This document shows positions 1-64,000 of a DNA stretch of 64,000 nt, one piece after another. The notes beneath the pieces were generated by a model. The model had not been told where the DNA came from, ran no database searches, and worked only from the letters and a program-made list of their open reading frames with translations. Within the stretch, counting starts at the first letter, position 1; the number at the start of each line of letters is the position of its first letter. Source of the DNA: Eubacteriales bacterium (GTDB lineage Bacteria; Bacillota; Clostridia; Oscillospirales; CAG-272); the NCBI GenBank assembly GCA_045658925.1, contig JAZOVV010000072.1, positions 17,280 through 81,279 of the forward strand. The letters are read 5' to 3'. Made by a program: the position numbers and the translations under genes.

Positions 1-65
1 GCGCAACGTATGCGTGCGATTGTTCAAGCGGACACCTCCCTTTAAGAATTTAAAAATGCAATCGG

Positions 66-1076
66 TTATGCAAAAAGGCTGGAGAGAAACAGCAGTGCTA
101 CGATTGCCAAGAACACCCACATACCGGGGTTAAAGACAAGCGCATTCATCCATTTGTCAAAGCTGAGGGTGTATTCCCCTTTTTGCAAGGAACGGCTAAA
201 GCGTCGCAGGTTGGCAAGCAAGAAAATTGTACCAACCACAAGCGAAAGAAGCGTAAATACTGTGTACGCCATTAACATAATCTGTCCTACTGTATCGTTT
301 TCGGCAAGGGCCATATTCTCGTCCATACGGCGAATAAGCTCGGTTGTGTAAACACCGCCAATCATATTGAACGCGGCGTGGATAGAAATGGTATAAAGCA
401 CACTACCGGTTCTGACGTAGATGAAGCTGAGTAAAATACCCACACAGGTTGCGTAAAATACTTGATTGAAGTTGCCGTGCACCAATCCAAAAATCAAGCC
501 CGAAATCAAGATAGCGGGCAGGTCGCCGTAGCGGCGCAAGCGGTCGATGACAGCCTTGCGGTAAAAGAGCTCTTCAAAAATGGGTGCCAAAACGCCCACA
601 AAAAGCAGGTTGATGCCAAGAGGGGTGACAGAGGTCATTTGTTCCAACTCGTTTTCCACCTCAACACCCAGCATATTGTAGATCCAATCGCCAAAGTACT
701 GCCCCGCAATGTTTGCAGCGTAAGAGAGCGCAAAGCAAAGAAACAAAAATCCCACCCACATCAAGGGGTTCAGCTTTTGCTTTTGCGGCGCACTTTTGGG
801 AATGGTAAGAAGCAAAAGGTATGCAATGGGCATGGCAAATACATACATCGGTATCACCGAAAGCACCCATAAATACCAATCGTTTTCGGCAAGGGCAGGA
901 TTGATTCCCAAAACGACACCGTGAATAATCGCTTGCGCTACCGAGGTCAACAAAATGACCAGCGCAACAGAAAACGCAATAATGCCCGTGTGTAAGCGTG
1001 CTCTGGGCGGTTTTGTGGGCAGCACAATCTGCGCCGCATCATTTTGGTAGAACGTGTAATTTTGATATTGATTCAT
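66..1076 (-). CDS. CPBP-family intramembrane protease (CAAX/Abi-like), multi-pass membrane protein
   Basis: Track ORF 66..1355 trimmed to the ATG at 1076 (aa 94), which is preceded by AGGAGAC. The longer form would overlap mreB. Motifs seen: EELFYRK, FGLVH, HAAFN. Confidence 0.8.
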   Translation of the reverse strand: MNQYQNYTFYQNDAAQIVLPTKPPRARLHTGIIAFSVALVILLTSVAQAIIHGVVLGINPALAENDWYLWVLSVIPMYVFAMPIAYLLLLTIPKSAPQKQKLNPLMWVGFLFLCFALSYAANIAGQYFGDWIYNMLGVEVENELEQMTSVTPLGINLLFVGVLAPIFEELFYRKAVIDRLRRYGDLPAILISGLIFGLVHGNFNQVFYATCVGILLSFIYVRTGSVLYTISIHAAFNMIGGVYTTELIRRMDENMALAENDTVGQIMLMAYTVFTLLSLVVGTIFLLANLRRFSRSLQKGEYTLSFDKWMNALVFNPGMWVFLAIVALLFLSSLFA

Positions 1077-1091
1077 TTGTGTCTCCTTGAT

Positions 1092-1122
1092 AAAAACAAG
1101 GGCGGTGAGAATCTCGCCCTTG
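1092..1122 (-). terminator. intrinsic terminator downstream of mreB
   Basis: Stem CAAGGGCG/CGCCCTTG (1097-1104 / 1115-1122) followed on the minus strand by TTTTT. Confidence 0.6.
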
Positions 1123-1131
1123 CTGTTGTGA

Positions 1132-2139
1132 TTATTTAACCTTGTATTTGACGAACTCGGAGAAGTCTCCTGCGCTTTGCAGCATTCTGCCAAGTCCCAA
1201 ACAAACCGACTCCATCGGTCGTTTTGCAGTGATGACACGAATGCCTGTGCGGTCACTGATGGCACGGTCGATGCCGGGGAGCAGTGAACCGCCGCCGACA
1301 AGCACGATACCAAAATCGAAGATGTCGGCAGAAAGCTCGGGGGGCGTTTCTTCAAGAGTCATCTTGACCATCGAAATAATTTCGGAAAGCGGCTCCTTGA
1401 TAGCCTCTCTTACTTCCCCACTCTTGACCTCGATGGTAACGGCAAGACCTGTGCGCAGGTCTCTGCCGCAGACCTCCATTGTTCCGCGGTCGATATCGGG
1501 AGTTGCCGAGCCGATGCGCTTTTTGAGCACCTCTGCGGTGATGTCACCGATGAGGATGTTGCGCGTTTGCTTTAAGTAATTGACAATGGCAATATCCAAT
1601 TCGTTGCCTGCAACGCGCAGAGAATTGGACTCTACCACGCCGCCAAGGCTGATGATAGCCGTCTCCGAAACGCCGCCGCCAAGGTCAACGACCATCGCGC
1701 CTCTCGCCTTGGAGATTTGAATTCCCGCACCGACTGCCGCCGCAATGGGTTGGTCGATAAGTCCTACGTTCTTGGCACCCGCTTCAAAGGTGGCATCCTC
1801 AACGGCACGGCGTTCAACACCGGTCACTCCGTAAGGAATACAAACAAGCGCCACGGGGCGGTTGAAGAAGGACGTCATATCCATTCGCTCGAAGAAGTCG
1901 TGCAGCATCAGGGACGTGGTATGTAGGTCGGTGATAACACCGTCCTTGAGAGGGCGCAGTGCGAGAATGTTGCCCGGCGTTTTGCCCACCATACGCTTGG
2001 CTGTTGTGCCCGATGCGATAACCTCTTTGGTGGTGCGGTCAAGGGCGACCACCGAGGGCGCGCGCAACACGATGCCCTTATCCTTGAGATATATCATTGT
2101 GTTTGATGTGCCAAGATCAATGCCTATCTGCTTTGCCAA
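1132..2139 (-). CDS. mreB: rod-shape determining actin homologue MreB/Mbl
   Basis: 335 aa. N-terminus (M)AKQIGIDLGTSNT, DLGGGVSE phosphate-2 motif. TTG start 7 nt after GGAGGTG. Confidence 0.93.
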   Translation of the reverse strand: MAKQIGIDLGTSNTMIYLKDKGIVLRAPSVVALDRTTKEVIASGTTAKRMVGKTPGNILALRPLKDGVITDLHTTSLMLHDFFERMDMTSFFNRPVALVCIPYGVTGVERRAVEDATFEAGAKNVGLIDQPIAAAVGAGIQISKARGAMVVDLGGGVSETAIISLGGVVESNSLRVAGNELDIAIVNYLKQTRNILIGDITAEVLKKRIGSATPDIDRGTMEVCGRDLRTGLAVTIEVKSGEVREAIKEPLSEIISMVKMTLEETPPELSADIFDFGIVLVGGGSLLPGIDRAISDRTGIRVITAKRPMESVCLGLGRMLQSAGDFSEFVKYKVK

Positions 2140-2178
2140 CGGTGCTCACCTCCTTAAAAATTTCAGTATCTTAAGTCT

Positions 2179-2207
2179 ATTATAACATAAAGATTTGCGT
2201 TTGCATA
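2179..2207 (-). promoter_or_regulatory. putative mreB promoter (extended -10 TGTTATAAT, weak -35 TATGCA)
   Basis: TATAAT is the reverse complement of 2179-2184, preceded by TGT. Spacer is 17 nt. Confidence 0.4.
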
Positions 2208-2211
2208 CCCC

Positions 2212-2799
2212 TTAGAGCAAATTTTCTTTGAAAATTTGTGCGTGCAAACAACACATACGGTGCACAGGGAGACCGACTACGTTGAAATAGTCGCCCACAA
2301 TGCCCGAAATGTATGCCGATGCAAGTCCTTGAATGGCATACGCACCTGCTTTGTCGTAGGGTTTTGCCGCGCTGACGTAGTTGCAAATGGTTTCCTCGTC
2401 CATCTCGTCAAAGGTGACCTTTGTCACTTCGTGCGTTACGCCTTGGGCATTCGCGCCAATGAGACAAATGCCGCTGACGACCTCGTGCTCTCTGCCCGAA
2501 TAAAGGCGGAGCATTCTTTTTGCATCCTCCTCGTCGTGGGGCTTGCCCAAAATTTCGCCGTCGATAGCAACGACAGTATCCGACGAAATGATGACCGTAT
2601 CGCTCAAATCATATCCTTTTGCAAGGAGTGCATCGCGCACGGCAAGTCCCTTGCGCAAGGAAAGCTCCTCGACAAGCTGACAAGGGTCGGTAATATCACT
2701 GCTTTCGTCTGCCTCCGAGGTAATCACCTCAAACTCGACGCCGAGCATCTCCAAAATCTCGCGACGGCGCGGAGATTTGGAAGCCAAAATATATTTCAT
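2212..2799 (-). CDS. maf: Maf-like nucleoside triphosphate pyrophosphatase (septum formation protein)
   Basis: 195 aa. MKYILASKSPRRREIL..., AYAIQG motif. Sits in the classic position upstream of mreB. Confidence 0.9.
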   Translation of the reverse strand: MKYILASKSPRRREILEMLGVEFEVITSEADESSDITDPCQLVEELSLRKGLAVRDALLAKGYDLSDTVIISSDTVVAIDGEILGKPHDEEDAKRMLRLYSGREHEVVSGICLIGANAQGVTHEVTKVTFDEMDEETICNYVSAAKPYDKAGAYAIQGLASAYISGIVGDYFNVVGLPVHRMCCLHAQIFKENLL

Positions 2800-2889
2800 A
2801 GTTTGTTTGCAGAGTGTGAGTCTCTGTTTCCTTTCAATCGGTTTTGATAGACGCGGGGGAAGAAAGCCGAGCTCCCTTCCCCACGTGGT

Positions 2890-3831
2890 TTATTTTTTCA
2901 TCGAGATGGCTTTTTTTGCAGCCTCGGCAATCTTTGCGGGGGTGAGTCCGTACGCTTCGAGAAGTGCAGGAACAGTACCCGAGTGTCCGTAGGTGTCGTT
3001 CATACCAACACGAATGACGGGAACGGGACAAGTCTCGCAGATTGCCTCGGTAACAGCCGCACCAAGTCCGCCAATGATGTTGTGCTCCTCAGCGGTAACA
3101 AGTGCACCGGTCTCTTCGGCGGCTTTTGCCAAAATGTCTTTATCGATAGGCTTGATGGTGTGAATATTGATGATGCGTGCATCAATTCCCTCTTCGGCAA
3201 GAAGCTCTTTTGCTTCGATAGCCATAGAGACCATAAGACCCGTTGCAACAATGGTAACGTCCTTGCCCTCGGCAACGCAAACACCCTTGCCGAGCTCGAA
3301 CTTGTATTCGGGGTTATCGTTGATAACCGGAACGGCAAAGCGTCCAAAACGAAGATAGAACGGGCCGTTGGTGGTGAGTGCCGCCTCTACTGCCGCTCTT
3401 GCTTCGACCGCGTCCGAGGGGTTGACGATGGTCATACCGGGGATGGTACGCATCAGAGCGATATCCTCATTGCATTGGTGGGTTGCGCCATCCTCACCGA
3501 CAGTGATGCCTGCGTGGGTTGCGCCGATTTTAACGTTGAGGTGAGGGTAGCCGATAGAGTTGCGCACCTGCTCGAATGCTCTGCCTGCGGCGAACATTGC
3601 AAAGCTGGATGCGAAAACAGTCTTGCCTGTGGTAGCAATACCTGCTGCCACGCTCATCATATTGCCCTCGGCAATGCCGCAATCAAAGAATCTTTCGGGG
3701 CACGCCTTTTTGAATTTGACAGTCTTGGTCGCCTCTGCGAGGTCGGCATCAAGAACCACAAAATCGTATTTATCTGCAAGCTCTACAAGCGCGGAGCCGT
3801 AAGCTTCTCTGGTAGCCAATTTTTCTGCCAT
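2890..3831 (-). CDS. transketolase, C-terminal (pyrimidine-binding) subunit
   Basis: Track ORF trimmed to the ATG at 3831 (MAEKLATREAYG...), preceded by GGGGGAGAG. Follows the N-terminal subunit gene, as in split tkt operons. Confidence 0.9.
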   Translation of the reverse strand: MAEKLATREAYGSALVELADKYDFVVLDADLAEATKTVKFKKACPERFFDCGIAEGNMMSVAAGIATTGKTVFASSFAMFAAGRAFEQVRNSIGYPHLNVKIGATHAGITVGEDGATHQCNEDIALMRTIPGMTIVNPSDAVEARAAVEAALTTNGPFYLRFGRFAVPVINDNPEYKFELGKGVCVAEGKDVTIVATGLMVSMAIEAKELLAEEGIDARIINIHTIKPIDKDILAKAAEETGALVTAEEHNIIGGLGAAVTEAICETCPVPVIRVGMNDTYGHSGTVPALLEAYGLTPAKIAEAAKKAISMKK

Positions 3832-3844
3832 TGTTCTCTCCCCC

Positions 3845-4666
3845 TTATGCATTCAGTTCCGCCAAAGCAAGCGCGCATTGCTCATCGTTGGGAGCGGCGC
3901 CGTGCCAGTTGACCTTGTTTTCCATAAAGGATACGCCCTTGCCCTTAACCGTTTTTGCAACGATAGCGGTGGGCTTGCCCTTAACAGCTTTCGCCTCAGC
4001 GAAAGCGGCTTCGATTTGGTCAAAATCGTGACCGTCGATGGAAATGACGTGGAAGCCAAAGGCTTCGAGCTTTTTATCGTGGGGTGTGGGATTCATAACC
4101 TCGGCAACGGGGCCATCGATTTGCAGTCCGTTCCAGTCAACGATAACACAGAGGTTGTCCAATTTATAGTGGGATGCGAACATACAAGCCTCCCAAACCT
4201 GACCTTCTTCGCTTTCACCGTCGCCAACAACGGTGTAAACGCGGTAGTTCTTGTTATCAATCTTTGCCGCGAGTGCCATACCTGCCGCAGAGCTGATGCC
4301 AAGTCCCAAAGAACCTGCCGACATATCCACACCGGGGGTGAGCGTCATATCGGGGTGACCTTGCAGACGCGCACCGATTTTGCGCAGGGTGGTCAGCTCC
4401 TCAACGGGGAAATATCCGCGGTTAGCAAGTGCGGAATAAAGTCCGGGTGCACAGTGTCCCTTAGAAAGAACAAAACGGTCTCTCTCCGGCATTTGAGGGT
4501 TTGCGGGGTCAATGTTCATCTCCTCAAAATACAGATATGCCAAAATGTCAGCGATGGAAAGCGAACCACCGGGATGTCCCGATTTTGCCGCGTTTGTGCT
4601 CTTGATAATGCCGATGCGAATCTGTCTTGCGGTCTCGCGCAAGGCTTGCAGTTTGTTTTGCTCCAT
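3845..4666 (-). CDS. transketolase, N-terminal (thiamine-diphosphate-binding) subunit
   Basis: 273 aa. SGHPGGSLS, GDGESEEG motifs. RBS AGGAGGT upstream. Confidence 0.92.
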   Translation of the reverse strand: MEQNKLQALRETARQIRIGIIKSTNAAKSGHPGGSLSIADILAYLYFEEMNIDPANPQMPERDRFVLSKGHCAPGLYSALANRGYFPVEELTTLRKIGARLQGHPDMTLTPGVDMSAGSLGLGISSAAGMALAAKIDNKNYRVYTVVGDGESEEGQVWEACMFASHYKLDNLCVIVDWNGLQIDGPVAEVMNPTPHDKKLEAFGFHVISIDGHDFDQIEAAFAEAKAVKGKPTAIVAKTVKGKGVSFMENKVNWHGAAPNDEQCALALAELNA

Positions 4667-4760
4667 TTCGTACCTCCTGCGGGGTTAGACTTCCCTTTTA
4701 TTATATCCTAAATATATATATTTGTCAATAAGAAAAGAGATTTTGCGGGGAAATTCTTAT

Positions 4761-4976
4761 GGGGGAACTTTTTGGAAAAAGTTCCCCCCATCCCCCCTCA
4801 AAAACTTTCGCATAAAATGTGCAAAAGAAGTTTGTAGTAAACTTACGGACGGATGACGCAAGCCATTCGGCTTGCGTCATCCGTCTGTTAGCATACTAAC
4901 GATTCCATTTAGATAATTGTTGTGCGAGAGTTCTTGAAAGGGGTGTGGGGGGAACTTCTTGCAAGAAGTTTCCCCC
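4761..4976. repeat. composite REP/MITE-like element: two inverted ~55-bp modules flanking a 17-bp-stem hairpin
   Basis: Left module is 4761-4816 (GGGGGAACTTTTTGGAAAAAGTTCCCCCC...CTCAAAAACTTTCGCA). Right module 4921-4976 is its inverted homologue. Central hairpin is 4848-4864 / 4869-4885. Confidence 0.8.
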
Positions 4977-4998
4977 ACAAATCCATTGTTCTATCTAA

Positions 4999-5766
4999 TT
5001 ACTGCGCCGCATCAACGATAGCAGTGAACTTTTCTGCAACGAGGGACGCGCCGCCGATGAGGCCGCCGTCAACGTTGGGCTTTGCAAGCAATTCAGCTGC
5101 GTTCTTTTCGTTCATAGAGCCACCGTATTGGACGGTAACGGACTCTGCAACCTCTTCGCCATACATAGAAGCGAGAACCTTGCGGATGACGCCGCAGGTT
5201 TCTTCTGCTTGTTCGGGAGTCGCGGTCAAACCTGTGCCGATAGCCCAAACAGGCTCGTAAGCGATGATAACGTTCTTCATTTCTTCAGCGCTAACGCCTT
5301 GCAAATCAAGCTTGGTCTGCATAGCAACAACTTCGTCGGTGATGCCGGAAAGGCGTTGTTCCTTCACTTCGCCAAGGCAAAGGATAACCTTCATACCTGC
5401 GGCGAGAGCAGCCTTGGTGCGCAGATTAACGGTCTCGTCGGTCTCGCCAAAGTATTGACGTCTCTCGGAGTGACCGATGATAACGTATTCAACACCGCAA
5501 GCGGTGAGCATCTTTGCGGAAACTTCGCCGGTGTAAGCGCCTTTTTCTGCAAAGTGTACGTTCTCGGCACCAATTTTGATGTTAGAGCCCTTTGCAGCCT
5601 CTTGAGCAGCGGCAATGGTTACGTAAGGAGCACAGAAAATGATGTCGCAGTTATCTTTGCCTGCAACCATAGGCTTGATTTCATTGATAAACGCAGTTGC
5701 CTCGGCAGGAGTGAAGTTCATCTTCCAGTTGCCGGCAATTACGGTTCTTCTCTTCAAAGGATTCAT
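4999..5766 (-). CDS. tpiA: triosephosphate isomerase
   Basis: 255 aa. AGNWKMN, IIGHSERR, AYEPVWAIGTG. Confidence 0.95.
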   Translation of the reverse strand: MNPLKRRTVIAGNWKMNFTPAEATAFINEIKPMVAGKDNCDIIFCAPYVTIAAAQEAAKGSNIKIGAENVHFAEKGAYTGEVSAKMLTACGVEYVIIGHSERRQYFGETDETVNLRTKAALAAGMKVILCLGEVKEQRLSGITDEVVAMQTKLDLQGVSAEEMKNVIIAYEPVWAIGTGLTATPEQAEETCGVIRKVLASMYGEEVAESVTVQYGGSMNEKNAAELLAKPNVDGGLIGGASLVAEKFTAIVDAAQ

Positions 5767-5784
5767 ATCGGTTCACCTTTCTTT

Positions 5785-5821
5785 TTTACAAAATAAGGGG
5801 AACGGCGGCTCGCCGTTCCCC
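5785..5821 (-). terminator. hairpin + T-run between pgk and tpiA (terminator/attenuator)
   Basis: Stem GGGGAACGGCG/CGCCGTTCCCC (5797-5807 / 5811-5821), followed by TTATTTTGT on the minus strand. Confidence 0.55.
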
Positions 5822-5839
5822 GTTTGATTTTAGGATAAA

Positions 5840-7150
5840 TTACTTATCGAGCAAGCAAGCGATGCCGGGGAGCTCGAGACCCTCAAGGAACTCGAGAGAT
5901 GCACCGCCACCGGTGGAGATGTGAGTCATCTTGGGGCCAAAGCCGAGACGCTCAACAGCCTCTGCGGAGTCGCCACCGCCGATGATGGAAACAGCGCCGG
6001 ATTCTGCAACTGCAGCGGCAACGGTCTCGGTACCGGTTGCAAAGTTCTTCCACTCAGAAACGCCCATAGGACCGTTCCAAACAACGGTGCCTGCGCCCTT
6101 GATAGCAGCGGAGAAGAGCTCGCAGGTCTTGGGACCGATGTCAAGGCCCATCCAACCGTCGGGAATCATATCGGAGTCAACGTATTGGCTCTCGGTGTTC
6201 TCGTCATATTCCTTACCCAGCTTGTTGTCGATGGGGAGCAGGAAGTGAACGCCCTTAGCCTCAGCCTTAGCCATCATCTCTTTTGCAAGGTCAATCTTGT
6301 CGGTCTCGCACAGAGAAGTACCTACGTTGTAACCCTTAGCTGCAAAGAAGGTGTAAGCCATACCGCCACCAACGATGAGGGTATCGCACTTTTCCAAGAG
6401 GTTGTTGATAACGCCAATCTTGTCGGAAACCTTTGCACCGCCAAGAATAGCAACGAAGGGACGTGCAGGGTCTGCAAGAGCCTTGCCCATAACGCCGATT
6501 TCTTTTTGAATGAGATAGCCGCAAACTGCGGGGAGGTAATCAGCAACACCTGCGGTGGATGCGTGTGCACGGTGAGCAGTACCGAATGCGTCGTTTACAA
6601 ACAGACCGCCCTCGCCTGCGAGGTCAGCCAGAGCTTTTGCAAACTCGGGGTTGTTCTTAGTCTCACGAGCGTCAAAACGAACGTTCTCAATGAGTACGCA
6701 AGTGCCGTTTTCCATAGCGGCAACCTTTGCCTTTGCATCGTCACCGATGATGTCGGTAGCGAATACAACCTTGCCGCCGAGGTCTTGGTTAAGACGGTCA
6801 GCAACGGGCTTGAGAGTGAACTTAACGGGGTCGTTCTTCAGAGCCTTTGCCTTGAGCTCTGCGGTAGCAGCTTCTCTCTCGTCCTCAGGGAGAGCGTCAA
6901 CCTTCTTTTGTTCCTTCTTATCCAACTTGAAGTTGGGGGTGAAGATGGCGTGGGGCTTGCCCATGTGAGAGGAAAGGATAACCTTTGCACCCTTTTCCAT
7001 CAAATACTTGATGGTGGGGAGAGCACCAACGATTCTCTTATCGGAGGTGATAACGCCGTCCTTCATAGGAACGTTGAAATCGCAACGAACAAAAACTTTC
7101 TGTCCCGCTTTGATTTCGATATCTTCAATCGACTTTTTGTTGTAGGTCAT
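5840..7150 (-). CDS. pgk: phosphoglycerate kinase (with a ~40-aa insertion)
   Basis: 436 aa. [20 protein letters not shown] motifs. Confidence 0.95.
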
Positions 7151-7283
7151 AGTTTTTCATTCCTTTCAAAATAATAAGAATTTTGCACATACATATATAT
7201 CATACCACAAAGTGGAAAAATTATCAATAGGTTTTGTGAAATTTTTGACTTACTTTGGCGCGATTTTTTTTGGAGAGAATGCA

Positions 7284-7462
7284 GGGGGAACTTTTTGAGA
7301 AAAGTTCCCCCCTGCACCCCCTTCAAAAACTTTCGCACAAAGAGGAAAACAAAAAAAGGGATAGTGCACCTCGCTATCCCTTTGTTTTGTTATTTTTGTT
7401 AGAGCGTTTTTGGGAAAGGGTGCGGGAAAACGCTTTTTTTCAAAAAAGGTTTTCCCGCAATC
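7284..7462. repeat. second composite REP/MITE-like element (type-1 module + hairpin + type-2 module)
   Basis: 7284-7341 is GGGGGAACTTTTTGAGAAAAGTTCCCCCC...TTCAAAAACTTTCGCACAAA. 7393-7462 is TTTTTGTTAGAGCG..GCGGGAAAACGC..GTTTTCCCGC. Confidence 0.8.
7345..7383 (-). terminator. intrinsic terminator after the ThyX-like gene, embedded in the composite repeat
   Basis: Stem AAAGGGATAG/CTATCCCTTT (7355-7364 / 7374-7383). T-rich on both sides. Confidence 0.6.
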
Positions 7463-7474
7463 TTTTACTAAAAT

Positions 7475-8098
7475 TCACTCCTTCACACAAATCCATTGGG
7501 CGGCGCAAGGGAGAGATTCAATCCACTCGCAGAGGGTATGCCACTCGGCGAGCTTGTGGGTGCGGCGCGCGTAATAGATGTTGATGAGGTTTTCGTAGTT
7601 GAGCGTAACGGTACGCATTTGGTTATAGGAAGACGGCAGCATTTGAATCATATTGTGCCAGCTTTGACGGTCTTCCTTGTTCTCGAGGAACTTTTGGCGT
7701 TCACATTCGAGGTAGTCGACGATGGCATCGAGCATATTGAGTCCGCTTTCGTCAAGGCGGTCGTGCGAGAAGTCATCACGTGAGAACTCCTTGGCGTGAA
7801 TTTTGTGCATCGTCGAGGTAGAATTGGCAACGGTTCCTACCTTGTAGGTATCAAATTCCTTCCACCAATACAGGGGAGCGGTGATGTCGACAGAGACAAA
7901 CACCTGACGCAAAAATTTGCGGTGGTCGCTGCCCGCAACTGCCAAGCGGTGACCGAAATCGAGGTCGGCTTCGCCGATGATAAACTTGCCGTTCTCGTCG
8001 TATGTACTGTCCGACTTTGCCCAGCTGTTCATAGGGTTGCGTGCGCCTCTGATGGCGTTATCGATATTCATAACGGATGTGCGTTCCACTTTGAGCAT
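7475..8098 (-). CDS. ThyX/Thy1-fold protein lacking the RHRxxS signature (function unknown)
   Basis: Track ORF trimmed to the ATG at 8098 (GGAGGAC RBS). The upstream part overlaps the antiporter promoter. It aligns by eye to ThyX: [66 protein letters not shown]. Confidence 0.6.
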   Translation of the reverse strand: [207 protein letters not shown]

Positions 8099-8214
8099 TG
8101 TTATGTCCTCCGTGCCTTTTTCTGTATCAAGTATACCATATCCCACCCAAAATGTCAATTCTTTTTTGCTTTTTCGATTGTGAAAAAGATGTTGAAGTTT
8201 TTTTGATTTTTCTA

Positions 8215-8243
8215 TTGACATTCGCGTTTATTGGGAGTATAAT
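8215..8243 (+). promoter_or_regulatory. consensus sigma-A promoter of the antiporter gene
   Basis: TTGACA (8215-8220), 17 nt spacer, TATAAT (8238-8243). Confidence 0.75.
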
Positions 8244-8295
8244 AGTCGATGTTTTGTGATTTTGCTTATATTACATATAAAGAAGGTATAAAATT

Positions 8296-9651
8296 ATGTT
8301 TTACGAAGAATTTTCGGGCGCTTTCTCCGAAGGTGGAAGCTCGCAGGTTTTGTTCGGCTTGGCACTCGCCCTGTTTATGGGACTTTTGCTCTCGCGTATT
8401 ATGAAGCCACTCGGTCTCCCTGCCGTTACGGGATACTTGATTGCGGGCGTGCTCATTGGCCCTCATTGCCTTGGCAAACTCGGCATTACAGGTGTTCTCT
8501 CCAATGAAGAAACCTTAACAGGCACGGGCGCTATCGTTCAAGACGTCGCCCTCGGCTTTATCGCATTTGCCATCGGTTCGGAATTTAAACTCTCCTCGCT
8601 CAAAAAGACGGGACGTCAAGCCGCTATCGTTGGTTGCGCGCAAGCAATTATCACAATGCTTGTGGTTGACGGTGCGCTGATTGGTCTGCATTTTATCCTC
8701 GGTGAAGAGGTACTCCCCCTCTCTGTTGCCATCACGCTCGGTGCTATCGCGACAGCGACCGCTCCCGCGGCGACAATGATGGTCGTTAAGCAGTATAAGG
8801 CAAAGGGCCCCTTGACCAGCCTCTTGCTCCCCGTTGTTGCGCTCGACGACGCAGTCGGTCTTGTATGCTTTGCGATTTCGATGGGCGTGGCACAGGCACT
8901 TGAAAACGGTGCGGCAGCCGTTGGTATCGTTTCCCTTTTAATCAATCCCCTTATTGAAGTAACGCTTTCTTTGGTTCTCGGCGCATTGACGGGTTGGGTG
9001 CTTTCGATTGTGGAAGACCACTTCCAATCCAACAGTAAGCGTCTTTGCTTGACCTTGACCTTTGTTCTTTTAACAGTTGCTCTGGCACAGATGGAATTCC
9101 ACCTGCCCCTTGGCATCGAGATTGCATTCTCGAACCTCTTGGTTTGTATGATGATGGGCACGCTCTTCTGCAACATTTGCGACAGCGCAGATGAATTGAT
9201 GGAAAAAACCGACAAATGGACGATGCCCGTGCTCATTCTCTTCTTCGTTTTCAGCGGTGCAGAGCTCGATTTGAGCATTTTTGAGACACCGATTATCATT
9301 CTCATCGGTGCGGTTTACGTACTCTTCCGTGCGCTCGGTAAATACATTGGTGCGGCGGCAAGCGCAAAGGTTTCGGGATGTGACAATTCTATTGTGAAAT
9401 ACCTCGGCGTTACCCTCTTCCCGCAAGCGGGTGTTGCTCTTGGAATGTCTGCCATCGCAGGCGCGCTCCTTGCCGACGGTTACATCGTAAGAAATATCGT
9501 TCTCTTTGGTGTGTTGGTTTACGAGCTTGTAGGCCCGATGCTGACAAAAATCGCCCTGACCAAAGCAGGTGACATCGTTCCCAAAGAAGAAGCACACGTT
9601 CATCACACTTTGGCGGAAGTATTTGCAGACGACGTGGATGACGATGAATAA
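8296..9651 (+). CDS. cation:proton antiporter (Na+/H+ exchanger family, CPA-type)
   Basis: 451 aa, about 12 hydrophobic segments. LPAVTGYLIAGVLIGPHCLG N-terminal signature. Confidence 0.8.
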   Translation: MFYEEFSGAFSEGGSSQVLFGLALALFMGLLLSRIMKPLGLPAVTGYLIAGVLIGPHCLGKLGITGVLSNEETLTGTGAIVQDVALGFIAFAIGSEFKLSSLKKTGRQAAIVGCAQAIITMLVVDGALIGLHFILGEEVLPLSVAITLGAIATATAPAATMMVVKQYKAKGPLTSLLLPVVALDDAVGLVCFAISMGVAQALENGAAAVGIVSLLINPLIEVTLSLVLGALTGWVLSIVEDHFQSNSKRLCLTLTFVLLTVALAQMEFHLPLGIEIAFSNLLVCMMMGTLFCNICDSADELMEKTDKWTMPVLILFFVFSGAELDLSIFETPIIILIGAVYVLFRALGKYIGAAASAKVSGCDNSIVKYLGVTLFPQAGVALGMSAIAGALLADGYIVRNIVLFGVLVYELVGPMLTKIALTKAGDIVPKEEAHVHHTLAEVFADDVDDDE

Positions 9652-9666
9652 AATTTGATATAGAAA

Positions 9667-9700
9667 AAGAACACCGTTCAATGAAGAGCGGTGTTCTTTT
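9667..9700 (+). terminator. intrinsic terminator after the antiporter gene
   Basis: Stem AAGAACACCG/CGGTGTTCTT followed by TTGG. Confidence 0.6.
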
Positions 9701-9717
9701 GGTGTATAAGACATCTT

Positions 9718-10290
9718 TTAGTCTTTGCAATAGTATTTACCCTCCATCAGGTCGAAATCATCCTGTACAATATCGAAGTAATGCTTTGGGAAACATTTTG
9801 CAATTTGGATTTTCCCATTTTCTTCGCATACCAAAAGATAGAAAATATCCCCTTTTTCTTGGCATCGCAAGGATAGTTCTTCAATTTGCAAATCGCGAAA
9901 GCTTTGTTCTTTTTCCGAGTGAATTTCGATGGTCGGATAAATGTTTTTGGAAAATGTATATTTTCCGTATGTTCCAAACGTGTAAATGTAATGGTGAGAG
10001 CTCATCGAATTTCTGCTTAAACGAAGTCTCTTTCTAATGTGAACGACCTCATCTTCAACCAAATAACATTTGTCCGTGGGAATGTTTTTGATTTTTGGAC
10101 CGAGCTCGCGAATTCTCCAAGCCAAATATAGCAAAGCAATAACCGCTCCGCAGATCACAATTACTGTGTTTTTTGTGAGAGACCACAACACCAAAACAGC
10201 AAAAACAGAAACTAAAATAAGATACAGAATTCTCGATTTATAAAAATTTTTTATAAAATGCAAGCAAACTTCTCGCGTGATTTTTTTCAT
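9718..10290 (-). CDS. hypothetical membrane-anchored protein (2 TM + soluble domain), AT-rich gene
   Basis: 190-aa ORF. Two hydrophobic segments near the N-terminus. No recognisable family. Visibly more AT-rich than its neighbours. Confidence 0.55.
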   Translation of the reverse strand: MKKITREVCLHFIKNFYKSRILYLILVSVFAVLVLWSLTKNTVIVICGAVIALLYLAWRIRELGPKIKNIPTDKCYLVEDEVVHIRKRLRLSRNSMSSHHYIYTFGTYGKYTFSKNIYPTIEIHSEKEQSFRDLQIEELSLRCQEKGDIFYLLVCEENGKIQIAKCFPKHYFDIVQDDFDLMEGKYYCKD

Positions 10291-10343
10291 TTTCCCCCTG
10301 CCTTTCGTGATTTTTGATTTCGCGTCCTTATTTTACCACGTCA

Positions 10344-10465
10344 TTTTTGTTAGAGAGTTTTTTGGAAAGGGTGCGGGAAAACGCATAATATTTCGCTTGC
10401 GAAATATTATCGCAGCAGCGAAACGCTGCGATGTTTTTCTCTCAAAAAAGGTTTTCCCGCATTCC
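10344..10465. repeat. type-2 REP-like element with a ~50-bp nested double-hairpin insertion
   Basis: TTTTTGTTAGAGAG..GGAAAGGGTGCGGGAAAACGC [AATATTTCG-CTTG-CGAAATATT][ATCGCAGC-..-GCTGCGAT] ..GGTTTTCCCGC. The flanks match 7393-7462. Confidence 0.8.
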
Positions 10466-10477
10466 TGTTCAAAAAAA

Positions 10478-11293
10478 TCAAACCAATTGGTCTGCTCTCA
10501 AGCGCAAGCGTCCCTTTTTGGTCTCACCGTCAAAGGAGCGCAGGATGAAGCGTCCGTAACCACGCACAGAGACCGTAATAGGGGGCTCAAGAATGGTGTC
10601 GACACGTTCCTCGGGTTCGAAGTCGACCTCGACGAGACCGCTCCGCACGGCGCTTTGTGCCGCCTCTCGTGAGAGGTTGCAGAGTGCGGCAACCACGCAG
10701 TCAAGACGCGGAGATGCCACCGTATCACTGATAGGACGGTACTTTTTGCCATCGGTAAAAGTTTCATCGATAATACACTCGGCACAACGTACGGTATCCG
10801 AGCCTACCTTTGTCAATTCTGTCATCAAAAACGCACCAATCGTGCGCGGACAAAAGAGGATGGCGCGGTGCTCGTCTTGCACGGCAACGTCGCCAATGGC
10901 ATCTCGCTCGATACCAAGCCCCAAGACCGCTCCGAGATAGTCTCGGTGCGTCAGCTTGCGAAATCCGCTGCCCTTGATGGAAATCGACATCACCGCATCC
11001 GCCATTTCATCGGCAAGGTATTCCCCAAGGACGGTGTAACGTTCAAGCTCGTCGTCGGGCAGAATTGCCACGAGATATTCGGGTAAAAGGAAAAGGCAGG
11101 TTCGCTCGGCAGTTTTGTGACCGCCCCAAAACCAATAGGCACCCTTCATTCCGCGCGCGTCTAACATCCGCTCGGCACGGCGACGCTGACGCATCGTCAA
11201 AAACGGAATGTGCGCCACGCTCCCCGAGGCACTTTTGCGGATGGCATCCTCGAGCCGCGCTTCAAACAGGTCGCGCGTACTCTCCCCTGCCAT
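10478..11293 (-). CDS. ylmH: YlmH-like RNA-binding S4-domain protein (division cluster)
   Basis: Trimmed to the ATG at 11293 (MAGESTRDLF...), which overlaps the yggT stop (TGATG). C-terminal S4-like segment. Synteny is ylmE-sepF-ylmG-ylmH. Confidence 0.75.
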   Translation of the reverse strand: MAGESTRDLFEARLEDAIRKSASGSVAHIPFLTMRQRRRAERMLDARGMKGAYWFWGGHKTAERTCLFLLPEYLVAILPDDELERYTVLGEYLADEMADAVMSISIKGSGFRKLTHRDYLGAVLGLGIERDAIGDVAVQDEHRAILFCPRTIGAFLMTELTKVGSDTVRCAECIIDETFTDGKKYRPISDTVASPRLDCVVAALCNLSREAAQSAVRSGLVEVDFEPEERVDTILEPPITVSVRGYGRFILRSFDGETKKGRLRLRADQLV

Positions 11294-11571
11294 CAGAGCA
11301 GAACCTCCAGAAGCGTTTGCAGAAGCATAATAGAAATCATCGCAAAGAAAAACGGCATATCCAAGGGTGAGCCCACAAACCAATTCAGCTTTTCAAACAG
11401 CTTGCGGAAGGGCAGGATAATCGGCTCGGTGATGGCATACAAAAAGGAAGACAGGGGGCCATCTCCCATCGGATCGATCCAAGAAAGAATAGCTCTGCCG
11501 AGCATTGCAAAATCCAAAACGCTCAAAATTGCCAAGGCAATATTTTTGATGAGATTGACTACGTATAACAT
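11293..11571 (-). CDS. yggT: YggT/YlmG family membrane protein
   Basis: 92 aa, two hydrophobic halves, sits downstream of sepF. Confidence 0.8.
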   Translation of the reverse strand: MLYVVNLIKNIALAILSVLDFAMLGRAILSWIDPMGDGPLSSFLYAITEPIILPFRKLFEKLNWFVGSPLDMPFFFAMISIMLLQTLLEVLL

Positions 11572-11597
11572 AGGGTTCTCCTTTAAAAAATCAATGC

Positions 11598-11630
11598 AAA
11601 AGGCTGTTACGCAAATCGCAACAGCCTTTT
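11598..11630 (-). terminator. hairpin + T-run between sepF and yggT
   Basis: Stem AAAAGGCTGTT/AACAGCCTTTT, then TTTTGCATTGATTTTTT on the minus strand. Confidence 0.5.
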
Positions 11631-11646
11631 ATGCGCAAACGTACGC

Positions 11647-12159
11647 TTATACCTCTTCTACAACCTCTTCGTACTCTTCAACTGCTTCCTCGGGAGCGGT
11701 CTCCTGTACGGGCTCCTCTGCGGGTGCTTCAGCCTCGGGAGCGAAGCCGGAAATATCTACGCCGGAGGGAGAGATAACGATGGTGTTCTTGTTGGTTCTG
11801 ATCATTTCGCCACCGAGAACGTATGCAACACCGGAGAGGAAGTCTACCAAGCGGTGTGCTTGCTCTTTGGTCAAACGGCTGATATCGAGAAGAACGATGC
11901 AACCCTCTTTGAGCTTATCGGCAATTTTGGTTGCCTCGATGTGGCTCTTGGGTTGGAGCAGCTTAAGAGATACCTTTTCTGCTGCGCTTGCAGAACGGAA
12001 TTCAGGCTCCTTGCGTGCGGGATTTTCAAGTGCCGCAACACTGTTCTCTGTTTCGTCGGGGATTTGAATATCCTCGGGCATTACGTAAAGCTCGTTCTCG
12101 TCGTAGCTTTCGTCAAAATCCGCATTGTCATTGCGAACAAATCTTTTCAGTAAATTCAT
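11647..12159 (-). CDS. sepF: cell division protein SepF
   Basis: 170 aa. The conserved C-terminal half reads ...IADKLKEGCIVLLDISRLTKEQAHRLVDFLSGVAYVLGG.... Confidence 0.9.
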   Translation of the reverse strand: MNLLKRFVRNDNADFDESYDENELYVMPEDIQIPDETENSVAALENPARKEPEFRSASAAEKVSLKLLQPKSHIEATKIADKLKEGCIVLLDISRLTKEQAHRLVDFLSGVAYVLGGEMIRTNKNTIVISPSGVDISGFAPEAEAPAEEPVQETAPEEAVEEYEEVVEEV

Positions 12160-12197
12160 TTTGTGCCTCCTATATGTTCCTCATACAAAATACTGAT

Positions 12198-12890
12198 TTA
12201 ATGCGGCGCAAAAAGTGCGCGCCCGACGCGAACGATATCCGCGCCCTCTTCGATAGCAACCTCAAAGCTATCGGACATTCCCATCGACAAAATGGGCCTA
12301 CCTATATTATGAAGGTTTTTTTGCCAAATGTCAAGACATAATTGAGAAGTTTTGCGAAAATATTTGCGATATTCTTCATTTTTTTCGCATTTTGGCGCCA
12401 TTGTCATAAATCCGCGCAAATTCAGGTGCGAAAATTGACCGAGAGCCTCACAAAACGCGGCGGCTTCGTCGGGGGAAATTCCGCTCTTATTTTCTTCCAT
12501 TCCGCTATTGATTTCTACCAAAACGTCCATTACAAGACCGTGCTTTGTGGCTTGTTTTTCGATTTCCTGTGCCAAAGATAGGCTATCCAAAGAGTGAATC
12601 ATTGATACCTTATCAATGATATACTTGACCTTGTTTTTTTGCAGGGTACCTATGAAATGCACGCGCAGGTTCTCGCGGTTGAGTGCATCCCAATGCTCGA
12701 GCAGCTGTTGCACGCGGTTCTCGCCAATGTCATTAACGCCAAGACTGTGCAAATAATTGATGTGGTCGGTATCGGTGTATTTGACAGCCGCCACAAGGGT
12801 GACCTCGCGTCCGCCACTGCGCTTTGCCGCTTCATCGATGCGTGCGCGAATGGCGGAAAGGTTCTCGTCAACGTATGAAAAAGCCATCAT
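12198..12890 (-). CDS. yggS: YggS/YlmE family pyridoxal-phosphate homeostasis protein
   Basis: 230 aa. VAAVKY..., IGENRVQ, HFIGTLQKNK motifs. Confidence 0.9.
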   Translation of the reverse strand: MMAFSYVDENLSAIRARIDEAAKRSGGREVTLVAAVKYTDTDHINYLHSLGVNDIGENRVQQLLEHWDALNRENLRVHFIGTLQKNKVKYIIDKVSMIHSLDSLSLAQEIEKQATKHGLVMDVLVEINSGMEENKSGISPDEAAAFCEALGQFSHLNLRGFMTMAPKCEKNEEYRKYFRKTSQLCLDIWQKNLHNIGRPILSMGMSDSFEVAIEEGADIVRVGRALFAPH

Positions 12891-14137
12891 CGATACACCT
12901 TCCCTTCATACAAATTGTTGCCGGAAACAATGAGAACGTCGTTTTCGTTCAAGGCTGTGAGCGACCCTTCACCGGGCAGTGCCGCAATGGCATAGCCCTC
13001 ACCGCGCCAAATGATGTCGGCTCGGCGGAAGCGTACGGTGCTTGCCTCAAATACGTAAACACCGGTCATTCCGTCCTTGGTAACGAGTGCGGTTTCGGGA
13101 ATGTAAAAGCCCTCACTCTCTCCTACGGTAATTTCGACCGTTTGCTTGCGATAGAACAGAAAATCATTGGGGTGGCTTTCGCAAACGAACACCGCCAACA
13201 CCGTATCTGTTCCTACGACCTTATCGGTCAAGGTAAGGGTTGCTTCGGCATCGTTATTTTCGGGGAAGGTGAAGCGATAGTTCCCATCCACACGAAAGCT
13301 CGCCGCCACAGAAAGCGGAAGCTCCAAGGCAAGATACCACTCATATCCGTAAACCAATTTGCCCACTGCTTGTCCCTCGGGAGTTGTAGGCTCGCTTTCG
13401 ACAAGCGCGTGCAAAGCATCGGGGGTCAAATTTTCCAACGCTTGCATTGTAAAAACGCTCTCAAAGCCGTCAACGTAGCCACTGTCAAAGAACAGTCCCG
13501 AGGACGTCTCGCTTTTGATTTCAACAGACGACGCTGTGCCGATAAGGCTTTCTTTTTCCTCTTTCAAAGAGGACAGATGCGCCTTTGTTTCGTCGGTCTC
13601 GCCCACCAAAGAAACGTAGCGGTTGAGCGCTATCAGGAGTTTTTCCTCAAGCGCGGGAATTCTGTCAAGCTTTCCCTCCTCTGCCGCCGCGCTGATTTCG
13701 CGGTAAAGAGAAATATATTCGGCGCGATATTTATTCGCCTCGGAAAGAGGCGTGCCCGGCTTTAGTTGACTACTTTCAAGAATACGAATGGTGCGGTTGA
13801 TGCGTGTCAGACGCAACTGCGCCGATGCAAGCTCTCCCCCCGTTTGGGAAGCAGACCACACCTTGGCAACTGACACGTTTTTGCCCACCTTGGTGCCGTT
13901 TTCGACAAGCGTATCCACAAGCCCTGCATTCTCGGTGGTAAGGACTTCCTCGTCGCGGAAGAGATACGCCTGGGCAGGCGTGATGCGTGTGTCGGTAATG
14001 CGGCGCACGGGCGTGGTGAGCACGTTGCCCATATTGAAGTTCATTGCGTGCGCAACGGTGTAGACGATAAGCCCCAGCATTGCAAAAATAACGGCGATGC
14101 GGAGCGCGTACTTTTGTAAGAATGCCTTGCGTGTCAT
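12887..14137 (-). CDS. HlyD-like (membrane-fusion-type) protein: N-terminal TM, coiled coil, beta-barrel end
   Basis: Trimmed to the ATG at 14137 (ATGA overlap with the miaA stop). Has an N-terminal TM, a long heptad-like region and a C-terminal beta-rich segment. Confidence 0.55.
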   Translation of the reverse strand: MTRKAFLQKYALRIAVIFAMLGLIVYTVAHAMNFNMGNVLTTPVRRITDTRITPAQAYLFRDEEVLTTENAGLVDTLVENGTKVGKNVSVAKVWSASQTGGELASAQLRLTRINRTIRILESSQLKPGTPLSEANKYRAEYISLYREISAAAEEGKLDRIPALEEKLLIALNRYVSLVGETDETKAHLSSLKEEKESLIGTASSVEIKSETSSGLFFDSGYVDGFESVFTMQALENLTPDALHALVESEPTTPEGQAVGKLVYGYEWYLALELPLSVAASFRVDGNYRFTFPENNDAEATLTLTDKVVGTDTVLAVFVCESHPNDFLFYRKQTVEITVGESEGFYIPETALVTKDGMTGVYVFEASTVRFRRADIIWRGEGYAIAALPGEGSLTALNENDVLIVSGNNLYEGKVYR

Positions 14138-15102
14138 ACTCTCTCCCCCTCTCCGTGGAAGCGAGAGATAATCTCGTTGCAAATATCGTCAAGAGAGCGA
14201 GGCGCCCCCTCTTTTTCCATTTCTATCCACTGGACGTAGGGCTTTGCCGAGAACCAAGTCAGCTGGCGCTTGGCATAGCGACGGGTGGCGGTTTTGAGGT
14301 TTTCGGTTGCCTCTGCAAGCGTTTCGCACCCCTCGAGATAACCGAGCAGCTCCTTGTAGCCAATCGCCTGCGCGGCAGTGAGATTGACGTCAAACACGCC
14401 CTCGTCCTTGAGTTGCTTGGTCTCTTCCAAGAGCCCATCTTCAATCATCATATCCACGCGACGGTTGATGCGCTCGTAGAGCACCTCGCGGCGCGGATAG
14501 TGCAGGCCGATAACAACCGCCTCATAGGGAGACTCGCCCACCTGCGAGCGGCGGTCGAATTCACTTTTGGGAATGCCCGTTTGCTCATAAATTTCGAGCG
14601 CGCGAACCACACGCTTGACGTTGTTGGGGTGTATTGCCTCGGCACTTTCGGGGTCGACCTCACGCAGGCGCGCGTGAAGCGCCTCGACACCTTCTTTTTC
14701 GGCAAAAGCAAACAATGCCTCGCGCAAGCCTTCATCTGCGTGGGTTTCTTCCATTTCGCCGCACAAAAAACGGTCGAGATAAAGTCCCGTTCCACCGCAA
14801 AGAATGGGCAATTTGCCACGCGCCCAAATATCCTTTACTACCTCGCTTGCCTTCGTTACGTACTCGGCACAGGAGAAAGGAGCATCGGGTTCAACTGCAT
14901 CGATAAGATGATGCGCAATGCCGCACTTTTCTTCTTCGGTCGGCTTTGCCGTACCGACGTTCATACGGCGATAGACCTGCATCGAATCGCAGGAAACGAC
15001 CTCGCCACCAAGACGCTTGGCAAGCTCGACCGAGACCGCTGTTTTTCCGCTTGCCGTAGGGCCTACTACGGCAAGAATTTTGATTTTCTGTTCAGTTGCC
15101 AT
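14134..15102 (-). CDS. miaA: tRNA dimethylallyltransferase
   Basis: Trimmed to the ATG at 15102 (AAGGGAGGGA RBS). GPTASGKT P-loop and conserved MiaA body. Confidence 0.92.
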   Translation of the reverse strand: MATEQKIKILAVVGPTASGKTAVSVELAKRLGGEVVSCDSMQVYRRMNVGTAKPTEEEKCGIAHHLIDAVEPDAPFSCAEYVTKASEVVKDIWARGKLPILCGGTGLYLDRFLCGEMEETHADEGLREALFAFAEKEGVEALHARLREVDPESAEAIHPNNVKRVVRALEIYEQTGIPKSEFDRRSQVGESPYEAVVIGLHYPRREVLYERINRRVDMMIEDGLLEETKQLKDEGVFDVNLTAAQAIGYKELLGYLEGCETLAEATENLKTATRRYAKRQLTWFSAKPYVQWIEMEKEGAPRSLDDICNEIISRFHGEGERV

Positions 15103-15124
15103 AGTTCCCTCCCTTAAGATTTGC

Positions 15125-15151
15125 AAAATGGGGCGCATACCACCCCATTTT
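15125..15151 (-). terminator. hairpin between the HAD gene and miaA (possible terminator)
   Basis: Stem AAAATGGGG/CCCCATTTT (9 bp). Confidence 0.4.
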
Positions 15152-15220
15152 ATCGTTTCTATGATATATTATACAATATTTTGGGGGCTTTGTCAAGAAA
15201 GTTTGCATCGACGGATGCAA

Positions 15221-15904
15221 TTATTTGGCATCGACGTACTCCAATGCATCAAACAAATTCTTCCCTTCGCCGAGATAAATATCGGATGCGGCAGAAAGGC
15301 GTTCGGGTGTAGTTTGATGACTGTCATAAACGCCAACGGTGATAAATCCCGCGCCCTTTGCCGTCTCGAGCGCAAGCGCGGAATCCTCAAACACGGCAGT
15401 CTTTTCGATAGGCGTTCCCAACACCTTACAAGCCGCCAAAAACACGTCGGGTTTCTCCTTACCCACACCGATATCCGAGCAGGAAATGATGGTTTCGGGT
15501 GTAAAAAATGCGGCAAGTCCCGAGCTCTCAAGAGCAATATCGAGATAGCGTCGGTCGGTGGCAGATGCGAGACAAACACGCACACCGCGCGCGCGCAAAG
15601 CGGTCAAAAGCTCTTTTGCGCCCGCCTTGGGGGTTACCACAGTGCGGTAAAAATTCTCCACGTACGCGGCGGCAAAGTCGTCGAATTCCTCGGCACTGCA
15701 CGGAATATTGAGGCAACCGTGAATATAGGAGATGGCGCGGCTGAAAATCATGGTGCGAACGTGACTGTCGAAATGCGCGGCATCCATACGGAATGTAGGG
15801 TCACCAAAATAACGCTCGCCCATATCCCTCCAAAAACAGTCCCAAAAAGACAAGGAATCGACAAGCGTGCCGTCCATATCAAAAATTGCGCCTTGAATTT
15901 TCAT
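15221..15904 (-). CDS. HAD-superfamily hydrolase (beta-phosphoglucomutase-like subfamily IA)
   Basis: Trimmed to the ATG at 15904 (GGGAAAGGGAGG RBS). DMDGTLVDS motif I and GVGKEKPD-type motif. Confidence 0.8.
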   Translation of the reverse strand: MKIQGAIFDMDGTLVDSLSFWDCFWRDMGERYFGDPTFRMDAAHFDSHVRTMIFSRAISYIHGCLNIPCSAEEFDDFAAAYVENFYRTVVTPKAGAKELLTALRARGVRVCLASATDRRYLDIALESSGLAAFFTPETIISCSDIGVGKEKPDVFLAACKVLGTPIEKTAVFEDSALALETAKGAGFITVGVYDSHQTTPERLSAASDIYLGEGKNLFDALEYVDAK

Positions 15905-15947
15905 AAGACCTCCCTTTCCCGCTTGCCCGGGGATTGTTTTCAATGAC

Positions 15948-15976
15948 ATTATAGCATTTTTTGAGAGATTTTGCAA
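15948..15976 (-). promoter_or_regulatory. promoter of the HAD-miaA transcription unit
   Basis: Minus strand TTGCAA, 17 nt spacer, (TGC)TATAAT. Confidence 0.6.
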
Positions 15977-15985
15977 GCAAAAGAA

Positions 15986-16018
15986 TAAGAAAAACCCCAA
16001 CGCCGTTTGACGTTGGGG
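15986..16018 (-). terminator. intrinsic terminator after the minus-strand XRE gene
   Basis: Stem CCCCAACG/CGTTGGGG followed on the minus strand by TTTTTCTTATTCTTTT. Confidence 0.65.
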
Positions 16019-16027
16019 AGATTTGTA

Positions 16028-16234
16028 TTACGGTTCTTCTGTCAGTCCGATAAAATAATCTGCGCTAACCTTGTAAAACTGACACAATTTGATGAGGTCA
16101 TCAATTTTCAATTCCGCTCTGCCATCTTCAATATGACCGTATCCTTGTTGAGATTTGTTGATGATGACACCTACCTCTTTTTGCGTTAAATCATTGTCCT
16201 CGCGTAAATTTCTCATTCTTATACGATAATTCAT
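16028..16234 (-). CDS. XRE-family helix-turn-helix transcriptional regulator (68 aa)
   Basis: HTH_3 pattern ...LREDNDLTQKEVGVIINKSQQGYGHIEDG.... Confidence 0.85.
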   Translation of the reverse strand: MNYRIRMRNLREDNDLTQKEVGVIINKSQQGYGHIEDGRAELKIDDLIKLCQFYKVSADYFIGLTEEP

Positions 16235-16269
16235 ACTCTACTCCTTATTGCAAGCTACACAAAAAGTTT

Positions 16270-16319
16270 ATCATACTCATATTTTGAGTATTGACAAATA
16301 CTCAAAAATTGAGTATAAT
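16270..16319. promoter_or_regulatory. back-to-back promoters with three overlapping GAGTAT/ATACTC operators
   Basis: Plus strand: TTGACA (16291-96), 17 nt spacer, TATAAT (16314-19). Minus strand: TTGTCA, 16 nt spacer, TATGAT (16270-75). Half-sites lie at 16273-78, 16286-91, 16298-303 and 16311-16. Confidence 0.7.
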
Positions 16320-16360
16320 GGTAGTGTGGGAGTTTTCAATGTAATTTAACGGAGGTAAAA

Positions 16361-16576
16361 ATGTTCTGTTCCAAATACAAAAAAGTCATTATTTCACAAA
16401 AAATAAAAGAATTTCGATGCAAAAATCACTTAACACAAAGACAATTTGCGGATTTGCTTGGCATAACTGCGCAATCTGTATCTAAATGGGAATGCGAAAT
16501 TTGCTATCCGGATATCACTTTTTTGCCCGTGCTTGCCGAAGCTGTTGGGTGCTTGATTGATGATTTTTTTGCTTGA
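16361..16576 (+). CDS. XRE-family helix-turn-helix transcriptional regulator (71 aa)
   Basis: HTH_3 pattern ...CKNHLTQRQFADLLGITAQSVSKWE.... RBS GGAGGT. Confidence 0.85.
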   Translation: MFCSKYKKVIISQKIKEFRCKNHLTQRQFADLLGITAQSVSKWECEICYPDITFLPVLAEAVGCLIDDFFA

Positions 16577-16586
16577 ATACAGAAAT

Positions 16587-16628
16587 AAAACGCCATCGCT
16601 CATATAGAGTGATGGCGTTTTATTTTTT
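16587..16628. terminator. bidirectional intrinsic terminator
   Basis: Stem AAAACGCCATC/GATGGCGTTTT with T-runs on both strands. Lies between convergent genes. Confidence 0.7.
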
Positions 16629-16637
16629 GTTTGTTTA

Positions 16638-18335
16638 TCAGCGGTAAAAGCTATTGCCGCCAATGAACTCGCGCACGATGCTGGTGGGTGGAATTTCGTC
16701 GTCGACGTCTGCCTCGTAAACGTAGTTGAGAATTTTAACCATTGCACGCACTTGGTCGTAGCAATCATCCTCGGGGCCAATGGCTTCGAGAAGTGGGAAA
16801 ATGTGGCGCTTGAGCACTGCCAATTCGTAGAGCGTGGAGCTATTAAAGATGACGTCGGCATTCTCTTGGAAGGGAAAAATCCAACGCTCCTCGCCGCGGC
16901 GAACCGAATCCCACATCGAAAGCGTTTGCTGAACAGATGCGCCTCTTGTCTCATAGTCGCGCACTGTACGTCGCAACAGGCGCAAGTATCTGCTGGCGAT
17001 GCGGTTGTGGTCATCGAGGTTGAGGGGCAGCAAGGGGCTGACGTACATTTTGAACACCTTGCTCACGTCCAACTCCTTGGGGAGCAGAACGGGATTGAGC
17101 GCGTGCAAGCCCTCAACAATGATAACCGTATCATTGCACAAACGCATACGGTGTCCTTGCCATTCACGCTTGCTCGTTTTGAAATTGAACGTGGGAATCT
17201 CCACCTCTTCTCCTGCGAGAAGCTTGCCGAGGTGAATGGCAAAGAGCTCGGTATCAATGGTATTGATGTGTTCAAGGTCAATGCTTCCGTCGGGTTCAAG
17301 CGGAATTTGGTCGCGGTCGAGGTAGTAGTCGTCAAGGCTCATTAAAATCGGCTTTTTGCCGTGCACGCGCAGCTGTGTAGCAAGGCGGTTGGCGGACGTG
17401 GTCTTGCCCGAGGAGCTCGGGCCCGAAAGCAGAACCGCTTTCGCACCTCTTTCGCAAATCATATCGGCAATTTGCGAAAAACGCTTTTCGTGCAACGCCT
17501 CGTTAACGCGAATAAGCTCGCGCACCTGACCGGACTCGACAAGCTCGTTGAGGTCGGCAACCGTTTCACAGCCCATAAGCTCTCCCCATCGCTTGCCCTC
17601 GGTGTAAACCGCAAAGAAGTTGGGCATCTCACGATAGTGCGACACTTGGTCGGGATTGTTTGCATCGGGGAAAACAAAGATAAATCCCTCGGGTGCGGGC
17701 AAAATCTCCCAAGAACGCAAAAAGCCCGTGGAGGGTGCCATTTCCCCATAGAAATAGTCGGCAAACAGACCGCTCTCGTAAACGTCAAGCGTCTTCTTTT
17801 TGCGGTATTTGAGCAAACGTGCCTTATCATCCTGACCGATGCTTACATAGTAATTGATGGCATCGGCGGTGGATACTCTGCGGCGACAGAGAGGAATGTT
17901 CTCGGCAACGATGCGCTCGACCTCTGCTTTCATCGCCTCTGCCGAAAAGTCCTCGGCTCCGCTGACTTTAATGTAAACGCCCGCATTAACGGTACAGTTC
18001 ATTTTGGCACGCGCATTCGGCCAACGGCGGCGCAGAGCCAAAAAGAGAATAAACTGCGCGGTGCGGCGGTAAGTGTCGCGGCCGATGGGGTCACTGTATC
18101 GAAGCAAGCGAACACTGCCCTCGGATGCCGCCATTGCCTTGCGAATAGTCTCACGTTCGACAACGTCCTTATGTCGCACGGGGATATAGTTCAAAGTAAA
18201 TACGCGGCCTGCGATTTTAGCCGCTAAAGGGTCGCCCGAAAGCGTACCCGTCATAAGCCCCATCTCGGTGACAATATCCAAAAGCGATTGCCCCGGTGCT
18301 GCTGTGGTTTCCATTCCATCTATCAATAATTTCAT
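16638..18335 (-). CDS. uridine kinase/phosphoribulokinase-family P-loop kinase, long form with N-terminal ThrRS/TGS-like region
   Basis: 565 aa. Walker A is LLSGPSSSGKTTSANRL in the middle of the protein, with a ~280-aa N-terminal extension. Confidence 0.6.
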   Translation of the reverse strand: MKLLIDGMETTAAPGQSLLDIVTEMGLMTGTLSGDPLAAKIAGRVFTLNYIPVRHKDVVERETIRKAMAASEGSVRLLRYSDPIGRDTYRRTAQFILFLALRRRWPNARAKMNCTVNAGVYIKVSGAEDFSAEAMKAEVERIVAENIPLCRRRVSTADAINYYVSIGQDDKARLLKYRKKKTLDVYESGLFADYFYGEMAPSTGFLRSWEILPAPEGFIFVFPDANNPDQVSHYREMPNFFAVYTEGKRWGELMGCETVADLNELVESGQVRELIRVNEALHEKRFSQIADMICERGAKAVLLSGPSSSGKTTSANRLATQLRVHGKKPILMSLDDYYLDRDQIPLEPDGSIDLEHINTIDTELFAIHLGKLLAGEEVEIPTFNFKTSKREWQGHRMRLCNDTVIIVEGLHALNPVLLPKELDVSKVFKMYVSPLLPLNLDDHNRIASRYLRLLRRTVRDYETRGASVQQTLSMWDSVRRGEERWIFPFQENADVIFNSSTLYELAVLKRHIFPLLEAIGPEDDCYDQVRAMVKILNYVYEADVDDEIPPTSIVREFIGGNSFYR

Positions 18336-18359
18336 TTTTATCTCCTATCTGTTGGTGCA

Positions 18360-18860
18360 TCAAATCTGTTTGGCAAGCAGCTCGGCAACTTGTGCTTGCA
18401 TCACCGCGGTGCGGTGTGTGGGTGTCAAATACAAAATGTTAGCGTCGTTCTCTTCGCCCCCGCTTGTGACAATCGAAAAGCCAACGGCGCGCGCTCCTAC
18501 ATACAGAATATGTATTTTTCCCTCTTTGATTGCCTCTAAATCGAGGTCGGGGCTGTATTTTTGAACATCCCTTTTCCAAATGGTTAAAAGGTGATTGGCG
18601 GTGGGGGTGTTCGCCTCGACAGGAATGAGCGTAACCGCTTCCCTTTTTTTGAGTTGTCTTGCCGTTTGCACAAAGTTGATACTGATAAGGCAGGCATTAA
18701 GTACAACGATTGGCCATGTGTTTACGCAAATGGCATAAATGAGACTGATAAAACCGCCGCACATATTGATGATGCGCAGCTTAATAACGGAGGTCATCAT
18801 CATAGAAACAATGACGAGAGCCGTGCCGATATAGCCGAAAATTTCAAGATAAATGTTCAT
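18360..18860 (-). CDS. small membrane protein (3 TM, YgjV-like N-terminus) with a C-terminal soluble domain
   Basis: Trimmed to the ATG at 18860 (CAGGAGAAC RBS). The terminator at 18881-18926 excludes the longer form. Confidence 0.5.
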   Translation of the reverse strand: MNIYLEIFGYIGTALVIVSMMMTSVIKLRIINMCGGFISLIYAICVNTWPIVVLNACLISINFVQTARQLKKREAVTLIPVEANTPTANHLLTIWKRDVQKYSPDLDLEAIKEGKIHILYVGARAVGFSIVTSGGEENDANILYLTPTHRTAVMQAQVAELLAKQI

Positions 18861-18880
18861 TTTAGGGGTTCTCCTGTATA

Positions 18881-18926
18881 AAAAAATATGGTTGACCACG
18901 GGAATTTTCATCCGGTAGTCAACCAT
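18881..18926 (-). terminator. intrinsic terminator after the esterase gene
   Basis: Stem ATGGTTGAC/GTCAACCAT, then ATTTTTTTAT on the minus strand. Confidence 0.65.
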
Positions 18927-19040
18927 TATCGGTGGTTTGTAGAAACACTTGCCCATATTGCAAGAATATACCTCATAAAGCAATGCCTTCCGCTTTGCAT
19001 AAATAGTATACCATATTTTTGAGCAAATGTCAAGTGTTTT

Positions 19041-20066
19041 TTATTTTGCGTGGTGCTCGTTGTAAGCTCTGATAACGTATTCGCCAAATATATGACCGAG
19101 CTTGAGGGTGCTCATTGCACCGTAGTGTGCAAGGTCGGGGGATTCTTCGGGTTCAACGCCCCACTCGAGTCCTGCATCGATGGTGGAGAAATAATAATTC
19201 AAGTGGGAATCTGCCGCCATTTGCACCTTGGCGTTATTGATTCTGTCATATTCGGGCCAGCAGGGGCTATTCGAAATACCGGCATCAATAAAGCAAATAC
19301 CGCCTTCCTCGGCGTACTTGGCAAAGTCCTTTCTTATATAAGAGACGAAATTGCTTTGTGCCTCGTAATAGCGTTCCTTGGCGATATCAAAAAAGGAATC
19401 CGACTCTCCCTGCATCCAGCAAACGGCACCAAGACGAGCATCGTAACCTTGATTTTGCAAGGACTTCATATACGTATTCACAAATTCGCGCATTGCCTTA
19501 TAGATTGCACCGCGACCGCCGTGTGCCAACCATTGATAGTACAAGGATGTTCCTGAATAGGTGTATTTGAGAATAATGACCTTTTCATCTCCCCATTCCT
19601 CACTGAATCTTTCTGCCATTCCGACCTCGGGGCCAAAAACATCATTCCAAACACTGCAGCCAAGGTCAACATCAACAAATTCGCCACCCGAACAATTTGT
19701 GTGGTTATCCACACAGTAATTGATGAGTACCGAGTCAAACCCGTTCTCGTATTTGGCAAACTGTTCGGGGGTGGTGTTCTGCTGCAAATATTTGATACGA
19801 CCAATACCCGTGGCATTGCTCTGCCCCACAAGCAGAATAACCTTAACACGCTCACCGTTGCCCTCGGGAAGGTTCTTTGGAGTGGAGAAATCGGTGTGCA
19901 TCTTCATTTTGTCCGGCTTGCCCGGCCAATGAGCGTTGCGTCGCCAGATGTATCCGCCAATGCCGGCACCCACAATGGCAAGTACCAGCACTGCACAAAG
20001 GGCAATTTTGAGTGCCAATTTCAGTTTGGGGTTCTTTATTTCAATTTTTTTGAAGCTTATTTTCAT
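19041..20066 (-). CDS. membrane-anchored SGNH/sialate O-acetylesterase-like carbohydrate esterase
   Basis: 341 aa. N-terminal TM. GQSNATG catalytic-Ser motif typical of the SASA/DUF303 family. Confidence 0.6.
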   Translation of the reverse strand: MKISFKKIEIKNPKLKLALKIALCAVLVLAIVGAGIGGYIWRRNAHWPGKPDKMKMHTDFSTPKNLPEGNGERVKVILLVGQSNATGIGRIKYLQQNTTPEQFAKYENGFDSVLINYCVDNHTNCSGGEFVDVDLGCSVWNDVFGPEVGMAERFSEEWGDEKVIILKYTYSGTSLYYQWLAHGGRGAIYKAMREFVNTYMKSLQNQGYDARLGAVCWMQGESDSFFDIAKERYYEAQSNFVSYIRKDFAKYAEEGGICFIDAGISNSPCWPEYDRINNAKVQMAADSHLNYYFSTIDAGLEWGVEPEESPDLAHYGAMSTLKLGHIFGEYVIRAYNEHHAK

Positions 20067-20101
20067 TTTGTTTTCCTTTCATGATCGCTGTGGGAAAGGC
20101 A

Positions 20102-20130
20102 CGGAGGCTGTCGCTAGGCGACAGCCTCCG
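20102..20130. other. 13-bp perfect hairpin without a T-run (after the permease gene)
   Basis: CGGAGGCTGTCGC-TAG-GCGACAGCCTCCG. Confidence 0.4.
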
Positions 20131-20154
20131 CTGTACTGAATAAAACCGTCTTAA

Positions 20155-21636
20155 TTAAAGAGCTACGGGAACAAAGAAGTATACGCAGAACAGAGCTGTT
20201 ACGATAAGAGCAACAACGGATACATTCCATACGGGCTTTTCCTTCTTGTCGATAGCATACTTAATAACGCCGATGAGGTATGCGATAGCAGACATAACGG
20301 TGTAGGTTACCATACCGATACCGATACCCTTGGTGATGGAGTAAGAAAGCAGCATTACAACGATGGTCAGGAATGCAGATGTTGCACTGATAGCATCGTT
20401 CATATCAACGCTCTTCATGTTGTTCTTCATCATCAAAACGCCAACGTAAATGAGCGCTGCTGCAGTTGCCGCACCGGGAATAACTGCGAATGCGGGCATT
20501 GCAAACATTGCCAAGAAGAACATAATAGCAGTGGTGAAAGAGGTCAAACCGGTTCTGCCGCCTGCGGATACACCTGCACCGGACTCAACAAAGGTGGTAA
20601 CGGTAGAGGTACCGAGCATTGCACCTGCACAGGTTGCTACTGCGTCGGAAATCATGATCTTGTCATAGTTGTGAGGCTTGTTGTTCTCATCGGAGAGAAT
20701 TCTGTTACCGCCGCAGCAACCAACAATGGTGCCCATGGTATCAAACATATCGATCATGCACATGGTGATGATAACCATAATAACGGTGAATATGCTACCG
20801 CCTTCGGGAACGAGACCTTCCTTGAATACGTCAACAAAGGAAAGGAATACAGAGTTTTCACCTGCAAAGAAGTTGGAGAAGTTCTCCCAGAACTTCCAAG
20901 AAATGCCGCTCTCGCCTGCAAGAACGGTCAGGTCGGTAACGCCAAAGGGAATACCGATCAGGGTTGCGCCAAGGATACCGAGAATAACGGAACCCTTAAC
21001 GTTGAGCTTATCGAGGATAGCAATGAGGAACAAGCCGATGAATGCAACGATTGCGGGCTTGCAAGCCTCAAGGTTTGTAAAGTTAACGAGGCCAACCTGT
21101 ACGTAAGGGTCAGCTACGATTATACCTGCATTTTGGAAACCAATGTAAGCGATGAACAAACCAATACCAATGGAAATGGAGCTTCTAACTGCAACGGGCA
21201 TACCGTCGAATACAAGCTCACGGAAGGATTTGCCGTTGATTTTAATAAGAGTAAGAGCAAGGAACAGAACGCCGGAGATCAGAACCATCATGAAAGCTTG
21301 GCCAAGAGTAAATCTTACGCCGTAGGTATCAGCTGCCCAAAGAGCAACGAGACCGCCGAGCAAAGAGTTCAAACCCATACCCGAAGCTTGCGCCAGAGGC
21401 ATCTTTGCCAAGAATGCCATCAGGAGCGTACCAATGATAGCGCCAAGAGCGGTTGCGATGAATACAGAGGGCCAATATGCGCCCATATCGGGGCTTACAA
21501 GGATTTGCGCGGGGTTAACTGTGAGGATGTACGCCATTGCAAGGAACGTAACAATACCTGCGATGATTTCGGTTTTGATGCTTGTTTGCTTTGCCACAGG
21601 GTCAAAACCAAGTGCCTTGAAAAACTTGTCTTTCAT
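20155..21636 (-). CDS. NCS2/AzgA-family purine (adenine/guanine/hypoxanthine) permease
   Basis: Trimmed to the ATG at 21636 (GAAGGAGG RBS). N-terminus is ...TSIKTEIIAGIVTFLAMAYILTVNPAQIL. Confidence 0.85.
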   Translation of the reverse strand: MKDKFFKALGFDPVAKQTSIKTEIIAGIVTFLAMAYILTVNPAQILVSPDMGAYWPSVFIATALGAIIGTLLMAFLAKMPLAQASGMGLNSLLGGLVALWAADTYGVRFTLGQAFMMVLISGVLFLALTLIKINGKSFRELVFDGMPVAVRSSISIGIGLFIAYIGFQNAGIIVADPYVQVGLVNFTNLEACKPAIVAFIGLFLIAILDKLNVKGSVILGILGATLIGIPFGVTDLTVLAGESGISWKFWENFSNFFAGENSVFLSFVDVFKEGLVPEGGSIFTVIMVIITMCMIDMFDTMGTIVGCCGGNRILSDENNKPHNYDKIMISDAVATCAGAMLGTSTVTTFVESGAGVSAGGRTGLTSFTTAIMFFLAMFAMPAFAVIPGAATAAALIYVGVLMMKNNMKSVDMNDAISATSAFLTIVVMLLSYSITKGIGIGMVTYTVMSAIAYLIGVIKYAIDKKEKPVWNVSVVALIVTALFCVYFFVPVAL

Positions 21637-21828
21637 TTTTTTCCTCCTTCTATATTCTGCTTTCTGCAGAATATACCCTATTTTATCACACAATTCTACT
21701 AATTGCAACCCTTTTTCATACAAAAAACACATTTTATCAACTTTGCGCAAAGTGATTTCTCTTCTTTGGGCAATTTCGGGGAAATCGAACCTCTTTTTTT
21801 ATAAAATAAAAAAATATCTCAAAAAGTC

Positions 21829-21857
21829 TTGCTTTATTCAAAAAACTTTGCTATACT
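21829..21857 (+). promoter_or_regulatory. putative nagA promoter
   Basis: TTGCTT, 17 nt spacer, TATACT. A small ATACT-TAT-AGTAT palindrome overlaps the -10. Confidence 0.5.
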
Positions 21858-21890
21858 TATAGTATGAAAAATCCAAGGAGGATCCTACAT

Positions 21891-23042
21891 ATGGCATTGA
21901 CATATATTATTGGCGGTAAGATTGTTCTGCCCGAGGCCGTTATCGAAGGAAAAGCTCTCGCTTTCTCCCAAGAAACCGGCAAAATTGAGGGCGTGGTCGA
22001 TACCGTCCCCGCAGGTGCTAAAACCATTGACGCGTGCGGCAACTACGTAGCCCCCGGTCTTGTAGATATCCACATTCACGGATACCTCGGTGAGGACACC
22101 TGCGATGCAAAACCCGAAGGCATTAAAAAGATGGCTTACGGCGTAGCACAAAACGGCGTTACCTCTTTCCTTCCCACCACTATGACCGTGGCAAAGAATG
22201 AGATCATCGATGCGCTCAACGCTGTTCGTTCCGTCAAGGAAGAGAGCAAAACTTGGGACGGTGCCGAAATCATCGGTGTTCACGCCGAAGGCCCGTTCAT
22301 CAACCCTTCCAAAAAAGGTGCTCAGGCTGAAGAGAATATTCTCGTGCCCGATGCTGACTTCATTTTGGAAAATGCAGATATCATTACGTCTGTAACCCTC
22401 GCTCCCGAAATGGACCCCGGTCACAAGTGCATTAAGTGCTTGGCGGCAAAATCCAAGGTTCTCGTTTCGATGGGTCACACCGATGCAAAGTTTGAAGAGG
22501 CTATGAGCGCGGCTCGCGACGGCGTGAACCACGCAACCCACCTCTTTAACGCAATGTCTGCCCTCGCACACCGCAATCCCGGTGTTGTTGGCGCGGCTCT
22601 CGCTTCCGAGAACGTGTCCGTTGAGGTCATTGCAGATACCTTCCACATCAATCCCGGTCTGTATTCCATCATCGCCAAGGTAAAGGGCGACAAGATGGTT
22701 CTCATCACCGACTGCACCCGCGCCGGCGGTATGCCCGACGGTGAATACGACCTGGGTGGACAACCTATCTTCCTGAAGGGTATTGAATGCCGTCTTGCCG
22801 ACGGTACCATTGCAGGCAGCGTTCTCAAGCTCAACCACGCAGTCAGAAACGTGCTCGCAAACACCAACCTGCCCGTAAACGAAGTGTTTAAGATGGCATC
22901 TCTCAACCCCGCCACCTCGATTCACGTTGCCGACCGCATCGGCTCGCTCGAGGCAGGCAAGGATGCCGACATCATTATTACAGATACAGATATCAACGTT
23001 AAGAGAACCATAAAGAAAGGAAGAACCATTTATGAAGCTTAA
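21891..23042 (+). CDS. nagA: N-acetylglucosamine-6-phosphate deacetylase
   Basis: Trimmed to the ATG at 21891 (AAGGAGGA RBS). DIHIHG metal motif and conserved NagA body. Confidence 0.9.
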   Translation: MALTYIIGGKIVLPEAVIEGKALAFSQETGKIEGVVDTVPAGAKTIDACGNYVAPGLVDIHIHGYLGEDTCDAKPEGIKKMAYGVAQNGVTSFLPTTMTVAKNEIIDALNAVRSVKEESKTWDGAEIIGVHAEGPFINPSKKGAQAEENILVPDADFILENADIITSVTLAPEMDPGHKCIKCLAAKSKVLVSMGHTDAKFEEAMSAARDGVNHATHLFNAMSALAHRNPGVVGAALASENVSVEVIADTFHINPGLYSIIAKVKGDKMVLITDCTRAGGMPDGEYDLGGQPIFLKGIECRLADGTIAGSVLKLNHAVRNVLANTNLPVNEVFKMASLNPATSIHVADRIGSLEAGKDADIIITDTDINVKRTIKKGRTIYEA

Positions 23043-24417
23043 AATGAATGCTCCGCTCGACCCCGGCTTTATGCCCATGGCTGTCGTATATCGCGAATTT
23101 GAAGCAGCAGTTGCCAAAGAGGGCGGTCAAAAATTGACCATCGGTCTTGAAAGAAATGACGGACTGACCTCTGTTTACACCGTTGACGTATTCCAAGACG
23201 GCACCGGTCACGACGAAGAAAACCACGAGTTTGTTGAACGTCTTGTAAAGACTCTGCTCTGGACTCGCGGCGGTTATAAAATCATCATTGCCGGCTCCAA
23301 GGTTATTGCAGACCGCATCAAGGCTGACTATTCCGTAGGCGGCTACCGCGATTTTGACCGCGACTTTATGTCCGGCGTTTACGAAGCTCCTTTTGAGGTT
23401 ATCCACGTTCCTTTCGAACAGGCTCCCGTTAACAAGGAATCCGCAGCTCCCGTAGGTCGCCACCTCGATGGCTGCCGCATCGGCTTTGACGCAGGCGGAA
23501 GTGACCGTAAGGTTTCCTCTGTTGTTGAGGGTGAAGCTACCTACTCCGAGGAAGTCGTATGGTTCCCCAAGCTCCAAAACGACCCCTCTTACCACTATGC
23601 AGGCATTATGGACGCAATGAAGACCGCTGCCTCCAAGATGCCTCGCGTTGACGCTATCGGTGTTTCTACCGCAGGCGTTGTTATCGGCAATCGCATTATG
23701 ACCTCTTCCCTCTTCCTCAAGGTAAAGAACGAGAACCCCGAGGCATTTGAAAAGGTTGTTAAGAACATTTACACCGACATTGCAAAAGAACTCGGCAACG
23801 TTCCGATTGAGGTTGCAAACGACGGTGACGTTACCGCACTTGCAGGCGCTATGGACTTGAACGACAACAACGTTCTCGGCGTTGCCATGGGTACCAGTGA
23901 AGCAGGCGGATACGTTGACGGCAACGGCAACATTACCGGTTGGCTCAACGAGCTCGCATTCGTTCCCGCAGACTACAACAAGAACGCAATGGTTGACGAG
24001 TGGTCGGGCGACTACGGTTGTGGCGTTAAATACTTCTCTCAAGATTCCGTTATCAAGCTCGCTCCCGCAGCAGGCATCGAGCTTGACGAGAACGCATCCC
24101 CCGCAGAAAAGCTCAAGGCAGTTCAAAAGCTGATGGCAGAGGGCGATGAGAGAGCCGCAAAGATTTACGAGACCATTGGCGTTTACTTCGGCTATGCCGT
24201 TGCTTATTACGCTCTGTTCTACGATATTAAGCACGTTCTCCTGATGGGCCGCGTATCCTCCGGCGAAGGCGGAAACATCCTCTTCCAAAACGCGCAAAAG
24301 GTTCTCGCACTCGAGTTCCCCGAACTGGCAGAAAAGATTACCATCCACCTGCCCGACGAAAGCAGCCGCCGTGTTGGTCAATCCATCGCAGCAGCAAGCC
24401 TGCCCAATATTGGTTAA
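23032..24417 (+). CDS. ROK-family sugar kinase-like protein with a ~145-aa N-terminal extension
   Basis: 461 aa. GFDAGGSDRKV (phosphate-1), ANDGDVTALAG. Overlaps nagA by 11 nt. Confidence 0.75.
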   Translation: MKLKMNAPLDPGFMPMAVVYREFEAAVAKEGGQKLTIGLERNDGLTSVYTVDVFQDGTGHDEENHEFVERLVKTLLWTRGGYKIIIAGSKVIADRIKADYSVGGYRDFDRDFMSGVYEAPFEVIHVPFEQAPVNKESAAPVGRHLDGCRIGFDAGGSDRKVSSVVEGEATYSEEVVWFPKLQNDPSYHYAGIMDAMKTAASKMPRVDAIGVSTAGVVIGNRIMTSSLFLKVKNENPEAFEKVVKNIYTDIAKELGNVPIEVANDGDVTALAGAMDLNDNNVLGVAMGTSEAGGYVDGNGNITGWLNELAFVPADYNKNAMVDEWSGDYGCGVKYFSQDSVIKLAPAAGIELDENASPAEKLKAVQKLMAEGDERAAKIYETIGVYFGYAVAYYALFYDIKHVLLMGRVSSGEGGNILFQNAQKVLALEFPELAEKITIHLPDESSRRVGQSIAAASLPNIG

Positions 24418-24431
24418 TTCAATTACATAGC

Positions 24432-24459
24432 AAAAAGGCACCCACGCGGGTGCCTTTTT
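24432..24459. terminator. bidirectional terminator (AAAAAGGCACCC-ACGC-GGGTGCCTTTTT)
   Basis: 12-bp stem with A/T runs on both sides, between convergent genes. Confidence 0.75.
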
Positions 24460-24482
24460 GTTATGAAACCGCAAGTCTACTT

Positions 24483-24806
24483 TCAAGCCCCCAAAAGCAT
24501 GGAAAGATACAAAATGAGGACGGAAAGCCCCATGGTGGTCAGAGGCAAAAGCTGCACGAGAAACGAGGTTCCATAGCGTTCTCTTTTGCGTTGTGCTACG
24601 GAGAGTACAATTCCCAAAATCGCAAAGATCGGTGTCAGCAGCATAATCACTGCCGAAAGCAAAAATACTACCTCTCCGACAGAATCGATATGAAAACGGT
24701 CCATTGCAACTATCAATAAAACACCGAATATCGCCCAGTAGATAGATACGGGTATATACAGAACCGACAGAAAAACATTGCTCACTAGGCACAAGAATTT
24801 TTTCAT
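24483..24806 (-). CDS. small 3-4 TM membrane protein, paralogue of 60288..60617
   Basis: 107 aa. RBS GAGAGGTG. Shares LTPIFxILGIVxS...RKxERY...FLVQxLP with the second copy. Confidence 0.6.
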   Translation of the reverse strand: MKKFLCLVSNVFLSVLYIPVSIYWAIFGVLLIVAMDRFHIDSVGEVVFLLSAVIMLLTPIFAILGIVLSVAQRKRERYGTSFLVQLLPLTTMGLSVLILYLSMLLGA

Positions 24807-25047
24807 TTTCCCACACCTCTCTTTCTTGGTATAGGGGTGTTCCCTTTTCCATTATAACATTCTTTTTTCCATTTTGCAATGGATTACACAAAAAATGTAT
24901 ATTTTGCACGTTTTGTTCTCCTCTTCCACAAAACCCAACCGTTTTTGACACAATACACGCGGCTTTTTTACGCCTTTAACAAAACGTTCACAAATTCTTC
25001 ACCCGCGTGTGTTACAATGAAAAAAATGCTATGAAAGGAACACAACT

Positions 25048-25929
25048 ATGAAGAGTAAATATAGAGGAAGATTAAAAATCCTCATTGCTTTTGGAATTCT
25101 GTTTTTCATCGTTTCGGTTTTGCTGATGCTCATCTTTTTGGAAAGCAAAAAGAGCTATACAGTAGAATTTGACCCAAACGGCGGTACCGTGCTTAGCGGT
25201 TCGCTTGTGCAACACGTTATGCAAGGTCAAGATGCCGTTCCCCCCTCGGTCGTAATGGACGGCGCCGTTCTGCGTGGTTGGAGCGCATCCTTCCGCCGCA
25301 TCACAAGAGACATTGTGATTGAAGCGGTTTGGGAATACGAAACCACAGCGGGTATTATTTACACCGAAAGCGAAAATCAAAACTTTACCGAGATTCAAGG
25401 CTCCTACCCGAACCTGCGCGGTGAAGTCTACTTGGATGCTTACTTCAACGAGAAGAAGGTGCTCGGCATTCTCGACCACGCCTTTGCCAACCAAACAGGC
25501 ATTACCCAAGTCCACCTTTTGGACGGTCTGCTCTCTATCGGCAACTCGGCATTTTCAAACTGTACCTCTTTGACCGAAATTGAAATTCCCAAAACCGTTG
25601 CGAGTGTAGGTGCAAACGCTTTTCAACGTTGCGCATCCCTTGAAGCGTTGATTTTAGAGGATGGTGTTTTGGAAATCGGCGAATCCGCTTTTTCGGGTTG
25701 CAAAGCATTGACCGAGGTCTTCATTCCCGAAAGCGTAACCACCATCGGCTCTCAAGCCTTTGCAGGGTGCACCAACTTGGTTATTAAAACCACTATCCCG
25801 AGAGAAGAATGGCCTGCGGGATGGGCAGACGGTTGGTTTGGCGACGCAACCGTTGAGGTTGTGGAAATAGAAGAAGAGGAAGATGAAAACGCAAAAGATA
25901 AGGACAAAGACAAGGACAGGAGGCGTTAA
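25048..25929 (+). CDS. membrane-anchored surface protein: InlB-B-type repeat + BspA-like leucine-rich repeats, acidic/KD-rich tail
   Basis: 293 aa. N-terminal TM. FDPNGGT...GW repeat. Three LRR units (IGNSAFSNCTSLTEIEIP / IGESAFSGCKALTEVFIP / IGSQAFAGCTNL). Confidence 0.7.
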   Translation: MKSKYRGRLKILIAFGILFFIVSVLLMLIFLESKKSYTVEFDPNGGTVLSGSLVQHVMQGQDAVPPSVVMDGAVLRGWSASFRRITRDIVIEAVWEYETTAGIIYTESENQNFTEIQGSYPNLRGEVYLDAYFNEKKVLGILDHAFANQTGITQVHLLDGLLSIGNSAFSNCTSLTEIEIPKTVASVGANAFQRCASLEALILEDGVLEIGESAFSGCKALTEVFIPESVTTIGSQAFAGCTNLVIKTTIPREEWPAGWADGWFGDATVEVVEIEEEEDENAKDKDKDKDRRR

Positions 25930-25932
25930 AAT

Positions 25933-26703
25933 ATGCATATGACGCAAATGCTCGGCGGTCTTTCGCTGGTGCTCTTCCTTGCTCTGTTTTTGATGTGCTT
26001 CTTTCGCGAAAAGCTCAAGCATCCCGTAGTCAATCCGTCGTTTATCGTTGCTTGCGCAGTGTTCTTCTTTTGTTGGAACTACGCAGCCTTTGAGCGCGGA
26101 TGGCTCGAGGATGGCTTTATGACGCTTGAAAACATCAGTCCCTTTATCTGCACAGTCATCCTCTTGACGCCTTTTATGAGCGAAAAAATAAAGAGCTTTG
26201 CGCACTGTGCCATCGCCTTTTTGGGCTTTGGTATGCTGATGGCGCTTTACATCAGCCCCGGAGCTTCCTATTTTTTGGACCACAACCACACGGCAACCTT
26301 TATGCACATCAGCGAGGCGGCTTGCCACCTGGTAATGGCTCTTTACGGATTTTATTTGATTTTGACCGAAACGGTAAAGCTGACTTGGATAAACCTCGGC
26401 AAAGCCGGCATATTTGTTTATGCATCCATCGGTTTTGGCGTGTTCCTCAACTGGTGCTTCCACCTCTCTAACTTTGGTATGGATATGTACGGTGACGCTT
26501 CGATTTACTTCTTAGATATTTTCGGCAGCTTTGAGGTCACCTTTATAGCCTATCTGTTGGGCGTGCTTGCAACACTGCTGTTAGGCTTTTTGTTTGGCAT
26601 ATTCCTGGATTGGTTCTCAAGACCGAAAGAAATCACAGAGACTGTTACCGTTATAGAGCCGGAAGAAATCGCATTCCCCACCGAAACAAAGAATAGACAG
26701 TAA
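25933..26703 (+). CDS. hypothetical polytopic membrane protein (7-8 TM)
   Basis: 256 aa, highly hydrophobic. AGGAGG RBS 8 nt upstream. Starts 4 nt after the LRR gene. Confidence 0.6.
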   Translation: MHMTQMLGGLSLVLFLALFLMCFFREKLKHPVVNPSFIVACAVFFFCWNYAAFERGWLEDGFMTLENISPFICTVILLTPFMSEKIKSFAHCAIAFLGFGMLMALYISPGASYFLDHNHTATFMHISEAACHLVMALYGFYLILTETVKLTWINLGKAGIFVYASIGFGVFLNWCFHLSNFGMDMYGDASIYFLDIFGSFEVTFIAYLLGVLATLLLGFLFGIFLDWFSRPKEITETVTVIEPEEIAFPTETKNRQ

Positions 26704-26707
26704 ACAC

Positions 26708-26747
26708 AAAACCCGTAGTTGCAAATGCAACTACGGGTTTATTTTTG
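26708..26747. terminator. bidirectional terminator
   Basis: AAAACCCGTAGTTGCA..TGCAACTACGGGTTT with T-runs on both strands. Confidence 0.7.
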
Positions 26748-26766
26748 TTTTTGAATTTCCCAATGG

Positions 26767-26794
26767 AGCGCCCGCCCGAGAGCGGGCGCTTTTT
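26767..26794 (+). terminator. second hairpin + TTTT
   Basis: AGCGCCCGC-CCGAGA-GCGGGCGCT-TTTT. Confidence 0.55.
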
Positions 26795-26825
26795 GGTTGG
26801 TTGAACCAACTTGTTTTTGGGAAGA

Positions 26826-29800
26826 TTACATCAAACCGTTCTTTACAAGGAACTGCTCGATGTAGAGGTAGATATCGTCAAAGGTCATCAGACCCTTGCC
26901 AATAGAAACCTTGAGGTAGGATGCCGGGAATGCTACGTAGAATTCGTAAGGCAGGAATTCCTCAAAGTCCTCATAGGTGAACAAGCCATATTCCTCGATG
27001 TCTGCTTGCATCTTTTCCTCGTCGTAAACAAGATCGTCACCGTACTCAAAGATGTTAAACAATCCGGTAATACCGCCGGGGATGGAGAACAAACCGTCGA
27101 CGAAGTAGTTGAGGTGGTAAACAGTTACCAAACTGTAACAACCGGTGTACTCAACTGCGAGGGTTGCATCTGTCATTGTGACACGTTCAAAGCCGTTTTC
27201 ACTTTGCATTGCGAACTCGTGACCGATAAAGTCAGTGTGGTTTTGCTCTGTAATGTAAACGTACTTATTAAGTGTCAAGTCGAAGTATGCGTGCTCGTAG
27301 ATGAGCTTGGTGGTTGTACCATCGCTGAAGGTGAGGGTAATGACGTTGTATTCTTTCCAACCGTCATTCTCAATGAAGATGATGCCTGCGGCTTCATATT
27401 CGCCCGTTTCGTGGTTGAATACGAGCAGAATGTCGTCCATAGTCAAATCTTCAACCTTCTTTTGCGTACCGTCTGCCAAGGTAATCAACGTACCTGCGGT
27501 GATACATTCCTTGTTTCGATAATGAATGTTATACGAAAGCTCTGCGGAACCTACTTCAGTCCAGCTTGTCGGCAAGGTATGATCACCGTTCGACGAGCTT
27601 ACGGTAAACTTAATGTAATGTCCGGGAATGACATAGTATGTTGCATTTGCATTATTCACTGCAGAGGGTTCAGCATACACACCACCGTCGGCGGCAGTCG
27701 AACTAACCTTAATAGCATATTTAGCAGCAACAGCGCTACTTCCGTCAGCATCCTTAGTTGCCGTAACAGAAATCTTTGTTTTGGTTCCCCAAACAATATT
27801 GATTACTGTGTCAGTCGACAAAGAGTAGTCGGTGTTTGCGTTTTCCTTACCAAACTCTGCACCGTTCAACGTCCAAGACAGGAAGTAGTGGAGTTTGTTT
27901 GCATCATCGATTACGCTATCATTTGCCGTTGCATTGGGCAACTTGATAGTCGTGCCGGACATATACCAATATGCCTTGCCATACTCAAGCGTTGCGCTAC
28001 CGTTTGTAATCAAATCGGTGTAAACGCCTTGGTCATTCGCCGTGTAGGTAATGGAAACCTTATCAATCCACTTAGCCGTCAGGGTGTATTCTCCGGAAAC
28101 AGACGTGTCAATAAAGCTGAAGTCTGTTACCTTTTGACCGTTGTAATACCAGCCCTCAAAGTACTTGTTTATTGTTACATCGGTTTGATAGCTATCGGGA
28201 ATGGTGGGCAGAGATGCCGTAGGCAACTGCGAAGGCGTGTAGATAGCAGTATCATTGTCGTAAGGAACGTCACCGAAATGGTCGTTCTCAAACTTGATTG
28301 TAAACTGTTTGCTGGTCCACAAGCCGTAGATGGTAGCATTGCCGCCAGAAATTTCAAGCAATTCAGCACCGCTGATGCTGATGATAAGCTCTGTGCATGC
28401 CGCATCCTTATACCAACCAACAAACGTACCTGTACCCGTAGGTATCGGGAGAGTGATGCTTGCGGTTTCTACGTTGAATTCAATCGCGCCCGGCAATGTG
28501 TTTGCGGGTTCGCTTCCAACTTCCCAACCCTCATATTTAAAGTTGAAGTTGAGCGTGTAAGGTTGAGGCGTCCATTGAGCGGTCAGTGTAATACCGTTTG
28601 CAAGATCTACATTGGCAGGAAGTGCACTGCCTTGGCTTACAATATTGCCGTTTGCATCCTTCCAACCCATAAAGATGTAATGTGCTCTGGTGGGAGTAGG
28701 AAGCTCGGGATATACTGTATCACTCGTGGAAATTATGAGAGAGGATACTGCATCGCCCTCGTTTGCATCAAAGTGAATGGATATAGACGTTTCCCAAACA
28801 CCGTTGACATACTCCCAAGTTTTACCCTTTACGGGAGCAATAGCGGTTTTATCAGCCTGTACAAGCTTTGCTTCCTCTGTAAACGTGTTCCACTCGTTAA
28901 CAGAAGAGAAGATGGAAAGTGCACTGATGTTGGTTATCTCATACATGGTGTAGGAAGTACCCGAATTAATGGTTACTTTTGCTCCTTCGGTATTGGAATA
29001 CACCTTGCCGCCGAAGTAATCGCAATTCAATTCGCCATTGACAGTGAGAATAGCAGCCGGCTTGTTGGGATAACGATAGTGAGCGTTGTGATATGCACAA
29101 TTATCCACAAAGGTTTCGTAAACAACAAGCGTGTTGATATCAACCATTACCCCTTCTTCAATGGTAAGGGATGCACCGTTCATCAACTTGAAGCGTTGTC
29201 CCATTTCAAAGAGCGCTACTTCATTTTCGCCTTGGAGGAGGTTGCCGTTAGCATCCCTCAAATCACTCTTGCAAAGCGTAATATTGTAGTGATACGTCAA
29301 CGGGAAGAAGCAGTCATTTGTACTTACTGTTGCAACATTCTCAATGTCAAGCTTCATCGCTTGCGTCTTGGCTCCGCCATAGATCGTCAAATCACAGATT
29401 TCGGTTGCAGGATCATACTTGGCTTGCAAATAGCTATACGACTTGTTCAAAACAATAGTTGCATCTGCCCTAATCTTATCGCTACCGATAAAGGTTACAG
29501 TGGTCGTATTGTTGTTCTCGGTCGATCCTGTAAAGAGCGACGCCCAAACGGCCAAAGCTCCACCGTAGTAGATTGTCAGCTTGGGAGATACGTTCATCAT
29601 CAAGAATCTGTTGTAAGGAGATACCCAATAAGGACTCTTCATACTGTTTTTTGCGGCTGCCATGTAACTACCGTCTCTGAAATCCTTAATTGTGTAAGGT
29701 TGGAAGAGAGTTGCTCCGGATTGAATAATAACTTCACTGCCATTATTCGCGCTTGACTCACGAATGAAGCCTGCCGCATAGATCTTACTTCCGTTCTCAG

Positions 29801-32800
29801 AAATGATCTTGGCGCCCGCATCGAGAACCAAAGTTGCATGCTTACCTGCGGTAAAGCCCGCGTATTGTGCATGTGCGCCACCGCCGGAGAGCTCACCGCC
29901 AATTTCCAAAATGCCCTTGTTGGTAATGGTCTTGCCTGCGGCAAGAATGACCTTAACGATGCACTTGTTGGGATCTTGCTCGGACGGATAGTGACCTTCG
30001 TTGTTTTCGTGTACTCTATACTTGTCGCCGCCATTGTGCGAAGTATAGCTATTGGAGTTAGTGTAGTCACAAGAACCACCGTGGAGCTCGAAGAAGGGTT
30101 GATCGCCGGTCCATTGGTTTCTACCCATCCTATCGGTTGCAACTCCGTAAGGCAGAAGCAGTTTTACACCGGATTTGATCTCTACGTTTTCTTTGATGTA
30201 GATAGGTCCGAGATCTGCATCGTGAGGCCGTACGCAAACCGTCTCGCCGGATACTGCAGCCGCAAGTGCAGCCTCGATGCTGCCGTACTCTGTGCTATCA
30301 ATCACCGCTACCGTTACAAAATTGATATTGTACTTTGTTGTAACGGTTTTGTAGTTGGCTGTATCGGTAGGTGTAAACGTGAGCTCGATATAACCGCCAC
30401 TGTTTGCAACGAACGTAGGTGCGCCCCACGTAAAGGCACCGGGAACGTTTGCATTTGCGTGCGTTGCGCCCATACCGCTATAAGAGTATGTGAACTGATT
30501 TAGATAGTACTTGTCTTTATTGCCACCGCCAAATGTAGGTGTACCGGTCAACGAGGGTGTTGCTTGGTTGATAACAAATGCAACTTCATCGGTTGTAACT
30601 GCGTCATAGTTGTCGGTCTTATCAACTACTGCTCTTACCTTGTAGTTACCTGCCTTGGTGGGAACAGTCTTGCTCCACGCGCCATCAGCGAAATACTCGA
30701 AGTAGTAAGGAACAGAAAGATTCATCTGAACAGTAGGAGTGCTTGCTGTTTCGTTGTAATTCCAGTTGCTGATTGCAAGACCGGAAAGTGTAACGGTTGC
30801 CTTTGTAATCTCATACGTGACGGTCTTATTGGCAACGTCGCTTGTATCCTCGCCCCAATAAGAGCTATCGGTGTCAAGGAGTTGGAGCTCTACCGAGTAC
30901 GTGCCAACATTTGTACCACCGTTGTTAACAACAACTGTATAAAGTCCCGCGGGAACGGTGGGCTTTTGCAATGTGGTGTTGTACGTCAGGTTACCAATGG
31001 TAGGAACTGCAACAGAGGTTGCAAGAATTTCAACAGAACGGGTTGCAGATACAATCGAGCAGTTGGGGTCGGTTGTGGTGAACTTCAACTCGTAACTGCC
31101 CTTCTTTGTGGGAAGTCCTTCGGTGTATTCACCGGTCGAACCGAGTGCTCTGTATGCAACTGTCCATCCGCCGTACTTAACCTCAACGGTAATGTAGCTG
31201 TTTACTACGTCTTCCGTCGTGCCGTACTGCCATTGAGCATTGTTTCCAATGCTTACGGAAATGGTGTTTTCTACTGCCAGGATGGAGTAGGTCGCCGTTG
31301 CCGTTGCACTTGTGTTATCAACGCTGGTCCAAGCATAGTTTGCGGGAGTGTTGAGCGTAAGCGTTACGGTGTAATCGCCCTTGTTGAGAGGATTCTCTGC
31401 TTCGGTTACGGTATAAATATCGGAAACAAGTCCCGAATACTGTACCTGACCGTTGTAATCCTTGTTTGCAATGCTCGGAACAGGAACAACAGCCTTGGCG
31501 ATTGTGAACGATTGAGCTTCACTCTCTGCCTCGTTGAGGTTATCGTTGCCTGCAAATACTGCCTTGACGTAGTAGGTGCCTGCGTTAACGGGGAGTTCGA
31601 TTTCAGCGGTGCATGCAGCATCGGTGAAATACTTGAATGTGATTTGACCGTTGCTGCTTTGTGCAAAGGTCTCGTTAAAGCTTGCAACAGGCGTCTTAGC
31701 AGATTCGCCATACGTCCAGCCATTGATAACAGGCTTGGAGATAGTAACGTCTGCCTTTTCAACCTTTACGGTAACGGTCACGGTTGCGCCCTTGTGAGTA
31801 TCGGTCTCTGCAAGAGTGATAACCACTTTGTATTCACCTGTGTTGGTAACACCCGTGAATTCGCTGCCGTCCGCCTCGTAGGTGTAACTAAGAGCGTTAC
31901 CGTTCGAAGCAGTAGCGGAAATCATATGAGCACTACCGTTATAGGTAAAGTTGTAAATTTCGTTTGCCGTGATAGACGTGTTGATCTTGGCAATGGTGAA
32001 GGTAGCTTCGGTAACAGACTCTGCCGTAACTTGATAGTTAGCGTTTTCTTCTACCGTTACTCTTACTGTGTAATTATCGGCATCGGTGGGAACAGTTGTG
32101 CTCCAAGTTAAGCCATCTGCAGAGTATTCAACAACGTAAGGAACGTCTCCGACGAATTCTTTGCTGATGGAAACAAGAGGTGCATTTGCCGCTTGACCGT
32201 AGGTCCATCCGTTGATGGTGATCGAAACTGCAACGTCTGCCTTGCCAATGCTGTAAGGAACAGTGGTAGTAGCGGCATCGGTGGTTGCCCACTTGTAGTT
32301 TGCGCTATCCGTCAAGGTCAGGGTTGCGTTGTAACTACCAAAGTTCTTTGCCACATTGCCGGAAACGGTGTACAAACCGGATTCGACAGGAATAACTGCC
32401 GTGATATCGCTACCCGTGTAGGTGTATTCCTTGGTGTATTCGGTAGGAGCGTTAACCGTCTTTTTAGCAACGGTAATGGTAATCTCTACATCACGACGGT
32501 TGTAGTTACCTGTCGCATCGGGAGTAAAGATCGCCTTGAAGCTTTGAGTGCCTGCATTGCCTACTGTGGTAGCTTCGGTTACACCTTCAATGCTCCATGT
32601 ACCTTGAATACCTGTGGGAAGCGTGATGATATCCTTGAGCAGGTCACCGTAAGTTGCGGTGTACTCAACAGTGATATCTTGGGTATTTGTTGCGGGGGTA
32701 ATGCTGTAAGTGAAGGTCTTATTTGCAGTTGTGCCGTCGTTCCAAACGTAGTGTTCGCTCGTCAAAGAGATTGTTGCGGTGAAGGAACCAACATTGGTGC

Positions 32801-35800
32801 GTCCTTCATCTGCAATAACGGCATAACCTGTGCCATCCGACAGATCGGATTTGATGAGACTTCCGCTATAAACGAAGCTCGATTGCATTTGCTTGGGAGG
32901 TGTAATAACTCTCTTGGTAATCGAGAAGTTTATAGTTTCGGTGAGGATGGTGTAGTTATCATCCGTTGTTGTAAATCTCGCTACATAATTACCGGGAACC
33001 TCGGGAAGTTCGGTGCTGTATGCACTGTCGAGGGCGTCGGCAGGTTTATACTCAACCAAAACATCGCCGTGCAATGCGGTTGCCTTGCCTGCGTGATCGC
33101 CTTCGCTCTCATATTCCCAAGAAGAGATGGTAGGCAGTTTGCCTTCAACCCATGCGTTAATAGCGGTAGAAATCACAAACTTGAGGGTGATAGATACATC
33201 CTCTGTGCTCTCCCACTTGTAGTTGTCAGCATCTACAAGAGCAAGAACAACGTCGTACTCACCGTGGTCAACGCCACCGTCATCTACAACGGTGTAAAGG
33301 TCGTTAGAAATCAAACCGGAGTAGAGTCGATCACCTGTGTATTCTTTGGGGTTGATGATCGGCTTTCCAACCGTCTTCTTTGCAACAACAATGGTAATTT
33401 CTACTGTACGACCGTTGTAGTTGCCTACCTCGTCGGGTTCAAAAATTGCCTTGAAGGTGTTGGTGCCTGCATTGCCTACTGTGGTAGCTTCGGTTGCACC
33501 CTCAATGCTCCATGTACCTTGAACGTTTGCAGGAAGCTTGACGATATCCTTGAGCAGATCGCCGTAGGTTGCGGTGTAAGAGGTCTTTTCGAACTCTTGG
33601 GTGTTTTCAATAGAAGTGATATTGTAAACGAGTTCCTTAACTGCGCTTGTGCCATCTTTCCAGATGTAGTTAGTGCTTACAAGCGTTACCGTTGCAGTGT
33701 AAGGTCCTACGTTTGTTCCACCGTTATCAACAACGGTGTAGCCTTCTGCGGCAGTCAGACCGGATGTTTGATTCTGTCCGTTATAAGGCTTATTGGAAAC
33801 AGTGGGAACTGTAACAGCCTTTTGTGCAACCACAAATGCGGTTGCTTCGCTTGCTGCTGCATTCAGGTCGTCGTTGCCTGCAAAGATCGCCTTTACGTAG
33901 TATGTGCCTGCATTGGTGAGATCTGTGATTTCATTCTTACAATCGGCATCGGTGAAATACTTGAGGTTGATTTGACCGTATGCGAATGTCTCATTGAAAT
34001 GAGCAGAAGGTGCCTTTGCAGCTTCACCATATGTCCATCCCTCGATAACGGGTTTAGAAATGGTGACGGTTGCTTTGTTAATCGTTACTTCAACCGTTCT
34101 CGTTGCACCCAAGTAATTGGGACCTTCGGCAACGGTGTAAGTAATGGTGTATTCGCCTGCGCCGATGATTGCGTCAACGGTTCCGTCGACACCCTGCTTG
34201 GTGATAACCTTGGTAACGGTTGCACCGTTGGATGCCTTAACACCGGTGAGCGTAAATGCTGCGCCATTGTAAGATTCTACGTAAGAATCGTTTACGCCAT
34301 CAATAGAAACACTAGCCTTTGCAACGGTAAACTGAACAAAATCAGTGGTATAACCGTTCAGGTTTGTGTTGCCGGCAGCGGTTGCCTTTACGTAGTAGGT
34401 GCCTGCATTTCTGGGTGCGGTAGCACCGATAGAGTTGTAATCTTTGTCGAAATACTCAAGAGTTACGGTGGTGTAATCCTCAAATGTAACGTCATAAGTA
34501 GGAGCATTTGCCGTTTGACTGTATCTCCAACCAGCAATGCTAAAGTTGGAAATAACAATATTTGCCTTGCCGATTGTATAAGCAAGCGTAATAGTAGCGG
34601 ATTCGCTATTGCTCCACTTATAGTTTGCACTGTCGGTAAGCGTCAAGCTTGCCAGGTATCCGCCCGCTCTTACATCGGTATTGGTGTGATTTGCAATATC
34701 GTAGAGGTTCGATGTGGGAATGTCGACAGTAATCGGAGATCCGTTATAAACGTAATCCTTGGTATATTCGGGAACATTAACGGTTTGTTTTTCAATGGTG
34801 AACGCACAGGTTTGAACCAGATCGAAGTAGTTTGCATAAACAACAGTAAATCTTGCAACATACTTGCCTGCATTGGTGGGACGCACTGTGGTGTATGTGC
34901 TATCATCTGCCGATGCAAGCTTGTATTCAATCTTAACATCGCCAAGCACTGCGCTTGCCGAGCCGTTGTTGCCCGCTTGACCGTATACCCAAGAATTGAT
35001 TACGGGTTGAGTGGTCCACGCATTGGTGGCGGGAGTGATACTGTACTCTGCCTCAAAGGTAGATTGTACGTTCGGGTCGTTCCATTCATAACTGGTTGTA
35101 TCGAGAACAACCTTTGCCTTGTACGTACCAACGGTTGTGCCGCCGATATCCTCAACGGTATATCCTTCGGCAGAAGCCAAACCGGAATTGAGGAGCGCAC
35201 CGGTGTAAACCTGCGATTTGTTTGTACCGGAAATTTGAGGTACGTCAATCTTTTTCTTTGCAACTTTTACGGTAATCTCTACCTCGGCGAAATTGTAGTT
35301 TTCGGTTGTGGGGGTAAAGACTGCCACAAATTTGTGCTCGCCAACACTGCCAACCTTGGTGTTTTCATTTGCATTGGTGGTTGCGTCAAGCTCAATGGTC
35401 CAATTTCCTTCGTTGTTCTCGGGGAACTTGACCACGTTGAGCAAAAGGTCACCAAATGCCGCGGTGTCTACGGTGGGCTTGCCGGCATCTGCCTTGGCAA
35501 CTGTTACAGTAGCCGTAACAACGGCTTCCTTATAGTTGGTGGTTGCGGGAAGCGTGAACGTAACAACGTATTCACCTGCATTGAGAATAGAGTCAACCTT
35601 TTGACCGTTCAACTTGTATTCAACAGCAAGTTCACTTACCGTATGGTTTGTGGTAATGCCTTCCAATACAAATGCATTTTTGTTGTAGGTGAAGTCGTAA
35701 TGATCCTTTACGCCCTCAATCTTGGCGGTTGCCTGTTCTATCTCAAGCGTAAACTGACCGGGTACGGAATTATAGTTGGTCTTATACTCATCGTAGGGAG

Positions 35801-37622
35801 TAAATACTGCCTTATAGGGCTTACTTCCGGCAGAAAGTGCGATGTCGCCGGGGGTTTGATTTTCGTCAACAACCCACGTATACTGACCCATATCGCTTGT
35901 GGGAAGTGCAATTTGACCCAAGGTGAGGTTGGGATTCCAAACTCCGGTAAGAACAACCTTATCGAATACGGTATCGGGATTGATCTTGTTAATCTTAAGC
36001 TTTTCGCTTACGTCGCTTGCTTTGTAGTTTTGGTGTTCGAATTTAAGAGTGATACTATGCTCGCCTGCGTTGATGTAGGCAGGATTTTCAAGCACGGTAA
36101 AGCTTTCGTATTGTTTGCCGTTGGCATCCTTAATAATATAAGAAAGCGTATGTTCTTGACCGTTGTAGTCGAACTCTTTTTTGCCAACGATCTCGATAAT
36201 CAGTTCTTTTTTCTCGACCTTTATTTGAACCGTACGTTCAATGACGTCATACTTGTCGAGGTCTCTGGGGGTAAATACGGCAATGTGCTCTTGGATACCT
36301 ACGTCACCAACCAAGGTGTCGGGGTATTTCCAAGACCATGTACCGTTACCGTTTTGGCTATCCTTGAAGAGCACATCTGCAAGTGTATCCTCGTAAATGG
36401 CAAAATCCTGCTCCAATACGGGGTCTGCAACGTCAAGAACGCTCGACTGAACAGTCAGTGTGCCCTCTTGAACATTGAGAATGACATTCGGGTTCGATGC
36501 CGTTGCGGTCAGCGTATACACACCGGCTCCGGCAACGATATCCTCAGGCTGAGTAACAGAGAGGCCAATCAGCTGAGCAACTGCTTCTGCACTCACATCA
36601 CCAATACCCAAGAGTTGATACTCAACCGTAGGATACGGTGTGCCCGCAACCATTTCGTAGCTGTTGATTTTAACCGTGATAGCTGCACGTTTGATTTCGT
36701 ATGTGCCAACGAGAGCACCCTCGTAATTGTCGGCATCAACTTCAAAGTAATAGTCGTATGTGCCGGCATCGGTATAGTTCGCTCCGGGAGTTTCAAAGAA
36801 AACGATTTCGAATCTTTCACCCTCTTGAGGAACTACATCTGTTTTGAAGGTAGGCTTTTGAACCGCACCGTTGTAAACAAAGCTTTCTACAACGTCAGAG
36901 AAAACAACGGTTTTCTTTGCTACGTTCACCGTAAGGGTATCGGTTGCGAGAACCGCTCCGGTTGCGTATTCAACGAAGCTGACGGGGAAAGTATGCTTGC
37001 CAACGTTACCGACGGTGCCCTCGGGTGCATCAAACTTCCATTGGCCAATAACGGTGTAAGGAAGATTGATTGCCGCGAGGTTATCTCCATAGGTTGCCTG
37101 AATCTCGGAGAGTGTCGGAATAATGGGTTCGTAAACGGCGTGGAAGGTCATGTTGTCGGCGATAACACCGGGAATTTCCGTAGACCAACCAACAAAATTG
37201 TAACCGGGTTTTTCCAGATGTACAACCTCGCCCAATTCGGCTCTGTTGAGCACGTGGACGCTTTGATATACGTCACCGTCAACCAAAAATTGGAGTTTGT
37301 ATTTTACGATGACCGGAAGGTTGAACGACTGACCGGAATAGTTGAATTTCAGTATGTGCGCACCGACCCTGGAGGTATCGACATGGGAGGTTACCATAGA
37401 AGCCTCTACGGGTACTTCTGTCGATACACCGTTTTCGGTTCTTGTGATTGTAATACGGCTCAAATCCATTGGCTCGCCGTACGTTGTAATTCCATCGAAA
37501 TTACTCACATTCAACTGATAGCTGATGCCGTCTTTATCCGTTCGCTTGCCACATGCGTTCATTGCAAACACACCTGTAACAATTAGGGTTAGGACGGTAA
37601 TCCAAACGATAATTCTTTTCAT
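26826..37622 (-). CDS. giant (3,598 aa) secreted/surface repeat protein: signal peptide, ~two dozen MBG-like YxG repeats, beta-helix-like module, InlB-B repeats, C-terminal Hint domain + acidic tail
   Basis: Uninterrupted ORF with RBS AAAGGAGAA. N-terminus is MKRIIVWITVLTLIVTGVFAMNAC. Reiterated F(V/T)YNG/YTG..P units, GW-containing repeats and CITAGTLITLADG... Hint. The antisense ORFs are nonsense. Confidence 0.9.
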   Translation of the reverse strand: MKRIIVWITVLTLIVTGVFAMNACGKRTDKDGISYQLNVSNFDGITTYGEPMDLSRITITRTENGVSTEVPVEASMVTSHVDTSRVGAHILKFNYSGQSFNLPVIVKYKLQFLVDGDVYQSVHVLNRAELGEVVHLEKPGYNFVGWSTEIPGVIADNMTFHAVYEPIIPTLSEIQATYGDNLAAINLPYTVIGQWKFDAPEGTVGNVGKHTFPVSFVEYATGAVLATDTLTVNVAKKTVVFSDVVESFVYNGAVQKPTFKTDVVPQEGERFEIVFFETPGANYTDAGTYDYYFEVDADNYEGALVGTYEIKRAAITVKINSYEMVAGTPYPTVEYQLLGIGDVSAEAVAQLIGLSVTQPEDIVAGAGVYTLTATASNPNVILNVQEGTLTVQSSVLDVADPVLEQDFAIYEDTLADVLFKDSQNGNGTWSWKYPDTLVGDVGIQEHIAVFTPRDLDKYDVIERTVQIKVEKKELIIEIVGKKEFDYNGQEHTLSYIIKDANGKQYESFTVLENPAYINAGEHSITLKFEHQNYKASDVSEKLKINKINPDTVFDKVVLTGVWNPNLTLGQIALPTSDMGQYTWVVDENQTPGDIALSAGSKPYKAVFTPYDEYKTNYNSVPGQFTLEIEQATAKIEGVKDHYDFTYNKNAFVLEGITTNHTVSELAVEYKLNGQKVDSILNAGEYVVTFTLPATTNYKEAVVTATVTVAKADAGKPTVDTAAFGDLLLNVVKFPENNEGNWTIELDATTNANENTKVGSVGEHKFVAVFTPTTENYNFAEVEITVKVAKKKIDVPQISGTNKSQVYTGALLNSGLASAEGYTVEDIGGTTVGTYKAKVVLDTTSYEWNDPNVQSTFEAEYSITPATNAWTTQPVINSWVYGQAGNNGSASAVLGDVKIEYKLASADDSTYTTVRPTNAGKYVARFTVVYANYFDLVQTCAFTIEKQTVNVPEYTKDYVYNGSPITVDIPTSNLYDIANHTNTDVRAGGYLASLTLTDSANYKWSNSESATITLAYTIGKANIVISNFSIAGWRYSQTANAPTYDVTFEDYTTVTLEYFDKDYNSIGATAPRNAGTYYVKATAAGNTNLNGYTTDFVQFTVAKASVSIDGVNDSYVESYNGAAFTLTGVKASNGATVTKVITKQGVDGTVDAIIGAGEYTITYTVAEGPNYLGATRTVEVTINKATVTISKPVIEGWTYGEAAKAPSAHFNETFAYGQINLKYFTDADCKNEITDLTNAGTYYVKAIFAGNDDLNAAASEATAFVVAQKAVTVPTVSNKPYNGQNQTSGLTAAEGYTVVDNGGTNVGPYTATVTLVSTNYIWKDGTSAVKELVYNITSIENTQEFEKTSYTATYGDLLKDIVKLPANVQGTWSIEGATEATTVGNAGTNTFKAIFEPDEVGNYNGRTVEITIVVAKKTVGKPIINPKEYTGDRLYSGLISNDLYTVVDDGGVDHGEYDVVLALVDADNYKWESTEDVSITLKFVISTAINAWVEGKLPTISSWEYESEGDHAGKATALHGDVLVEYKPADALDSAYSTELPEVPGNYVARFTTTDDNYTILTETINFSITKRVITPPKQMQSSFVYSGSLIKSDLSDGTGYAVIADEGRTNVGSFTATISLTSEHYVWNDGTTANKTFTYSITPATNTQDITVEYTATYGDLLKDIITLPTGIQGTWSIEGVTEATTVGNAGTQSFKAIFTPDATGNYNRRDVEITITVAKKTVNAPTEYTKEYTYTGSDITAVIPVESGLYTVSGNVAKNFGSYNATLTLTDSANYKWATTDAATTTVPYSIGKADVAVSITINGWTYGQAANAPLVSISKEFVGDVPYVVEYSADGLTWSTTVPTDADNYTVRVTVEENANYQVTAESVTEATFTIAKINTSITANEIYNFTYNGSAHMISATASNGNALSYTYEADGSEFTGVTNTGEYKVVITLAETDTHKGATVTVTVKVEKADVTISKPVINGWTYGESAKTPVASFNETFAQSSNGQITFKYFTDAACTAEIELPVNAGTYYVKAVFAGNDNLNEAESEAQSFTIAKAVVPVPSIANKDYNGQVQYSGLVSDIYTVTEAENPLNKGDYTVTLTLNTPANYAWTSVDNTSATATATYSILAVENTISVSIGNNAQWQYGTTEDVVNSYITVEVKYGGWTVAYRALGSTGEYTEGLPTKKGSYELKFTTTDPNCSIVSATRSVEILATSVAVPTIGNLTYNTTLQKPTVPAGLYTVVVNNGGTNVGTYSVELQLLDTDSSYWGEDTSDVANKTVTYEITKATVTLSGLAISNWNYNETASTPTVQMNLSVPYYFEYFADGAWSKTVPTKAGNYKVRAVVDKTDNYDAVTTDEVAFVINQATPSLTGTPTFGGGNKDKYYLNQFTYSYSGMGATHANANVPGAFTWGAPTFVANSGGYIELTFTPTDTANYKTVTTKYNINFVTVAVIDSTEYGSIEAALAAAVSGETVCVRPHDADLGPIYIKENVEIKSGVKLLLPYGVATDRMGRNQWTGDQPFFELHGGSCDYTNSNSYTSHNGGDKYRVHENNEGHYPSEQDPNKCIVKVILAAGKTITNKGILEIGGELSGGGAHAQYAGFTAGKHATLVLDAGAKIISENGSKIYAAGFIRESSANNGSEVIIQSGATLFQPYTIKDFRDGSYMAAAKNSMKSPYWVSPYNRFLMMNVSPKLTIYYGGALAVWASLFTGSTENNNTTTVTFIGSDKIRADATIVLNKSYSYLQAKYDPATEICDLTIYGGAKTQAMKLDIENVATVSTNDCFFPLTYHYNITLCKSDLRDANGNLLQGENEVALFEMGQRFKLMNGASLTIEEGVMVDINTLVVYETFVDNCAYHNAHYRYPNKPAAILTVNGELNCDYFGGKVYSNTEGAKVTINSGTSYTMYEITNISALSIFSSVNEWNTFTEEAKLVQADKTAIAPVKGKTWEYVNGVWETSISIHFDANEGDAVSSLIISTSDTVYPELPTPTRAHYIFMGWKDANGNIVSQGSALPANVDLANGITLTAQWTPQPYTLNFNFKYEGWEVGSEPANTLPGAIEFNVETASITLPIPTGTGTFVGWYKDAACTELIISISGAELLEISGGNATIYGLWTSKQFTIKFENDHFGDVPYDNDTAIYTPSQLPTASLPTIPDSYQTDVTINKYFEGWYYNGQKVTDFSFIDTSVSGEYTLTAKWIDKVSITYTANDQGVYTDLITNGSATLEYGKAYWYMSGTTIKLPNATANDSVIDDANKLHYFLSWTLNGAEFGKENANTDYSLSTDTVINIVWGTKTKISVTATKDADGSSAVAAKYAIKVSSTAADGGVYAEPSAVNNANATYYVIPGHYIKFTVSSSNGDHTLPTSWTEVGSAELSYNIHYRNKECITAGTLITLADGTQKKVEDLTMDDILLVFNHETGEYEAAGIIFIENDGWKEYNVITLTFSDGTTTKLIYEHAYFDLTLNKYVYITEQNHTDFIGHEFAMQSENGFERVTMTDATLAVEYTGCYSLVTVYHLNYFVDGLFSIPGGITGLFNIFEYGDDLVYDEEKMQADIEEYGLFTYEDFEEFLPYEFYVAFPASYLKVSIGKGLMTFDDIYLYIEQFLVKNGLM

Positions 37623-37740
37623 AATTTTCTCCTTTGAAAATCAAAGTCTATGAAGGATTATAAACGCGTGGACTCGTTTGTATTCCTTGGGCTAACAGTC
37701 ATAAAATTGACTAACTGTGGTTAAGTGTTTGGGGAATGCG

Positions 37741-40700
37741 TTATTTTTTTCTTGCAACAAAATCGTAAGCCTTTTCGCTTGCCAAAATCTTTTCCTGTTC
37801 TGCGGGATTAAACGTAGATTTGTTGTTGAAAATGAAGAAGTGGAAGTTTTCGTCACCTGCGGCAGCACTCAATTCGGAACGTCCTACTACACCCAGCGAG
37901 ACGTCGTACTGTGCAAGCTGATTAACAATGCTGCTATCGGAATCGAAAACGCAATAGTTTTTGCCGCCGCCAAAGAATGCGATACCTGCATGAACGTAGT
38001 CCTTGCCACCGTTGTGCTGGGTAACGATGTCTGCATAGTCATAACCAACGGCGCTTTTGGCTGCATTAATCATTTCTTGTATGTTGAGTTCCATTTCAAA
38101 GGGAGTACCGCCGGCATTGACAACTACGCCATTGACCTCAATCAAAGTAGAACTGTTAACGTCATCAACTGCCTTCCAGTTGTAAAGCCCAACCTCACCC
38201 TCAAAACGAAGCTTTGCACCGTACGAGGTTTTTGCAAGGTCGTACCAAGTACCGTGAATGTTGGATAAGGCAGGCATTGCTTTTGCTCCGTCATGAAGCA
38301 TACCGCCCGCAAAGTGCGAATCCATACCAATGGCAAAAATACCGGAGTCTTGGAATACGGAATCTCTTACTGTAATAAAGGTGTTAATAAATGCTTCATC
38401 GTATGCTTGCTTTTGTTCATCTGTAAAGTTATAGTACGTCTTTTTTGCGTTGTAAGCATTAGAAGCCTTGAAGGGGAGCTTGGAGGTATCGTACTGATAA
38501 TCCTCTGGGAAGGAAATGCTGTGGGGTACAAACACCTCATTTCCCTTTTCATCAGTAACATAATATCCACCATCGATAAACTGGTTCGAACCAACTCTCA
38601 TAATGAACTCTCTTGCCTGTGCAAGAATGGAGTTGGTAACGGTTACGTGAATATCCTTGGCATCGTCGTCAATGTCACCGAATGCGCGAAGCACGGTTCT
38701 GCCGTTTGTCAATCTGGAATATGCAATGGTAACGTTATCGCCAAATACCTCAACCGTGGTACCGATGTAATTCAATTCCACAAGGTTCAAGCTACCGGAG
38801 CCATCGTCGCCCAGGTCGCATCCGCGAAGCTCAACGTTGGTAACCGTAACACCCTCATAAAGAGCAAAGCAGATGTTATCCTGTGCCTTTACGCTGATGG
38901 TTGCTCCGTTATCCATAATCAATCGAACAAAGTCGAGAGGACCTTGGAAAAGCGCATTGGGATCTTGGTCCTTAGCACCATCACCGTTCTTGTCTTCGCC
39001 AAGCTTATAGGTGATGTTATCCGCACTGATTTTTTTGTTGTTGCCGTAAAGGTCGTTTCTGAATTCCAAAAGGATTTTTACCGTCGCCTCGTCCTCAATA
39101 CCTGCATTCTTGTAATAGGTATCGTCGTAGGTGGTGTGAATCGTTGTATATTTTTCAACATATTCCCCACCGATGTAACCGAAGTCATCCGTTACGTTGG
39201 TTTGCAGAACGATGGGATGATCGGTCGCCTTGGTTGCGTAGTAAAGGTCTGCATAGCTGTAAACGTTGATACCGTTCTCTACACAGCGAACTGTGAAACG
39301 GTTGCTTTCCATTTCAACGCCCGCATAAGAGAAGGAAACGTAGAACTCAACCTCGCCCAAGAAGTTTTCACCGTCATCAACAAAAGAAATGACGCCGGTC
39401 TTTTCGTCAATCATTACCTTATCGGGCATAGACGACTTCCACTTGAGGTTTGCTACACATTCTGCACTGATTTCATCGCTGAGAAGCTGATAGTTCAGAG
39501 CAAATACATTGTTGCCGGATGCTGCGCTAACAAGTGTGCGTACAAGCTCACCGTTTGCATCTCGCTTGAGTTTACCGGTTGTTTCATCAATAGCATATTC
39601 AAACTTATAGCCACCAACGGTGAGGAGGTCCTCAAGGCCGTAGGTTTCGGAAGCCTCAACAACGTCGATTTTTGTAGGCTTTACAACAACTGTTGTCGAA
39701 ATAGTGATAACCTGACTGGGGTCTTGCTCGCTTTGAATGGTCAACGTAACCGTTGCATATCCTGCCTTGCTTGCCTCTACAAGAACGTTTTTACCAACCG
39801 TTCTAACAGAGATATAATCGTTGGAGGCTGTTACCTCTTTGCAAATAATCTTTGCGTCCTCGGGAATGAGGGTGTAAGGAAGTTGAACCTTCTGTCCTAC
39901 GTTGATTGCAAAGGTTTCGCTGTTAAAGGCGGCCTCGATTTTGTCTACCTTGGAAACCTCGCAGGACTTGGTAAACGTATCACTGCCGGATTGGAAAGTA
40001 ATGTCAATTCTTACGCGTCCAACGTAAGCCTTGTCAACAAATCGATAGCTAAGAACAACGTCTTCGCCATCAATGCTGAATTCCGCCGCAATAACAGAAT
40101 TGGGGATGGGATTGCCGCTTACAGCATCAAAAACTTGATACGAAAGGTTTGCGGCGGTAAATGCTTCGGTAGACTCAATGGAAATCGGGATGTATCCCAC
40201 ATCTTGGAAGGTCGTAATTTGAGCCATGCCAAGGTCCATCGTGTCGGTGTTCTTTACAACGATATCGATGCTATCGGTGATAGTTGCATCGTCATCGGAA
40301 ACAACCGTGATGGTTGCCGCGCCCTTGCGAAGAGCACGAACCTCACCTGTATCCGAAACGGTTGCTACCGAGGGATTGGTGGATGTATAGTAAAGAACCT
40401 TGTTAGATGCATTCTCGGGGCTAAAGGTTGTGGTAACTTGTGCTTTTTCGCCTACCACCAACTCGTTTTTATCGATGGTTGCATCAATGGATTGCAGTTT
40501 TGTGGAAATAACGTGAATAACAACACTCGCCGGGAAGCCACGCTCAATGGTTGTAAGCGTAAGCTTTGCAGAGCCTGCGGCCAAGGGAGTAATAACAACC
40601 TTGCCCTCTTCCTCCATATTGAAGTCGAACTCTGCTACGGGTGCTTCACCGTATGCCTCAACGCCGACGTAAACGCCCTTGTTTTTAGCACCGGTGGGAT

Positions 40701-40890
40701 AAACGGTGTACTCAAGCGTGTATGATGTATCACCCTTGTCCATATACAAATAAATGATCTTGTCGCCGGTAATCTCAATGCCTTCTACACGAACATCAAC
40801 CAAATTGGCAACCGTTTGTGATGCGGCAAAGAGGAGTATCATAACGACGATCGGAATAATCAGCAAAAGTAATATCAGTTTTTTTGCCAT
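37741..40890 (-). CDS. signal-anchored 1,049-aa protein: Big_2-like Ig repeats + C-terminal beta-helix-like half
   Basis: RBS AAGGAGGA. N-terminal TM is LILLLLIIPIVVMILLFAA. Big_2-type segments (…ATVSDTGEVRALRKGAATITVVS…). The C-terminal half is rich in short beta-repeat patterns. Confidence 0.8.
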   Translation of the reverse strand: MAKKLILLLLIIPIVVMILLFAASQTVANLVDVRVEGIEITGDKIIYLYMDKGDTSYTLEYTVYPTGAKNKGVYVGVEAYGEAPVAEFDFNMEEEGKVVITPLAAGSAKLTLTTIERGFPASVVIHVISTKLQSIDATIDKNELVVGEKAQVTTTFSPENASNKVLYYTSTNPSVATVSDTGEVRALRKGAATITVVSDDDATITDSIDIVVKNTDTMDLGMAQITTFQDVGYIPISIESTEAFTAANLSYQVFDAVSGNPIPNSVIAAEFSIDGEDVVLSYRFVDKAYVGRVRIDITFQSGSDTFTKSCEVSKVDKIEAAFNSETFAINVGQKVQLPYTLIPEDAKIICKEVTASNDYISVRTVGKNVLVEASKAGYATVTLTIQSEQDPSQVITISTTVVVKPTKIDVVEASETYGLEDLLTVGGYKFEYAIDETTGKLKRDANGELVRTLVSAASGNNVFALNYQLLSDEISAECVANLKWKSSMPDKVMIDEKTGVISFVDDGENFLGEVEFYVSFSYAGVEMESNRFTVRCVENGINVYSYADLYYATKATDHPIVLQTNVTDDFGYIGGEYVEKYTTIHTTYDDTYYKNAGIEDEATVKILLEFRNDLYGNNKKISADNITYKLGEDKNGDGAKDQDPNALFQGPLDFVRLIMDNGATISVKAQDNICFALYEGVTVTNVELRGCDLGDDGSGSLNLVELNYIGTTVEVFGDNVTIAYSRLTNGRTVLRAFGDIDDDAKDIHVTVTNSILAQAREFIMRVGSNQFIDGGYYVTDEKGNEVFVPHSISFPEDYQYDTSKLPFKASNAYNAKKTYYNFTDEQKQAYDEAFINTFITVRDSVFQDSGIFAIGMDSHFAGGMLHDGAKAMPALSNIHGTWYDLAKTSYGAKLRFEGEVGLYNWKAVDDVNSSTLIEVNGVVVNAGGTPFEMELNIQEMINAAKSAVGYDYADIVTQHNGGKDYVHAGIAFFGGGKNYCVFDSDSSIVNQLAQYDVSLGVVGRSELSAAAGDENFHFFIFNNKSTFNPAEQEKILASEKAYDFVARKK

Positions 40891-40941
40891 TTAAGGATCC
40901 TCCTTAGCATTTGGTGCGTACCTATTATGCGGTCGCACAAA

Positions 40942-42615
40942 TTATTTAGTAAGTTTAGAAAATGCTTTTTCGATGTTGACGTGGTAGAAAACGATACTCG
41001 AAAGGAAGTAAACCAAAGCGATCGCTCCGGGAATGAGATAAGCGTAGGTCTCTTTGATGACGAGTCCGCCAATGAATTCGGGGTTGATTCCTGCAAATAC
41101 CGAAATGAAGAAGCAAAGGAAGCCGATGATAACGGCAAGGAACAAACCAATGGAAACCACCTTTGCAATGGTTCTGTCGCTGGTTCTTGCAACCTCTTCG
41201 GGAGAAGCATCGACAACCGCACAGTTGAGGTCGGTTCTCGTCGCAATCAGAATTTGCGAGAAGGAGAATACCAAGCTGATGGCGGCAACGATGAGAGCGT
41301 CAAACATTTCGATTTGAATCTCGGGGTGGAAGTACAGCAACAGTACGCTGCCGATAACCGAGAGCGAGCTGATAATGCTGCAGAAAAGCACCTTGGAGAA
41401 CAAGAGCTTGGATGCCTTTATCGGGAAGGACTTTGCCTTCAGGGCAGATTTGCCGTCTCTTGTAATATTCGTTGCACAGAAGGTGTTCGTCAAAATGGTG
41501 AACACAAGAACAACGATGAGTGCCAGTGCAAACTCAAATCCGCGTCCGAGCGCGTTGAATACCAACGTTTCAAACAACGTATAGGAGCAATAAATCATAA
41601 ACGGCATTGCAAATGCAATGGTAAAGTAAGAGAAAAGATATTTGGGCTCACGGTAAACCGTAACAAACTCTTTTCTAAGCAGGCTGGCAGTAACCTTGCG
41701 TTGGAAACCAAAGCTGCGCTTTTTGCGGCTCTTTCTGCCATCGCGGTTTCTGTAAAGAACCAGACGGTAGAGCGCACCGGTAATCAGGAACGTGAACAAC
41801 AGTGCTGCTGCGGCAACCGAAACGGAAATGATAAGCGACATTTGCATATCAACACCCATTTGAACGGATGCCAAAGAATTTGCGGGATAGGTGTATTCCT
41901 TTGCAGTAACCAGGATGTCTACAAACTCGTTGTTGAACAGGAATTTGATAGAGCCGGTTTCAAACAGTGCACGCAAAACGTCGAGAATCTTGGAGTAAAC
42001 GAAGAACGCGCCTACAACCAAGCCGGACAGTGCAACAAAGGAAAGGAAGTATCTTGTGCTCAAGAATTTGATAACTACCATATAGGGCAGAATCAAAACG
42101 GTTGCCATCAAGAAGGAAACCATAGGAAGCAACAGATAAACCAGAACCGTGCGAATCAGGAAATCATCTCCAACCCCCAAAACGAAGTAGAAGATGAGAT
42201 TGACGGGAATGATGAGCAAAAATGCCGTAACGTACGTCCAAAGCAAAAGAGCTGTGAACTTTGCACGGAAGATGGTGCCGTTTTTCACGGGCAGACGCAA
42301 AAAGATCGGAATATCCGAGTTTCTTGTCAGCGTGCTGCGCATCTTTTCAAGACACATAATGCCGAGCGCCACAATCAAAATGGTGTAAACGGCATTGATG
42401 AGCTCATATGCTCTCGCCATAGGGTCGATTACTTGGTTCACTTTAACTTCTAAGTAGCCGTCGGCAATGGAGTAAACCAGCAAGCCAAAAATGCCGGCGA
42501 TTGCAAGCGTAAAGAGAAGGGATGTAAATGCGCCGAGAAGGTCGAACCGCTTGCCGCGCGAACCCGGAAAGAGCATTCGGCGCTCATATTTGAATAGTGT
42601 TCGGAAGTTTCTCAT
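40942..42615 (-). CDS. ABC-transporter permease-like polytopic membrane protein (two hydrophobic halves)
   Basis: 557 aa. ATGA overlap with the upstream ATPase gene. About 12 hydrophobic segments split by a basic loop (RNRDGRKSRKKRSFGFQRK). Confidence 0.7.
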   Translation of the reverse strand: MRNFRTLFKYERRMLFPGSRGKRFDLLGAFTSLLFTLAIAGIFGLLVYSIADGYLEVKVNQVIDPMARAYELINAVYTILIVALGIMCLEKMRSTLTRNSDIPIFLRLPVKNGTIFRAKFTALLLWTYVTAFLLIIPVNLIFYFVLGVGDDFLIRTVLVYLLLPMVSFLMATVLILPYMVVIKFLSTRYFLSFVALSGLVVGAFFVYSKILDVLRALFETGSIKFLFNNEFVDILVTAKEYTYPANSLASVQMGVDMQMSLIISVSVAAAALLFTFLITGALYRLVLYRNRDGRKSRKKRSFGFQRKVTASLLRKEFVTVYREPKYLFSYFTIAFAMPFMIYCSYTLFETLVFNALGRGFEFALALIVVLVFTILTNTFCATNITRDGKSALKAKSFPIKASKLLFSKVLFCSIISSLSVIGSVLLLYFHPEIQIEMFDALIVAAISLVFSFSQILIATRTDLNCAVVDASPEEVARTSDRTIAKVVSIGLFLAVIIGFLCFFISVFAGINPEFIGGLVIKETYAYLIPGAIALVYFLSSIVFYHVNIEKAFSKLTK

Positions 42616-43343
42616 ACCTTTGCCACCCTTTGCGTAATCAACAAGAAGTAATTTTCAAGACTGCAACCGGTTCTCTTGAAGGCCGCCATATCGATTTCCT
42701 GCAGAATCTTTCCTTGGTCAATGATGTAAACTCTGTCACAAACCTTTTCAACAGTGTCAAGGTTGTGAGAGGAGAACAAAACAAGGTTTCCGTTTCTGCT
42801 ATGCTCATAGAAGAAGCGCTTGACCTGGTTTGCGGTGTGGGGGTCGAGACCTACCATAGGCTCGTCAAGGATGAACACCTTGGGGTTGTGAATGAGAGCG
42901 CCCATAAACGAAACCTTTTGCTTCATACCGTGAGAGTAGGAAGAAATCGGCTTGTAGATGGAGTCACCCAAAGCAAGCATCTCTTGGAACTTTTGAATTC
43001 TCGCCTTTCTGTCAGACGACTTCACCTGATAAATGTCTGCCATAAAGTTGACGAACTCATAGCCTGTCATTTTCTCAAAAAGCGTGTACTCATCGCTGAC
43101 GTAGCCGAAATTCTGCTTCGCCTCGATGGACTCGGTCATCAAATCGTGACCCGCAATGGTGATAGTTCCGTGCTCATAAGGGTGCATACCGGTAATGCAC
43201 TTAATGGTGGTGGATTTACCTGCACCGTTGTGACCGAGCACGCCAACGATTTCACCGGGGTTACCAACAATGTTGATATCCTCGATTGCGTAGTTGGCTC
43301 TCTTGTGGTACTTCTTGTAAAGGTTGCTAACTTCAAGTAACAT
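42612..43343 (-). CDS. ABC transporter ATP-binding protein (ABC-2/DrrA-like)
   Basis: Trimmed to the ATG at 43343 (GGGAGGAAAAAT RBS). Walker A GHNGAGKST, signature YSHGMKQK, Walker B FILDEP. Confidence 0.9.
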   Translation of the reverse strand: MLLEVSNLYKKYHKRANYAIEDINIVGNPGEIVGVLGHNGAGKSTTIKCITGMHPYEHGTITIAGHDLMTESIEAKQNFGYVSDEYTLFEKMTGYEFVNFMADIYQVKSSDRKARIQKFQEMLALGDSIYKPISSYSHGMKQKVSFMGALIHNPKVFILDEPMVGLDPHTANQVKRFFYEHSRNGNLVLFSSHNLDTVEKVCDRVYIIDQGKILQEIDMAAFKRTGCSLENYFLLITQRVAKV

Positions 43344-43421
43344 ATTTTTCCTCCCGGAGGGCGTTTCCCTTGCGGCCCATACCGTCTTCGGGGTTGCCCT
43401 TCTTTTTAATTTCGTGCTTTT

Positions 43422-43492
43422 AAAAAAAAAATACACCGCTCCCAACCCATCTATCGCTATAATAGGATATGAAAGATGATTGTGGACGGTGT
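43422..43492 (-). promoter_or_regulatory. leader hairpin followed by T10 (attenuator-like) in the 5' UTR of the ABC/giant-protein locus
   Basis: Long imperfect stem closed by ACACCG/CGGTGT (43433-38 / 43487-92). T10 on the minus strand corresponds to A10 at 43422-43431. Confidence 0.5.
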
Positions 43493-43503
43493 TTTGTGAA
43501 CTC

Positions 43504-43532
43504 ATTATAACACATAACGAGATGCTTGTCAA
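43504..43532 (-). promoter_or_regulatory. consensus sigma-A promoter of the ABC/giant-protein locus
   Basis: Minus strand TTGACA (43527-32), 17 nt spacer, TATAAT (43504-09). Confidence 0.75.
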
Positions 43533-43599
43533 TGGTTTTCCTTTCCAATTTCCCAAAAAGAAACAAATTTACACAATTCTTTTCGCTTTATTTACACTT

Positions 43600-43630
43600 C
43601 GTACACATATGCGCGCGTATGCGCGTACAC
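43600..43630. other. 31-nt perfect alternating pyrimidine-purine tract (Z-DNA-prone)
   Basis: CGTACACATATGCGCGCGTATGCGCGTACAC in the divergent intergenic region. Confidence 0.7.
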
Positions 43631-43852
43631 TTTTTGGAAACCCTTACACTTTTTTACAGTAGGCAACAAGACGAAACGATACGTTTTTCATATTTCGCAA
43701 AGAAAAAACGGTCAAAACAATATAAAAATATGCTCTTTTTGCACAAGATTATCGGTTTTGCAATCATTTGCGTACAAAAATGCAAAAAGGGTCTTCCATT
43801 CTTGCTTTTTTTGTGGTATGATATAGTTACAAACGTTTATTGGAGGCGCAAT

Positions 43853-44434
43853 ATGCAAAAACTTATGCAAATTTGGAACAATTTTGCCGAAAAGCACCCC
43901 AAGCTTTCGGTATGGGTTCGCGAGGGTGGATTTTTCATCATCATCAGCAACCTGATCACGATTTTCAAATACTTGATTTTGACCTTCTTGCCTGCCGCTT
44001 TTGCCTTTATGGGCAATCGGGATTTCGGTTTTCCCGGAATTGACTTAACCCTCTTTGGCATTGAGTTTAAGTGGTACATCATCGGCTACGGTGCAGAGCA
44101 AGGCGGTGTGTCCTACTTCACCGCTTACATGATTGCAATGGTTATCGGCGAGGTCATCAACTTCTTCTTGCAAAGAAAATACACCTACCGCAGCAACGGC
44201 AACATCCTGATTCAAGGTGCGTGGTATCTGTTGGCATTCTGTTTGGTTACCTGCGTGGTTAACTCAATCAACTGCATTTGGGTAGCGGTTGCCGGCGCCT
44301 TTGTTCCCGGTTGGCTGTACAACATTGGCACAACCATTCTCAATGGCGGTGTCTCAATGGTTGTATTCTTCTTTGTAAACAAAATCGTTTTCAACGACAC
44401 CAAAAACGAGGCAAAAACAGTAGAAAACGCATAA
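43853..44434 (+). CDS. GtrA-family membrane protein (glycan/lipid-linked sugar translocation-associated)
   Basis: Trimmed to the ATG at 43853 (TGGAGG RBS). Four TM segments and a GEVINFFLQRKYTYRS motif. Confidence 0.6.
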   Translation: MQKLMQIWNNFAEKHPKLSVWVREGGFFIIISNLITIFKYLILTFLPAAFAFMGNRDFGFPGIDLTLFGIEFKWYIIGYGAEQGGVSYFTAYMIAMVIGEVINFFLQRKYTYRSNGNILIQGAWYLLAFCLVTCVVNSINCIWVAVAGAFVPGWLYNIGTTILNGGVSMVVFFFVNKIVFNDTKNEAKTVENA

Positions 44435-44463
44435 CGTATGCTAAAAAACAGCTCAAAAAGCAA

Positions 44464-44506
44464 ACAACCGCACACACGGATTTCGTGTGTGCGGTTGTCT
44501 TTTTTT
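44464..44506. terminator. bidirectional terminator (15-bp stem + T7)
   Basis: ACAACCGCACACACG..CGTGTGTGCGGTTGT-CTTTTTTT. Confidence 0.75.
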
Positions 44507-45521
44507 AGTTGAATCTAACGATTTTATTTGCAATACGGTAGAAGAAAATAGCAACGGCTCTGCCGAACTTGCCGCGCATACAAATTACGGCAAGCGGCGT
44601 GCGATTGCGGAAGTGTCTGCCCCACTTGTAGTTGTGCTTTTTGCAAGCATCCCACATCTTTTCCAAATTGGCATCGGCTTCGTCGCTCTTGTTCAAGCGT
44701 GCGAACATAACCGCGATGCCAAAGAGCATAAACAGCTCGTGGCGCAAATACTTTTTGAGCATCGGCTCGGTAATGCTATCAAGGTCGCAAGCAATAAAGC
44801 TCTTTTCGCTAACGAGCAGCTGATGCGTGTATCTCTTAATAACGGCAGCCTCTTGCACAGATTGGTCGGGTCTGCCAATCCAATAACGGTAGAGGTCGTG
44901 GGGGAAATAGTACATTCTCTTAACCTTTGGCAAGTTCTTGCAAATCATAAGGTTATCCTCATAGAACACCTTGCGCGGCAGAGGCTCGTCCCACGCCTTT
45001 AAAAGAGCTGTTCGGAAGGTGCTGGAGTGAATGGTGAGCATTTGATGCAGACGGAAACGCTTGGTATCCTTCCATTCAAAAATGCGGTTTTTGGGAAGCA
45101 CACTCGAATAATCGATGGAACGGTCACCCACACCGTCGGTGTGAACGTAGTAATAATTGCTTACCATCAAATCAACACCGCCCTCGCGCTCACATTCCTC
45201 GAGCGCGTCAAGGAAAGCGGGAAAATCCTCGCTCATCTTGTCGTCGCTGTCAACGACCTTAAAATAAATACCCGTTGCGTGTTTTGCGCCTTGGTTGATG
45301 CCCTCGCCGTGTCCGCCGTTCTCTTGGTGAACGACCTTGACGATGGTCGGGTAAGCCGCTGCGTATTCATCGGCAATCGCTCCCGTAGCATCGGTGGAGC
45401 CGTCGTCGATGATGATAATTTCCACGCGTTCACCGCCTACAAGCAGACTGTCAACGCAGCCGCGCATATAAGCCTCGGAATTGTAGCAAGGCACTGTTAC
45501 TGTAAGTAATTTTTGACTCAT
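44505..45521 (-). CDS. family-2 glycosyltransferase
   Basis: 338 aa. VTVPCYNSEAYM, IIIDDGSTD, VDSDD motifs. ATGA overlap with glf. Confidence 0.85.
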   Translation of the reverse strand: MSQKLLTVTVPCYNSEAYMRGCVDSLLVGGERVEIIIIDDGSTDATGAIADEYAAAYPTIVKVVHQENGGHGEGINQGAKHATGIYFKVVDSDDKMSEDFPAFLDALEECEREGGVDLMVSNYYYVHTDGVGDRSIDYSSVLPKNRIFEWKDTKRFRLHQMLTIHSSTFRTALLKAWDEPLPRKVFYEDNLMICKNLPKVKRMYYFPHDLYRYWIGRPDQSVQEAAVIKRYTHQLLVSEKSFIACDLDSITEPMLKKYLRHELFMLFGIAVMFARLNKSDEADANLEKMWDACKKHNYKWGRHFRNRTPLAVICMRGKFGRAVAIFFYRIANKIVRFN

Positions 45522-46618
45522 ACAAGCTCACTTTCTGCGGCTTCCAATGCGGAAAGAATGACCGCGTCCATATCGTAGTAGCGGTACTGCCCGAGGCGAC
45601 CGCCAAAAATAACCTTTTCTTCCTTTTCTGCCAACGCCCGATACTTATCGCAGAGCGCGTTGTTGGCATCGTCGTTGATGGGATAATAGGGCTCGATACC
45701 AAGCGTCCACTCCTGACTGTACTCGCGGGAAATGACCGTTTTAGGTTGCGTTCCGAACACAAAGTGCTTATGCTCAATGATGCGCGTGTAAGGGGTTTCG
45801 GCATCGGTGTAGTTGATGACCGCGTTGCCTTGATAGTTATCGGTGTCGAGCACCTCGGTCTCAAATCGAATGCTTCGATAATTCAAGGGCCCGTAGCAAT
45901 AATCAAAATAAGCGTCAATCGCACCCGTATATACGATTTTATCGGCGATTTCGCACAACGTGTCGCGATTTTCGAGATAATCGACACCCAGACGAACCTC
46001 AATGCCCTCAAGCATTTTCTCTACCATTGCCGTATAACCGTCGACGGGAATGCCCTGATAGAGCGCGTTGAAATAGTTGTTGTCATAAGTAAACCTTACG
46101 GGCAGGCGTTTGATGATAAACGACGGAAGCTCGGCACAGGGTCTGCCCCATTGCTTTTGCGTGTATCCCCGAATGAGCTTTTCGTAAATGTCGGTACCAA
46201 CCAAGCTGATGGCTTGCTCCTCGAGATTTTTGGGGTCATCAATGCCGCTCACGCGACGCTGCTCTGCAATCTTTTCCTTTGCCTCGTCGGGCGTTACTAC
46301 GCCCCACATCTTGTTAAAGGTGAGCATATTGAAGGGCAAGGAATAGAGCTCCCCGTGATAGTTCGCCATAGGCGAGTTGGTATAGCGGTTGAACTCGGCA
46401 AAGCGGTTGACGTATTCCCACACGCGACGATTGTTGGTGTGGAAGATGTGCGCACCGTATTTGTGCACCTGAATACCCTCTACCTCTTCGGTATAGATAT
46501 TTCCGCCTACGTGGGTGCGCTTGTCGATAACGAGAACCGTTTTGCCCGCCTCCTTTGCCTGCCTTGCAAAGGTTGCGCCAAACAGTCCCGCACCGACGAT
46601 AAGATAATCGTATTTCAT
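45518..46618 (-). CDS. glf: UDP-galactopyranose mutase
   Basis: Trimmed to the ATG at 46618 (MKYDYLIVGAGLFGATFA FAD fold). Conserved Glf body (…YGAHIFHTNN…, …RLGQYRYYDMD…). Confidence 0.9.
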   Translation of the reverse strand: MKYDYLIVGAGLFGATFARQAKEAGKTVLVIDKRTHVGGNIYTEEVEGIQVHKYGAHIFHTNNRRVWEYVNRFAEFNRYTNSPMANYHGELYSLPFNMLTFNKMWGVVTPDEAKEKIAEQRRVSGIDDPKNLEEQAISLVGTDIYEKLIRGYTQKQWGRPCAELPSFIIKRLPVRFTYDNNYFNALYQGIPVDGYTAMVEKMLEGIEVRLGVDYLENRDTLCEIADKIVYTGAIDAYFDYCYGPLNYRSIRFETEVLDTDNYQGNAVINYTDAETPYTRIIEHKHFVFGTQPKTVISREYSQEWTLGIEPYYPINDDANNALCDKYRALAEKEEKVIFGGRLGQYRYYDMDAVILSALEAAESELV

Positions 46619-46640
46619 CGTTTCTTTTAATCCTATCAAA

Positions 46641-49064
46641 TTATTTCTTGTTTTCTGCTTGCTTGAGTGATTTGTTGAACTTGGACGTTTGGCCGAGATT
46701 TTTGAAGAAATCAACAATAAGTCTGCCAAGTCCGCGCCAGAAATGACCGTTTATCATAAAGAGAATGTCCTCGGTCATCTTCTTCGAGACCATTCCGTTC
46801 GACATTTTGGCAATGGCGCGAATGGGCATATTGTAGATAAACATAATGTTGATATCGGGCTTACCCTTGGCATCCGCCTTCTCCTTGAGCGAGGTCAGGA
46901 TGCGGTAAAGGAAGCGTGCGAATGCGCCCTTGGCGTAATAGAGCTGACAGAGAGCATCGTTCTCTGTGATTTCACCGCTCCACTTGCCGTCTGGGATAGC
47001 GTGACCCAACAAGGCTTCAAAATCGGCATCGGATATATTCTTGATGTCTGCCTTGCGGTAACATTCAGGAACGCTTGCCGTTACCGTTTTGCCCGCAACG
47101 TGAAGCACACCGGAGAGGACGACCTCGCTTGCGTTTCTTGCGATACAAATGTCGTAATCGGCATCTTCTACAGCCCATGCGTTATCCTCGGTGTCAAAAT
47201 AACGGAAGGTCTTGTCATCAAAGGCAACGGTGACGCGTTGGCTCTCGCCTGCCGCGAGGAATACCTTGCGGAAGCCCTTGAGCTCTCTTGCGGGGCGGTA
47301 GGTCTTGCTGTTCTTGCAAGAAACGTAGAGCTGTACCACCTCGGCACCTGCTCTCTCGCCTGCATTGGTAACGGTAACACTAACACCCGTAGGGGTGACT
47401 TCGATATCGCTGTATGTAAAGTTGGTATAGCTCAAGCCGTAGCCGAAGGGATAGCGCACGGGGACACCCGCGCTTTCAAAATAACGGTAGCCGACAAAGA
47501 GTCCCTCTCTGTATTCGGCGGTGCGTTCCTTGCTCGGGAAATAGGGGTTCGAGGAAACATCCTCAAGAGAAAGAGGCCAGCTTTCGTTGAGCTTACCCGA
47601 GGGATTGATTTTGCCAAGAATGGCATCGACCATTGCACCCGCTCCCGCCTGACCTCCAAGGTAACCGTGAATGGCGGCGCGATAGGTTTCTCTTTCGGGC
47701 ATCACGAAGGGGGCTCCGCCCGAAAGAACGAGAATTACGTTTTTGTTAGCCTCGCAAACCGCCTTGATGAGCGCTTGTTGAGAAGCACTCAATTCGATAT
47801 GCAAGCGGTCCATGCCTTCGGATTCAAGAATTTCGTCAAGACCGACGCAAAGCAGAACGGTCTCGGCATTCTTTGCCACCTCTGTAGCTTCGGCAATCAT
47901 CTTTTGGCAAGGAATGGGATTGCAACGGTCAAAGCCCTGTGCATAGGCGGTGATTTCAACGCCTGCCGCTACGAGACAGTCATAGAGGTTATCGAGCTTG
48001 GTGGGGTTGACCTGCGAGGAGCCCGCGCCTTGGTAGCGAGGTGTTTTTGCAAAGTCACCGATAACGGCAACCTTGGTATCCGACGACAGAGGAAGAATTC
48101 CGTCGTTATCCAAGAGCACGATGCTCTCGGCGGCACATCTTCGCGCGATAGCGTGGTGCGCATCTGCGTCAAAGCTCTTGGGCGCGTTTGCAACCGCCTC
48201 GGACGTAGAATTGACAACACCGAGAAGCTCGGCAAGACGTTCATCCAGCACACTCTCGTCAATTTTGCCGTCCTTCAGGTCTTGCAAAAGTCCCAGGGCA
48301 CAGTCCGGTCCGGGGGAAGGCATTACCAGGTTAGAGCCCGCCTTCACACCATCGGTGTGGACGTTATCAGCTCCCCAGTCGGTGACGACAAAGCCGTCAA
48401 AGCCCCATTCCTTGCGCAAAATGTCGGAAAGGAGATGTGCGTTTTCGTTAGCATATGTGCCGTTTATCATGTTGTAAGAGGACATAATGGTTTTTGCCTT
48501 GCCCTCTTTGACGGCAATTTCAAATGCGGTAAGATAGATTTCACGCATTGTTCTCTCGTCAAGAACCGAATCCATTGCCATACGGCGAAGCTCCTGCGAG
48601 TTAACGGCAAAGTGCTTGGGGCAAGCCGCCACTCCGTTTGCTTGAATACCCTTGACGTATGCCGCTGCCATTTTACCGGCAAGATAGGGGTCCTCGGAGA
48701 AATATTCAAAGTTACGGCCGCAAAGAGGACTGCGTTTGATGTTCAGTCCGGGGCCGAGAACGACGTGTACGTTATTAGCTGCCGCTTCCTCACCAAGAGC
48801 GCGTCCAAGCTCTTCGGCAAGACCGAGATTCCAAGAATTTGCCATGCCTGCGGCGGTGGGAAAACAGGTTGCGGGAACAGAGGCGTTGAGTCCGAGATGG
48901 TCGGCAGCCCCCGCCTGCTTGCGGAGTCCGTGAGGTCCGTCGGACAAAAAGATTTCGGGAACGTCGGCATTCGGGAAGGAAAAGGTCGTCCAAACGGTCT
49001 TACCCTGCAGGAGCGCCGCCTTTTGTTCGGTGGAAAGTTTCTTAATTTGTTCGTGTGCTTTCAT
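46641..49064 (-). CDS. glycoside hydrolase family 3 beta-glucosidase-like enzyme (canonical domain order, no signal peptide)
   Basis: 807 aa. KHFAVNSQE, GFDGFVVTDWGA nucleophile region, YPFGYGLSYT. RBS GGAGGTG. Confidence 0.88.
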   Translation of the reverse strand: MKAHEQIKKLSTEQKAALLQGKTVWTTFSFPNADVPEIFLSDGPHGLRKQAGAADHLGLNASVPATCFPTAAGMANSWNLGLAEELGRALGEEAAANNVHVVLGPGLNIKRSPLCGRNFEYFSEDPYLAGKMAAAYVKGIQANGVAACPKHFAVNSQELRRMAMDSVLDERTMREIYLTAFEIAVKEGKAKTIMSSYNMINGTYANENAHLLSDILRKEWGFDGFVVTDWGADNVHTDGVKAGSNLVMPSPGPDCALGLLQDLKDGKIDESVLDERLAELLGVVNSTSEAVANAPKSFDADAHHAIARRCAAESIVLLDNDGILPLSSDTKVAVIGDFAKTPRYQGAGSSQVNPTKLDNLYDCLVAAGVEITAYAQGFDRCNPIPCQKMIAEATEVAKNAETVLLCVGLDEILESEGMDRLHIELSASQQALIKAVCEANKNVILVLSGGAPFVMPERETYRAAIHGYLGGQAGAGAMVDAILGKINPSGKLNESWPLSLEDVSSNPYFPSKERTAEYREGLFVGYRYFESAGVPVRYPFGYGLSYTNFTYSDIEVTPTGVSVTVTNAGERAGAEVVQLYVSCKNSKTYRPARELKGFRKVFLAAGESQRVTVAFDDKTFRYFDTEDNAWAVEDADYDICIARNASEVVLSGVLHVAGKTVTASVPECYRKADIKNISDADFEALLGHAIPDGKWSGEITENDALCQLYYAKGAFARFLYRILTSLKEKADAKGKPDINIMFIYNMPIRAIAKMSNGMVSKKMTEDILFMINGHFWRGLGRLIVDFFKNLGQTSKFNKSLKQAENKK

Positions 49065-49126
49065 ATTGGCACCTCCAAATTCATACTGTTTTGTGTCGAA
49101 ACAACAAAGTCTGCGTATATTATATC

Positions 49127-49155
49127 ATTTTATCTTGCAGAATGCAAGATAAAAT
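49127..49155. promoter_or_regulatory. perfect 13-3-13 inverted repeat overlapping the -35/spacer of the GH3-glf-GT2 promoter (candidate operator)
   Basis: ATTTTATCTTGCA-GAA-TGCAAGATAAAAT. A minus-strand TATAAT lies just downstream (49119-49124). Confidence 0.6.
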
Positions 49156-49178
49156 TTTTGAACACTGCCCTGCACAGG

Positions 49179-49211
49179 CAAAGCCCACCCCGTAAAACGA
49201 GGTGGGCTTTG
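49179..49211. other. 11-bp hairpin after the 700-aa gene (possible terminator)
   Basis: CAAAGCCCACC..GGTGGGCTTTG. Confidence 0.4.
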
Positions 49212-49216
49212 GTTGT

Positions 49217-51319
49217 TTAGTTTGCGGCAAAGATTTGAAGAGTAGGCATACTCCACGATCTGACGAGCTTGTAAATTTGACCGTTAAAGGTGATTTCTTT
49301 GTCATAGGGAGCCACGAGATCGGCACCGACAATATCACCGTTTTCGTTTTGTCCGCCGTTGTAATAGTTCGCTCCGCGAACCTTGAGGTGCGGGTAAACA
49401 GTAACCCCGGGTGTTAACAGGGTAACGTCAATTTTGAAGGTGAAGGTTGTATCGGTAAATTCGCAAATCAAATCGTAAACCGTCGTTCCGTCAAAGAACT
49501 GCAAATCCTCTGCGCTGCAACCGTAATGCGTACCGCTAAATACGTAATAAATCTTGTCGCCTTCCTGTACGATGTCTGCATTGAGCACTTTTACACCGAT
49601 AGATTCGATATCGCTGGTTGCCGTGACCGCGGGATTGGATTTGAGGGTTGCCGTAACCGTATATTTGCCATATGCAATGCGAGTTGCACCCTCTTCGCCA
49701 CCGGTAACGGAGAAATCAAAGAGGTCTTGGGAAACTCTTACTTTTGTACCGTCTGCAAGAACTGCATAAACGGTGGGCTTAACGCGGTCGAAGCGTTGAT
49801 TTACCTGTACAGAGTAATTGGGCGAAATTGCGATTTTTTCGATAACAAGGTTATCGGGAATTTCGTGACCCACACTGTCAATAGTTACACAGTCGATATT
49901 GAGCGTTGAGGGAGACTGCCCCCAAACGTTTGCAGCACCTGCAGTGCTTTGCTTGAATTTAATCTTAATGGTGTTCTCGCCGGGCTCGAGCTCGATGCCT
50001 TCAAACGCGACATCGTAATAGATGTTGTAAAGCGGGCCGTAACTGCCGTGAGGGCCTGCCCCCTTGAGAACCACAGAGTCGGGAATGGCAATTTCTTGAC
50101 CGTTGACAATCAGGTCCAAAACGGTATTCATTTGCAGGGGCTTCATAACGTATCCGTCGGCAGCATCTACACCGTTTGCATAGCAGCAGTAGCTGTTTGC
50201 GCAACGCATAATGAGATTGCTGACAACCGCAGATTCGGAAACCAACTTAAAGGTAACGGAACCTTCATTTCCGGCAAGAACGGTCTTGACAAAGTCACCT
50301 GCATAGCTTGTGGTCTTGTTCAAAGAAGTGATAACGCCGTCTACAACAGTGTATTCCGTTTCGCCCTTTTGAACGCCTCCGGTTATGGTAGCACTCTCCC
50401 CTTGCAGGGTGGAACGAACGATTACGCCTGCGGAAATGGAAACCGCGGAGTCTTTGGCGTAAGATACCGAAACGGTATATGCCTTGCCGAATTCCGCAAC
50501 CGTATTGCCACCGGAAATCACGTATTCTGCTCTGTCAAGAGGCAATCTGTTGCCGCTTTCATAAACGGCGTTGAGCCCCATTTGTGTGTTGGAGAGCTTG
50601 TCGCCTACCAGAACGATGGCATCACTTGTTAAAACCAACTTGGTTACAGCACCGTTATCCAAAACGTCTACAACACCAATCGGAACGGCTACGGTTTGGG
50701 TTTGACCGCCCTCGGTATAACCGACAGAGATTGAAGTGTCGGCAGTGGTAAGTTGTTTTTGTGTATCTACCTCATACTTGTCTGCGGGAATGACCTTGGC
50801 GGAACCGTCATTGTAAACAGCACTGATAATCAAGCCTTGAGCGTTAAAAGTGGTACCTGCTTGGTATTTGACGGTATAGGGGTTTTGGGTAACGTTAAGC
50901 GCCTCAATTTTGATGGGGGTGAGCTCAACCGCAAAAACCTCTGTTTTGCCCTTGTAGCTAATGTTTACATCACCGCCAACGGCATAAAAACCGGGCGCGG
51001 TAGAAACGACAAACTTACCCGCGGGAACCTCTTCGGTATAGGGTACGCCATCAAGCGTGTAGTTTGCTACTACAATAAAGTCATCGGCTTTGGGCTCTGC
51101 CAAACCGTTATTGAAATACGTAACACCCTCTTTGAGTTGAACGGTGAGCGACTCCAAAATGGGTTTGGGTTCGGGCTTACTCAGTTCCAGCAATCTATCT
51201 CTGTATGCTTTGTGCTCGTAATAGGAATTGAGCGGAATAGCAATCACAACCGCTACGGTTAACAAAATACCCGCAATCAGTATGGCTATTTCTATAATTT
51301 TTCCAATATTTTTTTTCAT
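49217..51319 (-). CDS. membrane-anchored 700-aa surface protein with Ig-like repeats and a probable carbohydrate-binding module
   Basis: N-terminal TM is IAILIAGILLTVAVVIAI. Beta-rich repeats. Sits between two GH3 genes. RBS GGAGGAAAAG. Confidence 0.65.
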   Translation of the reverse strand: MKKNIGKIIEIAILIAGILLTVAVVIAIPLNSYYEHKAYRDRLLELSKPEPKPILESLTVQLKEGVTYFNNGLAEPKADDFIVVANYTLDGVPYTEEVPAGKFVVSTAPGFYAVGGDVNISYKGKTEVFAVELTPIKIEALNVTQNPYTVKYQAGTTFNAQGLIISAVYNDGSAKVIPADKYEVDTQKQLTTADTSISVGYTEGGQTQTVAVPIGVVDVLDNGAVTKLVLTSDAIVLVGDKLSNTQMGLNAVYESGNRLPLDRAEYVISGGNTVAEFGKAYTVSVSYAKDSAVSISAGVIVRSTLQGESATITGGVQKGETEYTVVDGVITSLNKTTSYAGDFVKTVLAGNEGSVTFKLVSESAVVSNLIMRCANSYCCYANGVDAADGYVMKPLQMNTVLDLIVNGQEIAIPDSVVLKGAGPHGSYGPLYNIYYDVAFEGIELEPGENTIKIKFKQSTAGAANVWGQSPSTLNIDCVTIDSVGHEIPDNLVIEKIAISPNYSVQVNQRFDRVKPTVYAVLADGTKVRVSQDLFDFSVTGGEEGATRIAYGKYTVTATLKSNPAVTATSDIESIGVKVLNADIVQEGDKIYYVFSGTHYGCSAEDLQFFDGTTVYDLICEFTDTTFTFKIDVTLLTPGVTVYPHLKVRGANYYNGGQNENGDIVGADLVAPYDKEITFNGQIYKLVRSWSMPTLQIFAAN

Positions 51320-51412
51320 GTTCTACTTTTCCTCCGTATTTGTAGTTGTGTTTTACTGTACTGCTTTTGTTAGAAGAGTCGGGATAGAAGTAACGCTTAT
51401 TTATTCTGCGTC

Positions 51413-54400
51413 CTAAATCTTTTCAAGGAGATTTTTTTCGTCTTCTTCTCTTCTCTTTTTACGGGTTATTACTACTTTGCGGAGGATGAAGTATAACCAG
51501 TAAGCACAGCCTACGCCTACGATAATATCGAGGTCGATGACCGCGAGTCTCCACCACTGCCAAGACTCGATAACCGCGCCTACGGTGATTTGCTCTACGT
51601 CATCATTCTCGTTATATTCATGGTTTGCGTAAAGGGGACTCAGGAACATATACAAAACGTGGTGGCAAACCTCTTTTGCTTGGTTTTGAATACGGTTGGT
51701 GGCATCAAAACCGGTGTCAAGTGCGTTGGTTCTCATACCGAGGTTGATATCGCCGCCTGCGCGAACGGCATCCTCAATGGACATAAATTCGCGAGACCAG
51801 GAGTCAACGTAGTCGGTAACGACCGTGCCGCAGAAGCCGAGCTCATCGCGGATAACGCCTTGAATGAGGGCTTCACTACCGCCCGTCCAAACGTTGCCAA
51901 TACGGTTGTAGGAGGACATAATGCCTACGCATCCGCCATCCTGAATAGCCTTTTTGAAGGGCTTGAGGTAAATTTCACGCAGAGCCTGCTCGGTGCACCA
52001 GGTGTACATCGAATCGCGCTCGTGCTCGGTTTCATAAAGAACGAGGTGCTTGAGGTAGCAATACTTACCCGTGTTGGTAAGACCGCGAACCTGCTCGGCA
52101 AGCATAGTGCCTGCAAGGAAGCCGTCCTCGGAGAAATACTCGTAGTTACGACCGCCCCAAGCACTGCGGTGCAGGTTTGCACCAAAGCCGTAGGTACCGT
52201 CCATTGCGATACCTTGAACGCCCATTTCTTTACCGTAGTTGATACCAAAGCTGTAAGCCAAAGACTTGTTCCAGGTTTGACCGAGAACGGTTGTGCAGGG
52301 GAAGCCGGTGCCGCGTTGTGCACCTGCGTTGAAAGAACGCACCTGAGAAGGTCCGTCGTGGTCGGTGAGCTTGGGCTTACCGACAGAAGGAATTGCCGCG
52401 TTACCGAAGTTACCCGCGTGGATAAGGTCTACGGCTTCTTTCAGGGTAATTTGACTCAAAATCACATCCCAAAGAGGATGATTGTAATCCGAACCGAGAA
52501 GCAAGCCGAGCTCGGTAGGCTTACCGTTGGCATAAACCAATGCGTTGCCGCTCTTGTTATATACAACACCGTCGTATTCTACACGGCCTGCACTCTGACC
52601 CCAAGCGACAGACTCGTTGTTGACAGGGTGACCGAAGATATCGGTTACGGCATTGTCCCAAGCATTTGCTTGGTTCTTGTCGTATTGGTTGAATTCCTTT
52701 ACGTTATCCGCCATTGCTCTGTTTGCAACGTCCGAAATTTCGTAAGGATCGGGGAATGCTGCGCGGCTGATAAAGCCGATATCCTGACCGCTATCGCTGC
52801 CGTCGAGGCTAACGCCGTCAATAGCATCCTCGCCTGTAAATTTGTTGGTTACGGGGTTGCCTGTTACGTTGTCAATCAGGAAATTGATTGTTGTGGATAC
52901 GTTGTACGTAATAACACCGGAAACGTCGGACGCACCGCCTGTAAAGTCAACGGTCTTGACGTTGTGAGAGTCGGTCATCAACTTGAGCTGATAAGAGCCG
53001 GCATCGAGCTCGTAGCCCTTGTTGCCGTTGTGGTTGAGGTCGTATGCATCGTAGCAAGCGAGATCTTCAACGTCAACCGCAATAGTGATGGTTTGCTTTT
53101 CGCCGGGGTTGATAACACTTGTTTTTGCGAAGGCAACCAAATTAACGTGTGCCTTTTCAATGCCGCCTTCCTTGTATTCGGGAGTGAGATAAACCTCTAC
53201 TACGTCCTGTCCCGCAACGGTTCCCGTGTTGGAAACAGAAAGCGTGATGGTGATTTCGCTCTCGCGATTGATTTCGGAACCTTCGGGAATCGAAAGAGAC
53301 TCTACCGTCCAATCAAAGGTCGTATAGGAAAGACCAAAGCCGAAGGGATACTGAACAACGCTTTCGTAACCGTTTACGGTGATCTTGTTGTCGTTTTCGT
53401 CAAGAATTTCTCTCTTGTAATTATCCCAAATACCCTCAACGTCAGCAGTCTCATACCACTTGTAGCCAAGGTAAACGCCCTCGATGTAATCGATAAATGC
53501 GGGAGCAGATCGGCTTGTTCCACCCGCGTTGCTACCGGCACCCGTGGGGTACATATCGGAAGCACCCGTGTAGTGACCGATGCCCTTTGCGCTTGTGCGC
53601 TTGAAGTTGATGTTGCTTGCCATGTCGTAAGCGTAGGTGTCGGTAAAACGACCGGAAGGAGAAACCTCACCGTAGAGAATGGAGGGGATCGCCTTTGCGG
53701 CACGTGTGCCCGTAGCTCCAACCACGAGACAGGCATCGATACCGGGAATGGTATCTACAAAATCAAGCTCCATCGTGTTGGTGGAGTTGATGATAACGAT
53801 AACGTTCTCATAATTTTCGCCAACGTACTTGAGCATTGCCTCTTCCTCGGTAGAGATCTCGAGATAGTGACGGCTCGTGTCGATTGCGGGATTTGTGTTG
53901 ACCTTGTACTGAACTCTTGTCGGGTCCTCGGTCTCGCCCGCGTGGCGACCGATTACAACAAACGCCGTGTTGGAAAAGCTCTTTGCTTCATTCAAAAGCG
54001 CGGTGCTGTAATAGTTGGTGTCGTTGATGCTGGGCTCAGCAAGTCGGTAGAATGCATCAAAATTGGTGTTGATAGAACCGATATCACCAAAGGGTGCTGC
54101 AAATTTGCGATACATGGTGATAAGGCTTGTGTTATAGGTAACACCGTACGCATCCAAAGCCTTCAAAAAGTCAATGTTCTCGGCGGGGTTGTTGTTCTCG
54201 GGCAAAACCTGACCGGAACCGGAACCGCCGTATACCCAGTCGATGGCTGCGTGGCCAAACACGTTAACCTCGGAAACCTCGTTAAGACTCAGGGGCAGAA
54301 CACCGTTGTTCTTTACCAGAACGCTTCCCTCTTTGATAATCTGTTCGGAAAGCTCCTGGCCTCCTTTTCTTGCCTCGTTAATCGTGTTGCTGTCAACGGC

Positions 54401-54553
54401 AAACGGATGGAAGTTCAAAACTTCCTCAAAGAGTGCCTGAAGACCCGTAATGTTAGATGCCATTTGGGGCTCAAACACGATGACGTTGCCGATAACCAGC
54501 GCTGTGATCAGAATTGCAATAATGACAATTTGTACGATCTGACCGACTTTCAT
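51413..54553 (-). CDS. GH3 glycosidase with permuted domain order, N- and C-terminal TM segments
   Basis: 1,046 aa. GH3 C-domain-like sequence comes first (…VFGHAAIDWVYGGSGSGQV…, QYPFGFGLSYTTF). The barrel/nucleophile region comes last (KHLVLYETE…, GFCGTVVTDY). TM segments lie at aa ~5-27 and ~995-1020. Confidence 0.8.
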   Translation of the reverse strand: MKVGQIVQIVIIAILITALVIGNVIVFEPQMASNITGLQALFEEVLNFHPFAVDSNTINEARKGGQELSEQIIKEGSVLVKNNGVLPLSLNEVSEVNVFGHAAIDWVYGGSGSGQVLPENNNPAENIDFLKALDAYGVTYNTSLITMYRKFAAPFGDIGSINTNFDAFYRLAEPSINDTNYYSTALLNEAKSFSNTAFVVIGRHAGETEDPTRVQYKVNTNPAIDTSRHYLEISTEEEAMLKYVGENYENVIVIINSTNTMELDFVDTIPGIDACLVVGATGTRAAKAIPSILYGEVSPSGRFTDTYAYDMASNINFKRTSAKGIGHYTGASDMYPTGAGSNAGGTSRSAPAFIDYIEGVYLGYKWYETADVEGIWDNYKREILDENDNKITVNGYESVVQYPFGFGLSYTTFDWTVESLSIPEGSEINRESEITITLSVSNTGTVAGQDVVEVYLTPEYKEGGIEKAHVNLVAFAKTSVINPGEKQTITIAVDVEDLACYDAYDLNHNGNKGYELDAGSYQLKLMTDSHNVKTVDFTGGASDVSGVITYNVSTTINFLIDNVTGNPVTNKFTGEDAIDGVSLDGSDSGQDIGFISRAAFPDPYEISDVANRAMADNVKEFNQYDKNQANAWDNAVTDIFGHPVNNESVAWGQSAGRVEYDGVVYNKSGNALVYANGKPTELGLLLGSDYNHPLWDVILSQITLKEAVDLIHAGNFGNAAIPSVGKPKLTDHDGPSQVRSFNAGAQRGTGFPCTTVLGQTWNKSLAYSFGINYGKEMGVQGIAMDGTYGFGANLHRSAWGGRNYEYFSEDGFLAGTMLAEQVRGLTNTGKYCYLKHLVLYETEHERDSMYTWCTEQALREIYLKPFKKAIQDGGCVGIMSSYNRIGNVWTGGSEALIQGVIRDELGFCGTVVTDYVDSWSREFMSIEDAVRAGGDINLGMRTNALDTGFDATNRIQNQAKEVCHHVLYMFLSPLYANHEYNENDDVEQITVGAVIESWQWWRLAVIDLDIIVGVGCAYWLYFILRKVVITRKKRREEDEKNLLEKI

Positions 54554-54578
54554 AAAATACCTCCATGGGGGTTTCGAC

Positions 54579-54601
54579 TTATAAATACATTGTATTTATA
54601 A
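54579..54601. promoter_or_regulatory. perfect 11-1-11 AT-rich palindrome 26-48 nt upstream of the permuted GH3 start codon (candidate operator)
   Basis: TTATAAATACA-T-TGTATTTATAA. Confidence 0.5.
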
Positions 54602-54757
54602 ACCCTTGACCAAAGTATACCATATTTTTTGCACCCCGTCAATGTTTTTTGGTGGATTTTCACATACTGCTTTGTTTTTTGGTAAAAGTGCAATAAAAAG
54701 GAAGAGACTTTTTGGCAAAAGGGATAAGAAAAAGGCACCGCTTGGATGCCTTTGCAT

Positions 54758-54787
54758 TGGCTGCGGAGATGGAATCCCCACCACATG
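54758..54787 (-). other. 30-nt copy of the 3' end of the tRNA-fMet-like gene (att-like direct repeat / tRNA fragment)
   Basis: TGGCTGCGGAGATGGAATCCCCACCACATG versus 56109-56138 TGGTTGCGGAGATGGGATTTGTACCACATG. 24 of 30 positions are identical, in the same orientation. Confidence 0.55.
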
Positions 54788-54982
54788 GTCTTGCCAAATT
54801 CTCTGCGGAGAATTTGGCTGCGGTCCTCCTCGCGGTTCTGACAGCCCACCGGACTGCCATTCATTGCCGCTCGGCCGTTCGCAAAACGCTTTGCGTTTTT
54901 CTCACTACCTCCGCGTTATTCGCCCTTCGAGCTCATAACCCTGCGACCATGCGACGCAAACCGATTCTTTACAACCAAAACG

Positions 54983-55006
54983 AAAAGGCACCCTGCTGGG
55001 TGCCTT
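54983..55006 (-). terminator. terminator after the 139-aa gene (AAAAGGCACCC-TGCT-GGGTGCCTT)
   Basis: The hairpin is followed on the minus strand by TTTTCGTTTTGGTT. Confidence 0.65.
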
Positions 55007-55072
55007 CGTTTTGCCTAAGAGCGACCAAAAGGTGCGTAAAGTTAGGTAAGAACGACCAAAAGTACACCGACA

Positions 55073-55492
55073 TCAGCCGTACTTATCAATTGTTCCTTTG
55101 TAATATTTTTTTATTAAAGCGGTTGTTTTCTTATTTTTTGGTATACACGCTTTTTCCCACAAAGGAAGTGTTTGTTTAAAATAACCGATATGGTATTCTC
55201 TCATCCAAAGAAATGCTTTGCAATAATGGTCTTCGATCGTATGCAATTCGTTCCACTTCGCAGAGACTTTTATACCAAATCCATAATAGACGATGATTCC
55301 TTTTTCATCAAGCCTATAACTATTCGGAAAAAGCAAAACGTAGCCAAGCAACAAAAGAGAGGCAACGGCAATAACACCTATCGAAGCAATCGTTTCTTCA
55401 TCAAAAGTCCATATTCCAAATAAGAGGAGAAAAGAAAAAATTACAATCCAAAAAGCCCATCGTTTGTTAAAAAAGAGTTTACTTTTTGTCAT
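55073..55492 (-). CDS. hypothetical 2-TM membrane protein with a small C-terminal domain, AT-rich
   Basis: 139 aa. Overlaps the upstream four-helix-bundle gene by 14 nt. No family recognised. Confidence 0.55.
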   Translation of the reverse strand: MTKSKLFFNKRWAFWIVIFSFLLLFGIWTFDEETIASIGVIAVASLLLLGYVLLFPNSYRLDEKGIIVYYGFGIKVSAKWNELHTIEDHYCKAFLWMREYHIGYFKQTLPLWEKACIPKNKKTTALIKKYYKGTIDKYG

Positions 55493-55841
55493 TGCTATTC
55501 TCCTTAACGGTTTTGCAGGATGCTATCAGCATCACGCGGAGAGATGTGCACTTAGACGACAAAGCTTTAAAGGTTTGCTCATCAATATATTTTGTGCGAA
55601 AAAGCAATTCAAGCCAATAGCCCGTTTCACTTGCTTCTTTCAGCGCAATTTCAAATTTTGATATAAAATCCTTTGTTCCTTGTGCGTACTGCGCTTCATG
55701 AATATTTGCACCGATTGAGGTGCCGCTTCTGCCGATTTGATTAGAAATAATCGTTTCGTGGTTTGATTTTAAGAATTTCACAAGATTTATAATATCAACG
55801 GAAAAGTCCATTGAAAGTTCAACAAGTTTATTTTCTTTCAT
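55479..55841 (-). CDS. four-helix-bundle protein (23S rRNA intervening-sequence protein / Avd-like family)
   Basis: 120 aa. …QIGRSGTSIGANIHEAQYAQGTKDFISKFEIALKEASETGYWLELL…. RBS GGGAGGTG. Confidence 0.8.
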   Translation of the reverse strand: MKENKLVELSMDFSVDIINLVKFLKSNHETIISNQIGRSGTSIGANIHEAQYAQGTKDFISKFEIALKEASETGYWLELLFRTKYIDEQTFKALSSKCTSLRVMLIASCKTVKENSNDKK

Positions 55842-55890
55842 AGTTGCACCTCCCTTTCCGTTATTATATCATAAAATCGGTTGTTTGTCA

Positions 55891-56065
55891 AATGATGCAT
55901 CGCCTTGCGGCGATATGATGTTTTTCGCTTCGCTCAAAATGATGTTGCTCCACTGCGTTCCGCAATGATGCGATGTTTGCTATCATGTGCCGTCAGGCAC
56001 ACATCATTAGGCAAAGCCGACATCATTGGCGCAGCCAACATCATTTGCCGCAGGCAAACATCATT
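55891..56065. repeat. large imperfect palindrome: 4 x (A)ATGATG then 4 x CATCATT, with mini-hairpins interleaved
   Basis: (A/T)ATGATG at 55891, 55914, 55938 and 55964. CATCATT at 56002, 56021, 56039 and 56059. Local hairpins include GTGCC-GTCA-GGCAC, TTGGC-GCA-GCCAA and TTTGCC-GCA-GGCAAA. Confidence 0.8.
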
Positions 56066-56108
56066 CAAAAAACGCACCTTAGTCAGTAGACAAAAGCGCG
56101 TTTTTTGT

Positions 56109-56186
56109 TGGTTGCGGAGATGGGATTTGTACCACATGAGCTCCGGGTTATGAGCCCGACGAGCTACCAGGCTGCTCTACTCCGCG
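56109..56186 (-). tRNA. initiator-type tRNA-Met (CAU) gene with an aberrant T-arm (78 nt including CCA)
   Basis: Sequence: CGCGGAG-TA-GAGC..GCTC-G-TCGGG-CTCATAA-CCCGG-AGCTC-ATG(T)GG-TACAAAT-CCCAT-CTCCGCA-ACCA. Has the C1:A72 mismatch and 3 G-C pairs in the anticodon stem. The T stem carries a bulged T and the loop reads TAC instead of TTC. Confidence 0.6.
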
Positions 56187-56203
56187 ATATTTATTTGGTC
56201 CCT

Positions 56204-56292
56204 TGGTGCCGGTGACCGGGATCGAACCGGTACGATGCTCTCGCATCACGGGATTTTAAGTCCCGGGCGTCTGCCTGTTCCGCCACACCGGC
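56204..56292 (-). tRNA. tRNA-Leu (UAA)
   Basis: Sequence: GCCGGTG..CGGGA-CTTAAAA-TCCCG, long variable arm GATGC/GCATC, T-arm ACCGG-TTCGATC-CCGGT, CACCGGC-ACCA. Confidence 0.92.
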
Positions 56293-56335
56293 AGGTAACA
56301 CCAAGAGACTTGCGTCCTTTCGGTTCGCATTGCTT

Positions 56336-56364
56336 ATTATAGCACACACTATGCTCTTTGTCAA
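56336..56364 (-). promoter_or_regulatory. consensus promoter of the tRNA-Leu/tRNA-fMet unit
   Basis: Minus strand TTGACA (56359-64), 17 nt spacer, (TGC)TATAAT (56336-41). Confidence 0.75.
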
Positions 56365-56440
56365 CCCCTTTTTTAAAAATCTTTTCTTCTTTTTGCGCTT
56401 TTCGTTCGACTTTTTTCGGCGGCCCGTCATAATTTTTCTC

Positions 56441-56469
56441 TTTACAACTGACCACTTTTATGGTATAAT
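56441..56469 (+). promoter_or_regulatory. promoter of the ATPase/GH63-like unit
   Basis: TTTACA, 17 nt spacer, (TGG)TATAAT. Confidence 0.65.
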
Positions 56470-56494
56470 ACAGTTAGAAAGCGAGGTGACGTTG

Positions 56495-57187
56495 ATGAAC
56501 TCTCTTTATTTGCAGGGATTGAAAATCGATTGGAATTCTGTGCCGCAAAGCTCTTACGTTCATAAAATATCCGCTCTCAAAAGCGTATCCGAGGTAACGT
56601 TTCATGCCCCCATTACCTTTTTTGTTGGCGAAAACGGAAGCGGTAAATCCACCTTGCTTGAGGCAATCGCCGTTGAATTCGGTTACAATGCAGAGGGTGG
56701 CACGCGAAATTACAATTTTAGCACATACAATGATATATCCCCGTTGAGCGATTCCATTACTTTGGTTAAGGGTTGGCAACGCCCCAAATTCGGCTATTTT
56801 TTCAGAGCCGAGACATTCTATAACGTCGCCACGGCATCTATGCAAAATTATATGGGGGATGACTATCATTCCAACTCGCACGGCGAAGGAAATCTTCGCT
56901 TTTTGGCATATGATAAGCCCGGTCTTTATTTGATGGATGAGCCCGAGGCCGCATTATCTCCGGCTCGACAGCTCGCTTTGTTGAAGCATATTCACGATAT
57001 GTCACAAAAAGGCGCGCAATTCATTATTGTTACGCATTCGCCTATTTTATTGGGCTGCCCAAATGCCGAAATTCTTTCGTTTGACGAGGAAAAAATTTCG
57101 CCTTGCAAGTACGAGGATACGCTCAGTTATCAAATCACAAAACGATTTCTGTGCGATAGAGGGCGTATGTTAGAAGAATTACTGTAA
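56495..57187 (+). CDS. stand-alone AAA/ABC-like ATPase (COG3910-type)
   Basis: Trimmed to the ATG at 56495 (GCGAGGTG RBS). Walker A GENGSGKST, LYLMDEPEAALSP, IVTHSPILL. Confidence 0.75.
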   Translation: MNSLYLQGLKIDWNSVPQSSYVHKISALKSVSEVTFHAPITFFVGENGSGKSTLLEAIAVEFGYNAEGGTRNYNFSTYNDISPLSDSITLVKGWQRPKFGYFFRAETFYNVATASMQNYMGDDYHSNSHGEGNLRFLAYDKPGLYLMDEPEAALSPARQLALLKHIHDMSQKGAQFIIVTHSPILLGCPNAEILSFDEEKISPCKYEDTLSYQITKRFLCDRGRMLEELL

Positions 57188-57200
57188 GAGAGGTACCATT

Positions 57201-58721
57201 ATGCCAAGTTTTCAAATGAACCAAGATATGACCTATGAGGCGTCGCCGATTGTCAAGAACAACGTGTTCCTCTCGATGCCTCCCGAAGAGAAGGCTCTAC
57301 CCAAATATGAAGAAATCGCACATTTGCTCCCCGCCCCCATTTGGCGCGGCCGCGATGACGTGCTTGCCTGCTATGACTATGCGTGGCGCACGGCATTTGG
57401 CAATCTCAAATCCGCCAACGGTGAGTTCCATTTTGTCTCGAATTTTATCGACACCGCGTTTAACGGATACCTCTTTATGTGGGATTCTTCATTTATCGTG
57501 ATGTTTGGCAAATACGGCGCACGTGCCTTCAATTTTCAAAAAACGCTCGACAACTTCTACTCGCACCAACACAAGGACGGCTTTATTTGCCGCGAGCTTT
57601 GCGAATATCGCGCAAGCGAGCATTTTTCAAGACACGACCCCTCCTCCACAGGCCCCAACATTCTCGGTTGGTCGGAGTGGGAATACTACTCCCAAACAGG
57701 TGACGTAGAACGTCTTAAGCAGATTTTTGACCCGCTTCTTGCATACCATCTGTGGCTGAAAGAGTACCGCACCTGGCGCGACGGCACCTATTGGTCGACG
57801 GGTTGGGGCTGCGGAATGGACAATATGCCCCGCTTTGAATCAAGCTACAACGTTGCGTTCTCGCACGGTCACATGGTTTGGGTAGATGCTTGCATTCAGC
57901 AGGTTCTCTCGGCAAAAATTCTCATTCAAATTGCAGACATCATCGGTCGTTCCGATGACGAAAACATTGCCGTTCTCAAAGAAGAGGTCGCAAATTTGAC
58001 CTCTGTTATCAATGACAAGCTCTGGCACGAGGACGATGCCTTCTACTACGACCTTTGGAAGAACGGAGAGCTCAACAAGGTAAAGTCGGTTGGCTCGTAT
58101 TGGGCGCTGCTTGCGGACATCATTCCGCCCGAGCGTCTTGAACGCTTTGTGGCACACCTCGATAACGAAAATGAGTTCAAACGCCCCTGCCGTGTTCCCT
58201 CTCTTTCGGCAGACACCCCCGATTACAGTCCGCAGGGCAGATATTGGAAGGGCAGCGTTTGGGCACCCACCAACTATATGGTGCTCAAGGGACTTGAAAA
58301 GAACGGCTACCACGCGCTCGCCTACGATATTGCGCGAAATTGCCTGGAAAACGTGGTAACGGTGTTCCAAAACGACGGAACCATCTACGAAAACTACATG
58401 CCCGAACAGCCCTCGAAGGGCGCGCCCGCAAAACCGAATTTTGTGGGATGGTCGGGACTCTTCCCCATCAGCATTCTTTTCGAATACGTATTCGGCATTC
58501 GCCCGAACGCAAGGGAAGAAAAAATTGTTTGGGATGTTCGTCTGCTCGAAGAGCACGGCGTGAAGAATTACCCCCTTGGCAATCTTTCGGTAGATTTGCT
58601 CTGCAAAGAAAGAACGTCCGCCGACGAAGAACCCACAGTCACCGCAATTTGCGAAAAACCGATTGAAATTGAAATTCGTTACGGAAGCAAATCAAAAATC
58701 ATTACCGCAACCCAAAAATAA
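57201..58721 (+). CDS. (alpha/alpha)6-barrel glycoside hydrolase, GH63/trehalase-like
   Basis: 506 aa. GWGCGMDNMPR, YWKGSVWAPTNYMVLKGL motifs. No signal peptide. Confidence 0.6.
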   Translation: MPSFQMNQDMTYEASPIVKNNVFLSMPPEEKALPKYEEIAHLLPAPIWRGRDDVLACYDYAWRTAFGNLKSANGEFHFVSNFIDTAFNGYLFMWDSSFIVMFGKYGARAFNFQKTLDNFYSHQHKDGFICRELCEYRASEHFSRHDPSSTGPNILGWSEWEYYSQTGDVERLKQIFDPLLAYHLWLKEYRTWRDGTYWSTGWGCGMDNMPRFESSYNVAFSHGHMVWVDACIQQVLSAKILIQIADIIGRSDDENIAVLKEEVANLTSVINDKLWHEDDAFYYDLWKNGELNKVKSVGSYWALLADIIPPERLERFVAHLDNENEFKRPCRVPSLSADTPDYSPQGRYWKGSVWAPTNYMVLKGLEKNGYHALAYDIARNCLENVVTVFQNDGTIYENYMPEQPSKGAPAKPNFVGWSGLFPISILFEYVFGIRPNAREEKIVWDVRLLEEHGVKNYPLGNLSVDLLCKERTSADEEPTVTAICEKPIEIEIRYGSKSKIITATQK

Positions 58722-58726
58722 TACGC

Positions 58727-58752
58727 AAAAGGCACCCATTCGGGTGCCTTTT
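58727..58752 (+). terminator. terminator AAAAGGCACCC-ATTC-GGGTGCCTTTT
   Basis: 11-bp stem followed by CTCGTTTTTT. Confidence 0.75.
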
Positions 58753-58790
58753 CTCGTTTTTTGCATATCCTGAAAAAAGAGCAAAAAATA

Positions 58791-58831
58791 TTGTCAACAT
58801 AGTTGACAAACATCGACACTTGTGATAAAAT
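58791..58831 (+). promoter_or_regulatory. promoter (TTGACA-17-TAAAAT) with an 8-3-8 palindrome covering the -35
   Basis: TTGTCAAC-ATA-GTTGACAA (58791-58809). The -10 lies at 58826-31. Confidence 0.6.
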
Positions 58832-58836
58832 TTGTG

Positions 58837-58873
58837 GGTGCGCGCGAAGAACGCTTCGGTCGCACCATTTTTT
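58837..58873 (+). promoter_or_regulatory. leader hairpin + T6 directly upstream of the RBS of the ArsB/NhaD-family gene
   Basis: GGTGCG..(GAAG-AACG-CTTC)..CGCACC-ATTTTTT. Confidence 0.45.
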
Positions 58874-58892
58874 CGGCTTTGTGAGGCGTATT

Positions 58893-60185
58893 ATGGCTCT
58901 TTCTATCATCATCAGTACCGCAACATGTCTTGCTATGATTTTGGCGGTGCTCTTTTATCCAAAAATCAATATTGGGCGCGTTTCAATGAGCTCCTATTGG
59001 GTGGTCACCCTTGCGGGGGCAATTCTCTTGCTCCTCACGGGCGCGGTCGAACTCCCGCGCGTAATTTCCGCGCTCTTGGCAGATACGGCAATCAATCCCC
59101 TCAAAATTTTGGTGCTCTTTATTTCGATGACCTTGCTTTCCATCTACTTGGATGAGCTCGGCTTCTTTCGCTATTTGGCAAGCGCGACTCTCAAGCGCGC
59201 GGGATGCAGTCAAACGCGCTTGTTCTTCATTCTTTACATAACGGTGTCGATTTTAACGGTGTTTACCTCGAATGATATTATTATTCTTTCTTTCACACCG
59301 TTCATTTGTTATTTTGCAAAAAGCGCGAACGTCAACCCGATTCCCTACCTTGCTGCGGAGTTTGTTGCCGCCAACACCTGGAGCATGGCACTCATCATCG
59401 GCAACCCCACCAACATTTATTTGGTGACCGCCGCTGGCGGCGATTTTGTCTCCTATTTGGTAACGATGCTCTTCCCCACCCTCATTTCGGGAACGGTTGC
59501 ATTCTTCTGCTTGCATCTCGCTTTTCACAAAAAGCTCTCAAAGCCCATTGAGGCACAGCCCGAAGAGGTCAAAATTGACGACCATCTGTCTTTGCTTGTT
59601 GGCATCATCCACCTCGCGGTGTGCACTGTCCTCTTGGCGGTCGGCTCTTACATCGGCTTGCAGATGTGGCTCGTGGCTTTCGTTTCGGCAATCAGCCTTT
59701 TGACCTTTACTGTCATTATCTCTCTTGTTCGCAAAGAAGCCCCCGTTCATACGGTGGCGAGCCTGAGACGTGCACCGTGGGAGCTTATCCCCTTTATCCT
59801 CTCGATGTTTGTGGTTGTGGAGTCTCTCCACGAAAACGGCGTGACCGATGCGCTTTATCACCTGCTCGATACGTCCGCTCCCATTTGGAGTTATGGCGTG
59901 ACGTCCTTTTTTGCGGCAAACCTCATCAACAACATTCCTATGAGCGTGTTGTATTCCGCCATTCTTTCGGGCGGTGCGGGAAAAGCCGCCGTATATGCCA
60001 CCGTTGTTGGCTCGAACCTTGGCGCGTGTCTTTCCCCCATCGGCGCCCTCGCGGGCATTATGTGGAGCTCTATCCTCAAAAAGCACAACCTCAAATTCGG
60101 ATATTTCGACTTTCTCAAAATCGGCATCGCTATTGCCATTCCCGCTCTTTTGGCGGCACTCGGTATGCTTGCTTTGATGTTTTAA
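58893..60185 (+). CDS. ArsB/NhaD-superfamily anion/ion permease
   Basis: Trimmed to the ATG at 58893 (GTGAGG RBS). …FTSNDIIILSFTPF…, …IGNPTNIYL…. Confidence 0.75.
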   Translation: MALSIIISTATCLAMILAVLFYPKINIGRVSMSSYWVVTLAGAILLLLTGAVELPRVISALLADTAINPLKILVLFISMTLLSIYLDELGFFRYLASATLKRAGCSQTRLFFILYITVSILTVFTSNDIIILSFTPFICYFAKSANVNPIPYLAAEFVAANTWSMALIIGNPTNIYLVTAAGGDFVSYLVTMLFPTLISGTVAFFCLHLAFHKKLSKPIEAQPEEVKIDDHLSLLVGIIHLAVCTVLLAVGSYIGLQMWLVAFVSAISLLTFTVIISLVRKEAPVHTVASLRRAPWELIPFILSMFVVVESLHENGVTDALYHLLDTSAPIWSYGVTSFFAANLINNIPMSVLYSAILSGGAGKAAVYATVVGSNLGACLSPIGALAGIMWSSILKKHNLKFGYFDFLKIGIAIAIPALLAALGMLALMF

Positions 60186-60192
60186 ATGATAG

Positions 60193-60218
60193 AAAAGGCA
60201 CCCACGTGGTGCCTTTTT
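60193..60218 (+). terminator. terminator AAAAGGCACC-CACGT-GGTGCCTTTT
   Basis: 10-bp stem followed by TGCGTTTTTT. Confidence 0.7.
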
Positions 60219-60287
60219 GCGTTTTTTGCGTATTGACAGCAATTCCATTTTGTGCTATACTGTAAACGAAAGCGAGGTGTTCAAAAT

Positions 60288-60617
60288 ATGAGAAAGACAA
60301 TTTGCATTATCAGTAATATCCTTTTATCCTATTTTTATATTTCCACCTCTTGGATGCTATCTCTTGCGGCACTCTTTTATATGACGGGTATTGGTTGGGA
60401 CCCCAATTCTCCTATTCAAATCTGTTGGACTCTGGGCTGCGGTCTAATTGCCCTGACTCCCATCTTTTGCATTTTGGGAATCGTTTTCTCGATTTTAGGG
60501 TGGAGAAAAGAACGATACATTCGCGCATTTCTCGTACAATTTTTGCCCTTTGCAACGCTTGCGCTGTCGGTTCTCTTCTTCTTGGTACCCATTTACTTAC
60601 TAAATATATTTGCATAA
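60288..60617 (+). CDS. small membrane protein, paralogue of 24483..24806
   Basis: Trimmed to the ATG at 60288 (GCGAGGTG RBS). 109 aa with shared motifs (see the paralogue). Confidence 0.6.
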   Translation: MRKTICIISNILLSYFYISTSWMLSLAALFYMTGIGWDPNSPIQICWTLGCGLIALTPIFCILGIVFSILGWRKERYIRAFLVQFLPFATLALSVLFFLVPIYLLNIFA

Positions 60618-60625
60618 ATCAAAAT

Positions 60626-60656
60626 AGCGAATGAGAAATGCTCATTCGCTGTTTTT
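60626..60656. terminator. bidirectional terminator
   Basis: AGCGAATGAG-AAATG-CTCATTCGCT-GTTTTTGTT. Confidence 0.7.
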
Positions 60657-60799
60657 GTTATATAGCTTTTATTCTGCGCGAATGGAGAAGCCCTCGGGCG
60701 CACGAAATTTGATGCAGAAGATGCAATCGACCTATCGTCGCCGTACAAAAGTACGGCAGAGAGGTCTAGTGCGGCTAAAAAGCCACACATAAAAACGAA

Positions 60800-60828
60800 G
60801 AAACCCGTCGGTTTTTTCGACGGGTTTC
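60800..60828. terminator. hairpin GAAACCCGTCG-GTTTTTT-CGACGGGTTTC (unit 1)
   Basis: 11-bp stem. T-rich 3' flank on the minus strand (TTCGTTTTTAT), weaker on the plus strand (AACCTTTTATT). Confidence 0.6.
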
Positions 60829-61019
60829 AACCTTTTATTGTGTGTTTAAAATTTTAACTGAATCCAAGTTGCCTGTCGGGTGTGGCTTTTGTTCTGCGCA
60901 AATGGAGAAGCCCTCGGGCGCACGAAATTTGATGCAGAAGATGCAATCGACCTATCGTCGCCGTACAAAGGTACGGCAGAGAGGTCGAGTGCGGCTAAAA
61001 AGCCACACATAAAAATGAA

Positions 61020-61048
61020 GAAACCCGTCGGTTTTTTCGACGGGTTTC
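61020..61048. terminator. identical hairpin (unit 2); likely pfkA terminator on the minus strand
   Basis: Same stem. Minus-strand flank is TTCATTTTTAT. Confidence 0.6.
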
Positions 61049-61138
61049 AACCTTTTATTGTGTGTTTAAAATCTCAAATAAATTCGAATTACCTTTTGTG
61101 TGTGGCTTTTGTTCTGCGCAAATTTCGAAAGCCCGAGA

Positions 61139-62215
61139 TTATCTAAAGCCGACGTGTCCGGCAACCTTGTAGAGATTTTCAATCTCCTCGCGGCGCTTTT
61201 GGCAAAGCAGCTTCATACCTTCAAGCTGTTCTGCACTAAAGCCGTCGAGGTCGCCCTCTTCGAGCTTGTTTTTATACATACGGTCTGCAATCAATGCAAA
61301 ATGAATATCAACAGGACGAACAAAACCGTCGAGCTCGCACATAACGACGTTGCCCTTGCCCTCTGCCAACAGTTCAACCGCTTTGACCGCCATATGCGCC
61401 GCTGTTGCACGGTCACGCATAGTAGGTCTGCCGCCGCGAACAACGTGAGAGAAGCGCGCGAATTTGGTTTCGACACCGGTCTCGGCTTCGATTTTCTTTG
61501 CAAAACCTTCCGCAAAACGTGTGCCGTCGGGGTTCATAACGCCTTCGGAAACAACAACAATCATACCTCTCTTGCCCATATCACGCAAGTGAGCAATCTT
61601 CTTGATGGCAGCTTCCTCATCGAAAGGAACCTCGGGAATGGCTACTGCAACTGCCGCACTTGCGATTGCCGCATAGAGTGCGATTTGTCCACAGTCGCGG
61701 CCCATAACCTCGACAACGTTGAGACGTGCGTGAGATTCGCAGGTGTCCTTGAGGTTGTCGATCATACGCAGAGTGGTGTTTGTGGAAGTATCCAAACCGA
61801 TGGTATAGTCGGTTGCGGTAATATCGTTATCAATGGTACCGGGAATACCGATAGAAGGAATGCCGAGCTTGCTCATTTCGGTTGCGCCGCGGAAGGTTCC
61901 GTCGCCACCGATACAGATGAGCGCATCAATGCCCTCTCTCTTGCAGGTTTCAACCGCTTGGAGTCTTACCTCGTGTTGCTTGAACTCAGGAAAACGGCTG
62001 GAATACAGACGGGTGCCGCCAACAGTCATAGCGTTGTTGAGCATTTGACGTGTCATGGGAACGATTTCGCCGTTGATGAGACCTGCATAACCGCCCATAA
62101 TGCCCACAACCTCAATGCCCATTTCGGTTGCACGGTTAAAAACTGCTTTTACACACGCGTTCATACCGGGAGCGTCGCCGCCCGATGTAAGAACGCCAAT
62201 CTTCTTAAATGCCAT
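61139..62215 (-). CDS. pfkA: ATP-dependent 6-phosphofructokinase
   Basis: Trimmed to the ATG at 62215 (GGGAGGAAAGG RBS). TSGGDAPGMNA, GGDGT, PGTIDND. Confidence 0.93.
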   Translation of the reverse strand: MAFKKIGVLTSGGDAPGMNACVKAVFNRATEMGIEVVGIMGGYAGLINGEIVPMTRQMLNNAMTVGGTRLYSSRFPEFKQHEVRLQAVETCKREGIDALICIGGDGTFRGATEMSKLGIPSIGIPGTIDNDITATDYTIGLDTSTNTTLRMIDNLKDTCESHARLNVVEVMGRDCGQIALYAAIASAAVAVAIPEVPFDEEAAIKKIAHLRDMGKRGMIVVVSEGVMNPDGTRFAEGFAKKIEAETGVETKFARFSHVVRGGRPTMRDRATAAHMAVKAVELLAEGKGNVVMCELDGFVRPVDIHFALIADRMYKNKLEEGDLDGFSAEQLEGMKLLCQKRREEIENLYKVAGHVGFR

Positions 62216-62276
62216 AAGGTATCCTTTCCTCCCGCTCACGCGGGAACCGAAAAAGTAAAAAATCACAATTACCTAT

Positions 62277-62305
62277 ATTGTAATATATTATTCGCAAAAA
62301 ATCAA
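62277..62305 (-). promoter_or_regulatory. putative pfkA promoter
   Basis: Minus strand TTGATT, 17 nt spacer, TACAAT. Confidence 0.5.
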
Positions 62306-62388
62306 GACGTTATGCAAAATTTTTAGCATTATTTGTTAATTTTTTGTCGGTTTATGGGAGACTTTACCGCTCCGTTTTGCAAAACGGC

Positions 62389-62417
62389 TTGACAGCAACA
62401 TAAAATTAGAGTATAAT
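62389..62417 (+). promoter_or_regulatory. consensus promoter of the SEDS gene
   Basis: TTGACA, 17 nt spacer, TATAAT. The palindrome CCGTTTTGCAAAACGG lies immediately upstream. Confidence 0.7.
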
Positions 62418-62457
62418 GAAAATAGAAAATTATGCGCTCGCGCGGAAAGGAGAGACT

Positions 62458-63639
62458 ATGGCTATCAACTGGAACAAAATCAAGGCTGTGCTCAAAGAAG
62501 CCGTTTTGAATATTGACCCCATTTTGTTTGCGTGCGCCACGCTTCTCTCCATCATCAGCATCGTTACCGTTTGGGGTGCGGTCGACAACTTTGGTATGTC
62601 GAAATTGCGTATGCAGGTGTTCATTTTTGTTCTCGGCTTATTCGTCACCGTTGCCGTAGCGTTCTTCGATTTTCGCACCATTGTTGATAAATTATGGCTT
62701 TATATGCTCATCGGCTCGGTGGCACTCTTGGTTTTAACACTCGCGCTCGGTAGCTCGGGCGAAAATATGGAAACCTCGAACAAAAGCTGGCTCAAAATTC
62801 CCGGAACCGGACTGATGATTCAGCCCTCGGAGTTTGTAAAATTCACCTTTATTTGCACGTTTTCGCGTCACCTGTTCGCGGTTCGCCGCGAAATCAACAA
62901 ACCTCTCAACGTGCTTCTTTTGGCAGGACACGCTCTGATTGTTGTAGGACCCATTCTCGCCTCGGGCGACTTGGGAGTCGCGCTCGTTTACCTTGCAATG
63001 ATTGCCCTGATGCTCTTTTGCGCAGGTCTCCACCCCCTCTATTTTGCGGGGCTTGCGGTGGTCGTGGTGCTCCTCTCCCCTTTCCTTTGGGATATGCTCG
63101 CTACCTATCAGCAGCAGCGCATTATCGTAGGCTTTAACCCCGATGCCTACCCCGACTCAAAATACAGCTGGCAACCGCTACTCAGCAAACAAGCCATCGC
63201 CGCAGGCGGACTTGTAGGCAAGGGCGTGCTCGGCGGAGAGCACTATGAAATTCTTGCCGCTTCGCATACCGACTTTATTTTTGCTACCGTTTGTGAAAAA
63301 TTCGGCTTCCTTGGCGGATTTTTGGTGGTCGCCATCCTCATCGTGATGGTTGTTCGCATCTTTATGCTCGCGCGCTTCGCAAGCCACTCCGACTACGGCG
63401 GACTCATTTGCGTCGGCATCGGCAGCGTGCTCGCCGTACAGATTCTACTCAACCTCGGAATGTGCCTCGGGCTCTTGCCCGTTATCGGCATCACCCTCCC
63501 CTTCCTCTCCTGCGGCGGCTCCTCAATGCTTGCCGTCTTTATGATGATGGGACTCTTACATAACGTTTACAGCCACTCCCACGCCGTGCGCGTAGCGCAC
63601 AAGAGCGATACCTTTGATATTGATAGTTCACTTTTATAA
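62458..63639 (+). CDS. FtsW/RodA/SpoVE (SEDS) family peptidoglycan glycosyltransferase
   Basis: Trimmed to the ATG at 62458 (AAAGGAGAG RBS). 10-TM pattern, …SEFVKF…, …TDFIFA…, …LPVIGITLPFLSCGGSS…. Confidence 0.88.
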   Translation: MAINWNKIKAVLKEAVLNIDPILFACATLLSIISIVTVWGAVDNFGMSKLRMQVFIFVLGLFVTVAVAFFDFRTIVDKLWLYMLIGSVALLVLTLALGSSGENMETSNKSWLKIPGTGLMIQPSEFVKFTFICTFSRHLFAVRREINKPLNVLLLAGHALIVVGPILASGDLGVALVYLAMIALMLFCAGLHPLYFAGLAVVVVLLSPFLWDMLATYQQQRIIVGFNPDAYPDSKYSWQPLLSKQAIAAGGLVGKGVLGGEHYEILAASHTDFIFATVCEKFGFLGGFLVVAILIVMVVRIFMLARFASHSDYGGLICVGIGSVLAVQILLNLGMCLGLLPVIGITLPFLSCGGSSMLAVFMMMGLLHNVYSHSHAVRVAHKSDTFDIDSSLL

Positions 63640-63654
63640 AGGACGCGTTTTTTT

Positions 63655-63709
63655 GGGGGAACTTCTTGGAAGAAGTTCCCCCAAACCCCCTCAAGAACTT
63701 TCGCACAAA
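63655..63709 (+). repeat. solo type-1 REP-like module
   Basis: GGGGGAACTTCTTGGAAGAAGTTCCCCCAAACCCCCTCAAGAACTTTCGCACAAA. Confidence 0.8.
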
Positions 63710-63752
63710 AAATAACCAAATAAAGTTGTTAGTGTGCGGATAGACAATCGGC

Positions 63753-63774
63753 GCGCGTTGTAAAACGCGCTTTT
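63753..63774 (+). terminator. terminator GCGCGTT-GTAA-AACGCGC-TTTT
   Basis: 7-bp stem plus T-run downstream of the SEDS gene. Confidence 0.55.
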
Positions 63775-63849
63775 GCTGCCGCGAACGGTCAGGCGCCACC
63801 AAGACCCTGCCCGTTAAGAAAGTTGATAAGAATAAAAGGAAAATTTGAA

Positions 63850-64000
63850 ATGAAAAAATGGTTGTTGGTGCCGGCTATGGCTTTCCCTTACGCTCTTGTT
63901 GTAGGGCTTGTGCTTTCTTTAGGATTTGGTGATTACGCTCTTTTTGTTTATGTCGGTTTGTTTTTGCTCTTACCCCTCGCTTGCAACATTGCTTTTTGTA
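63850..64000 (+). CDS. 5' part of a hydrophobic (membrane) protein gene running off the window
   Basis: ATG at 63850 follows AAAGGAAAA. 50 open codons, MKKWLLVPAMAFPYALVVGLVLSLGF.... Confidence 0.4.
   Translation, partial: MKKWLLVPAMAFPYALVVGLVLSLGFGDYALFVYVGLFLLLPLACNIAFC

What the first reader, a model, noticed from the sequence alone, without database searches (positions are those of the whole stretch)
26829..27506. Hint (intein/Hedgehog-type) autoprocessing module plus an unrecognised 85-aa acidic tail at the extreme C-terminus of the 3,598-aa surface protein
What the sequence shows:
- The last 226 aa begin ...HYRNKE|C-ITAGTLITLADGTQKKVEDLTMDDILLVFNHETGE. This is a Cys-1 followed by the Gly/beta-strand pattern of Hint block A.
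- They continue through ...LIYEHAYF... (a His at a block-B-like position).
- The Hint part ends ...CYSLVTVYHLNYFVDGLFS. This resembles the terminal VYN..V...HTYFV motif of toxin-associated PT-HINT domains.
- 85 residues follow (26829-27083). They are strongly acidic and aromatic (EYGDDLVYDEEKMQADIEEYGLFTYEDFEEFLPYEFYVAF...) and match nothing I recognise.

Established knowledge:
- Hint domains catalyse an N-S acyl shift at the bond preceding Cys-1, followed by cleavage or ligation.
- In polymorphic toxins they release the C-terminal toxin.
- In Hedgehog a ~70-aa C-terminal region recruits the nucleophile that becomes esterified to the N-terminal product.

Inference, two options:
- (i) Self-release of a small acidic C-terminal module. 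No immunity-like gene follows: the gene is followed by terminators and convergent genes.
- (ii) Hedgehog-like transfer of the 3,372-aa ectodomain onto an envelope nucleophile, which would be a sortase-independent anchoring route. I recognise no LPXTG, SLH or other C-terminal anchor in the protein.
As far as I can tell, neither has been described for this protein class.
Basis: partly seen in the sequence, partly recalled or inferred. Interest (0 to 1): 0.85.

Follow-up and report, generated by a model that had tools for sequence, protein, structure and literature searches.

The report
Hedgehog-like self-cleaving tail on surface proteins
The giant surface protein ends in a 226-residue unit made of a self-cleaving Hint domain and a conserved helical domain with no known relatives; the unit closes thousands of surface proteins of uncultured gut Clostridia and is laid out like the autoprocessing end of animal Hedgehog, so it may be an unrecognised way of maturing or anchoring bacterial surface proteins.

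Summary
The gene at 26826..37622 (-) encodes a 3,598-aa protein. Its last 226 residues are a Hint domain (Cys3373 to Ile3514) followed by an 84/85-aa acidic, aromatic tail.

- **Hint domain:** only sub-threshold in Pfam and NCBIfam. AlphaFold2 gives pLDDT of about 98. Foldseek matches inteins, BIL domains and Hedgehog HhC (E 4e-8 to 3e-6).
- **Conservation:** in 300 unique modules Cys1 is present in 299/299, His72 in 297 and Asp/Glu46 in 280. Residues 1-72 align without gaps to Drosophila HhC, placing these on C258, D303 and H329. The intein His-Asn end is replaced by Met/Ile-Pro.
- **Tail:** it is not an orphan. It has 1,871 cluster representatives. It follows this Hint in 142 of 145 proteins checked, and the other three are short fragments. 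It nearly always lies at the extreme C-terminus of secreted proteins of 500-5,484 aa. It is as conserved as the Hint (Asn151 299/299) and matches nothing in PDB, BFVD, Pfam or NCBIfam.
- **Toxin reading:** rejected.

My favoured reading is a bacterial Hog-like cassette that cuts itself off through a Cys3373 thioester (about 0.75). The tail would select or gate the nucleophile. Transfer to a non-water nucleophile is favoured but unproven (about 0.4). This is a new variant of a known kind.

The parts
26826..37622 (-). Gene for the 3,598-aa surface protein (stop codon included). It has MBG_3 and Listeria-Bacteroides (Flg_new) repeat domains and is acidic overall (pI 4.5).
37551..37622 (-). N-terminal signal peptide or lipobox-like anchor, aa 1-24 (MKRIIVWITVLTLIVTGVFAMNAC).
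   Evidence: Read from the sequence. The close homologue P0122 has FAMSAC, and L046/L009 have a canonical LVAC lipobox. Lipidation itself is inferred.
27504..27509 (-). Predicted scissile junction Glu3372|Cys3373. Cys3373 is module position 1, the nucleophile for the N-S acyl shift.
   Evidence: Cys1 is present in 299/299 aligned modules. It aligns to Hedgehog C258. The preceding 33 residues are disordered in the model.
27081..27506 (-). Hint domain, aa 3373-3514 (module 1-142).
   Evidence: AlphaFold2 pLDDT is about 98. Foldseek: DnaB intein 1mi8 E 4e-8, TM 0.85; BIL2 6y75; C. thermocellum BIL 2lwy; Hedgehog 1at0 E 3e-6, TM 0.78. PF01079 is sub-threshold here (15.1 bits) but above threshold in the relatives P0116 and P0027.
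27369..27371 (-). Glu3418 (module 46). The position is acidic in 280/300 modules and is collinear with Hedgehog D303 (HhC D46), the general base for sterol activation.
   Evidence: Gapless HMM alignment of module 1-72 to Drosophila HhC 258-329. Conservation. The role is inferred.
27291..27293 (-). His3444 (module 72), the block-B histidine. It is collinear with Hedgehog H329.
   Evidence: 297/300 modules; alignments.
27078..27095 (-). End of the Hint fold, G-L-F-S-I-P (module 138-143; family consensus NGMLSMP), where inteins carry NG-x-x-x-His-Asn. There is no terminal Asn, so no intein-type C-terminal cleavage is expected.
   Evidence: Conservation (S141 287/300, P143 289/300). The last strand of the model is residues 177-180 of the 264-aa query. 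Matching to block G is by hand (inference).
26829..27080 (-). Tail domain, aa 3515-3598 (module 143-226). An ordered PGG-x-x-G-L-F-N-I-F segment is followed by four helices. Net charge is -13. Asn3523 (codon 27054-27056), Phe3525 and Gly3546 are near-invariant (298-299 of 300 modules).
   Evidence: Tail-only model has pLDDT 91. No match in PDB, BFVD, Pfam or NCBIfam. There are 1,871 cluster representatives. It always follows the Hint. Conservation.
26709..26740 (.). Bidirectional hairpin terminator shared with the convergent gene 25933-26703. No further gene of the operon lies downstream.
   Evidence: sequence
37741..43556 (-). Upstream genes that recur next to cassette genes in other genomes: ABC-2-type ATPase (42612-43556), 557-aa multi-pass membrane protein with no family (40942-42615), and a 1,049-aa Big_2 protein (37741-40890). 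Any link to the cassette is unproven.

Best explanation
The last 226 residues are a self-contained, Hedgehog-'Hog'-like C-terminal autoprocessing cassette: a Hint domain plus an obligatory accessory domain.

1. The protein is exported by Sec through its N-terminal signal.
2. The cassette then folds, and Cys3373 attacks the Glu3372 carbonyl (N-S acyl shift). His3444 assists. The peptide bond becomes a thioester.
3. The Hint lacks the intein terminal His-Asn, so it cannot splice or cut its own C-terminus. The only outcome is resolution of the thioester by an incoming nucleophile.
4. This frees the 3,372-residue mature protein from a 25-kDa Hint-tail fragment.
5. I propose that the conserved acidic residue at position 46 (Glu3418), the counterpart of Hedgehog D46, activates that nucleophile.
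6. I also propose that the conserved tail, which packs on the Hint, recruits or gates the nucleophile. The new C-terminus would then be esterified or amidated to a cell-envelope molecule rather than simply hydrolysed.

What is shown: the fold, the catalytic-residue conservation, the collinearity with HhC, the obligatory Hint-tail linkage, and the C-terminal position on many secreted proteins. What is inferred: cleavage itself (about 0.75) and transfer to a non-water nucleophile (about 0.4). The identity of the nucleophile is unknown.
For: **Fold**
- AlphaFold2 gives pLDDT of about 98 over the module and pTM 0.83, even though the first 33 residues are disordered.
- Foldseek matches inteins, BIL domains and Hedgehog HhC at E 4e-8 to 3e-6.

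**Catalytic residues under selection (300 unique modules)**
- Cys1 299/299, His72 297, Asp/Glu46 280, Asp76 281, Tyr82 298, His96 288, His131 278.

**Relation to Hedgehog**
- Module 1-72 aligns without gaps to Drosophila HhC 258-329. This puts Cys1, Asp/Glu46 and His72 on C258, D303 and H329.
- PF01079 is the best Pfam model. It is hit by 21 of 30 members. P0116 scores 35.8 bits over profile positions 13-148, above the gathering score.
- An Asp or His that activates cholesterol is the feature said to distinguish Hog-Hint from other Hint types (PMC7765530).

**No other reaction available**
- There is no His-Asn at the Hint end.

**The tail behaves as a functional domain**
- It has 1,871 representatives at 50% clustering.
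- It directly follows the Hint in 142 of 145 proteins checked, and the three exceptions are fragments under 155 aa.
- Mean pairwise identity is 52% for the tail against 49% for the Hint, and the two correlate at r = 0.73.
- Asn151 is present in 299/299, Phe153 in 298, Gly174 in 298 and Lys204 in 296.
- Its first 10 residues fall from a pLDDT of about 94-98 in context to 73 when modelled alone, so they pack on the Hint.

**Distribution typical of a sorting or maturation signal**
- At least 403 loci were found in species-representative genomes.
- The cassette lies at the extreme C-terminus in 85 of 87 open reading frames examined: 83 end 0-27 residues after the match, and four (L035, L030, L021, L023) carry 41-54 more. 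The two exceptions are L031 (34 further residues) and L029 (a 363-aa acidic extension).
- Host proteins are unrelated to each other (Flg_new, MBG, subtilase, Ig-like) and carry N-terminal signals. Several copies can occur per genome.
Against: - There is no experiment on any member.
- Two Hedgehog catalytic positions are not kept. Thr69 is Ile/Val. The position that is collinear by hand alignment with Cys143 is Pro (289/300). Cys143 forms the branched intermediate in Hedgehog (PMC12054796).
- The window protein already has a lipobox-like N-terminal anchor, so it does not need a C-terminal anchor.
- Its -1 residue is Glu, whereas the family mostly has Ser or Gly.
- The cassette is strongly acidic (tail -13, Hint -16). 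That is awkward for binding anionic wall polymers or membranes directly.
- No candidate nucleophile-supplying partner gene is conserved next to it, apart from an ABC-2 operon seen in about 10 of 80 loci.
- Plain hydrolysis would explain the cleavage equally well.
Confidence: 0.42

Rival explanations
1. Self-cleavage by hydrolysis only. The cassette is a removable pro-domain. The thioester is resolved by water and the protein ends in a free carboxylate. The tail serves folding, gating (for example by cations) or some transient role in export or quality control.
For: - The fold and catalytic evidence is the same as for the favoured reading.
- Bacterial intein-like domains are known to cleave their N-terminal junction without any adduct (PMC7765530).
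- The window protein has its own N-terminal anchor.
- The tail profile has weak EF-hand-like hits to centrin and calmodulin (E 0.6-0.8). The acidic composition would also fit cation-dependent gating.
Against: - Known hydrolysing Hint domains need no accessory domain. Here an 84-aa domain is as conserved as the catalytic domain, with near-invariant polar residues.
- The acidic residue at the Hedgehog D46 position is kept in 93% of modules. In Hedgehog that residue serves transfer, not thioester formation (established knowledge).
- The EF-hand lead is not backed by Pfam (1 of 37 tails, E 0.08) or by Foldseek (best E 6.7, TM 0.2).
Confidence: 0.3
2. Thioester used outward. The C-terminal thioester at the distal end of an N-terminally anchored fibre reacts with an amine or hydroxyl on another protein, a host or food surface, or another subunit. 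This would be covalent adhesion or 'clip-and-link' polymerisation.
For: - The window protein and several relatives are probably lipoproteins, which places the cassette far from the anchor.
- The host proteins are adhesin-like, with MBG_3, Flg_new and Ig-like domains.
- Many have cleavable N-terminal signals that would leave free amines.
Against: - A single-turnover thioester that forms on folding would be short-lived.
- Nothing points to a target.
- A tail conserved across very different host proteins and taxa argues for a partner common to all of them.
Confidence: 0.08
3. Polymorphic-toxin type pretoxin-HINT that releases the 85-aa tail as a toxin or effector.
For: HINT domains just before C-terminal toxins are common in secreted bacterial toxins (PMC3482391). 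The tail is small and follows a Hint.
Against: - The tail is conserved rather than polymorphic, with 52% mean identity over 300 modules and 1,871 representatives.
- PF07591 does not match.
- No immunity gene follows; instead there is a terminator and a convergent gene.
- Without a terminal Asn the tail cannot be separated from the Hint.
- It is the N-terminal parts that vary.
Confidence: 0.03
4. Catalytically silent Hint fold kept as a structural or binding module, with no processing.
For: - Block-B Thr is absent.
- The Hedgehog C143 position is Pro (hand alignment).
- The window protein is below Pfam thresholds.
Against: Cys1 in 299/299 and His72 in 297/300, across sequences only about 49% identical, is hard to explain without catalysis.
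Confidence: 0.07

Closest known systems
Hedgehog C-terminal autoprocessing domain (HhC / 'Hog' = Hint + sterol- or adduct-recognition region; Pfam PF01079)
   Same: - The position and layout match: a secreted N-terminal cargo, a Cys-initiated Hint of about 145 aa, then an accessory region of about 70-85 aa at the extreme C-terminus.
- Residues 1-72 align without gaps, with Cys1, Asp/Glu46 and His72 in register.
- PF01079 is the best-matching Pfam model, and it is above threshold for some members.
- Neither has a terminal Asn.
   Different: - This cassette is bacterial (gut Clostridia).
- Thr69 is Ile/Val, and the C143-collinear position is Pro.
- The tail is an acidic, confidently folded four-helix domain with no detectable similarity to the sterol-recognition region.
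- Any nucleophile is unknown.
- The window protein scores below the Pfam gathering score.
Bacterial intein-like (BIL) domains, especially B-type (Amitai 2003; Dassa 2004, as summarised in PMC7765530)
   Same: Both are Hint domains in variable, secreted or surface bacterial proteins. Both have the N-terminal intein motifs but lack the canonical C-terminal motif. N-terminal self-cleavage has been shown for BILs. The C. thermocellum BIL 2lwy and the Tetrahymena BIL2 6y75 are structural matches.
   Different: BILs are described as embedded in hypervariable regions and without a fixed partner domain. Here the Hint is always fused to one conserved tail at the very C-terminus. A-type His-Asn is absent. 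Pfam Hint_2 (PF13403) is absent from the window protein and all 30 A1 members; two relatives hit it below its 28.4-bit cut-off (P0023 24.3 bits, P0116 15.5 bits).
C-terminal Hint-like domains of secreted proteobacterial and myxobacterial proteins (Burglin 2008, PMC2362128; Dassa & Pietrokovski)
   Same: A Hint-like domain at the C-terminus of signal-peptide proteins, of roughly Hog length, regarded as a further Hint subgroup of unknown function.
   Different: The taxa and N-terminal regions differ, and no conserved post-Hint domain was reported. The sequence relationship to the present family was not tested here.
Pretoxin HINT (PF07591) of polymorphic toxins
   Same: A Hint near the C-terminus of large secreted proteins that releases what lies on one side of it.
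   Different: There is a conserved rather than polymorphic C-terminal partner, no immunity gene, no PF07591 match and no terminal Asn.
Sortase/LPXTG and other C-terminal sorting signals (T9SS CTD, PEP-CTERM); analogues in logic only
   Same: A portable C-terminal element shared by many otherwise unrelated surface proteins in a genome. It would be removed through a thioester that a nucleophile resolves.
   Different: Here the catalyst would be built into the substrate (single turnover). No separate transpeptidase is implied, and nothing about attachment has been shown.

Membership tests
HINT superfamily (fold level) | Horseshoe-shaped all-beta Hint fold | tested here: met
   AlphaFold2 pLDDT is about 98. 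Foldseek finds 61 PDB matches at E<=1e-3, all of the top 50 being inteins, BIL or Hedgehog; the best has TM 0.85.
HINT superfamily (fold level) | Nucleophilic Cys/Ser at position 1 and block-B His | tested here: met
   Cys1 299/299 and His72 297/300.
HINT superfamily (fold level) | Autocatalytic N-S acyl shift and cleavage | not testable with these tools
   This needs biochemistry.
Intein | C-terminal (His-)Asn and a +1 Cys/Ser/Thr nucleophile, with insertion inside a conserved host protein | tested here: not met
   The end of the fold is NGMLS-M-P (window: DGLFS-I-P). What follows is a dedicated tail, not a resumed host protein.
Hedgehog Hog domain | Cys1, Asp46 (or His) general base and His72 in register | tested here: met
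   Gapless alignment of residues 1-72 to Drosophila HhC. Asp/Glu46 is present in 280/300 modules; the window protein has Glu3418.
Hedgehog Hog domain | Thr69 of the TxxH motif | tested here: not met
   Position 69 is Ile or Val (81/83).
Hedgehog Hog domain | Cys143 (branched-intermediate nucleophile, PMC12054796) | tested here: inconclusive
   Hand alignment of VNGMLSMP to VNSVAASC puts Pro143 (289/300) at this position. HMMER did not align this half. Ser141 (287/300) and a second Cys at position 123 or 133 (75% of modules) lie nearby.
Hedgehog Hog domain | Accessory region after the Hint that is homologous to the sterol- or adduct-recognition region | tested here: not met
   An accessory domain is present in the same place, but no similarity was found. 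PF01079 matches stop at profile position 148 of 213.
Hedgehog Hog domain | Pfam PF01079 gathering score (29.7 bits) | tested here: not met
   The window protein scores 15.1 bits. The relatives P0116 (35.8) and P0027 (30.1) pass.
Hedgehog Hog domain | Transfer of the N-terminal product to a non-water nucleophile | not testable with these tools
   This needs mass spectrometry of the mature C-terminus.
Pretoxin HINT / polymorphic toxin | PF07591 match, variable C-terminal toxin, adjacent immunity gene | tested here: not met
   There is no PF07591 hit. The tail is conserved. A terminator and a convergent gene lie downstream.
BIL A-type | Conserved C-terminal His-Asn | tested here: not met
BIL B-type | Intein N-terminal motifs without the canonical C-terminal motif, in variable secreted proteins | tested here: inconclusive
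   The description fits, but no B-type model or sequences were available for a test. Pfam Hint_2 (PF13403) does not match the window protein or any A1 member; it gives sub-threshold hits in two relatives, P0023 at 24.3 bits and P0116 at 15.5 bits against a 28.4-bit cut-off.
EF-hand / dockerin (for the tail) | Canonical Ca-binding loops and fold | tested here: not met
   The tail profile hits centrin and calmodulin only at E 0.6-0.8. Pfam EF-hand matches 1 of 37 tails. Foldseek's best hit has E 6.7 and TM 0.2. NCBIfam dockerin_GC scores E 0.16.

The most novel reading that the evidence does not exclude
The cassette is a true bacterial counterpart of the Hedgehog Hog domain. After export, the Cys3373 thioester is resolved by an envelope or environmental nucleophile chosen by the tail. 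Candidates include a peptidoglycan or lipid II amine, a wall glycan or glycolipid hydroxyl, or even a host sterol. Thousands of surface proteins of gut Christensenellales-like bacteria would then be covalently anchored by a substrate-encoded, single-turnover, sortase-independent reaction. This would also give a prokaryotic relative for the Hint-plus-adduct-recognition architecture, whose origin is open (PMC2362128).
Probability: 0.3. Interest if true: 0.9.

Novelty: new variant of a known kind. Interest (0 to 1): 0.7.

Why it matters
- Hint domains are known. A fixed Hint-plus-accessory-domain cassette at the C-terminus of bacterial surface proteins, collinear with Hedgehog HhC down to the general-base position, is not in Pfam or NCBIfam, and I did not find it in the literature searched.
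- It is abundant, with at least 1,871 clusters at 50% identity. It marks the largest surface proteins of uncultured gut and rumen Clostridia (Christensenellales and relatives), whose envelope biology is almost unknown.
- If it transfers its cargo to a nucleophile, it would be a new covalent protein-anchoring route in bacteria. It would also bear on the origin of Hedgehog autoprocessing.
- If it only hydrolyses, it is still a new self-removing pro-domain family with a domain of unknown fold.
- It could serve as a single-turnover C-terminal ligation tag for protein engineering.
- The hypothesis can be tested directly with a 300-residue construct.

Tried and rejected
- **Toxin reading:** rejected, because the tail is conserved, there is no immunity gene, PF07591 does not match and there is no terminal Asn.
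- **EF-hand or dockerin reading of the tail:** the tail profile gave weak hits to centrin and calmodulin (E 0.6-0.8), and NCBIfam dockerin_GC scored E 0.16. Only 1 of 37 tails touches a Pfam EF-hand model. Foldseek finds no EF-hand or dockerin. The AlphaFold2 helices do not match EF-loop geometry. I kept this only as a lead.
- **Similarity of the tail to the human SHH sterol-recognition region:** hhalign probability 0.05.
- **Phage origin:** tblastn of the module against 50,697 phage records found nothing.
- **Mean-field DCA on 299 modules (Meff 197) to find Hint-tail contacts:** the result was noisy and dominated by the gap-affected position 221. The one suggestive pair, position 46 with position 220 (rank 7), may be phylogenetic, so I did not use it.
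- **Conserved-neighbour search for a partner enzyme:** only an ABC-2 operon in about 10 of 80 loci, and SipW-like peptidases in 5 loci.
- **Literature:** eight searches found no description of this cassette.
- **Caveat on protein lengths:** the short lengths (200-460 aa) are mostly truncated gene calls or contig fragments. Open reading frames in genome loci are 800 to more than 3,500 aa. For example, P0066 is listed as 454 aa but its ORF is 939 aa.
- **Model coordinates:** these were not available, so I could not measure the geometry of the tail relative to the active site.
Full report
**Observation.** The window carries one long ORF on the minus strand, 26826..37622, encoding 3,598 aa.
- Cys3373 is encoded at 27504-27506, and a tblastn self-match of the last 226 aa spans 27506..26829.
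- The last 85 residues have 17 acidic against 4 basic residues and 18 aromatic residues. That is 20% and 21%, against 11% and 11% for the rest of an already acidic protein of pI 4.5.
- Downstream lie a bidirectional hairpin terminator (26709-26740) and a convergent membrane-protein gene.
- No LPXTG-like end exists in the window.
The near-identical homologue P0122 has FAMSAC, and L046/L009 have a canonical LVAC lipobox.
- The body of the protein has MBG_3 and Listeria-Bacteroides repeat domains, as expected for an adhesin-like surface protein.

**Is it a Hint domain?**
- Curated libraries barely see it. Pfam PF01079 gives E 0.017 (15.1 bits; the cut-off is 29.7). NCBIfam gives only weak hits to the intein portions of intein-containing models. 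PT-HINT and Hint_2 do not hit.
- With a 103-sequence alignment, AlphaFold2 gives a model with pLDDT of about 98 over residues 34-264 of the query and pTM 0.83. The 33 residues before Cys3373 are disordered.
- Foldseek against the PDB returns only Hint-fold proteins at the top. These are the Ssp DnaB mini-intein 1mi8 (E 4e-8, TM 0.85 on the target), Tetrahymena BIL2 6y75, the C. thermocellum BIL 2lwy and the Drosophila Hedgehog 17-kDa fragment 1at0 (E 3e-6, TM 0.78). Each aligns over about 150 columns.
- The fold assignment is therefore secure.

**Which kind of Hint?** I assembled 300 unique modules from 84 genome loci, 145 cluster representatives and 120 first-round homologues.
- Conservation: Cys1 299/299; Asp12-Gly13 287/296; Gly35 298; Asp/Glu46 280; Glu71 277; His72 297; Asp76 281; Tyr82 298; Gly95-His96 293/288; Phe98 299; Ser125 285; Thr128 271; His131 278; Ser141 287; Pro143 289.
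- A family profile aligns to Drosophila Hedgehog (PDB 6td6) without a single gap from Cys258 to His329. Module Cys1, Asp/Glu46 and His72 fall on C258, D303 and H329. Gly13, Phe44, Leu58 and Gly63 are also shared.
- D303, also written HhC D46, is the residue that activates cholesterol. An Asp or His at that site is what distinguishes Hog-Hint from other Hint types (PMC7765530; PDB 6tyy 'D46H').
- PF01079 is the Pfam model most often hit: 21 of 30 members, against 4 for Intein_splicing and 0 for PT-HINT and Hint_2.
- Two relatives pass the PF01079 gathering score, and P0116 matches profile positions 13-148, which is the whole Hint part.
- Differences from Hedgehog: Thr69 is Ile/Val. By hand alignment (VNGMLSMP against VNSVAASC), the position of Hedgehog Cys143 is Pro. 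Cys143 is now known to carry a branched thioester intermediate (PMC12054796).
- The same segment corresponds to the intein block G, NG-x-x-x-His-Asn. The His-Asn is replaced by Met/Ile-Pro, so intein-type C-terminal cleavage or splicing is not available.

**The tail.**
- Modelled alone, it is a confident domain (pLDDT 91) consisting of a short irregular segment plus four helices.
- Its first ten residues (PGG-x-x-G-L-F-N-I) fall from a pLDDT of about 94-98 in the whole-module model to 73 when the Hint is absent. Together with the high pTM, this indicates that the segment packs on the Hint.
- Foldseek finds nothing in the PDB (best E 6.7) or BFVD (best E 4.6).
- A 37-sequence tail profile finds nothing significant among PDB sequences, and the tails match no Pfam family.
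- A phmmer search of the 85 residues against 1.84 billion cluster representatives gives 1,871 hits at E<=1e-3, of which 1,009 are at E<=1e-10.
- In the best 150, the tail lies at the very end of proteins up to 5,484 aa long.
- With separate Hint and tail HMMs, 142 of 145 proteins have the Hint immediately before the tail. The three exceptions are fragments of 89-154 aa.
- Four proteins, plus L029, continue after the tail with extremely acidic low-complexity sequence.
- The tail is as conserved as the Hint: mean pairwise identity is 52% against 49%, correlated at r = 0.73.
- It contains positions as fixed as the catalytic Cys: Gly148 298, Asn151 299/299, Phe153 298, Asp169 291, Gly174 298, Lys204 296.
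- Net charge across the family is -9.6 +/- 2.8.
In everything examined, the tail always follows this Hint.

**Distribution and hosts.**
Almost all are in uncultured gut or rumen Firmicutes labelled Clostridia, Christensenellaceae, Eubacteriales, Oscillospiraceae or 'Bacilli'. The closest to the window are 80-88% identical.
- In the 84 loci, the cassette ends the ORF in almost every case. 83 of 87 open frames stop within 27 residues of the match; four (L035, L030, L021, L023) run on for 41-54 residues, L031 for 34 and L029 for 363. Host ORFs are 800 to more than 3,500 aa.
- One MAG (JAZOCA01) contributes three of the 80 genome-scan loci, and three further loci carry two copies each.
- N-terminal regions differ (Flg_new, MBG, subtilase, Ig-like).
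- About 85% of full-length hosts have an N-terminal hydrophobic signal: lipobox, a recurrent 'S-x-W-[LIV]-I' type, prepilin-like, or ordinary.
- All source names are 'hypothetical protein'.
- There are no phage relatives.

**Mechanism.**
- The cassette has everything needed for the first Hint step, the N-S acyl shift at Glu3372-Cys3373. It has nothing for an intein-type second junction.
- The simplest prediction is that Hint and tail leave together as a 25-kDa fragment. The 3,372-residue protein is released with its C-terminal carbonyl passed to a nucleophile.
- Whether that nucleophile is water or something else cannot be decided here.
- I favour a non-water nucleophile at about 0.4, against about 0.3 for hydrolysis, for three reasons. 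Known hydrolysing Hint domains need no accessory domain, yet here one is obligatory and under selection as strong as the active site. The Hedgehog general-base position is kept acidic in 93% of modules. The cassette is distributed like a sorting signal over many unrelated secreted proteins.
- Against this: the window protein probably has its own lipid anchor. The cassette is very acidic. Thr69 and Cys143 are not kept. No partner gene is evident.

**Rivals.**
- The toxin-release reading fails. The tail is conserved, no immunity gene follows, PF07591 does not match, and there is no way to cut the tail from the Hint.
- A silent structural Hint is unlikely given an invariant Cys1 and a near-invariant His72 (297/300).
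- Outward use of the thioester, for covalent adhesion or polymerisation, remains possible but has no specific support.

**Comparison with what is known.**
- Hint families described so far are inteins, Hog, BIL-A, BIL-B, Vint and a poorly characterised C-terminal Hint-like group in proteobacterial secreted proteins (PMC7765530, PMC2362128).
- The present family behaves like a B-type BIL in lacking the C-terminal motif. In register and in architecture it is closest to Hog.
- I file it as a new variant of the Hint/Hog kind, not as a member of Hedgehog Hog sensu stricto. The sterol-recognition region, Thr69 and Cys143 are not met, and PF01079 is sub-threshold for this protein.
- Literature searches found no description of it.

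**Verdict.** This is a widespread, unannotated, Hog-like autoprocessing cassette with a domain of unknown fold. Interest is 0.7. The decisive experiments are simple and are listed under next steps.

Noticed in passing
window 37741-43556 (-); also L009, L018, L019, L042, L046, L053, L074 upstream, and L011, L015 downstream: A recurrent gene order lies beside cassette genes: an ABC-2-type ATPase (42612-43556), then a 530-557-aa multi-pass membrane protein with no Pfam or NCBIfam match (40942-42615), then an 800-1,049-aa Big_2 surface protein (37741-40890), then the Hint-terminated protein. It is seen in about 10 of 80 loci. Upstream flanks are often hidden by the giant gene, so the true frequency may be higher.
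   Followed up: partly
host proteins in L010, L011, L013, L018, L019, L034, L037, L041, L042, L053 etc.; neighbours e.g. L018 5732-6409, L053 5779-6456: Many cassette proteins share an N-terminal hydrophobic helix ending in an 'S-x-W-[LIV]-I' motif (e.g. GASSWLII, GFSTWIIL). So do small 215-290-aa proteins encoded immediately upstream of them. A SipW/archaeal-type signal peptidase I gene lies in 5 of the loci (L038 2682-3386; TIGR02228 65.8 bits). This suggests a dedicated N-terminal processing class.
   Followed up: partly
L036, L052, L071; P0230, P0257: Some cassette proteins begin with a prepilin-type (class III) signal such as KKGFTLVELVIVIAV. These are pilin-like N-termini joined to a Hint-tail C-terminus.
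   Followed up: no
L001 5424-10768 (same in L002, L003): Four lipoprotein paralogues have near-identical signal peptides and first ~90 residues but different C-terminal parts. They are followed by a 255-aa Hint+tail ORF with only about 23 residues before Cys1 and no signal peptide. This could be an orphan or decayed cassette, or a recombination reservoir.
   Followed up: partly
module positions 123 and 133 (window Cys3495; Asn3505): A second cysteine occurs at position 123 in 132 of 300 modules or at position 133 in 93 of 300, never at both. 75 modules have neither. The two sites flank the block-F Ser125/His131 region. This could be a contact pair, or an optional redox or relay cysteine near Cys1.
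   Followed up: partly
P0250, P0251, P0264, P0265; L029 (ORF ending about 1,090 nt after the tail): A few family members continue beyond the tail with 180-450 residues of extremely acidic Glu/Pro/Thr/Ser-rich low-complexity sequence. The tail therefore tolerates C-terminal extension.
   Followed up: no
window 26709-26740 and 26773-26811: A 14-bp-stem hairpin flanked by T-runs on both strands serves as a shared terminator for the two convergent genes. Two further plus-strand terminator-like hairpins lie between it and the stop codon of the giant gene.
   Followed up: yes
window 44505-46729 (-) and 46641-49064 (-): A family-2 glycosyltransferase, a UDP-galactopyranose mutase (PF03275, E 6e-86) and a GH3 glycosidase lie just upstream of the ABC operon. 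These are galactofuranose-type envelope glycan genes next to the surface-protein cluster.
   Followed up: no
L004 8543-11365 versus protein P0066: Proteins returned by the homology database are often truncated gene calls. P0066 is listed as 454 aa, but the open frame with a signal peptide is 939 aa. Lengths in such tables should not be read as protein sizes.
   Followed up: yes
window 25048-25929 (+) and 25933-26703 (+): The convergent downstream genes encode a BspA-type leucine-rich-repeat protein with an acidic/basic low-complexity end, and a 256-aa multi-pass membrane protein. The latter is conserved in synteny only in the closest relatives (e.g. L006 3994-4710).
   Followed up: no

Follow-up and report, generated by a model that had tools for sequence, protein, structure and literature searches.

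Why would an ABC ATPase and its permease stand in one row of genes with two very large surface proteins? We addressed this question for a four-gene locus in the window, the 64,000-nucleotide stretch of clostridial DNA that was analysed. All four genes are on the minus strand; the ATPase and permease genes overlap by 4 nt and, from the coordinates, the remaining gaps measure 51 and 118 nt, so that the layout given in the initial annotation agrees with the ORF coordinates:

42612..43343, minus strand: ABC ATPase gene (243 aa counted from ATG)
40942..42615, minus strand: permease gene (557 aa)
37741..40890, minus strand: Ig/beta-helix protein gene (1049 aa)
26826..37622, minus strand: giant fibre gene (3598 aa)

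Conserved linkage of the ABC pair with an anchored protein

We compared the locus with its relatives, all of which are MAGs. In each of the 34 related genome loci, the gene after the permease codes for a homologue of the 1049-aa protein and lies a small gap away, and the ATPase adjoins the permease in 33 of them, the exception being a locus in which the contig end cuts the ATPase off. Among these linked loci, permease identity falls as low as 26%. The fourth gene encodes a giant or a protein of ~900 aa in 30/34 loci, usually with a lipoprotein-type N-terminus; in L031 and L036 it has just ~900 aa, with an N-terminus of this type, L032 and L035 are without a large fourth gene, and two more contigs stop before it. 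Five more remote contexts were also sampled, and the core trio is adjacent in four of these, the fifth contig being too short. The remote loci (permease profile E 1e-26 to 1e-38) comprise ATPase, permease and a large TM-anchored protein, which carries Big_2 domains wherever annotated; in L043, a 2073-aa Big_2 protein is followed by an MBG_2/YDG giant. The flanks vary, with MgtE in L001, a tRNA synthetase and DcuC in L002, and GT2/Glf/GtrA in L004-L009. The synteny check proposed for the ABC pair and the large proteins thus returned a linkage kept in 34 loci with reshuffled flanks, which supports the earlier idea of a dedicated surface module tied to an ABC machine. As dozens of species share this linkage, these data point to a real cell-surface system, so far unstudied. 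Its hosts are gut Clostridia not yet in culture, represented by Christensenellaceae-like and 'Eubacteriales' MAGs.

Because the two loci that are without a large fourth gene retain the ABC pair and the 1049-aa homologue, the invariant core, as read from the compared sequences, comprises the ABC pair and the anchored Ig/beta-helix protein but leaves out the giant. Of the coupling of the ABC pair to both large proteins that had been claimed, the link to the 1049-aa protein is thus invariant and that to the giant usual.

Could the co-location be meaningless, and the ABC pair an ordinary efflux or resistance pump beside surface-protein genes? DrrA-like ATPases typify drug and lantibiotic pumps, and all loci come from Clostridia/Bacilli MAGs, many of them related, so that some of the synteny may be inertia. 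However, the linkage persists to 26% permease identity and into the remote members while the flanks are reshuffled, the ATPase and permease genes are translationally coupled and the third gene is close everywhere. This reading is already disfavoured, and we consider it very unlikely.

The ATPase and the permease

The ATPase contains Walker A (GHNGAGKST), Walker B (VFILDE) and signature (YSHGMKQK) motifs and matches PF00005 in Pfam with 104.7 bits. In NCBIfam, the GldA and DrrA models score ~188 bits each, both under cut-off, and the closest PDB chains are the NBDs of the ABCA-type lipid exporters ABCA1 and ABCA4 (192 bits). The ABC-2/DrrA-like ATPase named in the initial annotation is borne out by the PF00005 match and the DrrA/GldA-like scores, and its similarities place the protein as ABCA/DrrA-like. 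GldA is the best NCBIfam match (188 bits), and together with the lipoproteins and the giant repeat adhesin this brings to mind a surface-motility or adhesion motor like Bacteroidetes GldA/GldF/GldG with the giant adhesin SprB. Yet the GldA score equals the DrrA score and is far under the model's cut-off of 402.6 bits, no other gld/spr homologues were seen, and the type IX secretion system is absent from Gram-positive envelopes; we give such a motor only the slightest credence.

Hydropathy analysis of the 557-aa permease gives ~12 hydrophobic segments in two halves, as had been described, with a Lys/Arg-rich loop between them. A Pfam search with the window permease returned no match. Its remote relatives weakly match PF16949, PF09847 and ABC-2 membrane families, and through these weak matches the permease is assigned, provisionally, to the uncharacterised family PF16949/PF09847. 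The permease family has 1191 cluster representatives.

A membrane-anchored stalk and head

The 1049-aa protein divides into three parts:

40819..40887, minus strand: N-terminal TM helix, residues 2-24, unusually conserved
39271..40803, minus strand: Ig-like stalk of ~5 domains, residues 30-540, two of which match Big_2
37741..39270, minus strand: conserved C-terminal head, residues 541-1049, predicted right-handed beta-helix

In the TM helix, K3, K4, L5, I6, L8, L10, P13, M17, L20 and F21 are invariant, i.e. 10 of the first 21 residues, though the sequences of the family are overall just 38-92% identical. A matching MKK...P... helix was also found in the remote loci L037, L040, L041 and L043. 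A paralogous ABC locus in L033 encodes a 134-aa protein that consists of the TM helix and a single Ig-like domain.

The stalk matches Pfam Big_2 with 70.6 bits, is modelled by AF2 with a pLDDT of ~85-95 and finds Ig arrays and the S-layer proteins SbsB, Sap and SbsC in Foldseek. We thus recovered the signal-anchored protein with Big_2-like repeats that had been predicted, with its N-terminal TM helix and with Big_2 and Ig-like domains up to about residue 540.

The head is better conserved than the N-terminal half with the stalk and has many invariant charged or polar residues. Its AF2 model reaches a pLDDT of 80.7 and a pTM of 0.87. The top Foldseek matches are all of the pectate-lyase fold and all weak (E at least 4e-3, TM-score at most 0.28); structurally, the head comes closest to polysaccharide lyases, epimerases, depolymerases and one beta-helix adhesin. 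A Pfam search with the head gave no match, neither to NosD nor to Beta_helix, and NosD is absent from the best 50 PDB matches listed by Foldseek. Of the beta-helix proposed for this half, the pTM upholds the fold class, and the weak Foldseek scores carry it no further.

The neighbours of the head include pectate and alginate lyases, the AlgG epimerase and capsule depolymerases, which would suit ABC-2-dependent export and modification of an exopolysaccharide or wall glycopolymer, with the head as lyase or epimerase and the giant as a glycan-binding accessory. The invariant polar residues of the head are consistent with this, as is the position of the cassette next to GtrA, a GT2 glycosyltransferase and UDP-galactopyranose mutase in the window's clade, and some ABC-dependent capsule loci do contain beta-helix depolymerases (PMC6003464). 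However, the conserved cassette has no glycosyltransferase, polymerase or priming enzyme; the GT2/Glf/GtrA neighbours are restricted to close relatives, and no glycan genes lie beside L001, L010-L012 or beyond. The head has only weak structural matches, and we found no catalytic motif in it. We therefore regard this explanation as unlikely, if worth keeping in view. It overlaps with the substrate hand-off considered below and differs in making polymer export primary and the giant minor.

The giant fourth protein

Along the giant we distinguished the following features:

37551..37622, minus strand: signal peptide with lipobox-like MNAC (Cys24), from homologue comparison
30330..36935, minus strand: repeat region, residues 230-2431, from an iterated HMM on the giant protein itself
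28818..30332, minus strand: conserved ~500-aa module, residues 2431-2935, kept in 20 homologues
27843..28778, minus strand: Flg_new repeats (Listeria-Bacteroides, InlB B-repeat type; PF09479)
27063..27506, minus strand: Hint-like domain starting at the invariant Cys3373, from the alignment; predicted autoprocessing
26829..27062, minus strand: conserved acidic tail after Hint, ~78 aa, approximate boundary

A Cys at the lipobox position is common to 22 of 31 homologues, many of which have a canonical lipobox (LSSC, LAAC, LVAC or FASC), in line with the signal peptide and possible lipobox noted initially. This bears on the proposal that the ABC pair is dedicated to exporting or anchoring the giant, which would make it the Gram-positive equivalent of type I secretion of giant adhesins. 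The linkage of the ABC pair with the giant is tight and ancient, and the small gaps between the genes give the locus an operon-like look. Against this, each large protein has a targeting signal of its own, a lipoprotein-type signal peptide in the giant and a signal-anchor in the 1049-aa protein. These signals are Sec-type, and the transporter, whose NBD and TMD are separate, belongs with ABCA/DrrA (ABC-2) and not with protein exporters; secretion of the two large proteins through the ABC pair is therefore unlikely, contrary to the ABC-driven export first suggested. The locus is also without a C39 or MFP component, the giant has no evident C-terminal secretion signal, and L032 and L035 retain the ABC pair without a giant. 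Altogether, we judge an export machine to be distinctly improbable.

The iterated HMM found 23 significant MBG-like repeats of 66-88 aa, close to the two dozen anticipated, with a second repeat type interspersed among them; in Pfam, the giant matches MBG_3 weakly (28.5 bits) and MBG with 17.6 bits. The ~500-aa module, which the initial annotation had called beta-helix-like, has no match in Pfam or PDB and shows no detectable relationship to the 1049-aa protein's head. PF09479 matches the next region in three stretches (41.4 bits) with GW and SW motifs, so that the four GW-containing InlB-B-type repeats reported earlier are found as four (G/S)W repeats.

The Hint-like domain is without a C-terminal His-Asn and without a downstream nucleophile. 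PF01079 is matched by six of nine family members (best E 1.7e-5), the family profile reaches E 0.003 across 140 residues against PDB, and Cys3373 is invariant. On these comparisons the Hint end that had been annotated is real but divergent. The homologous giants P0249 and P0252-P0254 have no match to the Flg_new/Hint region, and the Hint end is, by this alignment, optional. The C-terminal module has changed much less than the fibre body, with 91% identity between proteins that otherwise share 38%. The tail, with the motif YD.E.M.ADIE.YGL(Y/F)TYE(D/E)F...YLKV..GKG, matched no known family.

Sec-dependent polymorphic toxins are filamentous repeat proteins with Hint just before the C-terminal domain (PMC3482391), and the giant's architecture fits this pattern. 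Contact-dependent competition would have Hint free the ~80-aa tail as an effector, with the ABC pair for immunity or export, and the C-terminal module does resemble a recombining cassette in its 91% versus 38% identity. But the tails of all 12 sequences are homologous and form a single conserved acidic domain, not a polymorphic set; the tail matches no toxin family, and no immunity-type gene follows the giant, whose stop codon is succeeded directly by terminators and convergent genes. A toxin system is thus most improbable.

Transcription signals of the cassette

The signals around the four genes are:

43504..43532, minus strand: sigma-70-type promoter TTGACA-17-TGtTATAAT, the sole 12/12 match in the region
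43422..43492, minus strand: 5' leader hairpin (43433-43492) followed by U10 (43422-43431), predicted fold plus U-run
43349..43400, minus strand: structured RNA element GGGCAACCCCGAAGACGG...GCCGCAAGGGAAACGCCCUCC, just 5' of the ribosome-binding site
37657..37680, minus strand: conserved block CAAACGAGTCCACGCGTTTATAAT, candidate internal promoter with a perfect -10 and a weak -35
26709..26740, no strand assigned: bidirectional intrinsic terminator at the locus end, terminator prediction

The consensus promoter with a ~160-nt leader was confirmed as the 12/12 match at 43532-43504 with a leader of ~154 nt. Promoter-like sites across the region number 26 versus 27.4 expected, i.e. there is no excess. 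The promoter upstream of the ATPase gene is kept in 10 related loci, as AAAACCATTGACA...TGnTATAAT in L002-L009 and in a CTTGACA...TGnTATAAT form in L010-L012, and this conservation speaks for the promoter more strongly than the consensus match does. The leader hairpin has a stability of ~-20 kcal/mol and arms that covary among relatives; the long U-run after it occurs only in the window, L006 and L007. Hairpin and U10 look like an intrinsic terminator or attenuator, so the initial annotation erred in seeing no hairpin plus T-run before 26708-26794; within that stretch, a bidirectional terminator was confirmed. The RNA element is almost unchanged in eight loci, shows compensatory changes in L008 and L009 and had no match in an Rfam search.

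The 24-nt block CAAACGAGTCCACGCGTTTATAAT ends in TATAAT 34 nt upstream of the giant gene and is conserved inside an otherwise divergent gap. Owing to this block and to the leader hairpin with its U10, the single promoter assumed at the outset is doubtful. Transcription would run from the conserved sigma-70-type promoter through the structured leader into the genes, and an internal promoter before the fibre gene probably adds to it.

A proposed mechanism and its relation to known systems

We tentatively read the cassette as a conserved envelope module of ABC base and anchored head, arranged like NosFY-NosD-NosL; this reading, with the function proposed for it, is plausible, if somewhat short of probable. 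The core consists of an ATPase of the ABCA/DrrA type, a fused 12-TM permease that is translationally coupled to it, and the membrane-anchored stalk/head protein; the usual fourth component is a fast-evolving fibre, lipid- or TM-anchored at its N-terminus. The ABC pair may form the membrane base of the module, without secreting the large proteins, and may contact its 1049-aa partner via the partner's conserved TM helix. In one branch of the model, the head, which resembles carbohydrate enzymes, would receive from the ABC pair an envelope substrate embedded in the membrane or linked to lipid, a glycolipid or a precursor of wall glycan being the likeliest. In the other, ATP hydrolysis by the pair would drive the head. 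The fibre would be the displayed, variable part of the module; once exported, it may be cleaved at Cys3373 by the Hint domain, which would either remove the C-terminal module or leave a reactive (thio)ester at the fibre tip.

In its formal arrangement, the cassette is like NosF/NosY with NosD and the lipoprotein NosL, the NosDFY/NosL arrangement (PMC8457098). Like the predicted head, NosD is a beta-helix protein. The ~5-Ig stalk, however, would place the head tens of nm from the membrane, and this distance disfavours docking on the permease in the manner of NosD.

Conserved linkage of the ABC pair with an anchored surface protein

The ORF list bore out the gene order proposed in the initial annotation: four genes lie on the same strand, the ATPase and permease genes share 4 nt at their junction, and the remaining intergenic gaps measure 51 and 118 nt.

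Genes of the cassette (window coordinates)
42612-43343, minus: ABC ATPase, 243 aa from the ATG at 43343
40942-42615, minus: permease, 557 aa
37741-40890, minus: third gene, Ig/beta-helix protein, 1049 aa
26826-37622, minus: giant gene, 3598 aa

We observed the same four genes, in different surroundings, around two permease homologues of 56% and 79% identity. Scanning the genome collection with a permease profile returned 34 loci, all from MAGs of the ruminant and human gut, labelled Clostridia, Eubacteriales, Oscillospiraceae, Christensenellaceae and, in one case, Bacilli. Permease identity across these loci ranges from 84% down to 26%. Neighbours were called by BLAST of all locus ORFs against the window proteins, with inspection of outliers. 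The ATPase lies directly upstream of the permease in 33 of the 34 loci, the exception being truncated at the contig end, and a homologue of the 1049-aa protein lies directly downstream in all 34. This homologue is a single gene in 21 loci; in 13 (L016-L023, L025-L029) it is split into a ~410-aa TM-anchored Ig part and a 780-960-aa lipoprotein bearing the C-terminal part of the protein, the head (residues 541-1049 in the window). The giant comes next in 28 of the 34 loci, and a ~900-aa protein with a lipoprotein-type N-terminus takes its place in L031 and L036. In L013 and L019 the contig stops short of a fourth gene, and L032 and L035 have no large one. The flanks change from locus to locus and comprise MgtE, tRNA synthetase/DcuC, glycolysis genes or GT2/Glf/GtrA. 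More remote permease relatives (profile E 1e-26 to 1e-38) retain the pattern.

Gene order around remote permease relatives
L037: permease, then a homologue (E 1e-13) of the N-terminal half of the window's 1049-aa protein
L040: ATPase, permease, then 916-aa + 928-aa Big_2 protein
L041: ATPase, permease, large protein (at least 1752 aa)
L043: ATPase, permease, 2073-aa Big_2 protein, MBG_2/YDG-repeat giant (at least 1734 aa)

The ABC pair is thus syntenic with the large proteins across the 34 loci, with the 1049-aa homologue in 34/34 loci, the giant in 28/34 and the flanks reshuffled. Judged by gene order, this linkage is real and old, and the core of the initial annotation, a surface module tied to an ABC machine, therefore stands. 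The alternative that the ABC pair is a pump that happens to lie next to the surface genes is very unlikely in view of such deep synteny despite reshuffled flanks. Of the two large proteins, the anchored Ig/beta-helix one is the obligate partner of the ABC pair; the giant is often present as a fourth component but can be dispensed with, and it varies greatly.

Several loci show further arrangements of the partner gene. L011 carries two tandem full-length copies of the 1049-aa homologue. In the split loci, the N-terminal domain of the head-bearing lipoprotein resembles the N-terminus of the giant. The Bacilli MAG contig of L033 holds a second, paralogous ABC pair (L033 1-3650), whose partner of 134 aa, a TM helix plus one Ig-like domain, may be a minimal form of the partner.

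Regulatory signals and bounds of the locus

The locus is bounded by bidirectional terminators and, upstream, by a divergent gene, and its leader contains two conserved elements.

Regulatory and bounding features (window coordinates)
44462-44500: bidirectional terminator, upstream bound
43853-44434, plus: divergent GtrA-like gene, upstream bound
43532-43504, minus: promoter TTGACA-17-TATAAT with TG extension, the sole 12/12 match in the region
43433-43492, minus: leader hairpin, ~-20 kcal/mol, with U10 at 43422-43431 directly after
43349-43400, minus: 52-nt RNA element just 5' of the RBS, at the same position in L002-L009
37657-37680, minus: block CAAACGAGTCCACGCGTTTATAAT in the gap before the giant gene
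26709-26740: bidirectional terminator, downstream bound

Promoter-like sites show no excess across the region (26 found, 27.4 expected). The site at 43532-43504 is credible because it is conserved among related loci: AAAACCATTGACA...TGnTATAAT aligns in L002-L009 and CTTGACA...TGnTATAAT in L010-L012. The ATPase ORF is formally open from a TTG at 43556 in the ORF list; GGGAGGA precedes the ATG at 43343, and the resulting 243-aa protein is present in all relatives.

No hairpin followed by a T-run had been seen ahead of the downstream terminators. The leader itself has one, a hairpin plus U10 that our terminator scan missed because its loop was too long for the scan. By its layout, this segment (43422-43492) resembles an intrinsic terminator or attenuator. 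Relatives show covariation between the hairpin arms, and apart from the window only L006 and L007 have the long U-run; what is conserved may therefore be a 5' stem-loop, and attenuation may be peculiar to the lineage of the window. The 52-nt element is near-invariant, with nested stems and compensatory changes in L008 and L009, and its 3' strand CCCUCC might pair with the RBS GGGAGG. An Rfam scan of the locus assigned no family to the leader elements, the 52-nt element included, which we regard as a candidate cis-regulatory RNA confined to the clade of the window. A leader RNA universal to the cassette was rejected, as the conserved leader motifs are limited to L002-L009 and the more distant loci have long leaders of their own.

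The gap before the giant gene is divergent among relatives, apart from the block CAAACGAGTCCACGCGTTTATAAT. This block occurs once in the window and recurs in seven related loci, at the corresponding position of the aligned gap; five of the seven match a 22-nt pattern exactly, and blocks of this type lie at L002 14780-14801, L003 5825-5846, L004 15164-15185, L005 13076-13097 and L007 14222-14243. In the window its terminal TATAAT is a perfect -10 and ends 34 nt from the ATG; the -35, AATACA or GAAACA at 16 nt, is weak. The block may serve as an internal promoter or have another regulatory role. With this candidate conserved before the giant gene, the single promoter of the initial annotation is not established.

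Other features of the region were recorded as well. In the 51-nt gap between the permease gene and the 1049-aa gene (40891-40941, minus), a short inverted motif of the TGCAC...TGCAC type is kept in relatives, with no U-run after it. Upstream, 43853-54553 encodes a GtrA-like protein, a GT2 glycosyltransferase, a UDP-galactopyranose mutase, a 700-aa Big_3 protein and two GH3 glycosidases, one with permuted domain order; GtrA, GT2 and Glf adjoin the cassette only in the closest relatives (L004-L009). Downstream, two plus-strand genes (25048-26703) converge on the locus. The product of one is a BspA-type leucine-rich-repeat (LRR_5) protein, that of the other a 256-aa protein without family match; L001 likewise has an LRR_5 gene close to its cassette. 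Long plus-strand ORFs lie opposite the giant and 1049-aa genes (32193-37586, 26811-29756 and 38293-40725; 1797, 981 and 810 aa). Shadow ORFs of this kind occur opposite most genes of the window, and the long ones are probably codon-usage artefacts rather than genes.

The ATPase and the permease

The ATPase matches PF00005 with 104.7 bits (cut-off 25) and has the Walker A motif GHNGAGKST, the Walker B motif VFILDE with the catalytic Glu, and the H-loop SSH. Its signature at residues 136-143, YSHGMKQK, is a variant of LSGGQ with His for the first Gly. We found the identical octapeptide in 33 of 34 related ATPases and YSHGMRQK in the remaining one, a pattern that can be taken as the hallmark of this ATPase family. 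The nearest solved relatives are the NBDs of the lipid exporters ABCA1, ABCA4, ABCA3 and ABCA7 (192 bits; the next group reaches 130). From these comparisons the protein is classed as a standard ABC NBD of a DrrA/ABCA-like subgroup.

Among NCBIfam models, GldA (188 bits; cut-off 402.6) and DrrA (187 bits; cut-off 312.45) score best, and membership of an equivalog family (GldA, DrrA, NodI and others) is not reached for any. Specific kinship with GldA was rejected, given that the score equals that of DrrA and lies far under the cut-off. A role of the cassette in Gld-like motility found no specific support and is extremely unlikely.

The permease has ~12 hydrophobic segments in two halves, separated by a Lys/Arg-rich loop (hydropathy). 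The window protein matches no Pfam or NCBIfam model, and a sequence search of the PDB with the permease profile gave nothing useful. An exhaustive profile search collected a family of 1191 cluster representatives, nearly all of 530-570 aa. PF16949 (ABC_tran_2; up to 42 bits) and PF09847 (12TM_1) are hit by distant members, which also give weak matches, below cut-offs, to the ABC-2 membrane families PF12730 and PF01061. Our literature search on PF16949, PF09847, 12TM_1 and ABC_tran_2 returned no functional study of the permease family.

The predicted Ig/beta-helix partner

The model of the 1049-aa protein (pLDDT 83.5) shows a stalk of about five Ig-like domains, reaching to residue 540, between a TM helix (residues 2-24) and a separate head. 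Two of the Ig-like domains match Big_2, beyond which a sequence search of the PDB gave nothing useful. Foldseek on the full model was dominated by the Ig array and uninformative about the head, and we therefore consider the head as modelled alone (pTM 0.87). Its matches in the PDB and among viral predictions are weak (best E 4e-3, TM-scores 0.09-0.28); nearly all of the top ~50, including all the best-ranked, are right-handed beta-helix proteins. The neighbours listed include capsule depolymerase tailspikes, pectate and alginate lyases, the epimerase AlgG and the adhesin PfbA, and NosD is absent among the top 50 PDB structural matches listed. None of 16 homologues of the head matches a Pfam family, NosD (PF05048) and Beta_helix included.

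The head is conserved more strongly than the stalk and has many invariant charged and polar residues, a pattern that suggests a ligand-binding or catalytic role. A glycan-handling role, based on the fold neighbours and on the GT2/Glf/GtrA genes in the clade of the window, is plausible but unproven. Reading the whole cassette as a polysaccharide export and modification system would go a step further; the conserved cassette contains no glycan-synthesis gene, and we rate this reading as rather unlikely.

At the other end of the protein, 10 of the first 21 residues are invariant among close homologues, which is unusual for what would be a mere signal-anchor. The third-gene products of four remote loci (L037, L040, L041, L043) start with the same MKK...P... 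TM helix.

The giant, a putative fibre

Measured against the lipobox [LVI][ASTVI][GAS]C, the FAMNAC with Cys24 in the signal peptide of the giant is atypical. Orthologues have LSSC, LAAC, LVAC or FASC at this position; a lipobox-type Cys occurs there in 22 of 31 giants, and the remainder have an uncleaved-looking anchor. Neither the giant nor the 1049-aa protein contains an LPXTG-like motif, and the LPXTG motif plus hydrophobic tail of sortase anchoring is absent from both. The Sec-type N-terminal signals on both large proteins, together with a transporter of the ABCA/DrrA kind, make protein export by the ABC pair, one part of the initial proposal, unlikely. That the pair is a dedicated exporter of the giant is accordingly an unlikely alternative: the large proteins bear signals of their own, and some loci have no giant.

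Residues 230-2431 hold 23 significant repeats of 66-88 aa each, with a second repeat type interspersed. Most of the 23 are too divergent for Pfam cut-offs. One segment alone reaches the MBG_3 threshold (28.5 bits, cut-off 25) and the Flg_new repeats score 41.4 bits (cut-off 27), which places both adhesin-type repeats at Pfam gathering scores. The following module of ~500 aa (residues 2431-2935) had been described as beta-helix-like. We found no sequence support for this: the module has no Pfam or PDB profile match, with homologues included in the Pfam scan, and no similarity to the head of the 1049-aa protein by BLASTP or hhalign. A sequence search of the PDB with the C-terminal 1198 aa of the giant likewise gave nothing useful.

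A putative Hint-plus-tail module at the tip

The giant ends in a 226-aa module starting at Cys3373. In an alignment of 12 such ends, the first Cys is invariant and the sequence ahead of it variable. A 9-sequence alignment shows C6, H77 and the block T11-L12, A16-D17-G18-T19-Q20 (TL..ADGTQ) to be invariant, and the N-terminal Cys nucleophile and block-B His of the Hint superfamily are both present. The module also holds 'YSLVTVYHLNYFVDG', which by our own motif comparison resembles intein blocks F/G. Against PF01079 (Hint), the window sequence scores E 0.024 and 14.7 bits, below the Pfam gathering cut-off of 29.7; six of nine family members match this family (best E 1.7e-5). Hom_end_hint is matched by 4/9 and Intein_splicing by 3/9, and Hint_2, Vint and PT-HINT also by fewer members than Hint. 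A profile of the module matched PDB chains with E 0.003-0.006 over residues 6-145 (140 residues). These include the ~150-aa solved chain 6y75/6tmm, which aligns end to end with the module and is deposited under an uninformative name, and a second entry deposited as 'intein C-terminal splicing domain-containing protein'.

The domain ends in ...VDGLFSIPGG, with neither a terminal His-Asn nor a C-extein; a tail and then the stop codon follow. This would leave only cleavage or transfer on the N-terminal side, as in Hedgehog, and the module lacks what protein splicing by an intein requires. The acidic tail of ~80 aa is conserved and homologous in 12/12 sequences. This bears on the reading of the cassette as a polymorphic toxin system (architecture: PMC3482391), in which the tail would be expected to vary. 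Nor is there an immunity gene; terminators and convergent genes follow the giant stop codon. We rejected this reading as the main explanation, and it is highly improbable.

The module is far more conserved than the rest of the giant. P0241, a homologous giant, is 91% identical to the window over the last 226 residues (P0241 residues 1858-2083; window 26829-27506) and 38% elsewhere. In the giants of L021 and L027 the module is 61-63% identical, and the N-terminal and conserved-module regions ~30% (28-33%). The 91%/38% contrast suggests that the module has been recombined as a cassette or is under very strong purifying selection. It is also optional, as four other giants (P0249, P0252-P0254) have no match beyond the 500-aa module.

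A proposed membrane-based surface module

We propose that the ABC-2-type pair would form a membrane base and would touch the 1049-aa partner via the conserved TM helix of the latter; contact through the helix rather than the head is argued from the long Ig stalk. The pair might supply a membrane- or lipid-linked substrate, or mechanical work, to this anchored partner. The giant would be a lipoprotein fibre, the displayed component, with its tip processed by its own Hint domain. We hold this general model tentatively, at a little less than an even chance, and our confidence in any specific chemistry is much lower. A bolder version is that the ABC-2-type transporter is an ATP-driven membrane base, in touch with the conserved TM helix of the Ig-stalk/beta-helix partner, and that this partner would assemble, modify or actuate the giant lipid-anchored fibre, whose distal Hint-plus-tail module would use (thio)ester chemistry to ligate the tip covalently to a glycan, a lipid or a host or partner surface. 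Such a Hedgehog-like transfer for adhesion or anchoring would make the cassette an unrecognised Gram-positive surface-appendage system, and we consider it unlikely.

None of the components is of a new kind: they comprise an ABC-2-type transporter, surface proteins of the Ig and beta-helix types, MBG/Flg_new repeats and a Hint domain. In our literature search (permease families; giant proteins with ABC or Hint) we came across no account of their combination in a cassette, of a permease subfamily with an obligatory TM-anchored partner, or of a Hint-plus-tail module ending an N-terminally anchored fibre. With these data, a permease family of ~1,200 representatives and no described function gains a consistent genomic partner set, which turns it into a testable envelope system of abundant uncultured gut and rumen Clostridia. 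Should the ABC pair act via its anchored beta-helix partner, Gram-positive cell surfaces would offer a further case of the NosDFY-type principle, by which an ABC transporter works for a machine outside the cytoplasm. The Hint-plus-tail module, whose conservation far exceeds that of the fibre, may carry out covalent chemistry at the tip. In Christensenellaceae-like bacteria, the giants are probably major antigens or adhesins of the cell surface.

Comparison with known systems

Type I secretion systems (LapA, SiiE, MpIBP) likewise link an ABC transporter genetically to a giant Ig-repeat adhesin. They rely on a fused TMD-NBD exporter that acts together with a membrane-fusion protein and TolC and reads a signal at the C-terminus of its substrate, whereas the NBD and TMD of the cassette are separate and of the ABC-2 kind and the giant has a predicted N-terminal lipoprotein signal. 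With separate NBD and TMD, and N-terminal signals on both large proteins, the cassette falls outside type I secretion.

ABC-2-type exporters (Wzm/Wzt, TarGH, ABCA1/ABCA4) resemble the cassette in that its ATPase is closest to ABCA NBDs and DrrA-type models, its permease has a predicted 6+6 TM segments, with remote relatives that touch ABC-2 membrane families, and it adjoins wall-glycan genes in close relatives. However, the window permease is not recognisable as a member of those families, the conserved unit holds no glycan-synthesis genes, and these exporters have no counterpart of the obligatory anchored Ig/beta-helix partner.

The giant shares its repeat types, at or near Pfam thresholds, with MBG/Flg_new surface proteins of Firmicutes. 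It differs in its very divergent repeats, its terminal Hint module and its anchoring by a putative N-terminal lipobox; Pfam reported no SLH or other wall-anchor family in the large proteins.

Inteins, Hedgehog and BIL domains are related (reviewed in PMC4031507). The module shares with them the invariant first Cys, the block-B His and the 'YSLVTVYHLNYFVDG' segment resembling block F/G, and with Hedgehog a Hint domain followed by a C-terminal extension, with no C-extein. In contrast to these families, the window module scores below Pfam gathering thresholds, the Thr of TxxH is not conserved, the ~80-aa tail is a new conserved domain without match, and the site at the tip of an N-terminally anchored fibre is unusual.

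NosD is a beta-helix protein, held at the membrane through its transporter. The NosDFY transporter works for an extracytoplasmic partner and a lipoprotein, with neither protein secretion nor solute export to the medium (PMC8457098). The cassette differs from this system in several respects: its head has no sequence or Pfam kinship to NosD and does not belong to that family, its permease is a fused 12-TM protein of another family, its partner has a TM helix of its own and a long Ig stalk, its putative lipoprotein is a giant fibre instead of an 18-kDa chaperone (NosL), and it has no link to copper or N2O reductase. At the level of genes, however, it has the arrangement of NosDFY-NosL, namely a DrrA-like ATPase, a separate ABC-2-type membrane component, a membrane-held extracytoplasmic partner and a lipoprotein partner. 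As an analogy of arrangement only, NosF/NosY-NosD-NosL would be the nearest formal analogue known to us.

Follow-up and report, generated by a model that had tools for sequence, protein, structure and literature searches.

The repeated module downstream of pfkA in the window, as we call the whole 64-kb stretch of DNA analysed here, probably consists of two head-to-tail copies and a remnant of a non-autonomous repeat of about 220 bp. This repeat is of the MITE, SPRITE and REPIN kind, occupies the terminator slot behind genes of certain uncultured gut Clostridia and would serve there as a terminator, a reading to which we assign a probability of roughly 0.7. The safest statement is that these are members of a family of structured interspersed repeats that is undescribed so far and of a kind that is already known. 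A preliminary description of this DNA had taken the module for a locus-specific array of small RNAs behind pfkA; it proved to be one site of a dispersed, multi-copy family with inverted-repeat ends, and the unit is thus explained by a mobile-element match, an outcome that the preliminary description had itself envisaged.

Tandem Repeats Finder placed the array at 60665-61123, with 2.1 copies, 93% matches, no indels and the exact period of 220 bp that had been proposed, and a second repeat search in the window aligned 60665-60884 with 60885-61104 at 93%. Recounting the differences between units 1 and 2 gave the same 7 of 192 as before over the first 192 positions, and 11 of 28 over the last 28. 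The array occupies the interval between an ORF for a 121-aa membrane protein (60252-60617, plus strand) and pfkA, the stop codon of which lies 4 nt beyond the right tip of unit 2, in agreement with the earlier placement of the array end just before that codon. The unit borders had to be redrawn. The starts previously given (60661, 60881 and 61101) do not coincide with the natural borders, 60696-60913 and 60916-61134, and the supposed truncated third unit (61101-61135) belongs to unit 2 as its normal right end. A profile built from 52 copies of the window type matched these two units only within the 64-kb window. To the left, the repeat is bordered by the terminator hairpin of the membrane-protein ORF, which lies outside the repeat and is conserved in the orthologous locus L126. 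The right-end remnant that follows, also present in L126, forms together with the left tip of unit 1 the hairpin that had been described earlier, and the G-to-A substitutions in unit 1 that had been offered as a strand clue sit in this degenerate remnant and carry no strand information. The coordinates of all features are collected in Table 1.

Table 1. Features of the repeat array and its borders at the pfkA locus (positions in the window).
Feature	Position	Strand	Remarks
Terminator hairpin belonging to the membrane-protein ORF (121 aa) upstream	60621-60655	+	15-pair stem and T tract
Right-end remnant	60665-60693	+	29 nt (GCTTTTATTCTGCGC and tip GAATGGAGAAGCCC); precedes unit 1
Repeat unit 1, left tip to right tip	60696-60913	+	nhmmer profile match 60695-60913, E 1.4e-57; alignment A1
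Left inverted repeat, unit 1	60696-60720	+	Equivalent of 60916-60940 in unit 2
P3 and hairpin, unit 1	60719-60776	+	Equivalent of 60939-60996 in unit 2
Central hairpin, unit 1	60800-60828	both	Predicted terminator
Repeat unit 2, left tip to right tip	60916-61134	+	nhmmer profile match 60915-61135, E 5e-61; alignment A1
Left inverted repeat, unit 2: variable tip GGGCGCACGAAATTT and GATGCAGAAG	60916-60940	+	Pairs with 61111-61134
Helix P3 (60939-60952 with 60983-60996) around the GCCGTAC-AAAG-GTACGGC hairpin (60960-60977), unit 2	60939-60996	+	Best-conserved core
AAAAGCCAC, 5' strand of P1, unit 2	60998-61006	+	Pairs with GTGGCTTTT at 61102-61110, or at 60882-90 of the preceding unit
Central hairpin, bordered by A and T tracts, unit 2	61020-61048	both	Predicted Rho-independent terminator, 11-12-bp G+C-rich stem
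-10-like box TGTGTTTAAAAT (61061-61072) and 28-nt segment, unit 2	61061-61100	+	Weakly conserved, drifting
Right end of unit 2: GTGGCTTTT (3' strand of P1), GTTCTGCGC and tip AAATTTCGAAAGCCC	61102-61134	+	97% identity to orthologue L126
pfkA (6-phosphofructokinase)	61139-62215	-	ORF; motif GVLTSGGDAPGMN; 86% nucleotide identity to the L126 orthologue

Across the family, a single copy reads in a fixed order: a left tip of ~15 nt (often GGGGCTGTCTCAATTT), GATGCAGAAG, helix P3 around GCCGTAC-N4-GTACGGC, AAAAGCCAC, the central hairpin between its A and T tracts, a box rich in A/T, ~28 nt of weakly conserved sequence, GTGGCTTTT, GTTCTGCGC and the right tip. The element measures ~220 bp, and its ends are imperfect inverted repeats of ~25 nt, made of a variable tip and GATGCAGA on one side and of TCTGCGC and a tip on the other; single copies begin with GGGGCTG...GATGCAGAAG and finish with TTCTGCGC...CAGCCCC. 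The invariance of GATGCAGAAG, of the hairpin stem GCCGTAC/GTACGGCAG and of TTCTGCGC was imposed by the search patterns and does not count as evidence. Variability within the element is highest in the tips, yet inside each copy the right tip is complementary to the left one; tips that vary in this way are unusual for transposase-binding ends. The 28-nt segments, which had been described as non-conserved spacers, are homologous between copies (consensus TTTTAACTnAATTCGAGTTG...) and drift at about the neutral rate. Two candidate identities were rejected on these grounds: a variable 5' guide of the sgRNA or omega-RNA type, since the segments can be aligned from copy to copy and show no more than drift, and a CRISPR-like or guide array, in which the segments would be unrelated spacers.

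Head-to-tail repetition involves whole units, with each right tip followed by the next left tip after 2-3 nt. Every array closes with a complete right end; where a partial copy leads, it is without exception truncated on its 5' side, the longer examples being those at L140, L135 and L156. A leading right end, as at pfkA, is found in about one-third of arrays, and about two-thirds of copies are single.

The family is large and comprises two subfamilies, arrays and mosaics. Scanning metagenome contigs with the pattern GATGCAGAAG, gap, GCCGTAC-N4-GTACGGC returned at least 120 related stretches, and relatives of the inner part of the element are joined to varied flanks in rumen and gut metagenomes and in metatranscriptome contigs. 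Among the metagenome matches listed, equal-coverage contigs of one sample carry copies at different places, and arrays of 2-3 units occur with periods of 216-226 bp. A second scan, of one genome per species and with a pattern fitted to the window subtype, gave 52 stretches from 24 assemblies; 2 were chance matches or of another type, which leaves ~50 copies in ~22 MAGs. All true matches belong to MAGs of uncultured Clostridia, Oscillospiraceae or 'Eubacteriales', which stem, where the source is recorded, either from the caecum of buffalo, goat and roe deer or from faeces. Up to five copies were sampled per MAG, for example in SIG686, either single or in arrays of 2-3. The window-type profile also matched the human-gut subfamily over its full length, with E values of 1e-15 to 1e-17.

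Searches for a known identity or for a mobilising partner were negative. Rfam 15 gave nothing credible in the window at E ≤ 10, in line with the earlier failure to assign the element to a known RNA class, nothing in a human-type array at E ≤ 1, and nothing at the gathering score in six loci. Keyword searches of the literature found no description of the family, and plasmid and phage collections held no match to the element. In ~1.3 Mb of element-bearing loci there was no transposase, recombinase or other partner gene; 1343 ORFs from 172 loci clustered into housekeeping families only (ABC transporter, VanY-like, MATE, acyl-CoA ligase). The loci examined held no element ends around a different interior. 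With a view to the idea that the tips are arms of host terminators, solo hairpins with the master tips were sought in the MAG loci, and none was found there; one hairpin at 20104-20130 of the window has a similar stem. The GCCGTAC...GTACGGC hairpin has what we take to be a resemblance to domain V of group II introns, a candidate that was dropped for want of any Rfam Intron_gpII match.

Comparisons within and between genomes bear on how the family moves and how it is kept. Paralogues in one MAG, L141/L149 and L128/L166, are 96-100% identical in each segment, the drifting one included, save for 92% at the right end of L128/L166. Their flanks, at ~40% identity, are unrelated; judged by their sequences, the paralogues are recent copies. 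Exact-protein look-ups with pfkA (two start choices) and with two genes beside a young copy brought nothing new on strain polymorphism. At other places, the same site is filled across species-level MAGs, as in the window and L126, L134/L147, L152/L170, and L122/L135/L140. Such orthologous copies share 91-99% identity in the core and 86-100% in the central hairpin, the third codon positions of the flanking genes being 61-70% identical, and the segment made up of box and spacer is 72-78% identical in three orthologous pairs and 92-98% in two others. The pfkA site of L126 carries the remnant and one unit and that of the window two, which bears out the suggestion that copy number varies. Between these two loci identity is 98.7% over 60931-61009 and 72% over the box and 28-nt segment of unit 2, the latter value being comparable to that of third codon positions. 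The L126 spacer corresponds to the spacer of unit 1 in the window, and because that of unit 2 is more diverged, unit 2 would have arisen by a second insertion or an old duplication and not by recent slippage. All three units at the pfkA sites share a private double change in P3, from G:C to A:U, which argues for descent under constraint rather than homogenisation among paralogues. These comparisons show a family that is both mobile and under purifying selection.

The element is highly structured. One unit has a minimum free energy of -82.8 kcal/mol on the plus strand (z -7.6) and -75.6 kcal/mol on the minus strand (z -8.25), and on each strand none of 200 shuffles folded as well. The predicted structure contains the closing helix GTGGCTTTT/AAAAGCCAC, CGACCT...AGGTCG, GCCGTAC-N4-GTACGGC and a helix of TTCTGCGC...GATGCAGAA, so that every closing and nested helix of the preliminary description reappears in it; the 11-bp hairpin with its T-run was likewise recovered, with 11-12 bp, as a predicted terminator on both strands. 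The consensus of alignment A1 comprises P0, formed by the ends, P1 (AAAAGCCAC/GTGGCTTTT, around the central hairpin), P3, the GCCGTAC hairpin and the central hairpin. Four helices are maintained by compensatory changes among the 52 window-type copies, and the earlier expectation of a conserved fold thus holds across relatives. In this alignment 93.9% of cells are paired, a share that falls to 34-42% if the partners are shifted by 1-3 columns; both sides have changed in 31 of 57 pairs (12-20 with slid partners), the covariation score is 0.238 (0.04-0.07 with slid partners), and no shuffle among 500 reached any of the observed pairing values. P3 has changed on both sides in 8 of its 11 pairs, P1 is paired in 99.4% of cells with double changes in 5 of 9 pairs, and the stem of the central hairpin also covaries. 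Covariation of this kind is equally expected for a single-stranded DNA form of the element, and as a single strand the unit would adopt a compact four-helix fold bounded by the inverted repeats.

The two strands differ in what they do best. Consensus energies favour the plus strand in both subfamilies, with -45.0 versus -41.4 kcal/mol for the window type and -46.1 versus -31.0 kcal/mol for the human type, in line with the plus-strand reading that the preliminary description had considered. In the plus-strand reading, two U.G pairs stand at fixed positions or alternate with C.G, and among non-Watson-Crick cells G:T outnumbers A:C by 154 to 21, or by 65 to 21 when the two fixed pairs are left aside, counts that refer to a structure predicted from the plus strand. 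The plus strand is therefore favoured for the fold. The T tract behind the central hairpin, in contrast, is the better one on the minus strand, with 7.3 T per 12 nt against 4.35 on the plus strand and a longest T run of 4.3 against 2.9 (52 copies). With the fold better on one strand and the terminator better on the other, a single function does not account for both. The plus-strand fold may be recognised, as single-stranded DNA or as RNA, by a trans-acting enzyme; alternatively, it may act as a 3'-UTR structure for genes that enter from the left or, in tandem copies, as a genuine sRNA.

A more active role for this fold is conceivable but unlikely. P0, P1 and P3, together with the CGTC/AGAG internal loop that surrounds the GCCGTAC hairpin, may form an RNA or single-stranded DNA that steers its own copying into resident terminators, or the replacement of these, and a full transcription unit (box, right end, joined tips, core and terminator) would then exist only in tandem or circular forms. 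The related proposal that the elements are a family of sRNA genes we regard as improbable. In that case a plus-strand RNA of ~150-170 nt would start from the -10-like box, run through the right end, the tip hairpin and the core, and stop at the central hairpin, so that tandem copies would be paralogous sRNAs. The better plus-strand energies in both subfamilies, the fixed U.G pairs with the excess of G:T over A:C, and the purifying selection on the core are all consistent with such a gene, and box, full fold and terminator do stand in the correct order in tandem or remnant-led copies, about one-third of arrays. However, the single copies, about two-thirds of the total, lack the 5' half of the proposed RNA ahead of the core, and its plus-strand T tract is the weaker one. 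The -10-like box, which had been reported as conserved, has no conserved columns in the 52 copies of A1 and reads CGAAAT in L126, and the homology of the 28-nt segments leaves no variable seed. Rumen metatranscriptome contigs do contain related sequence, but these contigs are unstranded and extend into flanking genes. In them the element is joined to neighbouring genes, which shows that it is transcribed together with these.

The position of the copies relative to genes is in keeping with the terminator reading. By crude longest-ORF calls, arrays lie behind at least one gene 3' end in 38 of 42 window-type and 71 of 73 human-type cases and between divergent genes in 3 of 42 and 1 of 73, and in 26 of 42 and 58 of 73, respectively, the right end adjoins a gene of the opposite strand. 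The right end falls -8 to +5 nt from the stop codon in 15 of the 26 abutting window-type cases, with a modal distance of 0-5 nt. The neighbours are dozens of unrelated, ordinary housekeeping genes. As the right end usually faces an incoming gene, it is the better terminator that faces that gene. We infer that the central hairpin terminates transcription and that it is likely to have a host role for the adjacent gene: it would mainly end the gene that enters from the right, here pfkA, the transcript of which runs into the repeat at its right end, and would end a gene entering from the left less well.

One filled site, L158, could be compared with empty ones in three other species, where a plain bidirectional terminator (an A run, GGGTACTCTGCC-GTG-GGCAGAGTACCC and a T run) lies between the same convergent genes, exactly at the position of the element; the comparison concerns one site only, and the flanks of these species have diverged by 20-25%. 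Three copies of the SIG686/RGIG1710 subtype (L130, L139 and L142) are flanked on either side by the same host terminator hairpin of 22-25 nt. This points to terminators as probable targets of the element. The common subtype has no short direct target repeat, its left flank being A-rich and its right flank T-rich, the two hence inverted and not direct. These features could be explained by spread through recombination at terminator hairpins, with no DDE or HUH transposition, either by site-specific integration of a circular copy or by gene conversion via the A-run-GGG and CCC-T-run borders, arrays being Campbell-type products. The empty site has the same A-run-GGG...CCC-T-run frame, and such a route would fit the host hairpins flanking the three copies, the complete right end that closes every array behind 5'-truncated leading partials, the abutting of tips across 2-3 nt and the missing short target duplication. 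Nevertheless, no recombinase gene was seen near copies, the empty site is a single one with diverged flanks, and near-identical copies at unrelated sites have the same tips, which means that the tips travel with the element; overall, we consider this route quite improbable.

A cis-acting device specific to pfkA, whether a 3'-UTR stabiliser or an antisense transcript running from the outward-facing box into the 3' end of the gene, is very improbable. The element does adjoin the pfkA stop codon and is retained there in a second species, the box at 61061-61072 is directed into pfkA, and a plus-strand terminator-like site is present at 61245-61263. However, dozens of unrelated genes precede the same element, pfkA is found at the opposite side of an element in the human-gut subtype, and the box is not conserved. 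Least credible of all is an arginine-rich peptide (MQK...RRRT.VRQR...) encoded from an ATG within GATGCAGAAG, because, although the human-gut subtype has GGGGAGAG 9-10 nt upstream of the ATG and a 34-codon frame in 38 of 113 copies, and both window copies and L126 have 26-codon frames, the mini-ORF is no conserved feature of the family: 36 of 52 window-type copies have a stop at codon 5, frames range from 4 to >80 codons, 1-nt indels occur, the loop residue is S, I, G, C or N, and variation tracks base pairing rather than codons.

Good descriptions of small interspersed repeats exist for Proteobacteria, pneumococci and Neisseria; to our knowledge, there are hardly any for the uncultured Clostridia that prevail in the guts of ruminants and humans. 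The present family unites three traits that are usually studied separately, namely recent intragenomic spread, retention across species with a selected multi-helix core, and a built-in predicted terminator behind stop codons. It accounts for 'orphan structured RNAs' or 'odd intergenic palindromes' flagged by automated scans in these genomes, its copies will break MAG assemblies, and it can be used as a marker in strain typing. Should the core prove functional, the family would lend itself well to study, either as a repeat that has been domesticated into a terminator or 3'-UTR module or as an example of a new mode of movement. Were the fold to be active in the sense discussed above, this would be a mobile element that targets terminators and is mechanistically of a new type, or else an sRNA gene that is mobile, and in either case one that is widespread among the gut Clostridia of humans and ruminants.

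Among known systems, tandem paralogous sRNAs such as PrrF1/PrrF2 and LhrC1-5 are single-locus genes with conserved promoters. The array at pfkA resembles them in its near-identical structured units, placed head to tail with a terminator hairpin after each, and the family shares with stand-alone sRNAs a covarying structure. In contrast to these genes, the unit described here is dispersed behind unrelated genes, has no conserved promoter and is mostly single, without the 5' half.

The family is, like MITEs, shorter than ~300 bp, non-coding, multi-copy and dispersed, with terminal inverted repeats; the direct target-site duplication of MITEs was not found, and hairpin duplications of 22-25 nt occur only at the three SIG686-subtype copies. 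The pneumococcal BOX and RUP elements and Correia/ERIC-type MITEs are below 300 bp, fold tightly, have paired terminal inverted repeats and are co-transcribed with their neighbours; BOX is modular, with a tandemly repeated inner module, and both BOX and RUP have target duplications and ties to known IS families (PMC3049150; PMC10969869). The window family is similarly small, folded and co-transcribed, with ends that pair. Unlike BOX and RUP, it has no observed target duplication or IS tie, its tips are its least-conserved part, and whole units are repeated in tandem.

SPRITE is a small terminator-like interspersed repeat of pneumococcus and S. mitis only, an AT-rich element with one 18-bp duplex and a U tract and with borders of the AAAA/TTTT type, which is enriched near gene 3' ends and for which neither a target duplication nor a mobilising enzyme is established (PMC3049150). 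The stem and T tract of the predicted terminator, the AAAA/TTTT-type borders and the enrichment at the 3' ends of genes give the window family a likeness to SPRITE that concerns the way of working only. It differs in its length of ~220 bp, its four covarying helices, a conserved core that lies outside the terminator, its inverted-repeat ends and its host.

REPINs, which are mobilised by RAYT transposases, occur in Proteobacteria and are simple doublets in which a palindrome of ~25 nt with a head of the GTAG type is present twice; their inheritance is vertical, they persist for long at orthologous sites, and most of them do not adjoin the single-copy gene of their partner enzyme (PMC3116915; bioRxiv 10.1101/2021.07.10.451892). 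The window family is like them in being non-autonomous, hairpin-forming, extragenic and multi-copy, in the compensatory changes of its stems and in its long vertical persistence at orthologous sites. Instead of a doublet it has a multi-branch fold (P0, P1, P3 and two hairpins), and it combines a multi-helix core with an internal terminator. In behaviour, the elements closest to the family described here are SPRITE, BOX and RUP on the one hand and REPINs on the other.

Short forms of the repeat were found at two loci of the human-gut subfamily, L005 and L015, where internally deleted units of ~100 bp are without the central hairpin and spacer. The deletion junction in these units is a shared TTTTCGG word, and joining at this word indicates that recombination inside the element yields the short forms. 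We also observed a second unit type, which has its ends in common with the main, human-type unit and carries a different core (GATAAAATCGTTTGGAGTGTTCGATTTCG...GCGTAC-N4-GTACGT...CGAAATCGGGCGCAGAAAAAGCG). The two types alternate in mosaics and, among the loci with the second unit type, short right-end fragments of ~37 nt (TTTTCGGTCCGGACGATTTTAGCC...) are tandemly repeated as well. In the subtype carried by the SIG686 and RGIG1710 MAGs, a 30-nt palindrome, CAGTTTGTCGATAAACTTATCGACAAACTG, stands ahead of each copy, and three copies have an identical host terminator hairpin (22-25 nt) flanking the element on either side.

Unit types and hairpins by location
Feature	Location	Strand	Sequence or setting
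Second unit type	L003, L012, L013, L021, L036, L093, L102, L103 and others		right of human-type units
SIG686/RGIG1710 subtype	L130, L139, L142, L163, L167
Near-identical terminator hairpins, separate family	window 24432-24459, 54983-55006, 58727-58752, 60193-60218		AAAAGGCACCC-N4-GGGTGCCTTTT
Hairpin	window 20104-20130		GGAGGCTGTCGC-TAG-GCGACAGCCTCC; between two minus-strand genes
Terminator-like hairpin with T tract	window 61245-61263	+	antisense to pfkA

Within the window, the terminator hairpin family bears no sequence relation to the variable outermost tips of the repeat. The stem of the hairpin between two minus-strand genes resembles the commonest tip (GGGCTGTCGC...), and this hairpin may represent a tip pair standing alone or an empty target, or the likeness may be fortuitous. 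The terminator-like site antisense to pfkA lies ~110 nt inside the 3' end of the gene and may be due to chance.

The window carries an ArsB/NhaD-type transporter gene (58803-60185) that is missing from the orthologous pfkA locus L126, a clean gene-sized indel adjoining the repeat; window positions 58703-60262 correspond to L126 5039-5049, and the two loci are otherwise syntenic.

At another locus, L164 (2944-3490, 3494-3717), the element comes directly after a gene whose depth, summed over four rumen metatranscriptomes, is very high, in the thousands and drawn from many organisms. Across this element depth falls ~100-fold, and a 468-nt RNA contig covers the element together with the start of the next gene.
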